Positions 1 to 64,000 of a stretch of DNA of 64,000 nucleotides are shown one piece after another (position 1 is the stretch's first letter; every line of letters begins with the position of its first letter). A program made the translations under genes and the position numbers. Under the pieces are notes generated by a model. The model was not told the DNA's origin, did no database searches, and saw only the letters and a program-made list of their open reading frames with translations. The stretch comes from a virus. Taxonomy: Duplodnaviria > Caudoviricetes. The stretch lies in IMG/VR virus record IMGVR_UViG_3300029305_002471, positions 7,669 to 71,668 of that record; one strand, given 5' to 3'.

Positions 1-305
1 AACGGACAATTTACTCCATAATACTCGCAGTCAAAACTGCATTGTCCATCGCCTTCACACAGAACCCCACCCCACGCATAGTGAAGATAGGCTTCCCGCA
101 AGCCCTCGTACCCGAACCGTTCCCGCAAGCCTGCAAGAACATAGCGTTCTAACTCTTGGTCCCACGCGTCATACATTTCTTGAGTTGGCACCATATCTTC
201 TGGAATTGGCTCACCATCCAGGTGCGTCACATACCATTCTCTAAAAACTCTCGCACCAATATTATATGGATTTCTACATCTATTATTCACCATAAATTTA
301 GTCAT
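1..305 (-). CDS. Hypothetical protein, partial (runs off the window); Cys-rich C-terminus LCEGDGQCSFDCEYYGVNCP
   Basis: Open frame from ATG 305 to the window edge, directly downstream of 313..549; absent from the ORF track because no stop lies in the window. Confidence 0.6.
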   Translation of the reverse strand, partial: MTKFMVNNRCRNPYNIGARVFREWYVTHLDGEPIPEDMVPTQEMYDAWDQELERYVLAGLRERFGYEGLREAYLHYAWGGVLCEGDGQCSFDCEYYGVNCP

Positions 306-312
306 TAACTAT

Positions 313-549
313 TTAATCACAGTCTTCTTCTTCATGTTCTTCCTCCTCTGTAATTATATCCAAAAGCAATACCACCAAATCATATATAAAAAACACCGGG
401 GCAAAAACTGTTAAGGTGACGATGAATGCGACCGAGCGCCACATTCTCAACTTCTCTATCAAATCAAAGTTTTTAAACAAAAGATTTAAACCTATACCAG
501 CCCAAATAGAAAATAAAATTATCATTCTTCTGTTGCCCTCCAAGTCCAA
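313..549 (-). CDS. Small membrane protein with two hydrophobic segments and an acidic tail
   Basis: ORF track 78 aa, TAA stop, overlaps the upstream gene. Confidence 0.6.
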   Translation of the reverse strand: MDLEGNRRMIILFSIWAGIGLNLLFKNFDLIEKLRMWRSVAFIVTLTVFAPVFFIYDLVVLLLDIITEEEEHEEEDCD

Positions 550-1142
550 TAGCTATTCGGCCATGCTTCTAAAATTGCATTATTAACTATAATATGTTCT
601 TCTTCTGCGTCAATTTCTAATGGTTCTTCTAAAACATGCCTATCTTGTAAATCTTTGTCCCATTCGCTCATGCTTTTGGTACTAGTACACCAATAATGCG
701 CAATTCCGGTTTCTTCTAATTGCGAAATATCGACTCCAATAGAATCATAATCAAATGAGGCGTAGCAGCTTACAATGAGCGTTTTTACCCAATAGCGTTT
801 GGGCAAATCCGTTAAATAGATACTGAACAAATTTTCCAGTGCTTTGAACTCTTCTTCAGATATACCATCTTCAAAAAGAGGTAGTTCTGCATGCAGTTCT
901 CTTTTAGGCGGTTCATTATCATTTTTATTATGAAAATCCCAGGTAATTTGCTTGTCTGCTGAAGGGGCAATAGTGACTGTACCCGGGCCTAATATTACAT
1001 GCCCTAAACTTGTTTCTGAAACAATTGGGCCCTTGGTTTCAAATGAAAATTCTGTCCAATCTTGCGTTTTATTTTTCTTTTTAAAAAAATTCAATAGACC
1101 TTGAACTACCTTGCCCAAGCCTGATATAAATTTTGCCCACAT
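522..1142 (-). CDS. Hypothetical early protein (206 aa, no TAG)
   Basis: GGAG RBS at 1151-1154; sigma-A promoter upstream; TGA stop. Confidence 0.7.
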   Translation of the reverse strand: MWAKFISGLGKVVQGLLNFFKKKNKTQDWTEFSFETKGPIVSETSLGHVILGPGTVTIAPSADKQITWDFHNKNDNEPPKRELHAELPLFEDGISEEEFKALENLFSIYLTDLPKRYWVKTLIVSCYASFDYDSIGVDISQLEETGIAHYWCTSTKSMSEWDKDLQDRHVLEEPLEIDAEEEHIIVNNAILEAWPNSYWTWRATEE

Positions 1143-1179
1143 ATATATTACTCCTTATAATTTTTTATTATATATAAAT

Positions 1180-1242
1180 ATTATACATAAAATTTTTTTA
1201 TTTGTCAAAAAATTTGACTTTCCCAAAATTTTTCGGTATAAT
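1180..1242. promoter_or_regulatory. Back-to-back sigma-A promoters
   Basis: Minus: TTGACA(1208-1203)-17-TATAAT(1185-1180). Plus: TTGACT(1214-1219)-17-TATAAT(1237-1242). Confidence 0.85.
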
Positions 1243-1301
1243 ATTCTCGATAGTAAGAGAATTTTGACGGTAAATAGCCCGTTAAAACTGGAGGTGAAAT
1301 A

Positions 1302-2378
1302 ATGATAAAGCTCGATTATTCTTTACAAACTCCAGAAGAACGAAACGAATTAGTCTAGCGCATTTTGGATGAACCACGCGAACATCCATTGCCATCAGCA
1401 TACTTAGATGTTCTAGCTGATTATTTAATTCTTTGTATGGAGAAACAAGAGCGCAAAGAGCGAAATATACTTACTGATAATAGATTAGCTACAGTTAATA
1501 AGCGTGAGACTTCATTTGAGGGTCTTGTTTCCCAATTTGAAAATGGCGAAGATGGCATTTATGGAATTATGACAGAAGATAAAAATCAAATTTTTAGGCC
1601 CAAAATTTCAATCACTAAAGAAGATGTTGAAGATATACCTTGTTTAAAACAACTAAAAGACGCTATACATTATTGGGAAGAAAAAGCAAAAACCGCACAA
1701 GGTCGTGATGCTTTAATAATTAAAAAAACATTAATAGAATTACAAAAAGATTAGTATATTATTAAAAATGCTTATAAAAAACCAATTGTTTTTACATAGG
1801 CCATGCATTCGTCTCGTAATTTTATTCCTTTAGATGGAGAAATTGAAATTGGAAAAGATGGTTTACCAATTTCACATGGTATTACTTTATTGGACCCAAA
1901 AGTATGCTCAGCTATTTTATGCAACTATTCTCGTTTAAAACAAGATAGCTGGGGCAATTTTGAATCTGATACTTGGTATTTAGTTTATGATTTTGAAAAA
2001 ATTTGCGATAAAGCATTAGAGCGTTATCCTTTATATATGAAAATCGTTGAATATAAAATTGATGGAATGCAGAATATTGATATTCAAGAAGCCATTTAGA
2101 AAGAATTTGGAATTAAACATAGTTTAGAATATATTTCTTCTTTGTGGCGCAAAAAAATTCCATAGCTTATTGCATCAGCCGCTGAAGATGAATATTTAGA
2201 CTGGTATTTTCTGAAAGAAGCTAAGGGAACATATAAGCGTTGCTCAAGATGCGGCGAGGTTAAATTATTAAATAATAAATATTTTAGTTTAAATAAGAGT
2301 AGTTCGGATAATTTTTATAGTATATGTAAAAAATGCCGAAATCGTAAATGGGGGCTGGACAAAAATAATCAATCCTAA
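1302..2378 (+). CDS. Putative sigma-like/late transcription regulator (358 aa): region-4-like HTH plus C-terminal CxxC..CxxC Zn finger; 5 in-frame TAG
   Basis: ORF pieces 1365-1754 and 1803-2099 share one frame, joined by TAGs; GGAGGTG RBS; HTH-like KIVEYKIDGMQNIDIQEAIQKEFGIKHSLEYISSLW; CSRC...CKKC; TAA stop. Function is inferred. Confidence 0.5.
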
Positions 2379-2402
2379 TTGGTATTTTTTTTAAGTTTAA
2401 TT
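2356..2402 (+). promoter_or_regulatory. Tripartite phage promoter-like motif, copy A (upstream of the terminase region)
   Basis: TGGACAA-N8-AAT-N13-TTTTTA, followed by an AAAGGAG RBS. Confidence 0.6.
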
Positions 2403-2417
2403 GAAAGGAGAGATTAT

Positions 2418-3626
2418 ATGATAGAACAAGTATATTGTACTAAGTGTGGTCGTACTAAATCGGTTGAAGATTTTTATATTTCAAATAACAAAGAAAAATA
2501 TCCAGACGGCCACATAAATCAATGTAAAAAATGTTTAACTATGCATGTCGATAATTGGGACCCAGACACTTATTTATGGATTCTTTAGGAAATTGATGTG
2601 CCTTATATTCCAGATGAGTGGAATAAATTACTCGCAACCTGGGGTAAAGATAAAAGTAAAATAACTGGCTTAACTATTGTAGGTCGTTATCTGTCTAAAA
2701 TGAAACTAAAACAATATAAAGATTTTAGATGGAAAGATACAGAATTCCTTCAGGAAATGGCAAACAAAAAAATTGAAGAAGCAATGAAACGTCAAGGATT
2801 TGGTGCCGCTGAGATTGCTCAGCAAATTGAACGTAGTAGTTTTACTATGCCAGAAGGCGAATTAAGCGAGCCGCCTCCCCCTGTAAAGCACAATGAAACA
2901 AATCCTTTTATACCTCAAGAGGATTATTTTGATGATGGTGCAACAGATAGTTTAGTGTCGCAATTAACCGATGAAGATAAAACTTATCTTCGTTTGAAAT
3001 GGGGTAAAATGTATAAACCAGATGAATGGATTGAGTTAGAAAAACTATATGTTGATATGATGGAGTCTTATGATATCCAAGCCGCTGGTGATAAAAATAC
3101 CCTTATCTTGGCTTGTAAAAGTTCTCTTAAGGCCAATTAGCTAATTGACATTGGTGATATAGATGGCGCCCAAAAGGCAATGAAAATGTATGATTCGCTA
3201 ATGAAGTCTGGTAAATGGACAGCTGCGCAAAACAAAGCTGAGAATGGAGAATGTGTTGATTCTATTTCTGAGCTTGTGGCTCTGTGTGAACGAGATGGAT
3301 TTATTCCTAGATATTATGTAGATACTCCACAAGACAAGGTAGACCGTGTTATTCAAGATTTACAAGACTATACTCGTAATCTGGTTATTGAAGAGATGCA
3401 TTTAGGCCCGTTAATTGAAAGAGCTGTACGCCAGATAGAACAAGACAGAGACAATGAGAGTGATTATGACGATGAGGATGATGAGACTGATGAGCTTGAA
3501 AGATAGCTTTATGACTCAAATGAAGAACTAGAAAATACAGATGAAGATTATGATGAATATTTTCAATAGCAAGAAAAATTAAAAGAAGCAAATGAAGAAT
3601 TATTTAGACTATTGGAGAGTGAATAA
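2418..3626 (+). CDS. Zn-finger protein directly upstream of TerL (402 aa), candidate terminase small subunit
   Basis: Pieces 2379-2588, 2598-3140 and 3180-3506 in one frame across TAGs; CTKC...CKKC; acidic C-terminus; TAA at 3626, two nt before the TerL ATG. Confidence 0.65.
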
Positions 3627-3628
3627 TT

Positions 3629-6461
3629 ATGGCTTTACAATAGTTATTAGATATATCATAGAAGAGACAAAAAATTGGCATATCAGAAGAGCGTATTGAG
3701 GCAATAAAACCCGCACTGCGGTAGTATATTGCCTTTTGGCGCGAATACCCTGATATGTTTATTGATTTTTTACAAACTGGAGCCGACACAACTGAAGTAC
3801 CAAAAGATGGATTAAAATTTTATTTTTATTAGCGTGTATTCTTACGTATTTCGGTTCGTTATCGCCAAGTTTATGCGGTTTTTCCACGTGGTTATTCCAA
3901 GAGCTTCTTAGCTGTCTTAAGTCTTATGATTAGATGTATTCTTTATCCAGGAGCCAAGTTATTTACTTCTGCTGGTGGTAAGAGCCAAAGCGCAAGTATA
4001 TTAAAGGAAAAAGTTGATGAGCTGTGTAGATTGGTTCCAGCTCTCGCGCGTGAAATTGATAGAAGACCTAAAAAAACGCAAGAATCAAAAGATAAGTGCG
4101 TGTATGTATTTAAGAATGGGTCTTATTTTGATAACGTTGCTGCCAATGAGCGTGCTCGTGGTGGTCGTAGACACGCCGGCGTATTGGAAGAATGCGTTGG
4201 TATCGATGGCAAAATCTTAAAAGAAGTTTTGATACCTATGATGGCCATTTCAAGAAAATGTCTTGATGGAACAAAACAAAAAGATGAAGCTCTAAATAAA
4301 GGTGAACTTTACATTATAAAATTTTTGGACAAAGTGTTATAAATTTTTCTCCCTTATTTTCTTATTATAATGAAAGGAGAGATTTTTATGTATTATATTT
4401 ATAAAATTGAAAATTTAGTCAATCATAAAAAATATATTGGTTTAACCAATAATATATAGCGTAGACATTTACGTCATTTTTCTGATTTAAAAAGAGGTTG
4501 TCATGATAATTCTTTTTTACAAAAAGAATATAATATTTATGGCAAAGACAATTTTTCTTTTGAGCAAATTTTTGAAGGAGATATTAGTTCAAAAGAAATT
4601 GGTGAAAAAGAAAAATATTATATTAAGTTATATGATAGTTTTCACAATGGCTATAACCAGAATGAAGGTGGTAATTTTGGGCCTGCAAATGGCGGTAGTC
4701 ATTTAGTTGAAACAGATATATTAAATATTTTAGCGGCTTTAGAGTTTATGTCTAGACCAGGCCAAATTTTATCTGATATGTTTGGAGTGACGAAAACTAC
4801 AATTAGTCGTATTAAACATGGTGTTAATCATGCTTAGTATAAAGAAAAATATGATAAAATGTCATATGAGCAAAGAAAAGCTATATATGATATTTTTTGT
4901 GAAACAACTAATTTTTACGAAAAAAAAGTATAGACAACAATAATTAAATCCAATAGAAGAATGACAAAAGAACAAGTATTTATGGTTCTTTTAAATGAAG
5001 AGCTTGGAAGAAAAATCCCTTTAAAACGCTTGGCGCGTTAGTGGGGTTTTCATGGAAAAGCTTTAATGTCTATATTGCAAGGAAAAAGTTATAAAGATTA
5101 TGTTTTAGAATATACTAAAATAACACAAGACCAAAAAGAAAAAATAGTGTCATTGCTAAGTAATTAGCAATAGCAAACCTCTTGAATTGCGGGGAAGCCC
5201 AGACCGGGTAATCCGCAGCCAAGCTCCAATTATGGAGAAGGTTCAACGACTATCCCGAAAGGGAGTAGGACGCAAGCGATTGGCGTTCGAAGTGGGAGGC
5301 CCCTACCGGTTAGGCCGAGGGTGAAGATATAGTCTACTCTATATAGGAATATATAGCTGCGAAAGCGTGTCGAATGTAGCGAATTCGACAGAATATAAAG
5401 GAACTACAGCAGGCCAAAAGAGTTCGTATGCCTATCAAAAATTGATTTAGACTTTAGTTAAAATGATTACTGAGCCAGGCTCCGCTTTTATTTTAGGTGG
5501 TACTTATAAAATTTTGGTCCTTTTAGGTCAATACGAAAAGACCTTCGTTCAAGATTAGAAGAGGGATGAAACTTTTAATGAAGCGGCTTTTGGTCGTGAA
5601 TATGAATCGCGCTGGTCTGGTACTGTTGAAGATGCTTTCTTTAATGGCGAAGCTTTTGACCGCAGTCGTGTGATTCTTTAGGCTGAAACAGAATATTCCG
5701 GTCGCTCAACTCAATAGAGCTATTATGTAGTTTCTGTCGATGTTGGCCGAAAAGGATGTGATAGCGTAGCTACAATAATTAAAGTAACTCCATAGTCCGT
5801 TGGAGAGGCATATAAATCTTTAGTAAACATTTATACTATATCAGACGAACACTTCGAAGACTAGGCTTTAAAAATTAAAAAGTTATATTATAAATATAAG
5901 GCTCGTAGAGTGGTTATTGATGCCAACGGCTTAGGTATAGGTTTAATGGATTATATGGTAAAAAGTTAGATTGATTCAGTCAATGGCGATGTTTATCCTC
6001 CTTTTGGAGTATACAATGATGAAGATGGATTTTATAAAAAATTCCAAACTAAAGACACCGAATATGATGCTATTTATACTATTAAAGCTAATGCTCCATT
6101 AAACACGGAAGCGCATAGTAATCTTCAAGCATAGCTTAATAGCGGTAAACTTCGTTTCTTGATTGAAGAGCGAGTTGCTAAAACTAAACTTCTAGAAACT
6201 AAAGTTGGCTAGAATATGAGCAGCGAATAGCGCGCAGAGCGTTTAATGCCATTTTAGTTAACAGATATTTTAAAAGAAGAACTTATGAATTTGCGTGAAG
6301 AAAATGAAGGCGTGAATATAATTTTAAAACAAGCCAATAAAAGAGTTAAAAAAGATAAAGTTTCATCGTTAGAATATGGATTATATTATATAAAATAGGA
6401 AGAAAGCAAGAAGCGTAAAAGAAAGCGTTTTGATGCATCTCAATGGTGCTTTATGAACTAA
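3629..6461 (+). CDS. terL: Terminase large subunit, intron-split: join(3629..4314,5402..6461), 581 aa
   Basis: Walker A-like FPRGYSKS, Walker B-like GVLEEC; splicing restores LYITTAG; nuclease-domain motifs VSVDVGRKG and VVIDANGLGIG; many TAG=Q. Confidence 0.9.
4326..4372 (+). promoter_or_regulatory. Tripartite motif, copy B (inside the intron, upstream of the homing endonuclease)
   Basis: TGGACAA..AAT (shifted by 1 nt)..TTTTCT-TATTATAAT then AAAGGAG. Confidence 0.55.
4388..5185 (+). CDS. Intron-encoded GIY-YIG homing endonuclease (265 aa, TAG=Q)
   Basis: YYIYKIENLVNHKKYIGLTNNIQRRHLRHF...GYNQNEGG; own AAAGGAG RBS; TGA stop overlaps the intron P element. Confidence 0.88.
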
Positions 6462-6477
6462 GAAAGGAGGAACGGAA

Positions 6478-6834
6478 ATGCGAGCGTCATATGGAGAAAT
6501 AAAAATTGAAGAAATTCTTAAAGAAAATGGATTAAATTTTAAAATGGAATATATATTCCCGGATTTGCGTTCCCCCAATGGGAAACCACTTCGTTTTGAT
6601 TTTGCTGTTTTTGACGATGATGGTAATATTGATTTTCTTATTGAATATCAAGGTAAACAGCATTACGAACCTAGCTCAAAATTTGGTGGTAAGAAAGGAT
6701 TTTACTAGCAATAGTTTAATGATAATAAGAAGCGCCGTTTTTGTGCGCTTCATGAATTTACTTTAATAGAAATTCCTTATTATGAAGAAAATCTTATTAC
6801 TTATGATTATATAATGGAAAAAGCTGGGTATTAA
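6478..6834 (+). CDS. PD-(D/E)XK / Vsr-DUF559-like endonuclease (118 aa)
   Basis: LRFDFAV...LIEYQGKQHY motif; continues through TAGs at 6706 to TAA 6834. Confidence 0.7.
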
Positions 6835-6852
6835 AATTAAGGAGGTGAGTTT

Positions 6853-8445
6853 GTGGAAGAAATGAATCGACAAGAGCAAATCCGTAATAAAGGATTTGAT
6901 ATGTATAGCTCAAGAGATACTAAATTTGGTACAATTAAAGTTGGTGTTAAAAAGTTAGAAGATGCGACAGTTAATTTGGGCGCTATTTGTTCTAGTAATA
7001 CCAATTATGGAAATAAAGCTGTTATTATGAAAGCTTTATCAACCAATGATATTGAAACCCAAAGGGAAATCTCTAAATACTTTTATCGTACAAGCGGCAT
7101 TTATGAAAGAACTTGCAATTATTTTGCAACAATGTATAGATATGACTGGTATATTGTTCCAGAAGTATATGATGAATCGGTGGCAGAGACAAAAATTGTG
7201 GGAGATTTTCACAGATTATTAAACTATTTAGATAATTCTTATATCAAAAAAATTTGTGCTGATATTGCTAAAGATGTTATTGTTAAAGGCGCTTATTATG
7301 CTTGTATTATTGAAGGATAGAATGGATTGATTTTATAGGATTTACCAATTAATTATTGCCGTTCTAGATATAACGTTGGAAATACTCCAGTAGTTGAATT
7401 TAATATGAGTTTCTTTGACTAGAAATTCCCTGACGCAACTTATCGTGACAAGGTTTTAAAACTTTTTCCAGCTGAATTTGCTAAAGGATATAAATTATAC
7501 CGTCAAGGAAAATTAAATTCAGATGGAATTGCAAAATCTAATTGTTTTTTGAATTATGGCTGGTATCCTTTAGAGCCAGGCTCTGTAGTAAAATTTAGTC
7601 TAACCGCAGATGATTCTCCCTTATTCGTTAACGCTTGTCCCGCTATTCTTGACTTAGATGCTGCGCAAGATTTAGACCGCCGCAAACAGATGCAGAAGTT
7701 ATTAAAAATTATTGTTCAAAAATTACCCATGGACAAAAATGGTGATTTGATTTTTGATGTAGATGAAGCAAGAGATATTCATAATAATGCTGTTCAAATG
7801 TTGCGTCGTGCTATTGGCGTTGATGTTTTGACTACATTTACAGACGTAGATTCAATTGATACTTCAGACCGCAATTCTTCTACAACTGTTGATGATTTAG
7901 AGAAGGTTGAGCGCACTGTATATAATACCTTTGGTGTCTCACAAAACTTGTTTAACACTTCTGGCAACATGTCTTTGGAAAAATCAATTCTAAACGATGA
8001 AGGCTCTATGAGGAGCCTCGTGTTGCAATTCCAGATTTTTTTTGATATAATAACACAAAAGCGAGGCAAAAATAAGAGTAAATATAATTATCGTTTTTAT
8101 ATGTTAGAAACGACACAATATAATTATAAAGATTTATCTAAAATGTATAAAGAGCAGGTTCAAATTGGTTACTCCAAGATGCTTCCACAGATTGCTTTGG
8201 GTCATTCTCAAAGTGCAATTATTAATACAGCTTATTTTGAAAATGAAGTATTACACTTGAGCGAAGTAATGTTACCTCCTTTAATGTCTTCTACTTTAAA
8301 CGCAGAAGACATTTTGGGCAACAAGGGTAAATCAAATACTTCTACTTCTCAAGATAATACGGAAGAGGGTAAGGCTGGAAGACCAGAATTACCCGATGAT
8401 AAAAAGAGTGATAAAACAATTGCCAATAAAGAATCTATGAGCTAA
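6853..8445 (+). CDS. Portal protein (530 aa)
   Basis: Position after TerL; pieces 6853-7320 and 7549-8445 in one frame across TAGs; size and C-terminal GRP...SDKT tail typical of portals. Confidence 0.8.
8315..8361 (+). promoter_or_regulatory. Tripartite motif, copy C (embedded in the portal 3' end, upstream of head genes)
   Basis: TGGGCAA-N8-AAT-N13-TTCTCA-AGATAATA. Confidence 0.6.
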
Positions 8446-8459
8446 GGAGGAAAATTGAA

Positions 8460-10016
8460 ATGAACTTAAGTATCAAACTTGATTCTCCTTGCGAATTTAT
8501 CAATATTGTTCCTTATAATCCTTTGATTTCTAAGTGTTAGATTAAGGTGTGCTGGGTCGGAGATGAGGCCAATCGTAATCGTAGTATTATTACTAAAGAA
8601 GTTGCGACAGAGATGGCTAATTCATTACCTGGTAGCCCCATTGTTGGTTTTTATAATGAATCTACTGAAGATTTTGAAGAGCACAATAGAATTATTGATA
8701 TTTCTAATGGTCAATTTAAAATTAAAGATACTACTAGACCCTATGGTTTCGTAGACTTAAATGCTAAATGCTGGTTTTAGAAATTTGATGATGAAGGTGT
8801 GGAACATGAATATCTAATGACAGAGGGTTGGTTGTGGACCGGCTAGTATCCAGAAGCACAACGTATTTTGGACCATGGCAATAACTAGTCTATGGAATTG
8901 GATGAAAAATTGATTAATGCGCATTGGACAAAAGACGCTAATGGAAAACCACAGTTTTTCATTATTAATGAGGCAATAATCTCAAAACTTTGTATTTTGG
9001 GTGAAGAATGTGAACCTTGCTTTGAAGGCGCCCAAATTACTAAAGTTCAGTTCTCTTTTGAGGATGGATTCAAAGAGCAATTATTCTCAATGATGAAAGA
9101 ACTAAAAGAAATGATGAATGAAGGAGGAACGCCTGTGTTTACAGTTTACGCAGTAGAAATTGGCGACGCTCTTTGGAGTGCTTTGTATGATTATTTGATT
9201 GCTACTCATCCTCATGAGGAAAATGAGTGGTGTTCTAAATATCGTATTGAAGGTATTTACGAAGAGGGAGACCAAAAGTTCGCTATTCTTCGTGATAACT
9301 CCACTGGTGATTATTTCCGCATGAATTTCTCTATTTCCGAAGATGGTTATAACTTCGGAGAGGAGTTAATTGCTGTTGAGAAAGAATTTGTTCCTGTTAG
9401 TGAGGAACCCCAATTTGCGCTTGACGCCTATGACACTTTTGTGGCAGAATATGCGGCAAGCAAGAAAGAGCCAGAGGGCGAACCCGAAGAAACTTGTCCT
9501 AAATGCGGAAAGCCTCTAAATGAGTGTGAATGCGAAAATGAGGACAAAAAGAATCAATACGTTTTGGAAGAAATTCCAGAATATATGGAGCTTTCTGAAA
9601 AATATACTGAATTAGAAAATAAGTATAGTGCTTTAGAATCCTCTAACGCAACCTTAGTTGAAGAAAAGGCTGCTTTAGAAACCACTAAAGCTGATTTAGA
9701 AGCTCAAATCAGTAGCTTAAATGAATTCAAAATGAAAGTCGAAAGAAAAGAAAAGAAAGCAATGATTTCTGAAACTTTCTATATGTTACCTGAAGAGGCG
9801 ACAAAGGAAATTTTAGAAAATATTGATTCTTACTCTCTAGAAGATATTGAATCTAAGCTATCTGTTTATTGTGTGCGCAACAAGATTAGCTTCGCCAAGG
9901 ATGGAGAAAATCCTGAACTAGACCCACTGAACTACAATCTTGGTAGTTTAAATGACCAAGATGAATCTGTTCCAGCTTGGATTAAAGCTGCTCTTGAAAA
10001 GCAAAAAAATATGTAA
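8460..10016 (+). CDS. Prohead protease/scaffold fusion (518 aa)
   Basis: Pieces 8547-8780 and 8892-10016 in frame from ATG 8460; N-terminal protease-like region (NRNRSII..PIVG..SMEL..LCILG), acidic coiled-coil C-terminus. Confidence 0.7.
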
Positions 10017-10039
10017 TATTTTATAAGGAGGATATAAAA

Positions 10040-10720
10040 ATGGCTAAAACATTTTTAGACAAACTGAGCCAGGCTAACTATGTAGAGCATGGTTATGCTC
10101 AAGTTGAGCCAAACCATCTGTCCGCTCAACGCACTGGCCAGATTTATGCACAGCTTCCTGCCGCTTCCGATATTGCCGTTCTTGAGAATGGTCAGTTCGT
10201 AAAGTATGACTATGCTAAGGGCTTAGTCAATTTTGAAGGCGAAGGCGAATGGATGCTTGTTTACAACGAAGTAAAGTTATATCGTGATGGACAGGACGAG
10301 TGCGAGTTTGCTATGGTAAAGCGCAATTATGCTGCTAAGGTTTATAGCCCCAGCGATGGCGTTTTAACCGACGATGCTAAGTCTCGCGACTACACTGGTA
10401 TTGTTGCTCCTGCTGACCCCTATTCTCTGGACGCAACTGAAGACCCCTTCCATATTTATAGTCAAAATAAGTTTGTTAAGATGCCCGAAGATACCACTAT
10501 GGTGCCTCGTGTATTTAAGACTAATGTTGGCGATATCTTTACTACCAACTGTGTAAACGTTGCTGAAGAAGCCACCCTAGAAGTTGGTGCTATCCTAGCT
10601 CCTGGTGCCAAGGGCATCCTTGAGGAAGCTGGCGAAGATGCTACTATGAAGTGGCAGGTTGTTAAGGTTTATACTATGCCCGACTATCAAAAGGGCGTAA
10701 AAGTTATGCGTATCGCTTAA
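10040..10720 (+). CDS. Probable capsid decoration/cement protein (no TAG)
   Basis: Between scaffold and MCP; strong RBS; high-expression codon usage. Confidence 0.6.
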   Translation: MAKTFLDKLSQANYVEHGYAQVEPNHLSAQRTGQIYAQLPAASDIAVLENGQFVKYDYAKGLVNFEGEGEWMLVYNEVKLYRDGQDECEFAMVKRNYAAKVYSPSDGVLTDDAKSRDYTGIVAPADPYSLDATEDPFHIYSQNKFVKMPEDTTMVPRVFKTNVGDIFTTNCVNVAEEATLEVGAILAPGAKGILEEAGEDATMKWQVVKVYTMPDYQKGVKVMRIA

Positions 10721-10738
10721 TGAAAGGAGAGAAGAAAA

Positions 10739-11797
10739 ATGGCTTTAAATAAAAATGATTTAGTGCAATTAGGTAAAATTGCTATGACTGCTAATCCTTC
10801 TGCTCCTACCGCTTATAGTTTCAATGGTGCTAATTTAACTTATGCAGCTATCAACGAAACTCTTCGCGATGAGTTGAACGCTTTAGCCGGTACTCACGCA
10901 CAATATCGTGAAAATAAGAATTTAATCTTCTCCATTATGGAAGAAGTTCTGGATGATGTTCTGCCTAAGAAGGTTGCAGAGCGCTATGCCGATATGGCTG
11001 TAACCAAGGTGTTCGCACAGGGTGATAAGCCTGAGTTTACTCGTAACCGTACCAATAATCGCCGTGCAAAGCAGTTTATTACTCGCGTTGGTCTGGCTGG
11101 TCGCTATGAAGTTTTCAAGCTTGGTAAGAAAACTGAGAGCTTCCAGGTACCCACTAGCGCACTGGGCGGAGCTGCTCAAATCGGCTTTGAAGAATATTTA
11201 GATGGCCGTATCGACATGGCTGAAGTTCTAAATATCGTTCTTGAGGGTATTGATGAAGCTATTCAGAAGGAAGTTGTCCTGGCTATGGAAGGCGCTGTTA
11301 ACCAGCTGCCTGCTGCTAACCGCGTTTCTATTAACGGTTGGAATGAGGCTGAAATGGACCGTCTAATTTCTATTGTAGCCGCTTATGGTACTCCTGTTAT
11401 TTATTGTACTCGTGAATTTGCTACTCGTATGATTCCTAGCGGAGAGAGTGCAGTTTATCTAACCGAGTCAATGAAAGAGGCTATTTGGAACAATGGCTGG
11501 TTAGGCAATTATAAAACCACTAAGGTTATTATTGTTGAGCAAAGCTTCTTAGATGAGACCAATAGCACTAAGGCAATTAATCCCGCACACTGCTGGATTG
11601 TTCCTACTGGCGCTAATGGCAAGCCCGTTTACATTGCTCTAGAAGGCAACACCCTAATGAAAGAGCATGAAAATGACGATTGGAGCCGTGACATTCAGGT
11701 TTACAAGAAGGTTGGCGTAGTTGCTATGCTGAACAACAGCGTTTGCTACTACTATGACTCCAGCTTGGATATTGATAAGCCTGTTGTAACTGGTTAA
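10739..11797 (+). CDS. Major capsid protein (352 aa, no TAG)
   Basis: Size, position after scaffold/decoration, strong RBS, biased codons, downstream hairpin. Confidence 0.8.
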   Translation: MALNKNDLVQLGKIAMTANPSAPTAYSFNGANLTYAAINETLRDELNALAGTHAQYRENKNLIFSIMEEVLDDVLPKKVAERYADMAVTKVFAQGDKPEFTRNRTNNRRAKQFITRVGLAGRYEVFKLGKKTESFQVPTSALGGAAQIGFEEYLDGRIDMAEVLNIVLEGIDEAIQKEVVLAMEGAVNQLPAANRVSINGWNEAEMDRLISIVAAYGTPVIYCTREFATRMIPSGESAVYLTESMKEAIWNNGWLGNYKTTKVIIVEQSFLDETNSTKAINPAHCWIVPTGANGKPVYIALEGNTLMKEHENDDWSRDIQVYKKVGVVAMLNNSVCYYYDSSLDIDKPVVTG

Positions 11798-11820
11798 TTG
11801 AATATAGTATAAGACTTTTA

Positions 11821-11858
11821 GGGGAGAAGGGGAATTCCCCTTCTCCCCATTATTTATT
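11821..11858 (+). terminator. Hairpin/terminator after MCP
   Basis: GGGGAGAAGGGG-AATT-CCCCTTCTCCCC perfect 12-bp stem, weak U-tract. Confidence 0.65.
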
Positions 11859-11881
11859 TGGAGTAAAAGGAGAAAATATTT

Positions 11882-12436
11882 ATGGATATGAAAAAAATTA
11901 TGAGTGTTACGAATAGAAGTGCTGGTAGAGTAGTTTATATGATTCCAGAGCATAATATTCGTCGAGAGTTTGCAGTAGGTGAAACTAAAAAAATTACTTA
12001 CGAAGAATTGGTTTGGTTATCTTATCAGCCCGGCGGACGCATCCTAATGCAGAACATGCTGCTGATTAAAGACACTGAAGCAATTAAGGATTTAAATATT
12101 TAGGATGAACCAGAATATTATATGTCTGAAGCAGATATTATTGATATGCTTTTAAATGGTAGTTTAGACTAGCTGTTGGATGCGCTTGATTTTGCTCCCA
12201 AGGGAGTTATTGATATTATTAAAGAAAAGGCTGTGACTCTGCCTTTACAAGATATGAGTAAGCGCGAAGCTATTCAAAAAGTCACTGGTTTTAATGTAAC
12301 TGCTGCTATTGAAAACTCTAAGCCCGATGAAGAAGACGAAAAGGTGGAAGCTCCTGCGGCTACTCGCCGGGTCCGCACTAATACGGAAACCCCTGAAGCA
12401 CCTACTCGTCGCTACGTAGTGGTTAATAAGGAATAA
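11882..12436 (+). CDS. Hypothetical head-associated protein (184 aa)
   Basis: Pieces 11882-12103 and 12176-12436 in frame across TAGs. Confidence 0.75.
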
Positions 12437-12453
12437 TGTAAGGAGGAGCGATT

Positions 12454-13005
12454 ATGGGAACAACTTTTGCTGAAGTATATAATCGCTTTCTCGGAAAAAT
12501 TACTGACGATATGTATATGGAATTAACTCCATAGGACACAATTAAGGACTTACGAAACCTCATACTCAATGCTTTGCCTGGCTTTGAATTTCCTCGTAAG
12601 GTCTTAACTGATTTTAATATCAATATTGAAACAAAATCCGCCTCTGACATAGGAGAAGCGGATTTTGTAATAAGTACTGATAGTACAGGAAACGCGCAAA
12701 TTGACTCATCTTCTTTCAATGAAACTCTTACTAGTGAAGAAATCAATATTATCGCTATTCTTATGATGGAAGGATGGCTGCAACGTCAAGTGACTTCTAT
12801 TGAAAATACTAGAATGAAATATAGCGGTTCTGATTTTAAATTTACTTCTCAAGCTAATCATTTAGCTAAATTGCTAACCTTATTAAAGGAAGTGCAAAGA
12901 CAGTCGCATCATATGCAGCGTTTGTATAAACGTCGCCGCCATTCTGAATCTGGCCATTATGAATCTAACTGGTCTGTTTTGAGGGATATTAGTGCTATTG
13001 ACTAA
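12454..13005 (+). CDS. Probable head-tail adaptor (183 aa)
   Basis: ATG 12454 with AGGAGG RBS, in frame with 12574 across a TAG; position after MCP. Confidence 0.55.
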
Positions 13006-13300
13006 GTATGGTATTGCTGAAGTCACTGATATTTAGTCTAATGTTATGCGATTGACTAATTAGCTATGGAAGTTAATTCCTATGAGAGAAAATAAAGAAG
13101 ATTGGAAGAAACAATTAGATACTGTGATTCTAGAGATTACTGGAATGAATGAGGTTTTTGTAATCAATGGAACATTAGCATCTTTATTGAGTAAATTAGA
13201 AGGACTAAAGATATTAGACACTAATTTTGAATTATACAGAAAAACAGTGTTTGAATCTATTAGTCTACTACAGGAGTTCGGTCGTGGCTTTACCGAATGA
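12992..13300 (+). CDS. Small hypothetical neck-region protein (102 aa)
   Basis: GTG start, in frame with 13082 across two TAGs; TGA stop. Confidence 0.55.
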
Positions 13301-14315
13301 ATCTTTAATGAAAGCGCGTTTAGGTGTCTATGAAAAACCCCCATATCATAAACCAGGAGTGGCTGATGATTAGGCCACTAGATTGGAATCTATGGGCGGT
13401 TATCGTTAGCAAGATAGAATGATTCGAGCAAAGCGTCAATCGTTTGACAGAGCTTTATACAATTCATATCAAGCAGCAGAAATATCTCCGGTTGCGTAGC
13501 CCGAAATACGTAACCGCGCACTTATAAATCCTAACGTATTAAAATAGGATTATGATGACAAGATTTTGTCTGTTGGATATGAAAATGATTATAAAACTGG
13601 TGATGTATTTATTTGGCATAGTCGTCAAGGCTTTACTACAGTAGATTCTCACTGGATTATATATTTACAAGATTTAACTGAATTGGCTTATTTTAGAGGC
13701 GATATTCGTAAATGCAATTATTATGTTCGATGGCTAAATGAAAACAAAGAAGAAATGGGGCGCTGGTTTGCAATTCGTGGGCCAGTAGAAACTAATATTA
13801 ATTATATTCAAAAAGAAGGCATTAGTATTGATACTCCAAATCATACTTTAAATATTTTAATGACCAAAGATGAAGAGACTTTAAAATATTTTAAACGCTA
13901 TGCCAAGTTTTATATCTCTAATTCTGATGCTGAAACTAATAAGATTTGTTGGCGTGTAAGCGCCGTAGATACTATTAGTATGCCAGGAGTAATGGAGATT
14001 ACAGCTATTGAATATTATGCTAATGAATCAGAGGATGATGATGGTTTAGTTGGTAGTTTAATTGTAACTCCGGCTGAGCCCAATGGAAGTCAAAATTTGA
14101 TAAAGGGTGAGACATACATTAAGCCTAAAAAAGTTTACGAATTTATCTATGAAGGAGAAGAAGAGGCTGAGTGGATAGTAGATACTAAAGTTCCGCTTAA
14201 CGCAACTCCCAACGGCCGCCAGATTTCTATCTCCTGGCCCAAGACTTATAGCGGCGAATTTACTTTGCGTTATGGGTCTACTTCTAGAAAGGTAATTGTT
14301 GAGTCTTTGTTTTGA
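13284..14315 (+). CDS. Probable head-closure/neck protein (~343 aa)
   Basis: GTG 13284 (AGGAG RBS) in frame with 13566 across TAGs; beta-rich, C-terminal Ig-like segment. Confidence 0.55.
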
Positions 14316-14333
14316 GATAAAGGAGATTAAAAT

Positions 14334-14918
14334 ATGAAAATTGTGAATTATGAATTTCCCAAGTCAAGTTTTTTGGCTATGGAAAAAGATTTACAACTTA
14401 TCACGGATTTGATGTTTAAAAATAAGCGTTTAAAAAAGCTTTTATTTCATAATGTTCCAGATGCTTTAAAGCAACGTGAACTTACTGAAGAGGAGACTTA
14501 CGCTTTATTTGGTAAAAATATTAAAATTGTTCCAAAGCTTTATATTGATGGTACTGTTTTAAATTATATTATCATTAGCTTTGATAATTTTACTCCTAAT
14601 GCTACAAATCCGGAGTTTAGAGATAATGTTATTTCTTTTGATATTATTTGCCATTTTGACCAATGGCAACTGTAGGATTTTGAACTGCGGCCCTATAGAA
14701 TTGCGGCTGAAATTGATTCTATGATAAACGATAAGCACTTAACAGGCATTGGAACCTTACAATTTTTAGGCGCTAACCAAATTATTCTTAATGATGAATT
14801 TGCTGGAGTGTCTTTGATGTATAGTGCTATCCAGGGGGAAGAGGATAAGAAGAAGATGCCTAATCCTGCTAATGAAGAATAGTTTATCAAAGATTTTAAT
14901 GAGATGTTTAATCAATAA
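14334..14918 (+). CDS. Probable tail terminator/completion protein (194 aa)
   Basis: Extends through TAG 14673 to TAA 14918; position in neck/tail module. Confidence 0.5.
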
Positions 14919-15643
14919 TGGATTATCGCTTAGCTTTGATGGCTGGAATTGATATTCCAATTCCAGAGTGTTAGTTGATACTTCATTAGCCTACTATCAA
15001 AGAGATAGCTTATATAGGGGAGACAAATTTTTTTACAGGAGTTTAGTGTCTATGCCTACAAAAAAGTATGGTAATTTAGGACGAAAGACTTCTATCAACT
15101 ACCTCAAATTTTCAAATATTTATGACGATAGTGAATGAGAAATAGACAGCTGATAAAAAGTCTGATGTTATCTCTGTACTTACTGTTTTATTTCCTTCGT
15201 ATAAAGTAATTTTTACTCCTCGGTCAATTATGTTTAATAATGAGTCCGGAAATTTCATGGTAGATGAAGGAAATTTTGAAAGTTTACAATAGGTTTTATC
15301 AGAGATTTTTTGCTTGCGCAATTCGGATTAGGCAAGTTTTAATCCGGCGAATAAAAAAGCAAAAGAAATTGCTGATAAACTTATGAAAGCGAGACAAAAA
15401 GTGGCGCAGTAGAAAGCCGCCGAAGGTGGTGAGGGCAGCGCTCTCGCGCAGTATGTTTCCACTTTGACTATTGGCTTAAATTCGATGTCACTAGACGAAT
15501 GTCTAGGACTAACGATGTATTAGCTATATGATTTGATGGAAAGATATTCACTTTATATAAACTGGGATATCGATTTGCGGTCGCGTCTTGCGGGCGCCAA
15601 ACCCGATAAGCCTGTTGAAAATTGGATGAAAAATATCCATTAA
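14918..15643 (+). CDS. Hypothetical tail-module protein (241 aa), chaperone-like; missed entirely by the ORF track
   Basis: TAATG coupling to the upstream gene; open frame containing only TAG stops to TAA 15643. Confidence 0.7.
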
Positions 15644-15667
15644 AAATAATTAAGGAGGAAAAAACTT

Positions 15668-16621
15668 ATGAAATATGGTATTCGCGAAATTTGCGATGTC
15701 GTTTTAAGAGCTAAGGCTCGTATGAAGGTTGGTAATAAAGTCTTCTATAAGGATGAGCCTGTTATCTATTTTGATAGCTTAAAGACCTCTAGTATGGAAG
15801 GTGCAGCTACCACTGTTTATGCTACTGGTGGCCGTGGTAACTCTCGTCTAATCGCTTGGGAAGGTGAAAGAACAGTTACTTGGACCATGGAAGATGCTCT
15901 AATTTCCAAGGTTGGCTTAGCTATTTTAACTGGTGCTGATGTTATTGATGCTACTAAAGAGGCTCCCATTACAGTTCATACTACTGAGATTGTTAAGAAA
16001 GAAAATGATAAATTTACTTTATCTGAAACTCCTTCTACCAAGGCTTCTGTGTATGCTATGGTTTTAGACAATAATGGTAATCCTATTTCTGAACCTTACA
16101 TTTGTAAGAGTCAAAAGGAATTGGCTTTAGATACCACTGCAACATATACAACTACTACACTACCTACTGATGCAGAAGTAATGTTAGTAGATTATTATGT
16201 AGATAGAACAGGTGGTTCTCAGATTGAAATTACTCCTGATAAGTTCGGTGGTAACTTCTATCTTGAGGCTTCTACTTTGTTCCGTGATACTAATGGTCAG
16301 GACCTGCCTGCTGAGTTCATTATTCCTAATTGTAAGGTACAGTCTAACTTTACCTTCTCAATGGCTTCTAGCGGTGACCCCTCTACCTTTACTTTCACAA
16401 TGGATGCTTTCCCTGGTTATACTCGTTTTAACCCTGAAAAGAAGGTTCTATCTGTAATTCAGATTATTGATGAAGAGGCTGGCGCTGAGTATACTCGTCG
16501 TGAGACTCCTGTTAATTACGCAGGACCTAAGTCTGAGGACGATACTTACTATGAAAAGGGCGAAGAAGCCGGTAACGACGATGACTATCTCGCAGATGAT
16601 AGCACTGTTGTAACTGATTAA
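15668..16621 (+). CDS. Major tail tube protein (317 aa, no TAG)
   Basis: Beta-rich, strong RBS, followed by a terminator, upstream of the tape measure. Confidence 0.7.
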   Translation: MKYGIREICDVVLRAKARMKVGNKVFYKDEPVIYFDSLKTSSMEGAATTVYATGGRGNSRLIAWEGERTVTWTMEDALISKVGLAILTGADVIDATKEAPITVHTTEIVKKENDKFTLSETPSTKASVYAMVLDNNGNPISEPYICKSQKELALDTTATYTTTTLPTDAEVMLVDYYVDRTGGSQIEITPDKFGGNFYLEASTLFRDTNGQDLPAEFIIPNCKVQSNFTFSMASSGDPSTFTFTMDAFPGYTRFNPEKKVLSVIQIIDEEAGAEYTRRETPVNYAGPKSEDDTYYEKGEEAGNDDDYLADDSTVVTD

Positions 16622-16628
16622 TTAATTT

Positions 16629-16665
16629 AAAAAAAGAGGAAGAGAATATCTCTTCCTCTTTTTTT
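16629..16665. terminator. Bidirectional intrinsic terminator
   Basis: AAAAAAAGAGGAAGAGA-ATA-TCTCTTCCTCTTTTTTT. Confidence 0.85.
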
Positions 16666-16704
16666 GTTTTTATTTTGAATTTGAGAGAAAGGAGAGATAT
16701 TTTT

Positions 16705-17754
16705 ATGACAGATGCACAAATTCGTAAACAAATAGATACTAAAATACATGATGCAGTTATGAATAAATATGTAAAAGAAAAAAAGGCCAATGCGGATAGA
16801 GCGCGGGCAGTGCGTTTAGAGAAATACTTTAATTATATTACAAGATATGTACATGCTTTAAAAACTGGTTAGGCAAAAAAACGTGGATATTTTTAGTCTA
16901 GCGCAGAACTAAAATTTATAAAGGAATTAAATCAAAAAGGAGTTCCTTTTATGGAGCTATTTAATTATTCTCTTAATACTAATTAGTTTAGCTAGGATGG
17001 TTTTTAGTTTGAAACAGATTTAAATAAAATACTTAATTCAATAGTACCGGGTATGGCTTAGAAAATAGGCGGAGATAAGGTTTATTCAAATGTAAATTTT
17101 TTATATCAAGATATCAAAAATATTCCTTTAAGAGCATTGGATTACTTAAGTGAAGATTTAAATAAATGGATAAAATATAATTATTAGCATTAGGTTCATG
17201 TTTCTAATAATAGTATAGTTCGATAGGCCGGAGTTTTTGGTAAAATTGATTTGAAAATACCAAAAAGCACAATTTCCCTAGAATATGCTACAACGAATGA
17301 AGTTCAAGAGTTTTTATCTTTACTTCAAGGTTCAAATATTACTGCAAAAAACTATACAAATATGAATTCTATACACTTGGGTTCAACCAAATATTTTCGT
17401 GTGGTTTCATCAATTATGGAAGATATTGGCATGGCTAATTCTACTCCAAGTATTTTGGATGTTTATTATAAAACCTATAGGGCTAGAGTTAATTCAAAAA
17501 CAAAACCTCAGATGTACCCTCATAAAGTTCATATGCGTTTTGCTTATGAACTATTAGGTGCTGGTCAATATTATGACATAAATGGTCAATTATAGTCTTT
17601 GGGTACTACTGATTTATTAATTGTATATAATAAATCTACTTAGCAAATTAAAGTAAAAAGTACTTATGACATTGCTCGATAGATTTTGAGAAAAGAGCAT
17701 TATGGTTCTAGTATGGGTAAATCTAGTTCTATTAATCTTAATAATCTTGATTAA
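16705..17754 (+). CDS. Hypothetical AT-rich protein (349 aa, about 12 TAG)
   Basis: Pieces 16675-16872 and 17251-17595 in one frame; AAAGGAG RBS; TAA stop. Confidence 0.7.
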
Positions 17755-17757
17755 ATC

Positions 17758-17786
17758 TTGACAATTCTAAAATTTTTTGATATAAT
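17758..17786 (+). promoter_or_regulatory. Perfect sigma-A promoter inside the tail module
   Basis: TTGACA-17-TATAAT. Confidence 0.8.
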
Positions 17787-17838
17787 AAAATAAAAACGAG
17801 CTTAAAAGTTCGTAAATTGAGATAAAGGAGAAATAATT

Positions 17839-18378
17839 ATGGCAAAAATTAGTTTTAATAAGCTTGGTTTAAAGATTAATCAGGCTACAAAAACAGTTCA
17901 ATATAAAGAAGATTTTGCTATTGAAATTAAGCAATATCTTCCAGTAAATGAAAAATTAAAAATGATGGGTGAAATTTTAGAGTATACAATGGATTAGAAT
18001 AATTTTGCTAATCCAGTTAAACAAAAAGTATTCACCACAATTTCAGTAATTGAATATTATACTAATATTACTTTTACTGATAAGCAAAAGGAAGACCCTA
18101 CAAAGTTATATGATGCGATTAATAGTAGTGATTTATTTGAGGTAATTTCATCTAATATTCCAGAAGCAGAATTATAGGAGTTACAGAATGGAATTGATGG
18201 TATTATTATTGCTTATTACCAATATACTAATTCTATTCTTGGAGTTTTAGAAAATATTAAGCAGAACTACAACTCTAAAGAACTGGATATTTCTGAATTA
18301 TTGAGTCAAATAAATGACCCTTAGGCTTTTGAAACACTTAAACAAATTGCACCGGCTATGGTTGGACTAAATAACTAA
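17839..18378 (+). CDS. Hypothetical protein before the tape measure (179 aa), possible tail assembly chaperone; missed by the ORF track
   Basis: AAAGGAG RBS; open with TAG=Q to TAA 18378. Confidence 0.7.
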
Positions 18379-18409
18379 ATTTTATATAGTGAATTTTCAA
18401 AATAATTGA
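18363..18409 (+). promoter_or_regulatory. Tripartite motif, copy D (upstream of the tape measure)
   Basis: TGGACTA-N8-AAT-N13-TTTTCA-AAATAAT. Confidence 0.6.
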
Positions 18410-18420
18410 GAATAACAGTG

Positions 18421-18452
18421 GTCCCTGAGATTTTATTCTCAGGGACTTTTTT
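18421..18452 (+). terminator. Intrinsic terminator/attenuator upstream of the tape measure
   Basis: GTCCCTGAGA-TTTTAT-TCTCAGGGAC-TTTTTT. Confidence 0.8.
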
Positions 18453-18488
18453 GTTTTATATGATTAAGGAGAAAGGAGTAAATATATT

Positions 18489-21400
18489 ATGGGTAATCAA
18501 TCAATTAGAGTAAATCTAATGTTTGACGCTAATGTTGCGGCAGCTAAAAATAATATCTAGCAATTGGCTACTTTATTACAATAGATTGCGACACCAAAAA
18601 CAGTTACAGTTAATGGTGGCGCTATTTAGTAGGCCGCATAGGCTGCGCAGACCCTGTAGATGCATCTGTAGAACGCAATGAATGTCAATACAGGAAAATT
18701 AGATTTAACTAAATTAAACTTTAGTTTGAAACAAGCTGGATTATCTCTTAATGATTTAAGTTCAAAACTTGTAGCTTCTGGTACTCAAGGATAGCAGGCT
18801 TTTACTAAGCTGGCCAATGCAATTGCATAGGCAGGTGTACCTGCTGCATAGCTAAATGCTACTATAGCACAGTTCTTAAAAACCATGGGTTCCGCTATGA
18901 TGTGGAGTGCAGCTTATGGCGCACTAGAAGGCGTTACTAGTACTATTAGAGAAGCCGTAGATTATGCCAAAGATTTAAATAAGGCTTTAAATGATATTGC
19001 TATTGTTTCAGATTTATCTGCTTCTTAGCTAGAAGATTTTGCTGTTAAAGCAGCAAAAGCTGCCAAGACTTTAAATACTACTACTACAGAGTATGCAAAA
19101 GCGGCTTTAATTTTCTATCAATAGGGTTTAAGCGGTAAAGAAGTAGAGGAGCGTGCAAATGTTGTTACTAAGTTAGCGCAAGTAACAGGAGAAAGTGCAC
19201 AGGAAGTTTCTGACCAGCTAACTGCAATTTGGAATAACTTTGATGATGGTTCCAAGAGTCTAGAATATTACGCAGATGCGTTGACTGCTCTAGGTGCAGC
19301 AACTGCGGCAAGTACCGATGAAATTACTTAGGGCTTAGAAAAGTTTGCCGCCGTTTCTGAAACCGTAGGTTTGTCCTATGAATATGCTACAGCCGCATTA
19401 GCAACTGTTGTAGATAAGACTCGTTAGAGTGCAGATATCGTAGGTACCGCATTTAAAACTTTATTTGCTCGTATTGGCGACTTGGAGCTAGGAGAGACGC
19501 TCGATGATGGTGTTACTCTTGGTAAGTATTCCGAAGCCCTTAACGCTGTTGGAGTTAATATTTTAACTCAAAGCGGAGAGTTAAAGGATATGGATAATAT
19601 CCTTGACGAACTCGGTAGTAAGTGGAATAATATTAGTAAAGCGCAGTAGACTGCATTGGCATAGACTGTTGCTGGTACTAGACAATATACGCAATTTATT
19701 GCCATTATGGATAACTACAAAGATTTTAAACTTAATGTAGATATTGCGTCTGGTGCAGAAGGAACACTTACCGAGCAGTGGGAGACTTGGGCGGATAGTT
19801 ATGAAGCAGCTGCCAAAAGAGTAGAACAAAGAAAAAATGAACTATATGAGGCCTTATTAGATGACGATTTTGTAATTGGTTTAACTGATACTTTTGCAGG
19901 ATTGATTGGCACTATCGGAGAAGCTGCTGATGCTATGGGTGGCCTTGGACCTATTATATTAACAATTATTGGATTATTTGCCAATAGACTAATTCCTGTA
20001 ATTTCTAATGCGGCTACTCATTTTGTATAGAATTGGCGAGTTATGAGCGGCGCTGCACAGCGGGAAAGCTTAGCTACTAAAGAATCGATTCGTCAGCTTT
20101 CTGAAGAAATGATTCAACAAAAAATTATTACTGGAGCTTAGGCTGAAGCTTTATAGTTAACAAATTAGTTATCTTTAGCAAAAGAAAAATTAGCTAAAAC
20201 TTCTCGCTATTTAACAGAGGCTCAGAAAGCTGAGTATGAATAGAAAATGAATTTATATGAAGCTGGTAATTTGGAATTATAGAAATCTATAGAACTAGCT
20301 GAATAGAAATAGAAAGAACTAATGGTAGCAAAAAAATCTTTTTCTGTTGTGAATAAGGATAGAATTAATAATGCCAATTAGAATAAAATAACAGAATTAA
20401 AAAAAGTTGTTGGAAATAAAGAAAATATTAAGGCTAGAAATGCGGAAATTCAAAGCATACAAAATAAAATTGATAAAGACCCTAATAATAATAAGGGCGG
20501 TCGATTAACCAAATATAACAATCGCTTAGCAGAATTAAAAAAAGAACAAGAGGCAGAAATTTAGCTATAGAGAATTAGAGCATCAACCAAAAAAGGAATA
20601 TCCGAACGTATTATAGGTACTTCTTAGTTAATTACTCCAGAGGCGGATGTAGAGGATAAATAGGCTGCTAATTATAGCGATAGATACTTAAATAATTTTT
20701 TACAACAAGATTTAGGAATGTCTGAACTCTCCGATGCTGCAGTTAGCTAGGGGTCCGTACAGGTAGACACAAGCATCGAAAATCTAGAAAAAGTTATTTA
20801 GAAAACCAAAGAAGTAAAAACCACGGGAGAAAATATTGATTAGTTTGTTATTGAGCTAGGAAACTCCTTAGAAAAAATAACTCCTGATAATGTAGACACC
20901 CTTAAGACGAGTTTTGAAAAGTTAGGACAAAATGCTGGATTAACTCAAGATGAAATAACAGAATTTAACACTTCTTTGGACAAATTGGCAAACGGCACAA
21001 AATTGCCAGAGGCCGATATGAATAAATTACACACTACTTTAAGGGGTATGCGTGATGGTGCTGAGCGCTCAGGGCTATAGCTAGAGGAATTGGCAGGGTA
21101 GATGGCAGAAACTTTTATACAAAGTGGTATAGGAGAAGAATAGTTATAGGACTTAATCAATAAAATGGATTTGACCGCGGAAGAGGCAGAATAGTTAAAA
21201 CAAAAAATAGCTGCCCTACAAAAACAATCAGAAGATTTAAATATTACCCCTAAAATGACCAAAGGATAGGCTTTTGGCTCTTTGATTGGTCAAGTGGGTC
21301 AACTTGCTGGAAGCATTTCTATGGTGGTAGGTGCTGTTTAGATGTTTAATACTGTTTTTGATGAAACTGCTGACCCAATGACTAGATTTACAACTGCTTT

Positions 21401-24400
21401 AAGTGCAATAGGTATGTTATTACCAGCTATAAACATGTTAATGAATGAAAATACTATAGCTACCACTAAAAACGCAGTTGCTAGTTTGTTTGGATTAGGA
21501 GTAATTGAAAAAGAAGGGAAAAAGACATACGCTTTAGCTACGGCCAAAGGGGTTGAAACTACCGCAACATTGTTATAGACACTCGCATAGACCGCCTTAA
21601 ATGGCTCAATAGGCGCCACTCTTGGCCTAATGTTAATTTTTATTAGTGTTATAGGTATACTTGTAGGAGTTGTATTATTCGCTATTGACGCCTATAAACG
21701 TTATAATGAATCTTTACGGGCAGAAGAAATTGCTTTGGAAAGCGCAACAGACGCCTTAAATAACTAGAAAGAGGCTGTTGAGAGTTTAACTTCTGCATAT
21801 GACGAATTAAAAGATTCAATGTCTGACCTTAATGAATAGCAAGCTGCAATAGATGCTATGATTGAGGGGACTCAAGAATGGGAAGAGGCCGTCGAAAAAG
21901 TTAATCTATAGATAATGGATTTAATGGCTCGTTATCCGCAATTAGCTGAAGGCAATTTTGTTATTACTGATTCTAATGGTAGGATGTCACTTACTAAAGA
22001 AGGCCAAGATGTTATTCTTTAGGCGGAATATAGAGAGCTACAACGTGCTTAGCGAATATAGATGCAAAGACAAATGTCTGTAAATACGGCTTAGCAAGCA
22101 ATGAATATCAAAACAGCAAATAAAAATATTGATGTTTTTGGAGATTCGGTTGATGGCAAGCGTTCGGCTGAGGCAAATGCAGAAAATGCAGATATTGAAG
22201 ACAATGTGCATGAATTAGCTGAAGCCCTTGCTAATAATGAAAATGCAGTAGTTGATGCAGAAGGAAAAGTGGATTCGTTTAGTGAGCGCGTTGAAGAGTT
22301 ACAAGATTTGTATAACAGCGGAAATTGGGATGAGTATAACACTGGTCTTGATAAATTGGTTGGTAAAAGTATATAGGCCAGAACCGCCGTAGAAGATTTA
22401 ATTGTTTCAAATAATAGATTAGAAAATGCCAACAAAAAATTAGAAGAAGCAATTTTAGGCAATGAATTTTCAGATAACGATATATACGCTTCTTCGAAAT
22501 GGAAGAGTATTATTAACACGATAGCTGCAGAAAACGATGCTAGTGAGATTTTACAGGAAGATATTGATAGGTTTATGGATAATGCTGATAGCACTGACAC
22601 AACAGCAGAGGAATAGTTAAAACAATATTTATCAGTTGTCTTTGGAGAGAATCTCGAGAATATATATAGAGATGGTAATACCATAGTTGGTCAAAATTAT
22701 CGTATTTCGAATTTTGGCGAAGAAACTATGACCATTGAAAAGCGAAGTGACGAAGGTTGGACAACATACGATGATAACGCCACTCGTGGTCAAATGGCAA
22801 GAGAATACGCGCAAGCTTTAGCCATATAGCGAACCGAAGAAAAACTAAAGGATTTTGTGGACGAGGCCGAAGCTATTGGCGAGCAACTTATTTCAGCAGG
22901 CTTTAAACAACGTAAAGATGAAGATTCTGAATCTTTCTATAATCGTTTAAATATTATTGGTCAAGATTTTTACAGTGGTAAAACAATAGACTTATCAGGG
23001 CTAACCCGAGAAGAAGTAAATTAGTTACAAGGAGACCAAAACACTGAATTAGGTAAAGCGATTGAAGAGGCTAAAGTTGGCTATGAGGCAGCTCGTGCGC
23101 AAGCAAATATTTTGGCCAATAGCAAATGGGTAAAAGAAAAAGAAGATAGAGAAGCTGAAGAATTATCTGGAATTTTAAAAACGGCCGGTATGGATAAGAA
23201 TGATTTTGACAATTACGTAAAATCATTTAAACAATATGGAGATGCGGCTGAAAGTATCGCTAAGAAGACCTTAAAAACAAGCAATGCGATAAACTCCTTA
23301 AACAAGATATTTGAAGATAATGAAGAAGCGCTTGCTCCTGCAAACGAGGGCACGGCCGCCTATGCAACAGCCATCGGAGATTTATAGGCCTCTTTAACTG
23401 AATGGCTTGGAGTAGATTTAGATTATGATTATATTACTCAAAATCTAGAAACAGTCAAAAACGCAGCGAATGGCAGTGAAGAAGCAATTAAAGAACTCCA
23501 AATTGCAGCAGCCAGAAAAATAGTTGTAGAAATGGATTTAACTGAAGAAAATGCTAATAAGTTAAATGATTTTATTACAACCATTGAAAATAATAATTCT
23601 ATTACAATTGGTGCCTCTATTGGAGCTGTTGATGATGCTGGATATATTGATAGTCTAAATGAAATGCTTAAAAATGGTGAGATTACAGCTGAAAAAGCGA
23701 CTGCACTATTAAATAGCATTGGCTATGACCCTGATATAGAATATGATACTGTTAAATAGTCAACAAAGTATGATTATATTGTAGATTTACCTGGAACGGA
23801 AGAGGACTACTCAGGCTCTTTTACAGTAACTAAAGATATGCAAGTACCAAAGATTAACGCGAAAGGTACAAAATATACTGGTAATAAAATTACTTAGACT
23901 CCTGCATCTGCAAAAACTTCTAAATCTTCAGGTTCTAGTAAAGAAAAGAAAAACGCTGCTGATGAATCTGAGCGCTATCATGAAATCGAAAAAGAGCTGG
24001 AACGTCTTCAAAGAGAATATGATGCAACCTCTAAGGCTAAAGACCGCGCATTCGGTCAAAAACATCTAGATTATCTAGAGCGCGAAATCGAACTGACCAA
24101 TGAACTTGCTGAAGCAACGCAACAAAAGCTATCTGAAGCCATGACCAACCTAGAGAAAGACCGTGCAGCTATGAACAAATACGGTATGTCTACCGACGAG
24201 TATGGTTAGATTACTAACTATGACGAAATGGTAGCTGCGCAAGTTGCGGCCTATAACAAGAATCCTGAAGGACAGGAAGAGGCTTATTCTCAATTCCAGA
24301 AAGAGCTGCAGCAGTATGAAGATACTCTAGCACTAGTTGCAGATTTGAAGCTGGATATTCAAGATTACGAATATTAGAAGATTGACTTAGAGCTATAGAA

Positions 24401-27059
24401 GATACAATACACTATTGACCTAGAAATTCGCTTAGCTGATAATGACTTAAAGCTAATTGAATATCAGTTAGAAAATCTTAGAGATACTGCGGCTGAAGTC
24501 GCAGAGAAGTTTGCGTTGATGGGTAAAACCATGGAGACAAATGAGCGCAAAGCTGCTGCGGCGCAACAGGGTATAGCCGATATATTAGGTCTTAGCCAAA
24601 TAGAACTGGATTAGCTGTTAACCGAAGGCGCTGACATTGCTCAAATGGTTAAGGATAAAAACTTAACTGAAGAACAAGTTTCTGCGCTAGAAGGATATGT
24701 TGACTAGCTCTATGATTCTGTGGATGCAATGAAGGCACAACGCGATATGATTTCTGATAATCTAGTCGCAGCTTTTGAGGATATGAACAAGGAAATGGAT
24801 GATTCTATCATAAAGCTTGACCATATGACCTCAATGATTGAATCTTTCCGCAATATTATCGACCTTACGGGCAAGGATGCGCTTGGCATTAGCGACGACC
24901 TCATGAAGAAAATGAACGAGTCAGCAAAAGCAATTGCAGATAATAACATCTAGATTGCGAAGGCACAGCTACAACAGAATCAAAGCGCACTAGAAGACTT
25001 ACAAGCACAAATGGACGCGGCTGAAGCAACCGGCGACAAAAAAGGTGTTGAGGAGTTAAAAGAAGCTTATGATGAGGTTCTCTCCACCGTACAGGATAAT
25101 TAGACTGCTCTTCTGGATGCAACAGCAGCTGGTTTAGAAGCAGCGACAAAGTTGTTCGAGCATGAAATGAATGGTATTCTAGAAACCTTTGAAAATGCAA
25201 TGTCTGGTATTTACGGTTCTTTCTCTGCTTTACAAGAGGCGTTTGACAGATAGACAGAGGTAAACGACAGGTTCTTAGATGACTATGCCAAGATTTATGA
25301 ACTATCTAAATTAAATCGCGACCTGACGAATTCTATTGATGACACAGATAGTATTCGCGGTAAGTAGATGCTACGTGATTTATAGGCTGAAATTAATGAG
25401 CTCCAATAGTCAGAAACTGAAATGACACAATATCAGGTAGATGAATTGCGTGCTCGTTATGAACTAAGAGTAGCAGAGATTGCTCTTGAAGAAGCCCAAA
25501 ACGCAAAGTCCTAGGTACGTATGCGCAGAGATGCGAATGGTAACTGGGGTTATGTATATACCGCCGATTAGGATGCGGTAAATAGCGCAGAATAGAATTA
25601 TGAAGATAAGTTATATGCTTATTAGAAGCTGCTTCAAGAGAATATTGACGAAATGCAAGCTCGCTTGGTAGCAATTCCTCAAGAGTATGCTGAAGCGGTC
25701 CGCGCAATTTACGAAGACCAGACCTTAAACGACGAAGAACGCAGACTCCGCATCCAAGAAACTTAGGACTATTACCAAGGCATGTACAGCCATGTGGTTG
25801 AGCAGTTGCGTACCATGACCGGCGATTCCAAGGTTCTGTATGAAGAAGACTGGACCAACTATTCTAAGACTACTGGATATAAAATCTCTAAAGACGCTGA
25901 ATGGGTTGATAGCTTCGGCGAAACTGTAGCGGCGCAAGTGTCCGGTCTGAATAGCTTAGATGTGGCACAGCAGACATTCCAAACCAACTCTTAGACCATG
26001 TTGAGCGGTTTACAAACAGCTTATGCGACTTACCGCACAAATGTTAATGAAACTCTTGAGCTTGCTCTTGGCGATGTTGAAAAGTTCTTTGGTGATAGTA
26101 CTACTGATGGTACTTTATCTTATTATCTTGATTAGATGAAGCTGAAGTCTGGTGAAGCGGCTACGAGTGCTAAAAGCATGGGAGAAACTAATGCTGAAGC
26201 CTTTAAAACTGCCGCCGAGGCAGCTGGCTCATGGTTAAGCACTTATTCTTCTAATATTGATAATTGGGTAAACAAGACTGGTGATATAGCCGGTGCTGTA
26301 AATGGAATAATCACTGCTTATAGTAATTTGGGGGTAGAATTGGATACGCTTTCTGGTAAATATAATAAGGTTATTTAGAAGGCTTAGGAGTATTAGGGTG
26401 TTGCTGGAAAGGGCGATACAGTAGTTAATTCTAATGGTACAACGTCTACTATACAGCATAAAGTATAGGCTTCTATTAATGCTTATCGAGCAGGAGAGAA
26501 TTCGAAAACTGACCGTAATGCTTATGCAATCACCTCGGCAGAAGTAACATCAAAAGGCTGGGTTAAAGCCTTTGATGAAACTGGAAAAGTTAAAGAACAC
26601 TATAGAGTATCCGCGATGCTTGTAGATGGAAAAAGTGAAATTTTATATCTTTCTGGGGACTAGTTAAAATCTTTATAGGCTTTGGGCTTATTGATTGATA
26701 AATATAATGTAACTGCTGCGTTTGACACAGGTGGCTATACAGGCTCCTGGGATGCTTCTGGACGACTTGCGATGCTACATCAGAAAGAATTAGTGCTTAA
26801 TGCTTCTGACACAGTAAATTTCTTAGCAGCAGTAGATATCCTACGTGATATTACTAAGATAATTGATTTACAAGCATTATCACAATCTAATATGATGAGC
26901 GCAATTACATCTGCGTCGATAGGCACAGCTGCGCAAGTTATTGAACAAGATGTTACAATACATGCGGAATTCCCGAACGCAACCAATAGGTCTGAAATCG
27001 AATAGGCTTTTGACTCATTGTTAAATCGCGCTTCACAATTTGCAAATCGCAAAAAATAA
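18489..27059 (+). CDS. Tail tape measure protein (~2856 aa, dozens of TAG=Q)
   Basis: All nine plus-strand fragments (19707 to 26682) share the frame of ATG 18489; TMP-like N-terminal region, hydrophobic segments, coiled coils, C-terminal FDTGGYTG..LAMLHQKELVL. Confidence 0.88.
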
Positions 27060-27068
27060 TGATATAAT

Positions 27069-27105
27069 AGTGATGTAGATAGGAAACTATCTACACCACT
27101 TTTTT
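27069..27105 (+). terminator. Intrinsic terminator after the tape measure
   Basis: AGTGATGTAGATAG-GAAA-CTATCTACACCACT-TTTTT. Confidence 0.8.
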
Positions 27106-27110
27106 GTATT

Positions 27111-27157
27111 TGGGCAAGTCTTGGCAATATGGACTTGAGAATTTTCATAATATATGA
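27111..27157 (+). promoter_or_regulatory. Tripartite motif, copy E (upstream of tail-tip genes)
   Basis: TGGGCAA-N8-AAT-N13-TTTTCA-TAATATA, immediately after a terminator. Confidence 0.65.
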
Positions 27158-27183
27158 ATAAGGAGAGAAAGGAGAGATACAAT

Positions 27184-30100
27184 TTGTCAGTTGATTATAA
27201 TGAAATATTGCTTACTTCAATATAGCAATTAATTGATGCTTCCCTTGAACGGCTTCCAAGGGACGAGGTTAGTGTATTTACTATAGTAGATACCACAAAC
27301 CGAGATAAGGGCGAGTATCGTATTACAAAAGATGGCTCTGTAATATACGATGCGCAGAGCGATAAGACTACTTATGTTAAAGATGAGCAAGTCTTGGTGG
27401 TCGTGTCCGCGGATGCAACACAAAAGAGATAGATTATTGGTCGCTATTCAGACAATACTACTGATAGTCCAATTGCTTATGTATCTCCAAAGGATAAAGC
27501 TATTTTTGTTAATGAGCCATATATTGATGATGCTAATATATGGCGGTTAAGGGCTCAAGGAGCGATTCAAGATAAGGCTCAACCGGAAGAAATAACAGTT
27601 AAAGAATGGACCAATGAAAGTACATGGTTGGCAAATTTACAAAAAACCGCTTGGGATACAATTTATTTAAAGGCTGATTTTAAAACTTTATTTAATGGTT
27701 ATAATATAACAGGTGGCCATTATGGATTACGCCTAAGTGGTATACTTTCTGATGAGAGTAGATTTGATAAAGTATTAGACTCTTCAATGATGTTTGGTAA
27801 TCCTTATGATTATATGGTACCATTTTCGCAAGATATTTTATTTTATGTTCCTCATGACCCAGGCGTTACAATTAATTCAATGACACTAAGTGTTTATCAA
27901 ACTGGAGATTTCACTTGTATACTAAATGGGAAAGATGAGTCTTTCGATGAAGTGCAGTAGAAAGATGATATTTATAATATTTTTATTTCTAATCTTGAGA
28001 TGGGTTTTGGCCTAGATGTTTCTTCTATCGCAGATAATACCGTTAAACTTACCACATCAGAATTACGTGAGTATAGCGGAGCAAGTGAAAAAACAGTTTC
28101 ACTAATTTGGTACAATAAAGACGAAAATGACAAATATCTTGGTTTTGCAGATGGAAGCTTTGATGACAAAGCCAAAAGCAAAGATATTATTGACTGGGAA
28201 GGGAATACTTATTATTGGATTGAATGGTTTGTCGATAATGAGAAAGGTGAATTGTCACCAGTTGAGACTGATGGCAAAAGTTCTTCTTATCAAGCAACTA
28301 TGCAACGTGGCCTTACTGAGACTCGCGTGACTGCGGCTGTTTGGTGCAATGGTGAGAAATTTACTCCTCTAGAAGCAGAATAGTTAGTGTTTAAAAATAG
28401 CGATGCGATTAAATCTTCTATGGGTTTAAAAATTTCTATTGCGCACGACTCCAATAGTAAAGCCAATTACCCCATATATGATGGATTAACTAACTCACTA
28501 ATTAATCCTTTTGAAGCCAACTTAGATAGAAAATTAAAATTAACTTTTGAGCCTGCGGAGCCTGAATTGTGGGATGGTAAGACCATTAAGTGGTCTATTA
28601 ATAATTCAATGGCATATATTCCGCAAGACAAAGTCGATAATGCAGAAGAATGCATATACCGCATCAAGCCGAATTTCTTTGCCGGTCTATAGACCGCTGA
28701 GGTGACATGTAAAGTTACACTAAAAAATGGTGTAGTTTTATCAGATAAGATAAATCTATCTTTCGCCACCCTTGGCTCTTCTGGTACAGATTATACGATT
28801 ATGTTTACTCGCGATGATACAAACCGTAAGATATCTGCACATGTAGCTAATAAAGATGGTGATATATAGGAAGAAATATCGGTAGTATTAGCGTAGAAAG
28901 GAACGGATTCTTGGACAGAGAGCAATACGATTGATATTGGAGACCGTACATATAATGATTATAATATGATAGAGGCCAAGGCTGAAGTCACACATAATGG
29001 TAACAAGGTATGGATTTATGCCTATTATGGTGTAACTTTTGCTAACAATACAAATTATAGCGCTATTGTACCAGCTTCAATTATTTATGATAATACTGGT
29101 TCTAATCCAACGTATTACAAGGGCGACTGGTTATTAGAAGGGGTTGCGGAAGGCACTACTGTTACATGGCAAATACATTATTACATAGATACTAGCGAGT
29201 ATAATGATACGTATCCGGCACGTAGTGGTAGGCCCTATTTGGATAATAATAATAATTTTATAGTGCCATCACTATATACTATAAGCGGAACAAATATTGC
29301 AATTGAGGCTAAGATTGGAGACGATGTTGTTTATAACTAGCCCGTTTATATAGGACAAAATTCATTTGCTTCATCACTTTTGAATGAATGGAATGGAGAT
29401 TTAACTATTGACAAATATGGCAACTATGTTATGGCTGCTATGCTGGGTGCCGGTAGTAAAGATAGAGAAAATAAATTTAGCGGTGTAGTGATGGGCGAGC
29501 GAAAGATTTTAGAAGAGAATTCTGTAAAAACAGACATTGGCTTATTTGGTTTTGCCGCCGGTACTCAAACCTTTGAATTCAACGTTAATGGTACTGCTAA
29601 ATTGGGCGCTAGCGGAAAAGGATAGATTCTTTTTGATGGTGCAGGTGGTATAATTAAATCGGGTCAATGGGATGGAACGTACGAAGATGGTGAAATTAAG
29701 GCAAATGGTACTCAAGGTATGGCGATTGACTTGGTAAATGGGCATATTGATGCTCATAACTTCATGCTTACTAGCTAGAATATTAAATTGAATAGTCAAG
29801 GAATAGAAGATGCTGATAGGCAATTAAAATATGGTCAAATTGGCGGTTGGGGCATCTATGCAAATAAATTAGAAGTTAAACTTCCTCCGCCCCAGGGCGA
29901 GAATGGATATGTTATAGCTGGAATCCAAGCGCCATCAGAGTTAGTAACTAACGTACTCGCCATTGGTCGTGTGACTGAAACTAGTGAGTAGTCAGGGTGG
30001 TCTTCAGCTCCATTCAGAGTAACTAAAGATGGGATTTTACATGCAACTGGGGCTCAAATTACAGGTGAAATTACAGCAACCAAATTAATTATTAGTAGCA

Positions 30101-30756
30101 CAGACCAGACCAAAGATATCACAAATGATATAGCTACTAAAACGGATTTAGGAACCTATGGTTCTGTAACAATAGATGGTGGTAATATTAAAGCAGGTAA
30201 GGTATTGGCTGGAGTAATTGATGTTTCAGGAGTTATTTCAGCTGGTTCTGCCCAAATAAAACAATTAGCAGCAGAGCAAATTGATGCAACTACTATTACT
30301 GTAGATAGTTTAAGCGCTAGTAAAATTACAGCGGGAGATATTAAAACACCAGCAACAGGAGCTATTACAATAGGAGGATGGACTGTAGGTAATAACAGTT
30401 TAACAGCAACTGCCTATGGGTCAATTGGTTTATATAGTACCTTTTCAGGTACAAAAAGTATTGCTGGCAGTGGCCAAAAAGATGATTGGCGTATTGTGGC
30501 TGGAGATAATTTTGGTGTTGATAAAAGTGGTAATTTGTATTGTAATAGTGGCAAATTTCAAGGAGATATTACTGGTGCTACAGGAACCTTTACAGGATTA
30601 ATTGGAGCAAATAACTCTTTAATAAGCGTGGGTTATTTTAACAATTTATTTTTTCAAGAGCTATTTTTTTATGGCTTTCCAGATGCACGCATTTATCTTG
30701 AAGGATATGTTGATGGGGCAACTTCTGGCTCAGGATACATGAAATGGAGAATTTAA
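27184..30756 (+). CDS. Large tail-tip/baseplate protein (~1190 aa) with beta-helix-like repeats near the C-terminus
   Basis: TTG start after AAAGGAG; seven fragments in one frame; G/I/T-rich repeats (GTIGGW-like). Confidence 0.7.
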
Positions 30757-30779
30757 TGTTAACAAGGAGATAATGGAGT

Positions 30780-31145
30780 ATGAAATTAACAAATCAATTA
30801 ATTTATTCAAATGCCTCTATACTAGCAGCATTTGATTTAAAAGATATAAAATTACCTGTAAGAATTAGTTTTTTCTTACAGAAAAATATTTAGAAAATTA
30901 TTAATCTTGCTCAAGAAATCGAAGCTGCGCGGTTAAATATTGCGCAGTCTTTTGGCGAATTAAATAAAGATTGTACTTCTTATTCTGTGCCTGCAGACCG
31001 AGTGACCGAAGCGCAAAAAGAATTAAATGATTTATTTAATTTAGAACAAGATGTTAATTTGCATATTTTTAAACTTGATGATTTTGATGGTATTGAACTT
31101 ACTTATCAACAATTATCAGCAATTATGTTTATGATTGAGGAATAA
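30780..31145 (+). CDS. Small helical tail-associated protein (121 aa)
   Basis: GGAG RBS, one TAG, TAA stop; missed by the ORF track. Confidence 0.65.
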
Positions 31146-31159
31146 AAGGAGGGATAGGT

Positions 31160-33988
31160 GTGAGCATCGCTTACCCACCCTATATCGATGGTAGATTACC
31201 AGCTCAAGTAGGGGATACAATGCGTATCCCCTTTGAGCCTAATCGCGCGAGTGGTACAATTACATCGATGTAGGCGCAAATAAAAACAATCAATACAAAT
31301 ATATCAAAAGCCACCTTAGAAACCAGTATCATTGAAGGTTAGGTTGCTATATTTGATTTATCTAAACTAGAAGATTCAAACAAGCTTCAAGTTGGTTAGT
31401 ATTATAAAATTTAGTTAGCTTCTGTTGAAGAGGATAAAGATATTAGTCCTTTTTCAACGATTGGCGTGTTTAAGTATACTGATACTCCAGACGTTACAGT
31501 TGAAGTTGCGGCTAACGCATTGATTGGTACTTATAAAAATGATGACACAACAGAAAAGGTAGAGCTATATAAGTTTGACATTTATAAGGGTGAAACAATC
31601 ATTGAAACTTCGGATTGGTTAGTGCATAATGCTACACAAGATACCGAAATGCATTCATCTAAAGACACATACGTGCCTTAGACAGATTTAACTTATGAAA
31701 GCGGCTTGACCGCTCGTTATAGTATTAAAACCATGAATGGTCTAGAACGTGCCTCTAATGCAATTACTATTGAAGAAATGATTCTAATTCCTTTAGATTT
31801 ATAGCTTGAGCCTGCTAGTAGATGCAATTTTGATGAGGGTAGTATTGAGGTACGATTTACCTTACCTACTGAAACAGAAATTAGTGGTCGTTTCTAGCTA
31901 CTACGTCGTAAAGAAGGCACAAAACGTTGGGAAAAATTGGCCACCAAAGTGCTGAATCAAACTTATAGCGCAGCTACTTATACTTTATTTGTAGATTATG
32001 CTGTTGAGCAAGGTGCTATTTACTCTTATGCTTTACAACAGTTTGCTGATAATTTATATTCAAAACGCATTCATCTCGGTACCGTAAAGGCTGATTTTGA
32101 GGATGCTTTTTTATTTGATGGAGAACGCCAATTAAAGATTAGATTTAATCCAAAGGTATCTAGTTTTAAAACTACTTTATTAGAAAGTAAGATTGATACC
32201 ATTGGAGGTAAGCATCCAATATTTTTCCGCAATGGTACAACTGAATATAAAGAATTTCCAATTAGCGGTTTAATTTCATTCCACATGGATGAAAATGCTA
32301 GATTTTTTGATTGTGGATAGAATACATTAAATGTAGAGCGCGAGTCTACGCCTCACGCAATTAGTCGTACTACAAGCATGGGTGATATAATTGTCCAGGA
32401 GCGCGAATTTAAGCTAGCTGTACTAGATTGGCTTAATAATGGTAAACCAAAACTTTTTAAATCTCCAGCAGAGGGTAACTACTTAGTAAGATTAATGAAT
32501 GTCAACCTGTCCCCTGAAGATAGACTAGGACGCATGTTACATACCTTTAATTGTAATGCTTATGAGATGGATACTTATGATTTCAAAAATTTAGAGAAGT
32601 ATAATATTGTTAGTCCAATAGAACAAGAGACACTTGAGTTATAGGTTACACAGTGGCCTCTCAAACGTGTAATCTGGTCAAGCGGCGCTGAAGAGACAAA
32701 GAGCTTACGTATCATTGACAGTGTAGATTAGAATGGTGCGCCCGGTGGAACTTATTCTGTACTATATGATAAGGAACAAGAACCCCAAATAATTGAAATA
32801 GGTCCTACTGGACAATATAACTTTATGATAGTTCCAATTATGCTTATGAGTATAAACGGCACAAAAGGAAGATTAGAAATTGTTACGCTTTCCGCACCTT
32901 CTTTTGGATTGAATTATTAGGGTAAAACAATTAAATCTGTTACTAAGGTAATGAAATGCGGTTAGTTTTTTAATAACTTAAGCAATAATATGATTAATCT
33001 AGACCCGACTATTCGCTTTATCAATAATACGGGAGAAGAAGTAGGACCAATAGCCATACATCCAAGTACAAAAACAGCTAATCCTATGGAGATGCGTGGA
33101 TATCAGCTAATTAGTGATGGAGCTTATTCTATAAAAGAAGACCAAGCTAGTTATCGTCATTATAGTTATTATCAAATTAGAGCAAAAGTACTACCTAATC
33201 AAAAATATTATTTTGATATAGCTATATAGGCCGATTATCCTGATTAGAAATTATTAGATTCTGGTGCTACGTCGTTTAAAATTTCTTCAATTAGCTCTAT
33301 ATATGAGCCCGCAACAAATGAGACTCCTAGTCGAAATTTAGTAAAACCAACAACTTTATATAATTCTGTATAGTTAATAAAATAGGATGATTTAGGAAAT
33401 TACGCATTAATTAACATTCCTCGAATAAAGACTGGCCCAATTGAAACAGTAGCACCAATTCAAGAAGAAATTGTTGTGGGTATAAATTCACACTATGGTT
33501 CCTAGGCTAATTAGCGCATTGGAGAAAAAGGAGAAACTGGTATTATTGATGTAAAGTGGAATATTGGCCTTTTCTTACAAGATGAATCTATTTTAACTGG
33601 TATTCCAAATCTTTATGAAATCAACTCTTTAAAAATTTATAAAAAGTCTGAAAAAGTATTATATTATCAAGACGCAAATAACAAATTTTATTGGGATTCT
33701 AATTATACTGTACCAGTTGATGAAGGGCAACTTTTAAAAACAGTTTTATATAAAGTGGATAAAAATATATATTATTATAACGGTGTACGTTTAATTTAGT
33801 TAAACGATAAAGAAATCAATAATATATATAATTATAAAATTAATAAGACAGAATCTTTTAGAGATTTATCTTTATAGGGACGCATTGAATTTACTAAAAA
33901 TGATTTTAATAATACACCAGAGTATTTATGGTTAGGTCATGGATTATATGCTGATATATGTTATAGTATATTGGAGGTAGAAGAATGA
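31160..33988 (+). CDS. Baseplate/tail protein with Ig/Fn3-like regions (942 aa)
   Basis: GTG start; fragments 31466, 31937, 32378 and 32990 in frame; TGA overlaps the next ATG. Confidence 0.65.
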
Positions 33989-36114
33989 CAAGAACAATCT
34001 ATGCTCGTATTACCCGTTTGCAATGGGATGAACGTCCCATTGAACGCCTTGAAGGAAGAATCACAGCTGGCTCTATCAGTATAGATGGCAATAGTGCGGT
34101 TCGCCGCACTTGCCAGCTTTCTATGGTTACGCCGCAGACTAATATTGCTGATTATTTATGGACTTTAGATACGAAATTTAAATTAGAAATTGGAGTATAG
34201 GAAAATTTAAATTCAGAAATTAAGTGGTTTAAATAGGGTATTTATGTTATCACATCTTTTTCATCCGCTTTATCCACTACTGGTTATACAATTAATATTT
34301 CTGGTAAAGATAAAATGTGTCTTTTAAATGGAGAGGTTGGCGGGTCTTTAACTTCTGAGGTTAATTTTGGAGAATATGAACAAGAGGCGGCCCCAGGAGT
34401 ATATAAAGTGATTAAAATGCCATTAATTGAAATTATTAAAGAAGCTGTACACCACTATGGTAATGAAATGTTTTACAATATTATTGTTAATGATTTAGAT
34501 AATCGTGTTATGGAATTACAAGAGTATCGATATGATACGCCTATGTATTTATTTCGTAATCGCACCAATGATGTTTAGTTGTATAATTAGGCAACTTTAG
34601 ATGGTGAAATGCGCATAGTTTTAAATGGAAATACAATGCCAATTCAAAATTTACGCGAAAAAGAGTTTGATTCTTTATCTGTATTTACAGATTCAGATAC
34701 AAAAGGAGCGATATTTAAATTAGATGGTGATGAAGCATAGAATGATTATACCGCTGCAAAGATTACTTATGGATAGACCATAGGGTACACGCCAACTGAA
34801 ATGACTTATGCCGGTTAGCTTATTGGTGCTATTGGAGAGTCCATTACTTCAGTTTTAGATAAGATTAAAAATATGCTTGGAAATTTTGAATATTTTTATG
34901 ATTTAGATGGACATTTTATTTTTCAAGAAAAAAAGAATTACTTCAACACCTCTTGGAATCCTATCGTATCTTCTGATGAAGGATTAACTTACGTAGGTAT
35001 TTCATCAACTCCAATTACTTATACCTTTAGCGGAAATAATTATTTTACTGCTTTTAATAATACTCCTAATTTATTAAATTTACGTAATGATTTTTGCGTT
35101 TGGGGTGTCCGAAAAGGCACTGGTGGAAAAGATTTGCCAGTGCATATGCGTTATGCGATTGATGTTAAACCATTAGTATATAATTCTATTACAGTAAAAG
35201 ACTATGAACTAAATGAATATAATACTAAATATGGCACTCAATTAGAAGGACAAACATCAGTTACTTATACAGCCATAGGTGATTCTAGTAAGGGATATTA
35301 CGATGCTGAAAATAACATTATTTATATTTATGCTGATTTTTTACAAGATGGTTCAGTATCATTACCATTAGACCCAATTATTAGCATAGAAGTCTCTCAT
35401 CAATCTGTAAACTATGTTGATTGGCGTGAACTAATTTATCAAATGGCTTTGGATTATTGCAAATATAATCATTTAGACGACTTTGAATAGAAAGTTGCTG
35501 AAGCTAATCCCGAACTTTTTAGTACGGGCAAAACTGGATATGAACAATATTACGTAGACATGGAAGGATTTTGGCGTTAGCTCTACAACCCTGATACAGT
35601 TAATAGCTGGGGCGGTTGGAATCCAGATGTAAAATTTGCTCCAGAGAAATTAAATTTCTGGATTGATTTTCTTGATTCTGATAGTGAACTAAGTAAATAC
35701 TCTGTGCGAGCCATTGGACATCGGCCCAAAGTGGTTAATGATAAAGATGTAAAAGCCATATATTATAGAGAGACGCCACAAATTATTTTTGCGACTAACG
35801 CTGATGATACAAAAGATACCGGTTATGTGCGTTTTAATCCAGTTGGCTATGGTAGTTTATATTCGTAGAGTACTCAAGGAAAATCAGCAAAAGATGAGAT
35901 TGATAATTTATTATATAATTATGCCTATTGCACAGAAAGTGTATCAATTACCTCAATTCCAGTATATGATTTAGAACCAAATACTAGAATATATATTAAT
36001 GATACTGACACAGGCATTAACGGCGAATATATTGTAAATAAAATAACAATGCCATTGAGTTATAATGGTATGATGTCTTTAACTGCCATTAAGGCAGTAG
36101 ATAGAATTTTATAA
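33985..36114 (+). CDS. Baseplate hub/Tal-like tail protein (709 aa)
   Basis: Fragments 33985, 34315 and 34873 in frame; GSISIDGNSAVRRTCQL N-terminus and YFYDLDGHFIFQ hub-like motif. Confidence 0.6.
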
Positions 36115-36127
36115 GGAGGATAAGAGA

Positions 36128-36400
36128 ATGATAATAAAACAAATTGTATTATTTGGTGATACTGCTCCTTTTAATTAGGAACTTTTAACTGGGTTTCGTG
36201 CGACTCGAATTGGTATTTGCGCCCCCGCGGGTACCTTGTTTTGGTTGAATCATGGCTAGGCCATTGAAATAAATGAATATAAAATATATGAACTTGATGT
36301 AAGTAATTATGGCTATTTAACCAGTCTAATTGTCTAGAAGCCATTGGATGAAGCAAAAGTAATTATCGACTTAATTGGGGAGGAGATTGAAGTAATATGA
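36128..36400 (+). CDS. Small hypothetical tail protein (90 aa)
   Basis: AGGAGG RBS, three TAG, TGA overlapping the next ATG. Confidence 0.6.
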
Positions 36401-37308
36401 GTTTTTATGGTAAAATTTTTCCTACGATTGAGAAATTTTTTAGATTTATTAAAATTACAAACCCAGGAGACACTGATTCTCAAGTGATTGATGCTACAGA
36501 CGCTAATGACACTTTTGAATTAATTGGTGAGAATGGAATTGAAATTAGTGCTAATAAAGAAACTAAATAGATTATAGTGAAGTCTACATTAGCTAATATG
36601 TTATTATCTAACGCAGAACTAGTATATAAAGATAATAACCAAAACGAAGGGACTTTTCTTAAATTAACATTTCACACTGTGGATAGCGGCAATGAAGAAA
36701 TAGTTTATATAGACGTTAAAGAATTAAATGAGTTCGTAGATATTCAAGGGGATAATAATATTAACATTAACATTGATGAATAGAATATTTTACAAGTAAC
36801 ATTGACAAAAGAGCCAATTACAACTAAAGAATTATGTTTATAGTCAACTCAGAATGACGAAGTAATTTCTTTAACTCCAACACATATAGGCTCTAATTTC
36901 GGAGCAATTTATTTTAATGACCCCCTTTTCGGTGGAGGAGTGGTACTTTAGAATATTGCTCCCGCCCAAAGCTCTATGGATGCTGTTAATAAAGAACAAT
37001 TAGAAAAAGAAATTAATAATTATAATCCCTATTTTGCAGTCGAATATAGTGATGACCAAGAGGCTAGTAAAAATAGCTCTGAGATTTTAGATGCTTTTTT
37101 AGACAGGCATTAGATACCATACTATTATGAAGCTGATGAATATTATTCCTTTAGTGGTGTTTCTCTAGTAGAAGACGAGTTATGTGCTCATTTTATATTA
37201 ATCCACTATAATTTTGCTATAGACACTTCACAAATTGTTATCAAAACAATAGATAGTATAGGCACATGCTATACTAATACCATAGTATTAGGAGGGCAAG
37301 AAAGTTAA
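36397..37308 (+). CDS. Putative tail fibre/receptor-binding-like protein (303 aa)
   Basis: In frame with the 36577 fragment; last gene before the holin; beta-rich. Confidence 0.45.
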
Positions 37309-37697
37309 TGGATTGGATGAAATTATTATATGATGTATTGAATTGTTGTATTATTCCTTTTCTTGGCATAGCAACTGTTTATTTAATCAAATGGTTATCG
37401 GCCAAAGAAAAAGAAACTCTTGATAAAATTGATAATGCAACAGCTGAAAAGTATGTTTCAATGTTATTTGACACTATTCGTGATTGCGTAAGTGCTACAA
37501 CTCAAACATACGTTGAGAAACTTAAAAAAGATAATGCCTTTACCGCTGAAGCTCAAAAGATTGCTTTTTAGCAGACTTTTGATGCCGTTATGGCGGTGCT
37601 AACAGATGACGCCAAAGAATATTTAACAACAATATATGGTGACTTAACCACTGTTATTACTGCAAAGATTGAAGCAGAAGTAAAAGCGTAGAAATAA
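37308..37697 (+). CDS. Holin (LL-H-like, single N-terminal TM; 129 aa, two TAG)
   Basis: TM CIIPFLGIATVYLIKWL; ..CVSATTQTYVEKLKK..F motif; ends tail operon before a terminator. Confidence 0.65.
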
Positions 37698-37738
37698 AAA
37701 AACCCCTAGTAGATTTTATCTACTAGGGGTTTTTTTTT
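37698..37738. terminator. Bidirectional intrinsic terminator
   Basis: AAAAAACCCCTAGTAGA-TTTTA-TCTACTAGGGGTTTTTTT. Confidence 0.85.
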
Positions 37739-37796
37739 GCCATTTTTTCTGGAAAATAGTTTAAGCAAAAAAGTCCAAAAAAAAATTCCAAAATTT

Positions 37797-37845
37797 TTGG
37801 CAAATTGGGAAAATCGTATTGCCGCAATTTTTAAGAAAGTATGAA
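37797..37845 (+). promoter_or_regulatory. Tripartite motif, copy F (upstream of the six-gene cassette)
   Basis: TTGGCAA-N8-AAT-N13-TTTTTA-AGAAAGTA. Confidence 0.5.
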
Positions 37846-37888
37846 GGGGATAAGACATAAAAAAATACTTTCCGGAGGTAAACAAAAA

Positions 37889-38320
37889 ATGTATAATAAC
37901 AATCAAACTCAAACACAACAACAACCCGTTTATATGCCACAGCAATATCAGATGAATCGGCCAATTTATCAGACTTTGATGTAGCAATCTTATACGGGAA
38001 TCAAAGGCCGTCCTGTCGCGTCTATAGAAGAAGCACGCGCCAGTATCATCGACTTTGACGGTTCTATCTTTTATTTCCCCGATTTGGCAAATAAAAGAAT
38101 TTACACAAAACAAATTAATATGGATGGTACAGCGATTTTAAATATGTATGAGCTAAAAGAAATTCCAATAGAGACACCGAGTGCTGGCGCGCAATATGTC
38201 ACTAGAGAAGAATTTGAGGCCGCTATTTAGGCGCTGCGTCAATCCAGTACCCCGGCACCGATTCCGCAGACTGTCCCTGCTGAACCAACCACTAAGCCGG
38301 GGGTAGCGCTAAACTTTTAA
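37889..38320 (+). CDS. Cassette gene 1: Q/Y/P-rich low-complexity N-terminus plus small beta domain (143 aa); missed by the ORF track
   Basis: GGAGGT RBS; MYNNNQTQTQQQPVYMPQQYQ...IKGRPVASIEEARAS...FYFPDLANKRIYTKQINMDG; two TAG. Confidence 0.75.
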
Positions 38321-38333
38321 GGAGGAAATAAAA

Positions 38334-38588
38334 ATGAGTATGAATGTCAATCCAATGCTTTTGGTCCAAGCTATAAAAGAAGGACAAAACCCTCAACAGT
38401 TAATGTTGAATATTCTAGAAAATAATATGTCTGGAACCCCTTTGGGTGATAATTTAATCGAATTGGCAAAAAATGGAAGAAGTGCCGATATCGAAACTAT
38501 CGTTCGTAATATTTCAAAACAAAGAGGTATAGATTTTGACAAAGAATTTCCCCACTTTGTTTAGATGCTAGGCCTCGATAAAAAATAA
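38334..38588 (+). CDS. Cassette gene 2: small helical NPQ-motif protein (84 aa)
   Basis: AGGAGG RBS; extends through TAG 38562 to TAA. Confidence 0.75.
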
Positions 38589-38605
38589 TTTTTGGAGGTA
38601 TATTT

Positions 38606-39466
38606 ATGTTTAATAGTAATTCTTGTAATTACAGCCTATCTGATATTGCCGCAGTAACTGGTCGCAATAATGGCGATGGCATGTTTGGTGGCGACAACGG
38701 CTGGTGGATTATTCTACTATTCCTATTCGCTCTTGGTGGATGGGGCAATGGCGGCTATGGCTTTGGTGGCCAGGGTGGCGCCCGTGGTCAAAGCGAAATC
38801 TCTTATAGCTTTGACATGAATGGCTTAGAAAACGGCGTTCGTGGAATCCAGTAGGGTCTATGTGACGGTTTCTATGCAATGAATACTGGTATGTTAGGCG
38901 GATTTAACGACGTTCAAAGCACTCTTTGCTAGGGCTTTGCCGGCGTAAATAACGCTATTACTACTACCGGTTATGGCATTTTAGATGCTATTCACGCAGA
39001 TACTATTGCTAATATGCAGAATACTACTGCTATTAATGCTGGTATCACTGGTTTAGGTACTCAGCTAGCTGCTTGCTGCTGCGACCTACGTAGCGACTTA
39101 GCTAAGGGCTTCTGTGATATTGGATACAATATGGCTACTCAAGCTAACGCCACTCAGCGCGCTATTGCCGATAGTACTCGTGATATTATCGATAGCAACA
39201 ATGCTGGTGTACGTTCTATCTTAGACTTCTTAACACAAGACAAGATTGCTACCTTAACTGCTGAAAATCAATCTTTGAAATTCGCAGCTTCTCAGGCTAG
39301 CTAGAATGCATTCATTACTGCAAATCAGGAAGCTCAAACCGCTGAGCTAATTCGTAGACTAGGTCGTGATTGCCCAATCCCAGCCTATGTCGTGCCCAAT
39401 CCAAACTGCTGCTACAACTATGCTCAGCCTGTGAGCTATAGTAATTGCGGTGGCTGTGGTTGCTAA
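38606..39466 (+). CDS. Cassette gene 3: Gly-rich TM segment, long heptad coiled coil, Cys-rich tail (286 aa)
   Basis: Fragments 38606 and 39014 in frame; WWIILLFLFALGGWG TM; ACCCD; ends CCYNYAQPVSYSNCGGCGC. Confidence 0.8.
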
Positions 39467-39482
39467 TAAGGAGGCAAGCTAA

Positions 39483-39902
39483 ATGGAAATTATTGCTAAT
39501 GAACTACAGACTGTTTTAGAGAATCAGAACGTCCAGTTCACCGATACTGTTGTTCCAGGAAAAGCTTGCACCATGCACAGAACCGGCTCTGGCTTGGTGA
39601 GTCTGAAAGGACTCACCAATCAGTGCCGCGCCCGTTTTAAGGTGTCTTTTGGTGCTAATATAGCCCTTCCTGCTACTGGAACTGTAGATGCTATTTCTTT
39701 GGCTATTGCCATCGACGGCGAACCAATAGCTTCTACAACTATGATAGTTACTCCTGCAGCTGTTGAAGATTTTTTCAATGTTTTTGGAGCTATCTATTTA
39801 GATATTCCTCGCGGTTGCTGCTCACAAATTAGTGTCCGTAATACAAGCACTCAAGCAATTGATGTTCAAAATGCAAACTTAATTATTGAAAGAGTAGCAT
39901 AA
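39483..39902 (+). CDS. Cassette gene 4: all-beta sandwich protein, BclA-CTD/C1q-like by pattern (139 aa)
   Basis: Intact ORF, alternating hydrophobic beta strands, GCC motif; fold call is inference. Confidence 0.7.
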   Translation: MEIIANELQTVLENQNVQFTDTVVPGKACTMHRTGSGLVSLKGLTNQCRARFKVSFGANIALPATGTVDAISLAIAIDGEPIASTTMIVTPAAVEDFFNVFGAIYLDIPRGCCSQISVRNTSTQAIDVQNANLIIERVA

Positions 39903-39918
39903 TAAGGAGGTTAAAGGT

Positions 39919-40623
39919 ATGGAACAATTAAAATCTATGAAAGAAATGTTGGTTGGATGCGTTCAGGGCCAATTAACTCATTTAGATACAGTTGATGCCA
40001 AAGAGCTTGGCGAGGCTGTTGATATGATTAAAGACCTTAGTGAAGCTATTTACTATTGTACTATTACTGAAGCAATGGAAAAGAAAGACAAAGAACCTCA
40101 GCCAATGTATTATCCAGTTATGTATTATACTGAAAAAGAGGGAAATACTGATGGTCGTGATATGGGACGTAGAGGATATCAAGACTACGGTATGCGTTAT
40201 CATGGTGGTATGATGCCTTATGTGTATTATCCAGAAGACGAATACTATCGTGATATGGATAAAATGAAAGGACGCATGTATTATAATGGCAACGGAAACA
40301 GTGGTGGCAACTCCTCCTCTGGTAACAACGGCTCTTCTAGTGGATATTCTTCTGGTAACTCTGGAACTAGAGGATATTCTGAGCACCAGATGCAGTTAGG
40401 CGAAATGATGCGTGACCAGCGTGAAGGTCGAAGCGGTCAAAGTAGAAAAATGTATATGGAATCTAAAGAGATGCATAAAGACAAAGCTTCTTAGTTATAG
40501 GAGCTGGAAAAATATGCTCAAGAGCTAACTAGCGATATGGTTGAAATGATTAAGGATGCCTCACCCGAAGAGAAACAGTTCCTAAGTAATCGTATTGCTG
40601 CTTTAGCCACCAAAATAAAATGA
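39919..40623 (+). CDS. Cassette gene 5: helical ends flanking a Y/M/R/G/S/N low-complexity core (234 aa)
   Basis: Extends through two TAGs to TGA 40623; GNGNSGGNSSSGNNGSSSGYSSGNSG. Confidence 0.75.
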
Positions 40624-40946
40624 TAAATATAAATGGTGAATGGTGGAGAGTACTGCTAGTATCTCCCAATCATCCTCAGCTTATGCGCGGCGACGGTTCT
40701 TATACCATAGGAGCTTGTGACGATATTGTAAAAACTATATACATCTGCGAAGATATAAATCCAAAATTAATGAAAAAAGTTTTATGCCATGAGTTAACCC
40801 ACGCGGCTATGTTTAGTTATAATATCGAAATGAATTTAGCACAAGAAGAATTATTTGCTGATTTAGTAGCTACTTATGGTTAGGAAATAGTTTGTAAAAC
40901 AAATCTCTTTTTCAAAAGATTAAAAGAAAATAGGGAGACCCAATAA
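40620..40946 (+). CDS. Cassette gene 6: HEXXH zinc metallopeptidase (108 aa)
   Basis: VLCHELTHA plus downstream EE (QEELFAD); ATGA coupling. Confidence 0.7.
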
Positions 40947-40967
40947 GGGTCTCCCTTTATTTTTTTT
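40932..40967. terminator. Terminator at the convergence of the plus and minus arms
   Basis: AGGGAGACCC-AATAA-GGGTCTCCCT followed by a T-rich tract. Confidence 0.8.
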
Positions 40968-41415
40968 ATAAAACTATTGCATCGTCGTCATCTTTGATTT
41001 CTAGCATTTTAATTTTCTGATAATAATTATCAGCATTACTGTTACCACCTAGTTCATGATATAAAGTATAAAATTCATTAATTTGGTCAAACTACACGGG
41101 GGTTAAATAACCTTGTTTCAAATAAATTTTACATAATTGAACTAAGCGATATCTATAAGAGGCTATAATTAGATTTAAATGATGCGTATTTAAAGTATCA
41201 ACATTTCTAATGTAAGCTCTGAGTTCTTCAATTTCGTGAAGTACTGGTGCTAATTTTTCTTCAATGGCTTCTTCCATCTAATCGTTTTCTTGCTCATCAA
41301 GAAGTCTTTTATAGTTCTTAACTTGCTTCCATAACCAGCCGCATAAAGAAAGCGCACCAGTGGTTACTAAAGATAAGAGAATTTTGCCCCAGTTCTCTAG
41401 AATCCATGCTTCCAT
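40966..41415 (-). CDS. Small single-TM phage protein, holin-like/lysis-associated (149 aa)
   Basis: N-terminal TM ILLSLVTTGALSLCGWLW; C-terminal YHELGGN motif seen in phage holin-associated proteins; two TAG. Confidence 0.55.
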
Positions 41416-41449
41416 CTTTTTCTCCCCTTTCAAAAGTTTTATGCCTGTT

Positions 41450-41497
41450 CCTATTATATATGAAAAAAGAGAATAAAGAATTGAAAAAATCCGCCCT
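41450..41497 (-). promoter_or_regulatory. Tripartite motif, copy G (upstream of the holin-like gene)
   Basis: AGGGCGG-N8-AAT-N13-TTTTCA-TATATAATA. Confidence 0.45.
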
Positions 41498-41500
41498 AAA

Positions 41501-41977
41501 TTAGAAGGCGGATTTTGTTGAATTTATATAATGCGTTCCTATACAGATTGCGTCACTCTGGTCTTGCGAAACTTTAAGTCCATAAAACTCTGTAATAAAG
41601 TTCTATGCATTGCGCTTTTGTGTAGCACGGTCGCGCCCTTTGATTCCAAGGGTGGACTTCCAGGTTTGCGAATGAACTAATTCGTGTGGAATATTATATT
41701 CGCGCGCAAGTTCCTCAAGAACGCCGAGCACCTCAGCTAAAGCCTTATAGGTAGTTACATTATTTGTTTGCCCTTGAAGCTAAATGTCTTCAAGTAAAAT
41801 TTTAGTTATATTATACTCTTCAATTAAAGAAATTACTTTGTTGCGAATTTTAACTAAACGCAATGAGAAGTCAGAATCGTCATAGGTAAAAGTACCGCTA
41901 GCTATTAATCTTCCCTCTTGGAATACAGCATATCCACTGGTTCTAGAGGCCTAATCTAAAGCTAAAATATTAGTCAT
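41501..41977 (-). CDS. ruvC: RuvC-like Holliday junction resolvase (158 aa); missed by the ORF track
   Basis: ILALDQASRTSGYAVF (Q=TAG), LLEDIQ, SDAICIG acidic triad. Confidence 0.8.
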
Positions 41978-41981
41978 TATT

Positions 41982-42635
41982 TTATTTCTTTGGTGTCCCT
42001 ACTATAAAGGCTCTGCGCCCGGGATTGCAGGCCATTACGCATTCTTCGCCTTTATTAATCTCAATTGTCGTAGAGCCAAATCCGCCAGTGCGTTCACCTT
42101 CTGCGGCATCATCATCAACTGTATAATACTTATGAAAAACTCCTTGACCAATAGTATCGCCTTTATGAAGTACAATATCAAAAGGAGATAGGTTAATTAT
42201 CTGAAAGAAGATATGGCCCTCATTGTCTGGATTATTATAGTAATCTGCATCAATTATACCCACTCCATTGGCTAGAATTAACCAGTGCTTAAGTGGACAG
42301 GAGCTGCGAACAGATAATTCTAGATACATGTCTTCTGGCATTTCGCATTTAATTCCAGTGGGAACGAGAGTAGGTTTACAATAGCTCTATTTTGTAATTG
42401 CGGCAACTTCACTTAAACTCTTATATTCGTGGGAAGTGAGTGTAAGTAAGCTGCTACTATAATTCTATTCATTTTCACTTTCATCCTATTGTTTTAATAC
42501 CCTCATAAGATTAAAATAGCTAGGAATTACAATATCTTCCGCTACTTGAAAATCATAGCCTGCGCTTGCCCTGGTCTTCCGTTTGGGAAGATTCAAGCCC
42601 GCATCTGTATATTTTGAAACAATTTCAAATTTCAT
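41982..42635 (-). CDS. dut: Trimeric dUTPase with an internal insertion (217 aa)
   Basis: ASAGYDF, LVPTGIK, VRSS, GIIDADY, IGQGVF, RTGGFGST motifs. Confidence 0.9.
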
Positions 42636-42638
42636 GAA

Positions 42639-42854
42639 TTAATCCCAAAAACCAGCGTATTCTTTAACGACCTTAACCACATAAGCCTGGTCAACAACTT
42701 CGCCTTTTAATTTCTTTTCTTTAAGAGTATAAGAGTAAGATTTGAGAACATATCCATTCTCGACTGCATCGGCCTTTAATTCTTCGTTAAAAGCGCGAAC
42801 CTCTTCTGCGGTATCTACGCGGTACACTTCCGCAATTTGATTTATATATTTCAT
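42639..42854 (-). CDS. Hypothetical protein (71 aa)
   Basis: Intact ORF in a tightly packed operon. Confidence 0.7.
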   Translation of the reverse strand: MKYINQIAEVYRVDTAEEVRAFNEELKADAVENGYVLKSYSYTLKEKKLKGEVVDQAYVVKVVKEYAGFWD

Positions 42855-42855
42855 T

Positions 42856-43116
42856 TTAAATTACCTCTACATTAATATTATTATTTCCATAATTTAAAGC
42901 ATAAGCAGTTTTGATTTCTTCTGCCCAAGCGTTGGTATAAACATTTTGTCCATGCAGTTTAATTTGAGTTGCGTTAAATTCTCCTGCTAGAGCGCAAACT
43001 GCTGGTATGACATCTTCAATATCCACTTTGCGAGTATGAATCTCTTTACCATCCTCAATAACATAAATCATTTGGTCACAGGAGAATAATTGAATATTAC
43101 ATAGAATTATCCGCAT
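42856..43116 (-). CDS. Hypothetical protein (86 aa)
   Basis: Intact ORF in a tightly packed operon. Confidence 0.65.
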   Translation of the reverse strand: MRIILCNIQLFSCDQMIYVIEDGKEIHTRKVDIEDVIPAVCALAGEFNATQIKLHGQNVYTNAWAEEIKTAYALNYGNNNINVEVI

Positions 43117-43622
43117 ACAATTACCCCGCTATCATAAGGGAAGAAATACATTACATATGTTTCTTCTTGATTAGTAACCCAAATTTCAATGGCTCTATTA
43201 TCTTCTGTTGGGTCAATAGCTTTAATGCTTCCAATATCATTAGCACACTCAATAACAAGGTCATCAATAAGTTCATCGGCTAACTTTACATCAATAGCAA
43301 AAAGAGTATAGTAATTAATATCGCGACAAAGTAACATATAAAACTGATTATGTTCTTCGTCTACAAAATCTCTAATTAACTTTTTCTTTTCATTAATAGT
43401 ATCATTATCCATAATTTGTAATTGACCAATAATTTGCTTATTTATATCATATGCGCTCATTGTAATTCCGCTATCAAACTGGAAAAGCTTCCACCCTTCT
43501 ATGGGGTCCCAGCGATAGACCTTACCATCTTGTTCGCAAGAAACAATTTGGCCAGCGTAAGGTTCAAGTACATCATTTAAAGTTTCTACACTTTCAATCA
43601 TAAGGATTTTCTCCTTTCTCAT
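43107..43622 (-). CDS. Hypothetical protein (171 aa)
   Basis: Intact ORF downstream of a sigma-A promoter. Confidence 0.7.
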   Translation of the reverse strand: MRKEKILMIESVETLNDVLEPYAGQIVSCEQDGKVYRWDPIEGWKLFQFDSGITMSAYDINKQIIGQLQIMDNDTINEKKKLIRDFVDEEHNQFYMLLCRDINYYTLFAIDVKLADELIDDLVIECANDIGSIKAIDPTEDNRAIEIWVTNQEETYVMYFFPYDSGVIVCG

Positions 43623-43633
43623 TTTTTTTCTTT

Positions 43634-43662
43634 ATTATATCAAAAAATTTTTACTTTTTCAA
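43634..43662 (-). promoter_or_regulatory. Sigma-A promoter
   Basis: TTGAAA-17-TATAAT. Confidence 0.7.
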
Positions 43663-44127
43663 CTCAATAATTCTCTAATTTGAGCTACCTCTCATTGGCA
43701 GCGTAATATCTCTTAAAGATTCAATATAAGGACCATCTATTAAAACATCGGTCATAGAAAGAATTTTTTCAATATGAGGAGTTTGAAATTTTAGTAAATT
43801 CTCATATAAAAATCCTGTCCAAATATAAACCTTTACATCTGGTAATTTTTCTTTTACCTAGGAAATTACAAGAAGTGTTAAGAATTCGTTTTCTTCACAA
43901 AGTGGTTCGCCACCTAGGATGCATAAATTGCGTTTAATTCCGTTTGCAGTAAGTGCGGTAATTATTTCATTTAAGACCTAGGGGGTAAATTCTTTACCCC
44001 CATCAAATTCCCAGGTTTCCGGATTCTAGCAACCGGGGCATCTGTGCGGGCAGCCTTGCGTGTAAAATGAAACGGAAACGCCAGGCGCTGCCGAAAAATC
44101 ATTCTTGTCTAACCCGGCGTATCTCAT
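43651..44127 (-). CDS. nrdG: Anaerobic RNR activase NrdG (158 aa); missed by the ORF track
   Basis: GCPHRCPGCQNPETW (CxxxCxxC), LGGEP, IDGPY, RGSSNQRII with Q=TAG. Confidence 0.92.
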
Positions 44128-46370
44128 CCGTGTTTCACCCGATCTTCAACCTCGGCTTGTTTACCCGCATTAAACGCGCTCTTGTAATCGCCAGATAGAT
44201 AACCAGTTACGCGACGCAAATGTGTGACGTGATGACCACCGCATTCTAGACAGATATCATTCATCTCATCCGCGTAGCCGCAATCTTGGCACTCGTCTAC
44301 TGGAACATTTATCGCGAAGTATGGAATGTCGTGGTCCATAGCATAGTTTACTATTGTTTCAAGAGCTGATAAATTATTTTTAATTCCGCTTTCCAATTCA
44401 ACATAAGTAATACATCCAGCAGTAGAATACCCAGTTAACTGACTTTCAATATCAATTTTTTCAAAGGGGGACATTTTTTTCCATACTGGTACATGCATTG
44501 AATTAGTAAAGTAATCTCTATCAGAGATATTTTTAACAATACCATATTTTTCTTTAAATTTCTTCATAGCCGTATGACACAGTCCTTCGGCTGGAGTATA
44601 ATAAACAGCAAAGTTTAAATGCTCTTGCTCTTTAAACTCTTTACAGCGTTTACTAAATAGGCCTTCGATGCGTTTTGCCAATTCCATTCCCTTAGGCTCT
44701 GTATGGTCACATCCTACAAGAATCTGTAAAGTCTCAGCTAAACCAATTTGACCAATAGCCAAAGTAAAATGTTTCATAACAGATTCAATGGTTTTTCCAT
44801 CAAAGCCAATGCCTAAATTATTTTCGTACATAAATTTGGCGGCAGAGGGGTCTTGAGAACAAATCCAATGATAACGCTCTAATAGGATGTCGCGCGCGTC
44901 ATGGATAGCAGCGTCTAAGGCCTTCATAAACTCTTCAATAATGTCTTCATCTGCTACAGATTGGCGGGAATATACTTGCATAGCCAATGTCGGCATAATA
45001 ATAGTGACTGGGCAACAATTACCTCTACCATCTTTAGTCTATGGATTAACACCGGGGTCTGCATTAATATCTGTTAGATTAACCGTGCGGCAACCCATAC
45101 TAGATAGATAAGTTGCTGGGTCATTGGGGTCATAACCGGCGTTATTAGACCAGTCGCAGTTTAAGTAGTTAGGATACAAGCGCTGTGAAGTGGAGCGCAA
45201 AGCTAACTGATATAAATCGTAGTTAGGGTCTCCTGGCTAACGATTTACGCCTTTCATAAGTTGAAAAATACCACAAGGGAATATTGAGGTCTTATGAAAT
45301 TTACCTAAGCCTTCAATAGAAACTTCTAATAAGGCTTTAGTAATCATACGACCTTCTGGTAATGTGCAAGTGCCATAGTTTAAAGAAGTAAATGGCAGTT
45401 GGCCGCCCGACCGCGACTAGAGTGTATTGAGGTTGTGATAGGCGCCCTCAACGGCCTAATGAATCTCACGCTCTGTCATATCCATGGCATATTTATAAGC
45501 TTCATCAGAACAACCGAATCTGTCTCTACTAATATCAAAATCTGTGTTCCAATTTACGTTCTCGAAATTTATTAACTCTCCTTTGGCGTTAATCGGTTTA
45601 GCTTCTATTTTATCAATATATTTACAAGCATCTTTCATGTGTTTCCAAAAACTTTTTCTTACATAAGGAACCATGGTCCAGTCAATATGCCCTGCGCTAA
45701 TGCCGCCAAATTGGCATAGACTTTGTAATTGGAATATAACTGCCATTAGCTAAAAAGCAGTATTAACCGATCCTGCGGGACGGACATCGGTTTGACGCAC
45801 TCTAAAGCCGTTCGCCAGCAACGCGTCCAGAGGTGCCGTTAAACAGTTGTGGTCGCCCACACTATAATGATCTAAATCGTGCGTGTAAATCTCATTGTTC
45901 TCATGGCGCATACGAGCAAGGTCGCTCATTTGATATGAAAGAGCATGCTCTTTCGTCATTACACTAGAAGCGGTGCCAATGCGTCCAGAGAAAGAATTTT
46001 CATCCATATTAGCATTAGAATTTTCTACTCCAATACCAGCAAGTTTGTCTGTAATGGCTTCAAAGAAGGTGTCTTTAGCTTCACGAGCTACTTCTTTCTT
46101 GTAGCGATAGCGAATATAGGCGCGAGCCACATCTTTCCGCTCAGATGCCATTAACAATTGTTCAACACCATTTTGAATATCTTCAACATTCAAAATTTGT
46201 TTCGCTACTTTCATAGCTATTGCGTGTTCACGCAACATTTCTGCAATTTCTTCTGCAGTTTCATCTTCATATAATTCACCATCAACTTCGATGAATGCTT
46301 TGTTGATAGCATCGATAATTTTTTGTTTATCAAAAGGAACTTGTGTTCCATCACGTTTTATAACATACAT
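44124..46370 (-). CDS. nrdD: Class III anaerobic ribonucleotide reductase NrdD with N-terminal ATP cone (748 aa)
   Basis: MYVIKRDG ATP cone; NLNTLQSRSGGQ; MGCRT; TPAEGL; Zn ribbon; C-terminal RRVTGY glycyl-radical motif. Confidence 0.95.
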
Positions 46371-46384
46371 AATTTTTACCTCCA

Positions 46385-46434
46385 ATACCATATATAGTGT
46401 GGGAAAAAGTATGTGCCCACACTATATATGGGTT
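46385..46434. promoter_or_regulatory. Two NrdR-box-like sites forming a 16-bp inverted repeat upstream of nrdD
   Basis: ATACCATATATAGTGT (46385-46400) and ACACTATATATGGGTT (46419-46434) match acaCwAtATaTwGtgt. Confidence 0.7.
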
Positions 46435-46465
46435 TTATGAGCAATTAATTAGCTTCTTTTGCCCA
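46420..46465 (-). promoter_or_regulatory. Tripartite motif, copy H (upstream of nrdD, overlapping an NrdR-like box)
   Basis: TGGGCAA-N8-AAT-N13-AACCCA-TATATAG. Confidence 0.45.
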
Positions 46466-47032
46466 AACGCCCTCAGCCTCTTTGAGAATTCGGTCGGCTA
46501 TAGCGGCAGAACGCTAGGGGTCTATTCCTTGCCCCTCGTTGCCTAGTATAAAATGATAATTTTTAAAGCCTTTCCATTCTTCTTCATCTGCTTGATAGCG
46601 CCGTACAATCTCATCTACATCGGGGAATTCTTCTCGATTTAAAGACCGCAATAGGCGAGTCTTACCACCAGCTAACATCAAGACAACAAATAAATCAATA
46701 TCTTCCCTTTTGAATAAAGATTCGATACCTTTGCGATTGAATACACCAATATTGATTTTATTTTTATTTAAGGCTTCGATAGCAGTTCCATAACACCAGT
46801 TGCGGTATGTTGCCCATTCTAGCATTTCATTATTCGCCAATTTTGTAGTAAAATCTTCTTCAGTGATAAAATAATAATTTTTACCATTTACTTCGCCCTC
46901 TCTTGGCGGACGAGTGGTATGACTGATTATTTCATGTGCCTTATCTTCTAAATGCTTTAGCATCTATTGTAGATAAGTATCTTTGCCGGAAGCAGATTTA
47001 CCACAAATGGCAATGACTTTATATTTATTCAT
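46445..47032 (-). CDS. gmk: Guanylate kinase (195 aa)
   Basis: GKSASGKDT P-loop, SHTTRPPREGEVNGKNYYF, YGT; two TAG. Confidence 0.9.
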
Positions 47033-47034
47033 AT

Positions 47035-47385
47035 TTATTCCTTTCTAGAATTAAACCAATCGCTATCATTAAAGCCGAAATTATAATAAGCTAATAATTT
47101 CATTTTACTTAAATAACGTCCAATAACACTTCCAGGCTTATTATGATAAAGGTCATAGGTTCTATTCCATTCATCTTGAATATATGGAACATTAAAATGC
47201 TATAAAATTGGTAAAATAGTGCGTATATCCTAATAATTAATTTCTTGTAAATAACACTATTTACATTTGGTATCATATTTTTCAAGCTGCATATAGTCTT
47301 TACGAACTGGCGGATTTGCCTTTATCCTCCAAAAGGAAGACAAAGGCAGACGTTTTTTACAACATATACATTCTATTTTATTCAT
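47035..47385 (-). CDS. Zn-finger protein (116 aa), paralog of the N-terminal domain of 2418..3626; missed by the ORF track
   Basis: CICC...CKQC; ILQHFNVPYIQDEWN and VIGRYLSKMKL align with ILQEIDVPYIPDEWN and IVGRYLSKMKL. Confidence 0.8.
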
Positions 47386-50300
47386 CTTCTACAATTCCTC
47401 CTTGATAGCGTTCGGTTTGAAGAACCAAATCACCATCAATAATATCATTTATTTTGTAGAGTTGGTGTCCACCAGAGCTAGCATATTTCTTCGGTAAGAA
47501 CGCGTCCCCTGAACGAATGCCTTGAACCAAAATCATATTACCACGATTAAACCAAGACTTTTCAATAACTTTCTTGGTTCCATCAGAATACTTTTCTGAA
47601 ATTTGTTTATCAAATAAACTAAAATATTCTTTACGGAATTTAACTGTTACTACGCCGTCTACAGTAAGTAAAGTAACTGTTGCTTTTGCTTTATCTTTTG
47701 CAATACAAGTTCCACAAATTTTAGTAAGTTTAAATAATTTAATTTCTTTATCGCCTTTCCAAAAGGTTCTATCAACTACCGGGTCTTCGGGTAGCTCAAA
47801 GAAATTACTTAAACCATATTTACTCACATTCACATTGGCTAACTCATGTTCATGATAATAGAAACAGAGAACTTCCATTTCCCAGGCTGAAATATTGCCT
47901 TTACCTGCATATTTACCCCAATCCTCTAAAAAGATGATTTTATTTAGTTCCTTTAAAATATTTTCTTTATCATCCGCAATCCAGTTTCTAAAGATATCCA
48001 TGTACTTTTGATATACTTTATCCCATTTCTTTGTATCAATAAACCAGGCCAAATTGTCTGTTGTAATTAAATCATCACATTCAATTTCATTTAAAAAAGC
48101 TAAAGCTCTTTCATCTAAAGTATAAAAACCATCATAAGAGCAAGAATCAGCTTTAGTAATAGCCTTTAAATATCGATTAAATTCATATACACGTTTTGGT
48201 AATACAAATTCTTCTGTATCGGGAATAATATTATACTTTAATAAGCCTGGCATGTTTTGTAGGGTTAATCGAGATTTCTTATCACAAGTCTCCCATAGAT
48301 ACCAGGCCATAGCAAATTTGCGGTCCTCGAGCTCATCAAAAGCTCCACCTTTAATAAGAGAAATCATAGAAGATTTTTTAGGATTCACTTTTGTTACAAA
48401 GTCTTTAATAGACGTATAGGGCCGATTATTCATAACTTGTTGAATAACTTCTTCGCCTACGTTTAGCATGCCACGTAACCCAAAAATAATTTGATTATTT
48501 TCAGCGTCAGGGTAAAAAGTGTATTGAGACTTATTGATATCGGGAGGTTTAATATTAATACCTTCTGACATCATTTTACCAATGGCTGAGGCAATTTTAT
48601 CATAGTTATTGGCGCGTTTTTTCTTTACCTTTGTTTTTCGGTCTGGTGCGTCGATATATTCATATTCAGAGAAATCCTCTGGCTCATAAATATCTACTAC
48701 TTCTTCTATTGGCTCATCTGTGTCAGGGTCTTCTGCTCCGCCGCTATCAGTAATAAGGCAAGCGCAATTCCAGAAGATAACAGGGTATTTATGGGCGAGA
48801 TTCATTTCTTGAAGCGCTACAAAAGAATAGGCTAGAGTATGCGCTCTGCAAAAACTATATCCTCTCTGTACGCGTAAAAGCACATCCCAAACATAATGTG
48901 CTAAAGTCATATTACAATTTTTTTGTGCAGCATTTTCAAAAAATTCTTTTTCACACTTTTCAAACAGAGGGCCAATCTTTTTTGCCAAAGCTTTACGAGC
49001 TGAGTCAGCAAAACCTAAGGAGTTGCCGCCAAGGCGTTCTTCTTGAACCAAGGACATTAGACCTTCTTGAGATTCGCAAATTCCATCTGTTATAGCAGAG
49101 TGATTGCGCAACCATTCGATATCTTCTTCAGCAAGTCCATAATCTTTCATTTCTTGATACCATAAATTAATGTTTTTACGATATTTAGCCCAAGTTTCAA
49201 GTGGTTGTTCTGCTCCTTTTTCAGAAGCCATTAGTCTAATAACAGAGTTTAAAACTGCCAATTCACTAATGTTTTTGGGTTTTGCGAGAGCAATACCTTG
49301 AATACCACTTTGTTTTTCCATTTGAAACAGAGAAAGAATTTCATGATTCCATACCATATTCCACATTGCAGGGTCTTCTCTTTCAAGATTATAAATGCCT
49401 ATTGCTTTTTCATAGGTGTCTTTTAATGTGTCTTCTGGAATAATATATCCCTGATTAACTAAAAGGTCTAAACAAGTGTGAATTTTATCTAATGCTTCAA
49501 CACTAAGAAGGTCGATTTTAATTAGGCTAGCTGCCTCTGAAGTGTGCAAGTCAAATTGAGTTACAATGTCACCATTTGGTACTCGCATTAGGGCGGTTGA
49601 TTCTGTAAAAGGCTCGTCAACAAAGATAACACCGCCCGCATGTTCTCCGATTCCGCAAACCAATCCCTCGATTTTTTGAGCTACCGCCCAAAGCTCGGGA
49701 TTATTATTCATTTCATTAACAAATAATGATACTGGTAAAAATTCTTTTTCAGTATCTCCATAATAACATTGTTTCAAAGTTCTGGCTTGGCCACGGTCAC
49801 TAGGTACAAGAGAGGAGATGTAAAGCGCTTCGTCTACATCTATGCCCAATCCGCGCGCTGCTGTTTGAATTGCGCTTTTGGATTTTTCTGTTTTAAAGGT
49901 AACAACATTAGCTACCCTATCCTCTCCATAAACCTTACGCAAATGCGCAAGAACCTCGGCTCTACGTCCTCCCTCGATATCAGTATCAATATCAAGAACA
50001 CTTTTACGTTCTGGATTTAAGAAACGCCAAGGAAATAGTGCTGTCTGTTCCCAACATTTATTGATTTGTATAATATCCAAGAGATAAAGTAATAAGAAGC
50101 CAACGCCTGAGCCTCGACCAGGGCCGATTAGCGTTCCTGCCGCCCAGCACTCTTCAATAATATTTTGAAGATTAAGGAAATAAGCACTCCAATGTGTATT
50201 ATTAACTTCTGAAGAAATCCATGTCATTTCTAGATTTCCATTTAGCTCTTGGTAAATTTCATCATTTTGTAATCTTGGGTCACCCTCTATTTTTTCAATA

Positions 50301-51349
50301 GCGAGTTCTACAAGTCTTCTGTCTCCCTCAAAAGAGGAGTGATAAAAAGTTGTTAAATATGGAATTTTTTCAAAATAAAAATTAGGAATATATTTTATTG
50401 TTGGAGTTTTCCATTTTAATGAAGGAATTTTTAATGGTTTTTTTAATGTAAAATCTTCTACACGATTTTTAATTTCAATAATATTTTGATAGGCTCTATT
50501 TAAATCTTCTTTGGATAAATTTCCCATATATGATTCAAGTTCTTCAGTTCCCATCATGTAAGTGGTTGCATAGAACGAATCAACTTCACGCTCACCCTCT
50601 TGCGCATTTAGAAAAGCTTTATGTATAGGGGCGTCTTCTTTGCGGAGATAATGGGTATCTGTTGTAATAATATATGGAATATTTAATTCCTTTGAAAGCT
50701 GTAAAATAATTTCATTCGCAAGTTTTTGTTCAGCGTTAGCAGAAGGTTGCATTTCTAAATAAAAATTTCCGCGACCAAAAACCCTTTCCATTTGTAGACA
50801 CCAATTTTGAATTTTTTCATAAAAACCTTTTTGTCTACCTTGCGCATCCCATTGTAAAATTTTAGTACCTAAAAATCCACCTAAACAGGCCGTAGAACCA
50901 ATAACATTTCCAGGATTAGAACCAATTATATCAATTAAATCTTGATAATAGGTAGGCACTCTACGCATTTTACCATTCATCCATGAGCGTTGCCAAGCTC
51001 TTGTAGATAGCTCTCTAATTTGTTTATGGCCCTCCGCATTTAGCGCAAGAAGCACAAAATGAAAATATTTATCTTCTCCTCTAATAAAGTTTTCTGCGGT
51101 AAGCCCATCTCGGCAAAGATAAATTTCATTACCTAAAATGACTTTAAAATTAGGATTTTTTTCTTTTATTTTATTATAATAATCTTCTATTTCCATTGCA
51201 TTAGAAATGGTTTCGTGCTCTGTAAAGGCAATAGTTTCATGACCAAGTTCAATGGCATAGTCTATTAATTCGTTTACACGAACAATTGCGTCACGCAAAC
51301 GAAGATTACTATAGTGTGTATGATTATGAAGACTACCAGGGTAGTTCAA
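47378..51349 (-). CDS. dnaE: DNA polymerase III alpha subunit (DnaE-type, PHP domain; 1323 aa, no TAG)
   Basis: HNHTHYS PHP, GPGRGSG, LDIDTD, HAGG, KIDLL, GYSFCRAH, OB-fold C-terminus. Confidence 0.95.
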   Translation of the reverse strand: MNYPGSLHNHTHYSNLRLRDAIVRVNELIDYAIELGHETIAFTEHETISNAMEIEDYYNKIKEKNPNFKVILGNEIYLCRDGLTAENFIRGEDKYFHFVLLALNAEGHKQIRELSTRAWQRSWMNGKMRRVPTYYQDLIDIIGSNPGNVIGSTACLGGFLGTKILQWDAQGRQKGFYEKIQNWCLQMERVFGRGNFYLEMQPSANAEQKLANEIILQLSKELNIPYIITTDTHYLRKEDAPIHKAFLNAQEGEREVDSFYATTYMMGTEELESYMGNLSKEDLNRAYQNIIEIKNRVEDFTLKKPLKIPSLKWKTPTIKYIPNFYFEKIPYLTTFYHSSFEGDRRLVELAIEKIEGDPRLQNDEIYQELNGNLEMTWISSEVNNTHWSAYFLNLQNIIEECWAAGTLIGPGRGSGVGFLLLYLLDIIQINKCWEQTALFPWRFLNPERKSVLDIDTDIEGGRRAEVLAHLRKVYGEDRVANVVTFKTEKSKSAIQTAARGLGIDVDEALYISSLVPSDRGQARTLKQCYYGDTEKEFLPVSLFVNEMNNNPELWAVAQKIEGLVCGIGEHAGGVIFVDEPFTESTALMRVPNGDIVTQFDLHTSEAASLIKIDLLSVEALDKIHTCLDLLVNQGYIIPEDTLKDTYEKAIGIYNLEREDPAMWNMVWNHEILSLFQMEKQSGIQGIALAKPKNISELAVLNSVIRLMASEKGAEQPLETWAKYRKNINLWYQEMKDYGLAEEDIEWLRNHSAITDGICESQEGLMSLVQEERLGGNSLGFADSARKALAKKIGPLFEKCEKEFFENAAQKNCNMTLAHYVWDVLLRVQRGYSFCRAHTLAYSFVALQEMNLAHKYPVIFWNCACLITDSGGAEDPDTDEPIEEVVDIYEPEDFSEYEYIDAPDRKTKVKKKRANNYDKIASAIGKMMSEGINIKPPDINKSQYTFYPDAENNQIIFGLRGMLNVGEEVIQQVMNNRPYTSIKDFVTKVNPKKSSMISLIKGGAFDELEDRKFAMAWYLWETCDKKSRLTLQNMPGLLKYNIIPDTEEFVLPKRVYEFNRYLKAITKADSCSYDGFYTLDERALAFLNEIECDDLITTDNLAWFIDTKKWDKVYQKYMDIFRNWIADDKENILKELNKIIFLEDWGKYAGKGNISAWEMEVLCFYYHEHELANVNVSKYGLSNFFELPEDPVVDRTFWKGDKEIKLFKLTKICGTCIAKDKAKATVTLLTVDGVVTVKFRKEYFSLFDKQISEKYSDGTKKVIEKSWFNRGNMILVQGIRSGDAFLPKKYASSGGHQLYKINDIIDGDLVLQTERYQGGIVEDE

Positions 51350-51380
51350 TTATATCACATCCTTTATAAGATATAATTAT

Positions 51381-51409
51381 ATTATATCAAATATTTTCAC
51401 TAATGTCAA
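51381..51409 (-). promoter_or_regulatory. Perfect sigma-A promoter for dnaE
   Basis: TTGACA-17-TATAAT. Confidence 0.85.
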
Positions 51410-51566
51410 TTGAGGGCGCGGCAGCCTCTATCGCGTCTAGCAGGGTCTGTAAGATAAAGGCGGCCGAACTAAATTGTGTAGTATGTGAAAGTAAATATTG
51501 GGCGAACTCGGGTGCTTCAACAACATTTTTTACTTCATCTAAATCAACTTCAACTTCAAAATCCAT
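51387..51566 (-). CDS. Small hypothetical protein (59 aa)
   Basis: AGGAG RBS, ATG 51566, TGA 51387. Confidence 0.5.
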   Translation of the reverse strand: MDFEVEVDLDEVKNVVEAPEFAQYLLSHTTQFSSAAFILQTLLDAIEAAAPSIDISENI

Positions 51567-51578
51567 TTTATTTTCTCC

Positions 51579-52775
51579 TTATTTTTTAATTACTAATAAT
51601 TTATCACTAGCCCTTGTACAAGCTGTATATAGCCACCGAGCGTGTTCGGTGCTTTCATTTGGGAACCATTCTTCAAATACCGCAACCTTTGGCCACTGAC
51701 TGCCCTAAGCTTTATGGGTCGTAATTGCGTAAGCATAAGAGAATTCATAGGGTGCATTAATATAATTTTTATTTTTATTTAAATTATAAACTTGCTGCGG
51801 AGTTAAAAAACTTTCGCCAGTAGTTAAACAATGATAATCAATTGGAACAAAATTAAAGCTATCACCATCATCTAAACTAATATTTGTAAACATATATGGA
51901 ACCGGTCCTCTTGGACTTAAATATCGAGGCAACCACATGTCTTCCTTATCAAAATATTCAATAGTACCAATAGAACCATTGGTTAATGCCCAAGTACCAT
52001 TGGTAGAAGAGTCATCCCAATGATTGCGTAGCGATATAATTTTATCACCAATGCAAGGTTCTGGCCCAAATCCCTTGAGTTCGCGCATCTCATTATTTAT
52101 CTTTATTCTTTGCCTATTGGTCGCACATAAAATTTGGTCCGCCCATTCATACATTCCAGTTACGACTTCTAATTTATCAAGAACTTGAACCTGTTCTTTT
52201 GAGCAAGGATAAAGGGCTAGGGGTTTGCCTGCACGAATCCACATAGACAAACGAATAATTTCACTGTCTTGTGCTTGTCGCATAATTTCATCAAGGAAAA
52301 TATGCGGATGGTCTAGGACATGATTATCGTCATTTGGGTCAATTGCTGGTAACTAAAAGGGGTCTCCAAGAGCTATGATATATACTGGATGACGTAGTAA
52401 TTGTTGCCATAGGCTGGTCGGCAGCATAGATACTTCATCGACAACAATGACTTTATACTCTTGCTCAAGAGTGTCTCTTGGAATAAATTTGTAGCTTCCA
52501 TTGGGCATGGGCTTTGCTCGATATAACAACTTGTGTGCGGTTGTGGCATTGGGGCAACCCTTTTGAGATAAGACGGCGGCCGCCTTACCAGTAAAAGCGA
52601 CATAAGCGACTTGGCTATTTGGGTCTATATCTAATGCGCTAATAATAAATTTTACGAGGGTCGACTTACCTGAACCCGCATATCCAGATATTACTGTATA
52701 TTTTTCACCGCGCTTATAGCGCTCAACAGCCTCGCGCAGTCCCTATTCTTGTTTATTTGTTAAAACTATACTCAA
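51579..52775 (-). CDS. Dda/RecD-like SF1B helicase (398 aa)
   Basis: GYAGSGKST Walker A, VVDEVSM, LGDPFQL, IMRQ, AITTHKAQGSQW (Q=TAG), YTACTRA. Confidence 0.9.
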
Positions 52776-52797
52776 ATTATCACCTACTTTTTTATTC

Positions 52798-53172
52798 TTA
52801 TTTTAAATTCTTTAAGAACATATTGTTTTTCTCAATTTCATCCCAAAAATCCCCAGAGAGAATTTTATCCTGGCTTTCGGAGTTTTCGCTCGCGCTCGTT
52901 GCAATCTTCTCGCTTAAATGTTTATATAGTGCATTTTCTACTTCACATAGTCTAAGAGATAAAACTTTAGCACCTTCACGCACTTGTCTAAAAGCATCTT
53001 CAATCGAAGTATAATAATCTCCATCTAAATGGTCTAACCTTCTTGATATTTCATCAATTTTGTTACCATTTATTTCAATAGAAGTCATTTGTGAATTTAT
53101 TTGCGCCATACTTTCCTCCAAATAAAAAATAGGGTTATACAAGATATTCTCTTGTATAACCCTTACTATCAA
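52798..53172 (-). CDS. Hypothetical coiled-coil protein
   Basis: Intact ORF; exact start uncertain. Confidence 0.55.
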   Translation of the reverse strand: MIVRVIQENILYNPIFYLEESMAQINSQMTSIEINGNKIDEISRRLDHLDGDYYTSIEDAFRQVREGAKVLSLRLCEVENALYKHLSEKIATSASENSESQDKILSGDFWDEIEKNNMFLKNLK

Positions 53173-53966
53173 TCAACAAAATAATCATATGCGATGCGTG
53201 CGTATCCTTTGCGGCAATTTCTTGCCCAATCTGCGCAACGCTCAAAATAAACCGCGAATTTATAGGCTGCCTCTTCTGGAGAAGTTGCATTCATAATAGC
53301 GTTTAATTGTGCGTCACTTACTTGTTTACGCACGCCATTAGTGCCGAACAATTCGTCTTTCATAAAATATAGTTGTTGTTCGAGGCTAGGATGGTCACCG
53401 TATATGGCTTTAATATCTGCTCGACGCTGCCCAATCCATTGAATTAATCCATATCCACTAGACCCATTTACACTCCAATTGTCCAATGCATATAGAGTAC
53501 CACCAGCTACTTCAGCCATCATATTACCCATAATACCGGCGCATACGATATCATTCCAACCAAATTCTTCTTTCATAATCCTCCAAATTTGAGTGGCTTC
53601 TGGGTACTCACTCATTTTCTCTCCCCAGATTCTTTGCTCTTCTTCTAAAAGTAATAATAATTCATAATCTGTGGTATATTGAGTTAAAATTGTTTGCACT
53701 CGTAACAACTCTGTTTCAACATTTACTTGTTGTAGTAAATATTCTATATAAGATTGACATTGTTCAATCTGTTTCAAACAGTTGTTTGAAGTATTTTGTT
53801 CGACATATTGAAATTCTAGATAAATAACTGGCGCTTGCGTTGTTTCTTCAATAGTTTCATTTATTGAATTATTATACATAGAACTATGCGTAATAATAGT
53901 TACTGACGATAATAAAGCCAGTATACCCAATAATATCAATATAAATCTTACTACATACTTTTTCAT
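53169..53966 (-). CDS. Signal-anchored muramidase with a phage-tail-lysozyme-type catalytic domain (265 aa, no TAG)
   Basis: N-terminal KK plus hydrophobic helix; AGIMGNMMAE, GYGLIQW, LEQQLYFMKDEL, AAYKFAVYFER pattern. Confidence 0.75.
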   Translation of the reverse strand: MKKYVVRFILILLGILALLSSVTIITHSSMYNNSINETIEETTQAPVIYLEFQYVEQNTSNNCLKQIEQCQSYIEYLLQQVNVETELLRVQTILTQYTTDYELLLLLEEEQRIWGEKMSEYPEATQIWRIMKEEFGWNDIVCAGIMGNMMAEVAGGTLYALDNWSVNGSSGYGLIQWIGQRRADIKAIYGDHPSLEQQLYFMKDELFGTNGVRKQVSDAQLNAIMNATSPEEAAYKFAVYFERCADWARNCRKGYARIAYDYFVD

Positions 53967-54056
53967 AATAATTGTATCCTCCTAATATTACTATTAGGTT
54001 CTGTTATGTCAATTATTAGAACAATAGACTGTCCTTCTATTAGATTTCACTAATAA

Positions 54057-55805
54057 TTAAAAATAATAATGTTGTGTTTTGACAATTTCATAATCCTCTA
54101 TTAGAATTTGAGGACTTACATAACCATTCCATACGTTTTTCTGGAAATGACCAATAACATTAATAGTAACATAACCCAAGTCAGAACATAATTTATTATA
54201 TTCTTCCTCAGACGAACCGAATCTAATCAAACTGATATCTTGACCATCGGTAGGTACTGTAATTTTCAGAGTCGTTTCTTTTAATAAAGTAATATTTTCA
54301 TTGGTAATTCGAATATTTTTTACTAAAACGAAAGGCTCTTCTACGCCCTACCCCCAAAGACCTTCATAATTTGCGATTTCTAATACGTCATTACCTGTCA
54401 AAACTTCGGCATCATAAATCAAATCTACAAAGTATTTTTGGGAAAAGTCGAAGTCTGCTAAAGCGTGGTTCGCATAATCAGTAAACAGACACACTTTTTC
54501 ATCTTTTATAGAAGCTCCAAAAGCTCCTTCATGTCCTTGTGCCATTTCGAAATAACCACTATTATCAAGAAAGCTGCGGAATGTAGTGAAAGCACTTTGT
54601 GAAAAAATTCTTCCTGAACCAGACCATAGTATAGTTTTATCTTCTTGGACAGTTTTGTTAAGTATTAAAGTTGGTTTCTAATACTCATTAGCAATTTTAG
54701 TTGCTACTAAACCAGTTAGGTTTTTATCAATACTATGTTCTTCATCTAGCTTTACAATAATAATTTGATTCTTTAACAAATCTTCTTGTTCGATAATTTG
54801 TTCAATTATCTTCAGGCTATTGTCTCTTGCTTTGTTTTGCCTATTTTTGATATTTGTGCAATTACGACAAGCCTGTTCTACTACTGTTTCATATGTTCCC
54901 TTAAAGCCTCTTTTTGTAGAGGGAATTTGCTAATAGGCTTTATAATCTAACATAGATTCAAATAGTAGGAGCTTTTCTTCTTGCGTGCCACATCTAGTAG
55001 TTGCGTTTATGTATGGCGCAATATAAAAAGCTACTCCAAAAGGTGTGATGTTTCCTTTCAATGAAAAGTCATTTTTAATTGTCATTGTACGGAAAAAAGG
55101 ATTGATAATGTTTTGTATTCCAAGATTGATGATATGCTTTGTTTCAAAATCATTGAGCGGCATAACATCTGCTATAATTCCTAATGCGGCCAGGTCAAGA
55201 AATTGGTCAGCATTATGAATACCAAGCTTTTCATCTATATAACTACAAAATTTATAAACCATACCAACTCCCGAAAGTGATTTAGTGGGATAATCACATA
55301 GCTGGTTATTTATAATACACGCATACTCGCTTATCTTTTCGGCCTCATGATGGTCAATAACTAACACATCAACGCCGCGTTCAGCAAGTGCGTGATGAAC
55401 TTCGTAATCATTGCTTGAACTGTCCGGAGCGATTACTAGTTTCACATCTTCTGGAATTGTATCGAGAATAAGTCCATGCTATTTACCATCGTGTAGACGA
55501 TAAATAATATTATTTTGTGTAAATCCTGGAAATAATGAATTAAGATAATTTAACAAAAACGCTGAACTCGTATAACCATCACAATCACTGTCCACTTGAA
55601 GAAACACTTTACTTTCTCGATTAATGTGATGAATTAACATTTTTACACCTTCTTGTAAATTTTTTATTAAAGAAGGTGGAAGAATGTCTTCATCAGTTGT
55701 GTTTAAATAATGTCTAATATCCTATAACAAGATGCCTCGATTAAATAGAACTTGTTCTATAGGGGAAGTGCCGGGAATCCGACGACACAGAAGCTAATAA
55801 TTCAA
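54057..55805 (-). CDS. recJ: RecJ-like DHH ssDNA exonuclease (582 aa)
   Basis: VDSDCDGYTS, IDHH, LSGVG, IADVM, NATTR, GHEGAFG, WGQG (Q=TAG). Confidence 0.9.
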
Positions 55806-55862
55806 AGCATCATCACCCACTTTATATTTGAAAATTTCGTCATATAAATTGTCTCCTTTTGC

Positions 55863-56975
55863 TTAAAGAGATATTCTTTCTTTAAAGAGTTTCAGGAAAA
55901 TATCTGGTCCTCGGTCTATAGGTGCATCCTTATAACCAGTAATCATTTTCTTATCAAATATAAAACTAATTTTTACATCGTTCTTATATTTATTATGAAT
56001 TTTAGTTAAATTATTAACTAAATGTTTAAATTCGTCATCATTTATCTTTTGAAATTGTCGGTCTAGAGCAACAATAATTTCTTGCGCCCCCGCTTCCAAG
56101 AGCATGTGAATATGATATACTGAAATATTACTGCCGCAGCAGGCTACCGCAATATTATTTTCAATACCAAAATAAGACATATATAATAATACTGACTTTT
56201 CCGATTCAAAGATAATTGCTTTGCCCAAAGCCTTTATATTATCTTTTGCCCAGTTTAAACCATATAAATTCATACCAAGGGGATGGTTGAACCATTCGTT
56301 TTTCATTATTTTAACTGGTCTATATTTTCCAAATCTTTCTACATCATCTTGCGCCATAGACCGCCCGCGCAAACCAATGAATCGATTATTGGCATCAAAA
56401 TGAGGGATTGTAATTTGGTCAGCCCCTGGAAAATATCCTATGCAAGCCTTATCTATGGCTTCTTGCGCAATACCTTCTTTTAACCATGGAGTAATTTTTA
56501 CATTATAATTAAGATGTTTTAGAATGGTATTATTATATTCTTTGAGTTCAACTGAATAATCTTTCTATTCTATCTCTTGGATACGAGAATATGACTCAAA
56601 TATTCGCCAGTCTTCACCAATATCTTCCTCTCCTGTTACATATTCACCAGAAATACCAAACTTTCCAGCGATATATCTAACCGCATCATTTAAATCAATA
56701 TCTTTATCATATTGTATTTTAAATACTTTGATTGTAAGTTCGAAAATATCAAAGGTTGGGTCAGCGCAACCTGTATAACAACGAAACAAAGTTGTATTAC
56801 TATAAAAATATAACTTTCGTGACCCTTGACCGGGAGGATTATGGCAAATAGTAGAACACATAATACCAAAGTCAGTATATTGAGGGTCTCCTCCCCAGTC
56901 ATTTAAAACATCAAAAACATTCTCAATAGATAAACTATCTCGAATTTGTTGTTTATCAAAGCTTATCAAGCTCAA
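55863..56975 (-). CDS. dnaG: DNA primase (Zn-binding plus TOPRIM; 370 aa, one TAG)
   Basis: TICHN..CYTGC, IPHF..IGLRGR, IFESEKS, ALD TOPRIM; two track fragments in frame. Confidence 0.8.
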
Positions 56976-57192
56976 TCAACACCCTTACGCACTTGTCTTT
57001 TAAACCCATTTGAGTGTTAACATAATTACAAAGTACTTCTTGCTTATTTTTCTTTGGGCCTTTATGAACCTTCATAATATGGTCTGCTAATGCCGCAGAC
57101 ATGGTATATTCTACGCTGCCACATCGTTCACTTAAGTTGCCATCTTTCATAATTGACATACTAAATTTTTCAGTTTTTCTAATCATAATCAA
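56956..57192 (-). CDS. Small hypothetical protein (78 aa)
   Basis: Intact ORF overlapping both neighbours. Confidence 0.6.
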   Translation of the reverse strand: MIMIRKTEKFSMSIMKDGNLSERCGSVEYTMSAALADHIMKVHKGPKKNKQEVLCNYVNTQMGLKDKCVRVLIELDKL

Positions 57193-58718
57193 AAAGCTCC
57201 TTTATCGTCAGTTAGAATTTTTAAATCGTTTATTGCTATAATTTCATAATCGTAGGTGGTAGCAAACATTGGTTTAACTCTACAAGTTCCTAAATCTGCG
57301 TCACACCATAAATATATGCCTTTATATCTACCTCGTCTGTTTTTATAAATAGACATTTTTAAATTGGGTCTATTAAATACATTAGAAGTTAAAATTTTGC
57401 CTAAGGCCTCAATGTCTTCACTTTTGACCGGCAATACAATTGCACCCCAGTCGATTTTATCTGCGATTGCTTTTGCACCTCGCAATAAATTTTGGTCAGG
57501 CGTTTCAGCATCTGTATACTGGCCATTTAACTGAGTAGAAGAAATAATAAAAATACCATATTGATTACATATATCTTTTAATCGAATTGATAGCATAAAT
57601 AAGATATTATCTTCGCGCAATTTTACACCGCCTGAACGACGAGTAATTTCTTCTAGGATTTTAAGAGAAGTATGAATATAGTCAAAACAACAATATTTTA
57701 TATCATGTTCACGAATATTTTTCTTAATTTTATCTTCAACATCTTGAAGAGAGAAATCTGGCATAACCTCAATATAAATTGGGCTTTCAGATAAAATCCT
57801 AGCCGCTTCAATTATTCGAGATTCTTCATCACCTTCATATTTACCATTCAGAATATGGTCTTCATTTACGCAAGCCAAAAAGGCTAACATCATAGTTTGG
57901 ATTTCATCTTTTTCCTGTTCTGTTGTAATATATAAAACTGGTTCAGCAGTTCCATTTTTTATCCACCCAAAATTTTCGTCATAAATACGATTACAGCCAA
58001 TATAACATGCGTCAGCAATCATCATACGGCTTTTACCTACACCAGTTGGTGCTGACCGCAAATAGAACTTTTTTAGTCTGGCACCGCGTGTAACTGTGTT
58101 AATAAGCGGTCCATACATTGGTACTCCTACTTCTGGACGTTCTTTTAATCTATCTATCAAATCATAAACGCCATCTCCAGCCTGTATTGCTTCGCCATAT
58201 TCATCATCTACATATTTTGCCTTAATAGCTTCAATTCTATCATCTACTTTTTTAGCAATTTCTTCTAAAGAAGCATTGTCTAAATAATCTTCTTGCTCTT
58301 GTTTCTTTTTAATATCAAGAATATTATCTGGGTCATAAATATAGCTAACATCAATACCATAATTATTATAAGCACGAAGTAAAGTCATTTTCTTTAATCG
58401 ATTATAATAATAATCAAAGGTAGAATTCATAGCGACATCAGCCGCTTTAATTAACCACTCTTCACCTTTATTCTTTTGATAAACTACATCACTAGTTGGC
58501 CTACTTTTAAGAAAATCATTTATCGCTTCAATAGAAATACGCTCTGCTCCAGCTTCATGGAGTTTATAAATTGCTCCAAAAACGATTTGATGAAATTTAT
58601 CTTCAAAATCATCTTCTGTAATCCAATATTTATCACTATAATCCAATAGCTAGGGAGTATTAAACACACTGCCTATAACTTGAATTACACTTGTTAAATC
58701 CGTATATTTACTCGGCAT
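57189..58718 (-). CDS. dnaB: DnaB-like replicative helicase (509 aa; single TAG at codon 23)
   Basis: SAPTGVGKS Walker A, FDYIH, SSTQLN, LRGAKAIADKID, KNRRG. Confidence 0.88.
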
Positions 58719-59391
58719 TCTCTACCTCCTCATCGAGAAAACTGAATAATTTCCGTTTTATAATGTTACGCTCGGGGCGCGAAATACGCACCTCTATAAC
58801 TTCTGGCTTAAATTGTTTTATATCTTTGTACATATTTTTTTGTTGTGCTGCCCATAGTCCATAGTAATAATCGCGAGCGTCATTGTAGATATATGGAAGA
58901 ATTCCAACGCCATCATGAGCTTCATCAATTGAGCCGCCGCGAATTTCATAAAAGTAAATAAGTGCTTTTAGCATACCAGAATAAGTAAAATTATATTGAG
59001 AAATATAATCATTTATTTGTTTTTTTGCTCTTGGAGGAACATATTCATACCCAAAAAGTTTCATAATATATTCATCCAATAATTCAGCATCGCTTTTCTC
59101 TCTCTTTGCTTCCTCTTCGGAGCATTTTATATGAGCATATTGTGTATTAGAGATTTGAATATATTCTTCTTTTTTATTTTTACTAATTGGTTTTTTACAA
59201 TATTTGCATAATACTTTATCATTTGGGTCAATAATTTCAAAATCAATTTCTTTATTTAGTTCTGCGTATTTTTGCTACATACAAATCGCATGAGCATATC
59301 GCCTTGCACTACTCTAAACAAAAGGAATTGAATCGCGGTCAAATGATTCTTTGCATATAGGGCAAATTACAGGATGTGCTATTTTTATCAC
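58708..59391 (-). CDS. Double Zn-finger protein upstream of DnaB (~227 aa), possible helicase loader/initiator
   Basis: CPYC...HAIC and CKYC...HIKC; in frame with the 58708 fragment across TAGs; start GTG 59391 or ATA 59382 uncertain. Confidence 0.6.
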
Positions 59392-59412
59392 TTCCTTTTA
59401 TAATATATAAAT

Positions 59413-59441
59413 ATTATATAATAATTTTTATATAAAATCAA
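59413..59441 (-). promoter_or_regulatory. Sigma-A promoter
   Basis: TTGATT-17-TATAAT. Confidence 0.65.
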
Positions 59442-59467
59442 CCCCAGGCCACTTTGGTCTGGGGTTG
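59439..59467 (-). terminator. Hairpin after the Sak4-like gene
   Basis: CAACCCCAGGCC/GGTCTGGGGTTG stem. Confidence 0.6.
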
Positions 59468-59471
59468 CATA

Positions 59472-60440
59472 TTACATTAGTTCAGCTTTAATATCACCAA
59501 TAATAAGGTGAATAAACTCTGCTTGGTCAGGAGTAGCATCACTAACTTTCTTACCGCGGCCTAAGTAGCGGTCTACTACAGCGGTAATTTTAGGAGCATT
59601 ACCTTGGTCCTTACTCATAAGAGTTCCAGCCAACTCGCTGAATTCAGCCATTAACTTATCATAGTCATAAGAAACGGTCGCAGGAATTACAACTCGTTCA
59701 TTTGTAACAAACTGATTATTAGTTTCGCTAGCTTCTTTATCAATAGCTTCATTTAAAGCATCTACCAAGCTTTGATAGGAGAAATTAATAACAGGAGCAA
59801 TATGTTTAAAGCGACACTTACAATCAACACTACCATCAGCAGAGCGCAGAATTAATCTACGTTGAGTGCCTTCAACTTCAATATAACCTACAATATCAGC
59901 CATATTCTTAATAATTTCGTTGTAAGCAGTAGAACAAGAAGGAACAATTTGATTATATTCATTTCCATTCTTGGGTTTGAAGGTCTTATCTTTAGAATGA
60001 CTAATAAAGATAACAGCATAACCTTCCATCGTAATAGTGCGGAAAGTAGTTTCCCACTCACGCTTTACCTTAGCCCAGCCATTGGTAGACCAGCCGCCGT
60101 CGCCGATATTTTCAATACCAAGTTGAGAACAAATATACTTTTCACAAAGTACAGAAGCGATATCTACTGTATCTACAATAATAGTGCGGAACATAGCCTT
60201 AACATCGGGTTTCTTAAGCTCGCGTAGAACTTCTTTCATTTGACCCCAGGTTGTAATATCTTGCGCCATTACTCCTGGAAGAGCGTTATATCCACGTTCA
60301 AAAGCTAGAAGTAGGGCTCCAGGCGCCTATACACCAAAAGTTGTTTTTCCGGCTCCACCGGGACCATAAATATAAGTAATATAGCCACTAAGGTCGCGAG
60401 AGACCTTAGTTGGCTAAATATTTAAAAGATTGATAGCCAT
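59472..60440 (-). CDS. Sak4/AAA_24-like ATPase recombinase (322 aa)
   Basis: IYGPGGAGKTT Walker A, IIVDTVD, VIFISH, ADIVGY; two N-terminal TAG. Confidence 0.8.
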
Positions 60441-60456
60441 AAGTCAACCTCCTAAA

Positions 60457-61383
60457 TTAGAAGTTGAATGCACCTTGAGCAGGAGCGGCTGCAGCTTGAT
60501 TTTTGGAAGCCTTGTACTCGTCCTGACGAGCCTTAATAGTTGCCAAATGAGTTGCACGATTTTCCATAGCGGTCTTCATTTCAGCAGCTGTAATTGTGCT
60601 CTCATCATCCCAAGCATAGGTTTCAGAAGCAGCCCAATTTACCACATAGTCTTTACGAGTGCTAGAGTATTCACGAACGGAAGGAGCACCAAAGGCAGAC
60701 TCTTCGGTTACAGTACGCTTAACAACCTCGGAAACAATCTGTCCACGAAGCTTTGTGAATACAGGCTCGCTCTGAGTGATACCTAAACTTTCAAAATAAG
60801 AAATAGCAGCAGGCATAGTAACTGATAATTCAATAGGTAGTAAAGCTTTGCGGAAATCAAAAATTCCACCCTTTAAAATTAACTTTTCAGGCAGATTCTT
60901 CTCTTCATCAGCCTCCATCATACGAGTACCAGTAATAACCATATCGACCTCGAAGGTGCTACGCATATCTTCTGCCTCAAGAGAGGTGACAACAGAAACA
61001 AATCCACCTTCAATACGCTTGGCACTTACCAGCTCCTCTTGGCCATTACGGTCAGAATAGAACTCATTTAAGGCAATAGCGGAATCAACGGTAACTACAG
61101 CAGCCTTGTCGGCGCCATGCTGAATTACATTACACAGACGACCCTCAATAATATCCTTTAGAACATTAAAGGTAGCATTAGTCTTACCCTTAGAAGTCTT
61201 TTCTGTGGTATAAGTGAAATGAACAGTGACAATATTTGTCATATCATCATTAGTAGCAATATCAAGATTACCACTAATAAAAATTGTGCCAGGATTAGCG
61301 GACTTAGGGCCGCTCTCCTTGATTTCCAAAGAGTGCTGATAAATCCATCCATTTAAATGTGCTTTATTTTTTACATTCATCAT
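60457..61383 (-). CDS. Putative single-stranded DNA-binding protein (308 aa, no TAG)
   Basis: Beta-rich tandem OB-like pattern, next to the recombinase, C-terminal aromatic tail GAFNF. Confidence 0.55.
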   Translation of the reverse strand: MMNVKNKAHLNGWIYQHSLEIKESGPKSANPGTIFISGNLDIATNDDMTNIVTVHFTYTTEKTSKGKTNATFNVLKDIIEGRLCNVIQHGADKAAVVTVDSAIALNEFYSDRNGQEELVSAKRIEGGFVSVVTSLEAEDMRSTFEVDMVITGTRMMEADEEKNLPEKLILKGGIFDFRKALLPIELSVTMPAAISYFESLGITQSEPVFTKLRGQIVSEVVKRTVTEESAFGAPSVREYSSTRKDYVVNWAASETYAWDDESTITAAEMKTAMENRATHLATIKARQDEYKASKNQAAAAPAQGAFNF

Positions 61384-61399
61384 AACTTTTTATTTCTCC

Positions 61400-61768
61400 T
61401 TAATCTTCAATAATAAAATTTTTACCTTTTTCAGTAATTGAATAAATTGTGGGAGAGTCTCCCATTTTCTCCACAAAACCATCAGTTACAAGCTTACGCA
61501 AAGAACCAGAAACTCCACGAGAAGAAATAAAAAGTCCTTCTGCAATATCTCTAGCCTTCCATAAGGTTTTGTCTTGGTTCTGTTGGAGATATAATAAAAC
61601 CTGTTTACCATTGTCAGTTAAAACGGGCTTATCATTCTTTTTGTCATTCAAAGCTTCAATATAAGCTTGAATATTAGATGTCATCTTTTCTTCTACAACG
61701 TTCGGCGCAGCGGCCATTAAAGCATTTAAAAACTCAATAAATTCTTGTTTCAATGTAATCATTCTCAC
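61400..61768 (-). CDS. Winged-helix DNA-binding protein
   Basis: WKARDIAEGLFISSRGVSGSLRKLVTDGFVEK..YSITEKG. Confidence 0.75.
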   Translation of the reverse strand: MRMITLKQEFIEFLNALMAAAPNVVEEKMTSNIQAYIEALNDKKNDKPVLTDNGKQVLLYLQQNQDKTLWKARDIAEGLFISSRGVSGSLRKLVTDGFVEKMGDSPTIYSITEKGKNFIIED

Positions 61769-61791
61769 TTTCTTATTTATCTTATAGATAT

Positions 61792-61820
61792 ATTATAACA
61801 CAAATTTTATAGAAAATCAA
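61792..61820 (-). promoter_or_regulatory. Sigma-A promoter
   Basis: TTGATT-17-TATAAT. Confidence 0.65.
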
Positions 61821-62483
61821 TTACATTCTTCCACAACTATGAGCTTCAGTACATTTTCCAAGCCATTCGCATTTTGGCATAAAATAGTTATCAACAATAT
61901 ATTCCCACTCTGGCGAATAATCTCTTAAGGCTTGTTTATAGTCTTCAAACAATTCTCTAAATTCCCAATAAGCTCTTACACACTCTCTTTGATGGGACAT
62001 ATCAATTAGGTTGCGTAAATTGCGCTTATCAACAATTGAAGTTGTCATACCAAGAGGTAGCAAGTTGGCGCTATCTTCACGAGGAATTCCTTCTATTTCC
62101 AGAAGACGCAACGCTTCACGGATATGTTTCATACCTTTTACATAAGCATAATGTGCTTCTTTATTCTTCTCAATGGAAGGAGGCATGATATAATCAAAAC
62201 CTTTTTGATAATCAATATATCGAGTAGAGGATTGAACTCGAGTGGGTGCGCCACCGATATGAGTATACCATTCACGGATAACGCGCGCACTATATCCATC
62301 GATTACTGAATAAACATCGGGAAATTCTAGTGTACGTCCATGGTTAGAGGCAAGCATTTCTAATCCTCGTTTATAATTCTTTTCATCATTTGAAACATCT
62401 GAACCATAACAAATTCCTGCCTCTCTTCCAATCATAGTAATTGGATTTTTAGTTGTATATTCTTGAATAATTACTTTTCCCAT
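61821..62483 (-). CDS. thyX: Flavin-dependent thymidylate synthase ThyX (divergent motif)
   Basis: HGRTLEF, QSSTRY, PREDSANLLP, NLRNLI..R...AYWEFR. Confidence 0.8.
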   Translation of the reverse strand: MGKVIIQEYTTKNPITMIGREAGICYGSDVSNDEKNYKRGLEMLASNHGRTLEFPDVYSVIDGYSARVIREWYTHIGGAPTRVQSSTRYIDYQKGFDYIMPPSIEKNKEAHYAYVKGMKHIREALRLLEIEGIPREDSANLLPLGMTTSIVDKRNLRNLIDMSHQRECVRAYWEFRELFEDYKQALRDYSPEWEYIVDNYFMPKCEWLGKCTEAHSCGRM

Positions 62484-62494
62484 AACTTACCTCA

Positions 62495-63610
62495 TTATTT
62501 TATACTATATCCAAAATCCTTGGCATGAAAAAAGTCTTGCCAATAATCCTCTCTTGCATCTAAATTGTCTCGTTCACACTCTTCCAAAAGCTCAAATGTG
62601 AAGTTCTCTACGCCAAATTCTAGCATTGCTGGATAGAGCTTATTGCGTGTTGGCGCTTCTGCTCCAAGTCCACGCTTGATATGTTGCCGCCAACGACTAG
62701 CTATATCAGCCGCTTGACCAACATAACACATTTGATTTTCTAGATTAGTAATTTTATATATACCAGTTTTAATACCACTACCGATAACTCTACCAATCAT
62801 ATCTGTATAAGGTTTTTCATAATAAACTTTCCAAATGACCTTATTCAAAGCTTCACGGTCACGCAAGAAAGGTTCTACAGCACGCAATTGTGCGATTTCA
62901 TGAAGGTCGCTTTCGGGGATAACAAGACGATAAAAATTCTGTTCTTGGCGTTTCTCTTCATCGCGTTTTGCGGCGGCCACCGCAGCATCAACAGCCGACT
63001 ATAGAATATTTAACTCTTTTTCAAGATTTTCTTTGCGTTTTGTGGCTTCTTCTAATCGCTCTTGGAAACACTAAACGCATTCGCGCATAGTATCAAAGTA
63101 TATATTATTATAACTAGAAATTTGGTCCTAACACTGTAGAGCTGCTTGTTCTACTGCTCTATCAAGCTATTCACAAGCTAGTGCCATTTGCTAGTCAAGA
63201 AAAGTTTTAGCAGTTTTTTCTGCGTCAATTTTAGACTATTCTAAATTTTTGGATATATCTTCTCTTTGGGCAGTCATATGAGTAATGTCTACACCCAAAG
63301 TTTCTTTTTTTATTTGAAGAGCATTAACTTCATGTAAAATTTCATCAATTTTTTGATTATTAGTTAAAATATTTTCTTCACATTCTTGTTGACTTTTTTT
63401 ACGACGAAGCTCTATCTCTAAAAGTTCTGCTTCATTCTATTTTCTTCGAGCTTCAAAAACTTTTTGCTATTTTTCAAAAAGTTCTTTTTCAGCTTGTAAA
63501 TTTTCATAATTAATTTCTCGGATTTTTTCTTGCGGCATTTTGCGAATAACTAACCATGCGATACCAAAACCGCAGGCCGCACCGAGAATAGCCGCGATTA
63601 TTAGTTCCAT
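62495..63610 (-). CDS. N-terminal TM, long coiled coil and C-terminal GIY-YIG nuclease domain (371 aa)
   Basis: MELIIAAILGAACGFGIAWLVIRK TM; in frame with the 62495-62980 fragment across several TAGs; TGIYKITN..YVGQA..RWRQH. Confidence 0.75.
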
Positions 63611-63621
63611 AAATCTAATTA

Positions 63622-63656
63622 GAAAAAATAAGGGGTAAGATTGACTTACCCCTTAT
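63622..63656 (-). terminator. Intrinsic terminator
   Basis: ATAAGGGGTAAG/CTTACCCCTTAT stem followed by a T-run on the minus strand. Confidence 0.75.
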
Positions 63657-63675
63657 GGGATTTTCTTAAGTTAGA

Positions 63676-64000
63676 TTAAGCCTCAGCGTTGGGGTCTAGT
63701 GCCATTCCCTCGTCGGTCAGGACCAGGTACTTAACAGCAACATCAGCCTCAACGGTGACAGGAGTGCGAGCAGCAAAGCCCTTACGAACTAGAGAGTTAA
63801 AAGAACCATTAACAACACGCTTGTCAGCATTCAGAGCAGTAGCCATGTCATCTAGAGTTACAATTTCACCCTTGTTAGCAGCCAGATACTCAAAGATAGC
63901 CTTGATAGTATCGCTCATTTCAGCCTTGTCGCAAGCTTCGCCTTCAGCGGTAACAGACAGAGCGGAAATCTCTGCGGTGCCGGGAATAGTTGCGTCAACA
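63676..64000 (-). CDS. Winged-helix protein, partial (frame open to the window edge)
   Basis: VTLDDMATALNADKRVVNGSFNSLVRKG..LVLTDEG; frame remains open upstream of ATG 63918. Confidence 0.65.
   Translation of the reverse strand, partial: VDATIPGTAEISALSVTAEGEACDKAEMSDTIKAIFEYLAANKGEIVTLDDMATALNADKRVVNGSFNSLVRKGFAARTPVTVEADVAVKYLVLTDEGMALDPNAEA

Follow-up and report, generated by a model that had tools for sequence, protein, structure and literature searches.

TAG-recoded phages include the crAss-like and Lak phages, and for the crAss-like phages genetic code 15 has been proven with peptides (Peters et al. 2022, PMC9523058). Borges et al. described three clades of large recoded gut phages, named Agate, Jade and Sapphire (bioRxiv 10.1101/2021.08.26.457843). 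The phage phAss-1 (OQ749652), from the proposed genus Phassvirus, is filed by NCBI under "Caudoviricetes code 15 clade". It encodes three tRNA-SUP-CTA genes and a tape measure of 3149 aa, and the three proposed members of its genus share 80–86% nucleotide identity (Babkin et al. 2023, PMC10607447).

We analysed a stretch of 64,000 nucleotides (hereafter the window), corresponding to bases 7669–71668 of a linear virus record of 71,668 bp (71.7 kb) that is 43% complete according to CheckV. The record holds around 43% of the genome of a phage that has a long tail, infects Gram-positive bacteria of the gut and reads TAG as glutamine. The complete description, i.e., a siphovirus of ~160 kb infecting a Bacillota host of the gut or rumen, with code 15, suppressor decoding and a TAG-based timing layer, is in our view very probably right when taken as a whole. 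The recoding is real, yet it is of a kind already described, including in the wider family of this phage, and nothing in the window alters what is known in principle.

Comparison with known phages

The window phage and phAss-1 share the reassignment of TAG to glutamine in the large terminase subunit (TerL), the portal, the tape measure and enzymes of nucleotide metabolism, as well as a tape measure of ~3000 aa, the lack of a phage aminoacyl-tRNA synthetase and a predicted Bacillota host. The amino acid identities to OQ749652 (tblastn) were 38% for the portal, 39% for NrdD, 45% for the capsid-like protein, 34% for DNA polymerase III alpha, 41–44% for the two parts of TerL, and 29% over 927 aa for the tape measure. 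These matches show that the window phage has the homologous signature proteins of the phAss-1-related group of long-tailed Bacillota phages (PMC10607447). The two phages are nevertheless distant. Recoding affects 28% of the ORFs in phAss-1 and 71% of the gene models in the window phage, and phAss-1 has 36 tRNAs, three of them tRNA-CUA, whereas the partial contig of the window phage has none. Because the protein identities to phAss-1 are only 29–45%, the window phage falls well outside the genus Phassvirus. In a capsid tree built from our own loci it groups beside standard-code and TGA-recoded phages, in another sub-clade than phAss-1, whose branch is long and poorly placed.

Judging by their published description, the clades of Borges et al., and Agate especially, have several traits in common with the window phage: genomes above 100 kb from animal guts, codes 11, 4 and 15 within one clade, structural genes recoded more heavily than replication genes, a group I intron homing endonuclease with recoded stops, and a switch of GC skew between gene arms. 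In the window phage the sign of the skew flips between two gene arms of opposite orientation. The window phage differs in that recoding extends to its replication genes, where TAG accounts for 15% of the Gln codons, and in that its capsid-like and tail-tube genes lack TAG, i.e., the pattern is not simply one of recoded late genes.

By NrdD (60% amino acid identity), the closest cultured relatives are the Thomasclavelia ramosa phages TR-TP1 and TR-TP2 (PQ571309, PQ571310). They use the standard code, and their coding coverage stays the same when TAG is made a sense codon. Their layout is alike, in that one strand carries the terminase, portal, capsid, tail and tape-measure genes and the opposite one the replication genes, and they too have essential genes split by homing endonucleases. 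Most of the other proteins are less than 40% identical or undetectable (eight of 74 had matches). The crAss-like and Lak phages have the same reassignment of TAG to glutamine, but their virion and replication modules are unrelated, their hosts are Bacteroidota, and the window phage is known from sequence alone. The window phage is a heavily recoded addition to the large Bacillota phages resembling phAss-1 and Agate, with TAG in 71% of its gene models and at 27% of its Gln codons. The sister lineages closest to it have the standard code or read TGA as Trp, which provides a compact natural series for the study of code flips.

Coding coverage and gene models

Under code 11, 48% of the contig was covered by ORFs of at least 100 aa; the coverage was 91% when TAG was made a sense codon, 56% when TGA was, and 76% when TAA was. 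For ORFs of at least 200 aa these values were 23%, 73%, 26% and 35%, respectively. The readings of TGA or TAA as sense failed to restore genes, so both codons remain terminators. Under code 11 the window had 58 ORFs of at least 100 aa, the longest of 1323 aa, and reading TAG as glutamine fused fragments into genes of 2856, 1200, 942, 755 and 718 aa. Conserved genes were broken by in-frame TAG alone and became full length once TAG was sense.

We built non-overlapping gene models for the whole contig with TAG as glutamine. This resulted in 74 genes with 22,375 codons and 273 in-frame TAGs, which account for 27% of the Gln codons. The models ended exclusively in TAA (61) or TGA (13). Among the 59 models that lie wholly or partly in the window, 42 (71%) had in-frame TAGs, 259 in total, which were distributed along the genes with no accumulation near their ends (Table 1). 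The recoding reaches leftwards beyond the window, to base 67 of the contig.

A preliminary description of this DNA had stated that fragmented ORFs join when TAG is read through and that the rebuilt genes end in TAA or TGA. This is what we observed in all 74 models, and the comparison of coding density under codes 11 and 15 that it proposed is the rise from 48% to 91%. Its list of genes invisible under code 11 was right for NrdG, RuvC and the genes at 14918, 17839 and 47035, where no ORF reached 100 aa. The gene at 37889 is uncertain: two overlapping ORFs occur there (37841–38320 on the plus strand and 37568–38113 on the minus strand), neither with a family match. The default bacterial code loses around half of the coding sequence of the window phage; the terminase, portal and tape-measure genes, NrdG and RuvC are among the losses. 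A phage of this kind would be discarded or mis-annotated by virome pipelines.

Table 1. Coordinates of the main features of the window (TAG read as glutamine).
Feature	Position	Strand	Details
TAG-sense span	1302..63610	.	42/59 gene models need TAG as sense
Terminase large subunit, two parts	3629-4342 and 5367-6461 (3629..6461)	+	
GIY-YIG homing endonuclease between terminase parts	4370-5185		6 TAG
Group I intron core between terminase parts	5083-5356		
Portal protein	6853..8445	+	530 aa, 3 TAG
Presumed major capsid protein	10739..11797	+	phrog_4088, without assigned function in PHROGs
Virion structural / major-tail-like protein	15668..16621	+	TAG-free
Tape measure protein	18489..27059	+	2856 aa, 80 TAG; PHROG tape-measure families, residues 17-510
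RuvC-like resolvase	41501..41977	-	158 aa, 3 TAG; PF02075 24.8 bits, cut-off 22.2
NrdG activase	43651..44127	-	158 aa, 4 TAG
NrdD, anaerobic ribonucleotide reductase	44124..46391	-	755 aa, 5 TAG; Pfam NRDD 2-562/562, E 2e-140
DNA polymerase III alpha	47378..51349	-	1323 aa, TAG-free
RecD/Dda-like SF1 helicase	51579..52775	-	398 aa, 3 TAG
RecJ-like DHH exonuclease	54057..55820	-	587 aa, 6 TAG

Graded use of TAG

The share of TAG among Gln codons was 36% in structural genes, reaching 42% in the tape measure, and 15% in replication genes. TAG was nearly lacking in a block of small ORFs, presumed to be early, and in the DNA polymerase. None of the 45 Gln codons of DNA polymerase III alpha is TAG (binomial P = 6e-7), and the gene has no TAG in six of nine recoded relatives and one to four in the other three. 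The capsid-like gene is free of TAG in the window phage and in five of six recoded relatives, and the major-tail-like gene lacks TAG in all seven recoded relatives.

Since TAG use is graded across modules, we read the code as a layer of timing and efficiency. The genes needed ahead of the build-up of the suppressor would be kept in the standard code, with gene timing predicted from gene function, and late genes could be completed only past the switch. In the virion proteins of greatest abundance, TAG would be avoided entirely. This early/late model has been put forward before (bioRxiv 10.1101/2021.08.26.457843). Conserved and graded avoidance of TAG offers a concrete signature by which code-gated timing, and a cost of suppression in translational efficiency, can be tested.

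Decoding machinery and host

We found no tRNA of any kind on the 71.7-kb contig using ARAGORN (linear, circular and relaxed modes) and Rfam, the latter scanned with the gathering score and with E up to 1 as cut-offs, in the window and the 7.7 kb to its left. The relaxed mode of ARAGORN returned low-scoring Ser-GCT and Gly-GCC candidates, which we took as false positives (Gly-GCC lies inside the polymerase gene). The RF-1/RF-2 domain (PF00472) and the catalytic domain of GlnRS/GluRS (PF00749) were absent from the contig and from four relatives. The 7.7 kb to the left of the window gave no functional PHROG match, and we recognised no code-switch gene there. The search for a tRNA-CUA, a glutaminyl-tRNA synthetase or RF2, suggested in the preliminary description, was therefore negative on this contig, which settles nothing because the contig is only 43% complete. 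A search for contigs extending the right end, using the protein encoded at 60457–61383, retrieved nothing but a close relative of 10 kb and genomes more distantly related.

Many, though not all, of the code-15 phages described so far encode an amber-suppressor tRNA(CUA). Three large recoded relatives encode a tRNA-CUA within tRNA arrays: phAss-1, G004 and G008 (100% complete). The array of phAss-1 lies ~40 kb beyond NrdD, and the equivalent position in the window phage is past the end of the contig. The closest relatives, G001 (97 kb) and G002 (81 kb), had only a tRNA-Lys(UUU) and one degenerate tRNA-like element. This element is directly upstream of the tRNA-Lys(UUU) in G001 and in G006, a recoded relative that is 75% complete and where no tRNA-CUA was found. 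We aligned the tRNA-CUA of the relatives to their own tRNA-Gln, which was uninformative about the identity of the suppressor.

The relatives point to a phage-encoded amber-suppressor tRNA(CUA) with glutamine identity, which would be located on the missing 57% of the genome (about 90 kb by CheckV). The glutamine-charging machinery of the host would load this tRNA, which would outcompete the host RF1. It is rather improbable that the sub-clade made of the window phage, G001 and G002 decodes TAG as glutamine without a canonical tRNA(CUA); if so, the degenerate tRNA-like element, a modified host tRNA, or a modified RF1 may be involved.

The host might itself read TAG as glutamine, with the phage only matching it, as phages using code 25 match their Absconditabacteria hosts. 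This would fit the lack of a suppressor tRNA on the contig, G001 and G002, the failure to find a release factor or synthetase, and the presence of TAG in 71% of the genes of the window. We consider it very unlikely, because we know of no bacterial lineage in which TAG encodes glutamine, and because the strong avoidance of TAG conserved in the polymerase, the block of small ORFs, and the capsid and tail-tube genes is unexpected for an ordinary codon of the host. Furthermore, relatives encode their own tRNA-CUA, and Thomasclavelia ramosa, the host of the cultured relative, supports a standard-code phage. The sister lineages have the standard code or read TGA as Trp; therefore, the code belongs to the phage lineage.

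The "Firmicutes-type" host of the preliminary description is supported only indirectly, by the hosts of the nearest cultured relatives (Thomasclavelia, Enterococcus, Bacillus, Lactococcus and Brevibacillus) and by the Shine-Dalgarno core, which precedes 46% of the provisional starts compared with 7.6% of random positions. Genome collections gave two further leads on the host, a 10.9-kb contig in a "Prevotella sp." MAG and a rumen MAG. Neither was informative, and the placement of the 10.9-kb contig is probably a binning artefact.

Assignment of TAG to glutamine

We compared the proteins of the window phage with those of 92 IMG/VR and GenBank loci, using 50 standard-code relatives for the residue profiles. 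TR-TP1 as the sole standard-code reference matched eight of the 74 proteins and covered 30 TAG sites, which was too few, and was replaced by this set. The residues facing TAG in the 50 relatives were Q in 42% of the 1016 aligned cells, E in 11%, and K in 7%. The profile was nearly the same at ordinary CAA/CAG positions (Q 38%, E 11%, K 10%). A Codetta-like test covered 139 TAG sites with 963 aligned residues, which are not independent observations because the aligned relatives share phylogeny. The likelihood per observation was -2.18 nats for Q, -2.96 for E and -3.14 for K, i.e., Q was ahead by 0.78. At the 87 TAG sites with at least five standard-code homologues, the majority residue was Q in 29, E in seven, K in six, and D in two.

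The closest recoded relatives had CAA (32%), TAG (21%) or CAG (5%) opposite the TAGs of the window phage, and their own TAGs faced Q (35%) or TAG (24%) in the window phage. TAG is thus exchanged with CAA/CAG in both directions. These data show that TAG positions evolve just as Gln codons do, and that glutamine fits them far better than any other residue. The window-wide use of code 15 put forward in the preliminary description is likewise supported by the likelihood test, by the codon exchange with relatives, and by the kinship to phAss-1.

The individual TAG sites that had been cited as conserved glutamines were all found at the coordinates given. In NrdD, the sites in TLxSR (45417) and AFxL (45750) face Q in 37 of 37 standard-code relatives, as claimed, and so does a further TAG at 45456. 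The same was observed in NrdG for GSSNxR (43675; 28 of 28), in the helicase for HKAxGS (51705; nine of nine, and also in PDB 9kwf), and in the portal for the TAG at 7336 (nine of nine). Another TAG of the helicase (52353) is the conserved Q of DPxQLP. The TAG in WGxG of RecJ (54348) is present and faces Q in only three of eight standard-code relatives. The one in LDxAS of RuvC (41951) is also present and faces Q in three of five standard-code relatives and TAG itself in five of seven recoded ones; the TAG codons of RuvC are kept as such in four to seven recoded relatives.

We regard a translation of TAG as Glu, Lys, pyrrolysine, Leu, Trp, Tyr or Ser as extremely unlikely. Some TAG columns have a majority of E, K or D, but the spill-over to E and K is equal at ordinary Gln codons, no residue other than Q dominates more than seven sites, and glutamine has the best profile likelihood. 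Only one of the five TAGs of NrdD faces Q in a distant structure (PDB 8p23), whereas among standard-code relatives TAG occurs in invariant-Q columns. ARAGORN gives the CUA tRNAs the label "Pyl"; no pyl genes were found among the annotated ORFs. Least credible of all is that TAG still terminates, with the long ORFs illusory and the contig either a prophage in decay or an artefact of sequencing or assembly. The contig is a fragment and IMG/VR classes the close relative G002 as a provirus, but the way in which the stop codons occur already excludes this reading: only one of the three breaks the frames, without any frameshift (the 8.6-kb frame of the tape measure has 80 TAGs, no TAA and no TGA, in DNA of ~35–39% GC). 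The rebuilt proteins also match Pfam models over their full length, and TAG is kept in the same column at 36 of 170 sites in the closest three relatives, which were assembled independently from metagenomes.

Structural genes

The protein matching phrog_4088 is presumed to be the major capsid protein from its position and conservation. A match to Peptidase_M27 at 14918–15643 (17.1 bits for a cut-off of 27, E 0.003) was treated as a chance match because it is below the threshold and lies within a conserved virion protein. The large terminase subunit is encoded in two parts, between which we found a GIY-YIG homing endonuclease, itself containing in-frame TAGs, and the core of a group I intron.

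Genome organisation and reading of TAG as a sense codon

The record is a single linear sequence of 71,668 bp that lacks a terminal repeat and is 43% complete according to CheckV; the window corresponds to its positions 7669-71668. The GC content ranges between 32% and 39%, and the sign of the GC skew switches at around 40 kb, together with the orientation of the genes. The gene content is that of a large siphovirus (table).

Features of the phage contig, in window positions (Gln codon usage given where TAG use was assessed for the gene).
Feature	Position	Strand	Remarks
Ten small ORFs	-3133 to 1302 (contig 4535-8970)	both	TAG 1/25 Gln codons (4%), P = 0.004
Sigma-like regulator		+	
Terminase large subunit, two parts	3629-4342; 5367-6461	+	split by group I intron with GIY-YIG homing endonuclease
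GIY-YIG homing endonuclease ORF	4370-5185	+	between terminase parts; 6 in-frame TAGs
Group I intron core	5083-5356	+	between terminase parts; Rfam, 92.5 bits
Portal		+	
Scaffold-like gene	10040-10720	+	TAG-free
Capsid-like protein	10739-11797	+	TAG-free
Tail-tube-like protein	15668-16621	+	TAG-free
Tape measure, 2856 aa		+	TAG 42% of Gln codons
Large tail proteins		+	
Rfam matches, sub-threshold	37623-37825; 40870-41013	both	His_leader-like / sRNA-like
RuvC, dUTPase, NrdG, NrdD		-	
Guanylate-kinase-like protein		-	
DNA Pol III alpha	47378-51349	-	TAG 0/45 Gln codons, P = 6e-7
SF1 helicase, RecJ, Toprim protein, DnaB		-	
Tail-lysozyme-domain protein		-	TAG 0/18 Gln codons
Sak4-like ATPase		-	PF13479/AAA_24; named by analogy with TR-TP1 annotation
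ThyX, GIY-YIG protein		-	

The two sub-threshold Rfam matches mark the borders of a cassette at 37.6-40.9 kb and may be bidirectional hairpin terminators between modules. The cultured, standard-code Thomasclavelia phage TR-TP1 has its NrdD, DNA polymerase and tape measure genes split by HNH endonuclease genes; it may be characteristic of the family that essential genes harbour mobile endonucleases.

Under the standard bacterial code (code 11), the window contained 58 ORFs of at least 100 aa, the longest with 1323 aa and all others with at most 485 aa. When TAG was read as Gln (code 15), the fragments joined into genes of 2856, 1200, 942, 755, 718, 587, 530 and 518 aa, among others. As a control, we compared each single-stop reassignment with the other two by the share of the contig under ORFs. 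For ORFs of at least 100 aa, this share rose from 48% under code 11 to 91% with TAG as sense, versus 56% for TGA and 76% for TAA, the latter probably inflated by the extra short ORFs of AT-rich DNA. For ORFs of at least 200 aa, the values were 23% (code 11), 73% (TAG), 26% (TGA) and 35% (TAA).

Greedy selection of non-overlapping genes, with TAG taken as Gln, gave a set of 74 that spans 94% of the contig; they end in TAA (61 genes) or TGA (13), as the preliminary description had proposed for the rebuilt genes. This set has 273 in-frame TAGs among 22,375 codons, and TAG is present in 42 of the 59 gene models touching the window. Because the in-frame TAGs are distributed along the full length of genes, only six lie 10 codons or less from the true stop, and one of these six (NrdG, 43675) falls in an invariant Gln column, nothing suggests that TAG still serves as a terminator in any gene.

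Identity of the inserted amino acid

We translated the proteins with X at TAG and searched them with tblastn against 92 related loci from IMG/VR and GenBank, which were sorted by their own coding density into standard (50 loci), TAG-recoded and TGA-recoded. Opposite our TAGs, the standard-code loci had Q in 42%, E in 11% and K in 7% of the cases (n = 1016 aligned residues, not independent events because the relatives share phylogeny). This is practically identical to the profile of our CAA/CAG codons (38%, 11% and 10%; n = 3519). We also scored the TAG columns against empirical substitution profiles for all 20 residues: the best fit was Gln (-2.18 nats per observation, 963 observations), followed by Glu (-2.96) and Lys (-3.14). 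Q was the majority residue at 29 of the 87 TAG sites that were covered by five or more standard-code homologues; any other residue was so at seven sites at most.

Individual sites had been put forward as TAGs at conserved Gln, and most held firmly. Q is found in 37/37 standard-code relatives at NrdD TAGs 45417 and 45750, in 28/28 at the NrdG site (43675), and in every relative and PDB 9kwf at helicase position 51705 (HKAQGS). The RecJ (54348, 3/8) and RuvC (41951, 3/5) sites are weaker. Further TAGs behave like the firm ones: a third NrdD site (45456) has Q in 37/37, portal position 7336 in 9/9, and helicase position 52353 (DPxQLP) in every relative and PDB 9kwf. Only one of five NrdD TAGs faces Q in the distant PDB structure 8p23, hence these columns are family-specific rather than universal. 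Among the three closest recoded relatives, the codon opposite our TAG was CAA (32%), TAG (21%) or CAG (5%), and their own in-frame TAGs lay opposite our Gln (35%) or our TAG (24%). The observation of recoding is thus confirmed and its interpretation supported: from these alignments, with the call based on 139 sites, TAG very probably encodes Gln.

Recoding of this kind has already been described, and this phage adds a heavily recoded case. Large gut phages recode stop codons, with clades mixing codes 11, 4 and 15, more recoding in late genes, and homing endonucleases of introns that are themselves recoded (bioRxiv 10.1101/2021.08.26.457843). Code 15 was proven by metaproteomics in crAss-like phages (PMC9523058). 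The relative phAss-1 (OQ749652), classed by NCBI in the "Caudoviricetes code 15 clade", was described as reading TAG as Gln; it has three tRNA-SUP-CTA genes and a tape measure of 3149 aa, lacks a dedicated synthetase, and is predicted to infect Clostridia (PMC10607447).

Decoding mechanism

The search suggested for a tRNA-CUA, a glutaminyl-tRNA synthetase or RF2 gave nothing: the contig, 43% of the genome, has no tRNA, RF-1/RF-2 domain or GlnRS/GluRS catalytic domain. We regard a suppressor tRNA as a fairly likely mechanism; it would be located on the 57% of the genome that the contig lacks. Relatives speak both for and against it. The TAG-recoded phAss-1, G004 (140 kb) and G008 (144 kb, 100% complete) encode a CUA-anticodon tRNA within arrays of 22-37 tRNAs; in phAss-1 the array lies around 40 kb past NrdD, a place whose equivalent falls beyond the end of our contig. 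No CUA tRNA was found in the recoded relative G006 (75% complete), and the contigs of the two closest relatives (97 and 81 kb) have only a tRNA-Lys(UUU) and a degenerate tRNA-like element.

In two TAG-recoded relatives, such an element directly precedes tRNA-Lys(UUU) (L102:1421-1493, + strand; L120:2751-2830, - strand). That of G001, the 97-kb contig, scores 29.7 bits in Rfam and is missed by ARAGORN; that of G006 is listed by ARAGORN with an anticodon loop of 6 nt and "anticodon ct". Neither contains CUA, and our contig lacks a counterpart. The one real novelty would be the way in which the closest sub-clade decodes TAG.

Relatives, host and diversity of codes

The closest loci (L004, L005, L006) are also TAG-recoded, with capsid-like proteins 75-85% identical to ours. 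The nearest cultured relatives, Thomasclavelia ramosa phages TR-TP1 and TR-TP2 (NrdD 60% identical), use the standard code, and farther portal matches are to phages of Enterococcus, Brevibacillus, Bacillus and Lactococcus. Shine-Dalgarno cores precede 46% of provisional starts versus 7.6% of random positions. The proposed "Firmicutes-type" affiliation, i.e., a Bacillota host, is thus supported only indirectly, by cultured relatives and Shine-Dalgarno cores. A 10.9-kb standard-code contig of this phage family (JAJQAI010000099.1, capsid-like protein 54% identical) was binned in a Prevotella sp. MAG, which is probably a binning artefact and no evidence for that host.

In the capsid-protein tree, the window and its three closest loci form a TAG clade (support 100/100). 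Its sister (99/99) groups standard-code L007 with TGA-recoded L009, L010 and L019. In-frame TGAs lie opposite our Trp in 11/16 cases in L009 and in 7/11 in L008, which is likewise TGA-recoded; these sister lineages use TGA = Trp, and L007 uses the standard code. Further TAG lineages, apart from this clade, are L011, L012 and phAss-1. Three codes therefore occur among phages with capsid-like proteins at least 54% identical to ours, and the tree implies that the code changed at least two or three times within the family, as reported for other clades.

Uneven use of TAG across genes

The Gln codons comprise 560 CAA, 273 TAG and 166 CAG, i.e., a TAG share of 27%, which amounts to 36% in the structural arm and 15% in the replication arm. 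The capsid-, scaffold- and tail-tube-like genes are TAG-free, although none of them has enough Gln codons for this to be significant by itself. TAG is absent from the tail tube in 7/7 other recoded lineages, from the capsid-like protein in 5/6, and from Pol III alpha in 6/9 (at most four per 1300 aa). Overall, the genes for Pol III alpha and for the capsid-, tail-tube- and scaffold-like proteins have no TAG, or hardly any, in 5-9 relatives that were recoded independently, and their neighbours are TAG-rich: portal homologues have 7-9 TAGs in 5/6 recoded relatives (a single one in phAss-1), and there are 3-11 in homologues of the gene at 14918-15643. This distribution would fit two pressures: genes required before the code switch would remain in standard code, and the most abundant virion proteins would shun a codon read by suppression. 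The block of ten small ORFs, which adjoins the left edge of the window and reaches into its start, encodes products of no known function and shows synteny with the region that carries tRNA-Lys in the closest relatives. This block may represent an early region kept in standard code.

What the first reader, a model, noticed from the sequence alone, without database searches (positions are those of the whole stretch)
37889..40946. Self-contained six-gene late cassette of unknown function: candidate undescribed self-assembling system
Seen: the unit is bounded by terminators (37698, 40932), opened by motif copy F, tightly coupled, and sits between two holin-like genes. Its products are (1) a Q/Y/P low-complexity protein, (2) an NPQ helical protein, (3) a Gly-rich TM plus long coiled coil with ACCCD and a CCxxxxxxxxxxxCGGCGC tail, (4) an all-beta C1q/BclA-like sandwich, (5) a protein with a Y/G/S/N low-complexity core and (6) an HEXXH metallopeptidase. 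Inference: a membrane-anchored fibre, a trimeric-type head, Cys cross-linking, condensate-like scaffolds and a maturation protease suggest an assembled structure. Candidates are a spore-coat/exosporium-like armour, a virion coat, or a cell-surface appendage built during late infection of a spore-forming host. I recall similar gene sets in gut phages as unannotated hypotheticals but cannot verify this here.
Basis: partly seen in the sequence, partly recalled or inferred. Interest (0 to 1): 0.85.

Follow-up and report, generated by a model that had tools for sequence, protein, structure and literature searches.

The report
Gut-phage rod-and-knob accessory cassette
Six tightly packed late genes of a stop-codon-recoded gut phage form a real, widely shared but dispensable cassette that encodes a long cysteine-studded helical rod, a small knob folded like Bacillus spore-surface proteins, low-complexity helpers and a tiny zinc peptidase; its job is unknown and it is not tied to spores.

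Summary
Read with TAG=Gln, window 37889-40946 carries six coupled genes between two strong terminators, just after a holin gene. g3 is predicted to have a short Trp/Gly-flanked hydrophobic segment and one about 27-nm helix with 3.65-residue periodicity, an invariant CCC and a Pro/Cys tail. g4 is a stand-alone TNF/C1q jelly roll closest to BclA, F-BclA and ExsF/BxpB (Z 16-18). g1 and g5 carry low-complexity stretches. g6 is a minimal HExxH protein.

All six genes are syntenic in 60-197 kb relatives. g1, g3 and g4 recur, with positional analogues of g2 and g5, in 25-50 kb temperate Bacillota phages. The rod alone recurs in Bacteroides and crAss-like phages and in viruses assigned to methanogens.

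Three independent clean deletions in near-identical relatives, and about 20 relatives without the cassette, indicate that it is accessory.

No link to sporulation was found.

My best reading, at low confidence, is a late-made assembly anchored at the cytoplasmic membrane that acts at egress. A virion-borne accessory fibre is the main rival.

No paper describing the cassette was found. This scan has already met the same cassette on other DNA.

The parts
37308..37697 (+). Holin gene directly upstream (context, not part of the cassette)
   Evidence: phrog_13712 'holin', E 6e-28. It is syntenic with the cassette in most large relatives.
37702..37738 (+). Intrinsic terminator closing the holin transcription unit; upstream boundary
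   Evidence: RNA fold -27.2 kcal/mol, z -6.8, 0 of 200 shuffles as stable, followed by a T run.
37796..37846 (+). Promoter-like motif (TTGGCAAA ... AATTTTTA ... TATGAAGGGG) ahead of g1
   Evidence: Conserved upstream of g1 in relatives L003, L005, L006 and L013. A second similar copy lies at about 27110-27160 ahead of the 1200-aa late gene. Function is inferred.
37889..38320 (+). g1: Q/Y-rich N-terminus, a small conserved domain and a C-terminal helix (143 aa, 2 TAG)
   Evidence: Translation; 11 Q and 5 Y in the first 35 residues. Weak phrog_21718 match. Homologous to the Q/Y/P-rich gene (c15) of small temperate phages: hhalign probability 97%, E 1e-10.
38334..38588 (+). g2: small NPQQ-containing protein, probably helical (84 aa, 1 TAG)
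   Evidence: Translation. No Pfam, PHROG or NCBIfam family. Syntenic in 43 of 80 g4-anchored loci. The M/Q/F-rich gene at the same position in small phages shows no significant homology.
38606..39466 (+). g3: rod protein with an acidic N-tail, a short W/G-flanked hydrophobic segment, a helix of about 183 residues with invariant CCC, and a Pro/Cys tail ending CGGCGC (286 aa, 3 TAG)
   Evidence: phrog_16490, E 2.5e-59. AF2 predicts helix 71-253, pLDDT above 90 at 180-250. Hydrophobic period 3.65 residues, 0 of 1000 shuffles as strong. The family has 3715 clusters at 50% identity. Conserved motifs.
39483..39902 (+). g4: stand-alone TNF/C1q/BclA-type jelly-roll 'knob' with invariant CC (139 aa, no TAG)
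   Evidence: phrog_20016, E 7e-56. AF2 pLDDT 92.3, pTM 0.84. VIA-align Z 17.6 to F-BclA CTD, 16.2-16.4 to BclA CTD, 15.9 to BxpB, 15.8 to ExsF. No longer fused forms found.
39919..40623 (+). g5: probably helical ends around a G/Y/M/S/N/R-rich low-complexity core (234 aa, 2 TAG)
   Evidence: Translation; composition. The conserved N- and C-terminal blocks and variable core are seen in 14 relatives. No family in any library.
40620..40946 (+). g6: minimal HExxH zincin-like protein (108 aa, 1 TAG), overlapping g5 by ATGA
   Evidence: HExxH in 16 of 16 relatives. phrog_1233, E 3.7e-12. Pfam DUF2268, M78 and SprT-like all fall below their curated cut-offs. Retained in all three natural deletions of g1-g5.
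40932..40956 (.). Bidirectional intrinsic terminator; downstream boundary, shared with the convergent - strand arm
   Evidence: Stem of 10 pairs (7 G-C) with T runs on both strands. It lies inside the 3' end of g6.

Best explanation
This is an accessory, late-expressed 'rod-and-knob' cassette.

Shown or predicted here:
- g3 is predicted to be a helical rod of about 27 nm with hendecad-type (3.65-residue) hydrophobic periodicity.
- The rod carries an invariant CCC and, in bacterial-phage versions, a conserved PxPAY...NP plus Cys-rich tail.
- A short Trp/Gly-flanked hydrophobic segment lies behind an always-acidic N-tail.
- g4 is a BclA/ExsF-type TNF-like jelly roll that follows g3 in every Bacillota-phage locus where it could be tested.
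- g1 and g5 carry low-complexity stretches; g2 is a small N/Q/M-containing protein.
- g6 is a minimal HExxH protein.
- The unit has its own promoter-like motif and terminators.
- It can be deleted in nature.

Inferred:
- The rod oligomerises, and its hydrophobic segment sits in the cytoplasmic membrane of the infected cell.
- The Cys clusters staple chains or bind metal.
- g4 trimers dock on the rod.
- g1, g2 and g5 help assembly.
- A cassette peptidase matures one component, possibly by removing the acidic N-tail of g3.

The rod family occurs in viruses of monoderm, diderm and (as assigned in the records) archaeal gut hosts. It usually lies at the end of the late genes, beside lysis or tail-fibre genes. 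I therefore think the assembly acts at the cytoplasmic membrane at the end of the cycle, in timing or shaping egress or in marking or shielding the lysing cell and its debris. I do not think it acts in spores or as a core virion part.
For: - Gene structure and coupling.
- Boundaries.
- Rod.
- N-tail: net charge -1 to -4 in 85 of 85 sequences, with almost no K/R.
- Knob fold.
- g3 lies immediately upstream of g4 in 79 of 80 g4-anchored viral loci; the one exception has no upstream sequence.
- All six genes are syntenic in about 41-47 of those loci.
- g1 is homologous in small temperate phages. There the cassette lies between a holin or CHAP endolysin plus a small HTH gene and the integrase.
- Rod homologues with the same motifs occur in Bacteroides phage C3_41T2LP, crAss-like cr125_1 (beside holin and a LysB-like gene), C. 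perfringens phage XP41-N3 and virus vir335.
- Dispensability: three independent clean deletions and about 20 cassette-less relatives.
- A holin lies directly upstream here.
- No partner protein shows a signal-peptide or lipobox start.
- HExxH peptidases occur in both the Bacillota and Bacteroides versions. A protein with invariant C, H and D occupies the cassette in small phages.
Against: - Nothing shows membrane insertion. The hydrophobic core is short (13-17 residues in most of the 85 sequences) and the C-side flank carries no positive charge, so topology is unresolved.
- No evidence of a g3-g4 contact: no fused forms and no multimer model could be run.
- The g3 tail is conserved in Bacteroides phages that lack any detectable g4, so the tail's partner may not be g4.
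- In many Bacteroides-phage loci, and in vir335, the cassette adjoins a tail-protein gene, in the Bacteroides loci together with a reverse-transcriptase gene. That fits a virion role as well.
- g6 is spared by all three deletions and is separated from g5 in a Lachnospira prophage, so it may not belong functionally.
- The deletion variants are metagenome assemblies whose viability is assumed.
Confidence: 0.35

Rival explanations
1. Virion-borne accessory fibre or decoration. The g3 rod is fixed to the capsid or tail and g4 forms its distal or anchoring trimer. The hydrophobic Gly-rich segment is buried until it meets a membrane. The whole structure is dispensable, like T4 fibritin, Hoc or lambda side tail fibres.
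For: - The cassette lies at the end of the late, structural arm, after tail-type genes.
- In many Bacteroides-phage loci, and in vir335, it adjoins a phrog_5302 tail-protein gene.
- TNF/C1q-like domains occur in solved phage fibre tips (cyanophage A-1(L), A4; Z 12.7-13.1).
- Dispensability fits accessory fibres.
- Depositors annotated homologues as 'viral fiber' or 'spike'.
Against: - The same rod is carried by crAss-like phages, a Butyrivibrio phage described as siphovirus-like and viruses assigned to archaea. Their different virions would need different attachment sites.
- In small temperate phages the cassette sits after the lysis genes, next to the integrase, with its own HTH gene. In C3_41T2LP and XP41-N3 it sits among recombination or early genes.
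- g4 is 51-94% identical across very different phages. This is unlike what I know of receptor-binding tips, which are usually highly variable.
- No virion proteome is available.
Confidence: 0.27
2. Superinfection exclusion or another conflict system. A membrane-anchored rod and its partners block entry of competing phages or counter a host defence.
For: - The cassette has an accessory, moron-like position at the late/early junction with its own promoter, terminators and sometimes its own regulator.
- It has a candidate membrane anchor.
- It is dispensable.
Against: - No match to any PADLOC defence model.
- Here five of the six genes need TAG read-through. The first-stage notes on this genome take that to mean late expression, which is poor timing for exclusion in a lytic cycle.
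- The cassette is also carried by crAss-like phages.
- Six to seven genes with low-complexity proteins is unlike the exclusion proteins I know of, which are single genes.
Confidence: 0.1
3. Membrane-fusion or spanin-like egress device. g3 works like an i-spanin or a class I fusion protein. A protease frees a Gly-rich fusion-peptide-like N-terminus, and a long helical bundle drives membrane remodelling at lysis or entry.
For: - The architecture is a Gly-rich hydrophobic segment followed by a very long helix.
- The only PDB profile matches are sub-threshold hits to the HA2 fusion peptide plus helix (E 0.05-0.3).
- The cassette lies next to a holin and a LysB-like gene in crAss-like cr125_1.
- A peptidase recurs in the cassette.
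Against: - The HA2 matches are not significant.
- There is no C-terminal anchor or second heptad region, and no lipoprotein partner.
- The cassette is present in phages of monoderm hosts, which need no spanin, and it is dispensable.
Confidence: 0.08
4. Spore-coat or exosporium-like armour built in, or on the spores of, a spore-forming host.
For: - g4's closest folds are BclA, F-BclA and ExsF/BxpB of the Bacillus exosporium.
- The Cys- and Tyr-rich composition recalls coat proteins.
Against: - The cassette is carried by a phage isolated on Butyrivibrio fibrisolvens and by a prophage in Lachnospira intestinalis.
- The rod is present in Bacteroides phages and in viruses assigned to archaea.
- There is no collagen stalk, no Pfam BclA_C match and no sporulation gene nearby.
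Confidence: 0.02

Closest known systems
BclA / F-BclA C-terminal domain and ExsFA/BxpB (Bacillus cereus-group exosporium nap and F-type endospore appendage; PDB 1wck, 9h38, 8d02, 7r1m, 9h3d)
   Same: g4 has the same TNF/C1q-type jelly roll: Z 15.0-17.6, rmsd 1.8-2.3 A over 119-129 of 139 residues. Like ExsF/BxpB it is a small stand-alone protein encoded beside a fibre gene with a Pro-rich terminal peptide.
   Different: - Sequence identity is only 11-18% and there is no Pfam match.
- The stalk partner is alpha-helical, not collagen.
- The hosts are not the B. cereus group and include hosts not known to sporulate.
- Whether g4 binds the g3 tail is untested.
TNF/C1q-superfamily ligands of animals (EDA-A1, C1q-like, adiponectin)
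   Same: Overall logic of an N-terminal hydrophobic anchor or Cys-containing region, an elongated stalk and a trimeric jelly-roll head. EDA-A1 gives Z 15.3. From general knowledge, Cys clusters that staple chains are typical of such fibres.
   Different: Here stalk and head are separate polypeptides. The stalk is a hendecad-type helix. The proteins are viral and prokaryote-associated. Topology and oligomer state are unknown.
Bacteroides and crAss-like phage cassette around the g3 homologue (deposited as 'spike protein/glycoprotein' or 'outer capsid protein/viral fiber')
   Same: The rod has the same architecture and motifs: Gly/Trp hydrophobic segment, CCCD, SASQQAQTA, PxPAY..NP and terminal GCGC. 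It also forms a compact cassette of 5-7 genes that ends in an HExxH protein, conserved in 77-82 of 84 loci.
   Different: The partners (c1, c2, DUF7841, a small acidic protein) show no profile similarity to g1, g4 or g5. No separate g1 or g2 is present. The deposited names appear to be predicted, not tested.
Spanins (lambda Rz/Rz1)
   Same: An N-terminal anchor plus a long helical region with functionally important Cys, encoded beside a holin. A Pro-rich element is also involved.
   Different: There is no lipoprotein partner. The cassette is present in phages of monoderm hosts, is dispensable, and has six genes rather than two.
Dispensable virion appendages (T4 fibritin and Hoc, lambda side tail fibres)
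   Same: Accessory, late, encoded at the end of the structural genes, and readily lost.
   Different: Those have no hydrophobic membrane-type segment, no Cys clusters and no accompanying low-complexity proteins or peptidase. Virion association of g3 and g4 is untested.

Membership tests
BclA_C / ExsF-BxpB exosporium proteins | TNF/C1q-like jelly-roll fold | tested here: met
   AF2 pLDDT 92.3. Z 17.6 to F-BclA, 16.2-16.4 to BclA, 15.9 to BxpB, 15.8 to ExsF. Foldseek E 3e-7 to 2e-5.
BclA_C / ExsF-BxpB exosporium proteins | Sequence membership (a Pfam family match such as BclA_C) | tested here: not met
   No Pfam family for g4 even at E up to 1. Identity to the solved structures is 11-18%.
BclA_C / ExsF-BxpB exosporium proteins | Collagen-like GXX stalk fused to the head (BclA type) | tested here: not met
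   g4 is 139 aa with no stalk. No longer fused relatives were found, which is weak evidence. The neighbouring g3 is alpha-helical.
BclA_C / ExsF-BxpB exosporium proteins | Sporulating host and exosporium context | tested here: not met
   Carriers include a Butyrivibrio fibrisolvens phage and a Lachnospira intestinalis contig. The rod also occurs in Bacteroides phages and viruses assigned to archaea. No sporulation genes nearby.
BclA_C / ExsF-BxpB exosporium proteins | Trimer that binds a Pro-rich terminal peptide of the fibre | not testable with these tools
   No multimer prediction is available. It needs AF-multimer of three g4 chains plus g3 residues about 250-286, or a pull-down.
Spanins (Rz/Rz1 type) | Partner outer-membrane lipoprotein with a lipobox | tested here: not met
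   None of g1, g2, g4, g5 or g6 starts with a signal peptide or lipobox.
Spanins (Rz/Rz1 type) | Required for lysis of diderm hosts | tested here: not met
   The cassette is present in phages of monoderm hosts and is deleted in natural variants.
Class I viral fusion proteins (HA2-like) | Sequence or profile similarity to a solved fusion subunit | tested here: inconclusive
   A profile of 85 g3 sequences matches HA2 residues 5-86 only at E 0.05-0.3.
Class I viral fusion proteins (HA2-like) | C-terminal transmembrane anchor and second helical region | tested here: not met
   g3 ends in a disordered Pro/Cys tail, and its only hydrophobic segment is N-proximal.
Holins | Match to a holin family | tested here: not met
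   g3 matches only phrog_16490 (unknown function). The true holin is the upstream gene, phrog_13712.
Zincin metallopeptidases (g6) | HExxH motif plus a family match above the curated cut-off | tested here: inconclusive
   HExxH is present in 16 of 16 relatives. The best Pfam hit, DUF2268, scores 21.8 bits against a cut-off of 23.6; M78 and SprT-like score lower. phrog_1233 (unknown function) matches at E 3.7e-12.
Known anti-phage defence systems (PADLOC) | Match to any defence-system model | tested here: not met
   No hit for g1-g6 at E up to 0.01.

The most novel reading that the evidence does not exclude
The cassette builds a previously unknown, protease-primed, cysteine-stapled structure that adapts gut viruses to their habitat rather than to a particular host envelope. 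It could be a membrane-active spike. It could also be a cross-linkable armour or aggregation matrix for released particles or debris. The universal rod (g3) would be the working part, with partner sets swapped between host phyla. That would explain why the same rod is kept by phages of Bacillota and Bacteroidota and by viruses assigned to methanogenic archaea.
Probability: 0.12. Interest if true: 0.9.

Novelty: categorically new. Interest (0 to 1): 0.66.

Why it matters
The rod family has more than 3,700 clusters at 50% identity. Neither has an informative name, a Pfam family or a paper that I could find.

The cassette is therefore one of the larger unexplained gene sets of gut and rumen viruses. 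It crosses host phyla and possibly domains, yet individual phages can lose it. That pattern points to a conditional fitness function in the gut that current phage biology has no category for.

Three cultured carriers make it directly testable: Butyrivibrio phage Ceridwen, Clostridium phage XP41-N3 and Bacteroides phage C3_41T2LP. The natural deletion variants give ready-made comparators.

Tried and rejected
- **Family searches.** Pfam, PHROGs, NCBIfam and PADLOC searches of all six proteins gave only unknown-function PHROGs for g3, g4 and g6 and sub-threshold peptidase hits for g6.
- **PDB profile searches.** g1 and g5 gave nothing useful. g3 gave only sub-threshold HA2 and generic coiled-coil hits. 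The small-phage Cys-His-Asp candidate gave nothing.
- **g5 and g2 versus small-phage analogues.** g5 against the small-phage R/G/Y/S-rich protein and g2 against the M/Q/F-rich protein are not significant by profile comparison. They are positional and compositional analogues only.
- **Bacteroides-cassette partners.** c1-c5 and the small acidic proteins show no similarity to g1, g4 or g5. g6 against the Bacteroides HExxH protein is only borderline, E 0.008 and probability 5%.
- **g2 as a fused N-tail of the Bacteroides rod.** I tested whether the N-tail of the Bacteroides-type rod is a fused g2. It is not supported.
- **Fused g4 forms.** None were found.
- **Literature.** Searches for BclA or C1q in gut phages, for the PHROG and DUF numbers and for the Ceridwen paper found no description of the cassette and no virion proteome.
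- **Suppressor tRNA.** None was found in the window or in the whole 71.7-kb contig.
I could not reconstruct it. Only two clear copies of a shared motif were found.
- **Host assignment from MAG bins.** I rejected this because many of the carrying contigs are 140-176 kb and look like whole phage genomes placed in bins.


Full report
**What is in the window**

- Under the standard bacterial code the region is a run of short broken frames.
- Every break is TAG and every gene ends in TAA or TGA. The whole + strand arm of the window, 1302-40946, behaves the same way, including a 2856-codon frame with 80 TAGs.
- Read with TAG=Gln, positions 37889-40946 give six genes.
- The Gln assignment does not rest on the open frames alone. 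The three TAGs in g3 fall on columns where homologues from other contigs mostly or always have Q, one of them invariant.
- The genes are 13-17 nt apart, each behind a GGAGG-type site, and g5 and g6 overlap as ATGA.
- Upstream lies a holin gene (phrog_13712, E 6e-28), closed by a strong terminator.
- Downstream, a bidirectional terminator sits inside the end of g6 and also faces the convergent replication arm. That arm carries a RuvC-like gene, dUTPase and an anaerobic ribonucleotide reductase activase.
- The second 'holin-like' neighbour is not supported as a holin.
- A promoter-like motif upstream of g1 is conserved in relatives and has a second copy at about 27110.

**The proteins**

- **g4.**
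  - It folds with high confidence (pLDDT 92) into a TNF/C1q jelly roll.
  - Its best matches are F-BclA, BclA, BxpB and ExsF of the Bacillus exosporium. Animal TNF and C1q proteins and some phage fibre tips follow.
  - It is stand-alone, and no longer fused relatives were found.
  - It has an invariant CC pair.
- **g3.**
  - *N-tail.* It is about 30 residues long and acidic, net -1 to -4 in all 85 sequences examined.
  - *Hydrophobic core.* The core is 13-17 residues in most sequences and is flanked by Trp and Gly-rich stretches.
  - *Helix.* A single predicted helix spans residues 71-253, about 27 nm. Its hydrophobic periodicity is 3.65 residues rather than 3.5, which suggests a hendecad-type straight bundle.
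  - *Cys motif and tail.* CCC is invariant. The tail carries PxPAY...NP and ends in CGC-type clusters.
- **g1.** It has a Q/Y-rich start, a conserved small domain and a C-terminal helix.
- **g5.** Conserved, probably helical ends surround a G/Y/M/S/N/R-rich core of variable length.
- **g2.** It is a small NPQQ-containing protein.
- **g6.** It is a 108-residue HExxH protein whose Pfam peptidase hits stay below the curated cut-offs.

**Distribution**

The g3 family has 3,715 clusters at 50% identity. Neither has an informative name or a Pfam family.
- In 80 viral contigs fetched through g4, g3 lies immediately upstream wherever sequence exists. About 41-47 contigs, of 60-148 kb, carry all six genes in the same order beside the same holin.
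- The rest are 25-50 kb temperate phages. Their cassette order is:
  - a protein with invariant Cys, His and Asp
  - a Q/Y/P-rich g1 homologue (hhalign 97%, E 1e-10)
  - an M/Q/F-rich small protein
  - g3 and g4
  - an R/G/Y/S-rich protein
  - a further small protein
- In those phages the cassette is placed after a holin or CHAP endolysin and a small HTH gene, and before the integrase.
- Cultured carriers are Butyrivibrio phage Ceridwen and Clostridium perfringens phage XP41-N3.
- In genome collections g4 is found in gut and rumen Lachnospiraceae, Oscillospiraceae, Acutalibacteraceae and others. These include a Lachnospira intestinalis isolate contig with g1-g6 and a complete Lachnospiraceae chromosome.
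- Many MAG hits are 140-176 kb contigs that look like whole phage genomes placed in bins, so I do not use them for host calls.

**The rod is the universal part**

- Homologues with the same architecture and motifs occur in Bacteroides uniformis phage C3_41T2LP and in many crAss-like phages. Depositors named them 'viral fiber' or 'spike glycoprotein'.
- Homologues also occur, with two CCC motifs but without the Pro/Cys tail, in viruses whose records give Methanomassiliicoccales as host.
- In Bacteroides-type loci the rod heads its own conserved cassette, present in 77-82 of 84 loci: c1, c2, a small acidic protein, DUF7841 and an HExxH protein.
- Those partners show no profile similarity to g1, g4 or g5.
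- So the partner set changes with host phylum while the rod persists. A peptidase recurs in non-orthologous forms.

**Dispensability**

Anchoring on the dUTPase of the replication arm recovered 80 relatives.

| Relative | Compared with | Flank identity | Genes lost |
|---|---|---|---|
| L101 | L100 | about 96% | 2.6 kb: g1-g4 and part of g5 |
| L117 | L100 | about 97% | g2-g5 and part of g1 |
| L087 | L089 | 70-80% | g1-g5 |

- In all three cases the junctions are clean, there are no Ns, and g6 is kept.
- About 20 more distant relatives have the holin gene next to the RuvC-like gene with no cassette at all.
- If these assemblies are viable phages, the cassette is accessory. It is therefore neither a core virion part nor a core lysis part.
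- g6 may be spared because the shared bidirectional terminator lies within it. This is inference.

**Reading**

Its spore-related candidates are not.
- What the assembly does remains unknown.
- I favour action at the cytoplasmic membrane late in infection, for four reasons:
  - The hydrophobic segment is the one feature shared across hosts with very different envelopes.
  - None of the partners has an export signal.
  - The cassette sits beside lysis genes in several unrelated backbones.
  - Five of the six genes here need TAG read-through.
- The main rival is a virion-borne accessory fibre. It is favoured by the position after tail genes and by tail-protein neighbours in some Bacteroides phages and in vir335.
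- The acidic N-tail and the neutral C-side flank give no clear topology.
- The conserved tail in phages without g4 argues that g4 may not be the tail's partner.
- The resemblance of g3 to class I fusion subunits is architectural only.

**Novelty and earlier notes**

- I found no paper describing the cassette or any of its families.
- This scan has noted and followed up the same cassette on other genomes. Those notes reached similar conclusions.
- I re-tested the main ones here: the fold, the g3-g4 pairing, spread across phyla, loss in nature, the cassette's own regulator and the lack of a spore link.
- I add several points:
  - the hendecad periodicity
  - the charge analysis of the N-tail
  - the three mapped deletions that spare g6
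  - the g1 homology in small phages
  - the lack of homology among the other partners
  - the absence of fused g4 forms

Noticed in passing
window 1302-40946 (+), e.g. 18489-27059: The whole late arm uses in-frame TAG. The 2856-codon frame has 80 TAGs, while several - strand replication genes have few or none. No tRNA gene was found in the window or in the whole 71,668-base contig, and the contig has no terminal repeat. The suppressor tRNA is therefore presumably encoded on a missing part of the genome.
   Followed up: partly
window 27097-27160: A second copy of the promoter-like motif seen upstream of g1 (TTGGCAA ... AATTTTCA ... TATGAA) lies just ahead of the 1200-aa late gene at 27154.
   Followed up: partly
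window 41501-46391 (-): The convergent arm starts with a RuvC-like resolvase, a dUTPase and an anaerobic ribonucleotide reductase activase (phrog_626, E 7e-44), next to a 755-aa gene that I did not test. This points to an anaerobic host.
   Followed up: partly
L085:5550-5927 (Clostridium phage XP41-N3): In this phage the gene after the rod is a 125-aa protein with a Cys-rich N-terminus (CNRRCNCCNRR). It has no Pfam match and did not cluster with g4 homologues in my BLASTP clustering. It may be an alternative partner of the rod.
   Followed up: no
L037:750-1472 (-); L083:3832-4452; L009 and L043 gaps; L272:3599-4962: Genes that look like homing endonucleases, or unexplained inserts of 1.1-1.9 kb, sit inside or at the edge of the cassette in several relatives. 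One lies between g2 and g3 in L037. One is annotated I-HmuI-like before the rod in C3_41T2LP. Others lie between g3 and g4 in Lachnospiraceae prophages. The cassette seems to be a frequent landing site.
   Followed up: no
L246, L249, L252, L262, L281, L304 and others (genome contigs): Contigs of 140-176 kb carrying the cassette are binned in MAGs labelled Methanobrevibacter, Mollicutes, Bacilli and others. Shorter cassette-bearing contigs are binned as Akkermansia, Prevotella and Alloprevotella. The sizes of the large contigs match those of the large phage relatives, so they are probably mis-binned phage genomes.
   Followed up: no
L188-L229 type loci, e.g. L198:1201-2487 and L195:75-788: In one large group of Bacteroides-phage loci the rod cassette lies just downstream of a reverse transcriptase (phrog_1423, E 2e-77) and a tail protein (phrog_5302). 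This looks like a diversity-generating retroelement next to the cassette.
   Followed up: no
L122-L125, L129, L130: A sub-lineage of the large phages has g1, g2 and a divergent g3 (27-35% identity) but no tblastn-detectable g4, g5 or g6, and its holin gene is inverted. It may be a third cassette variant.
   Followed up: no
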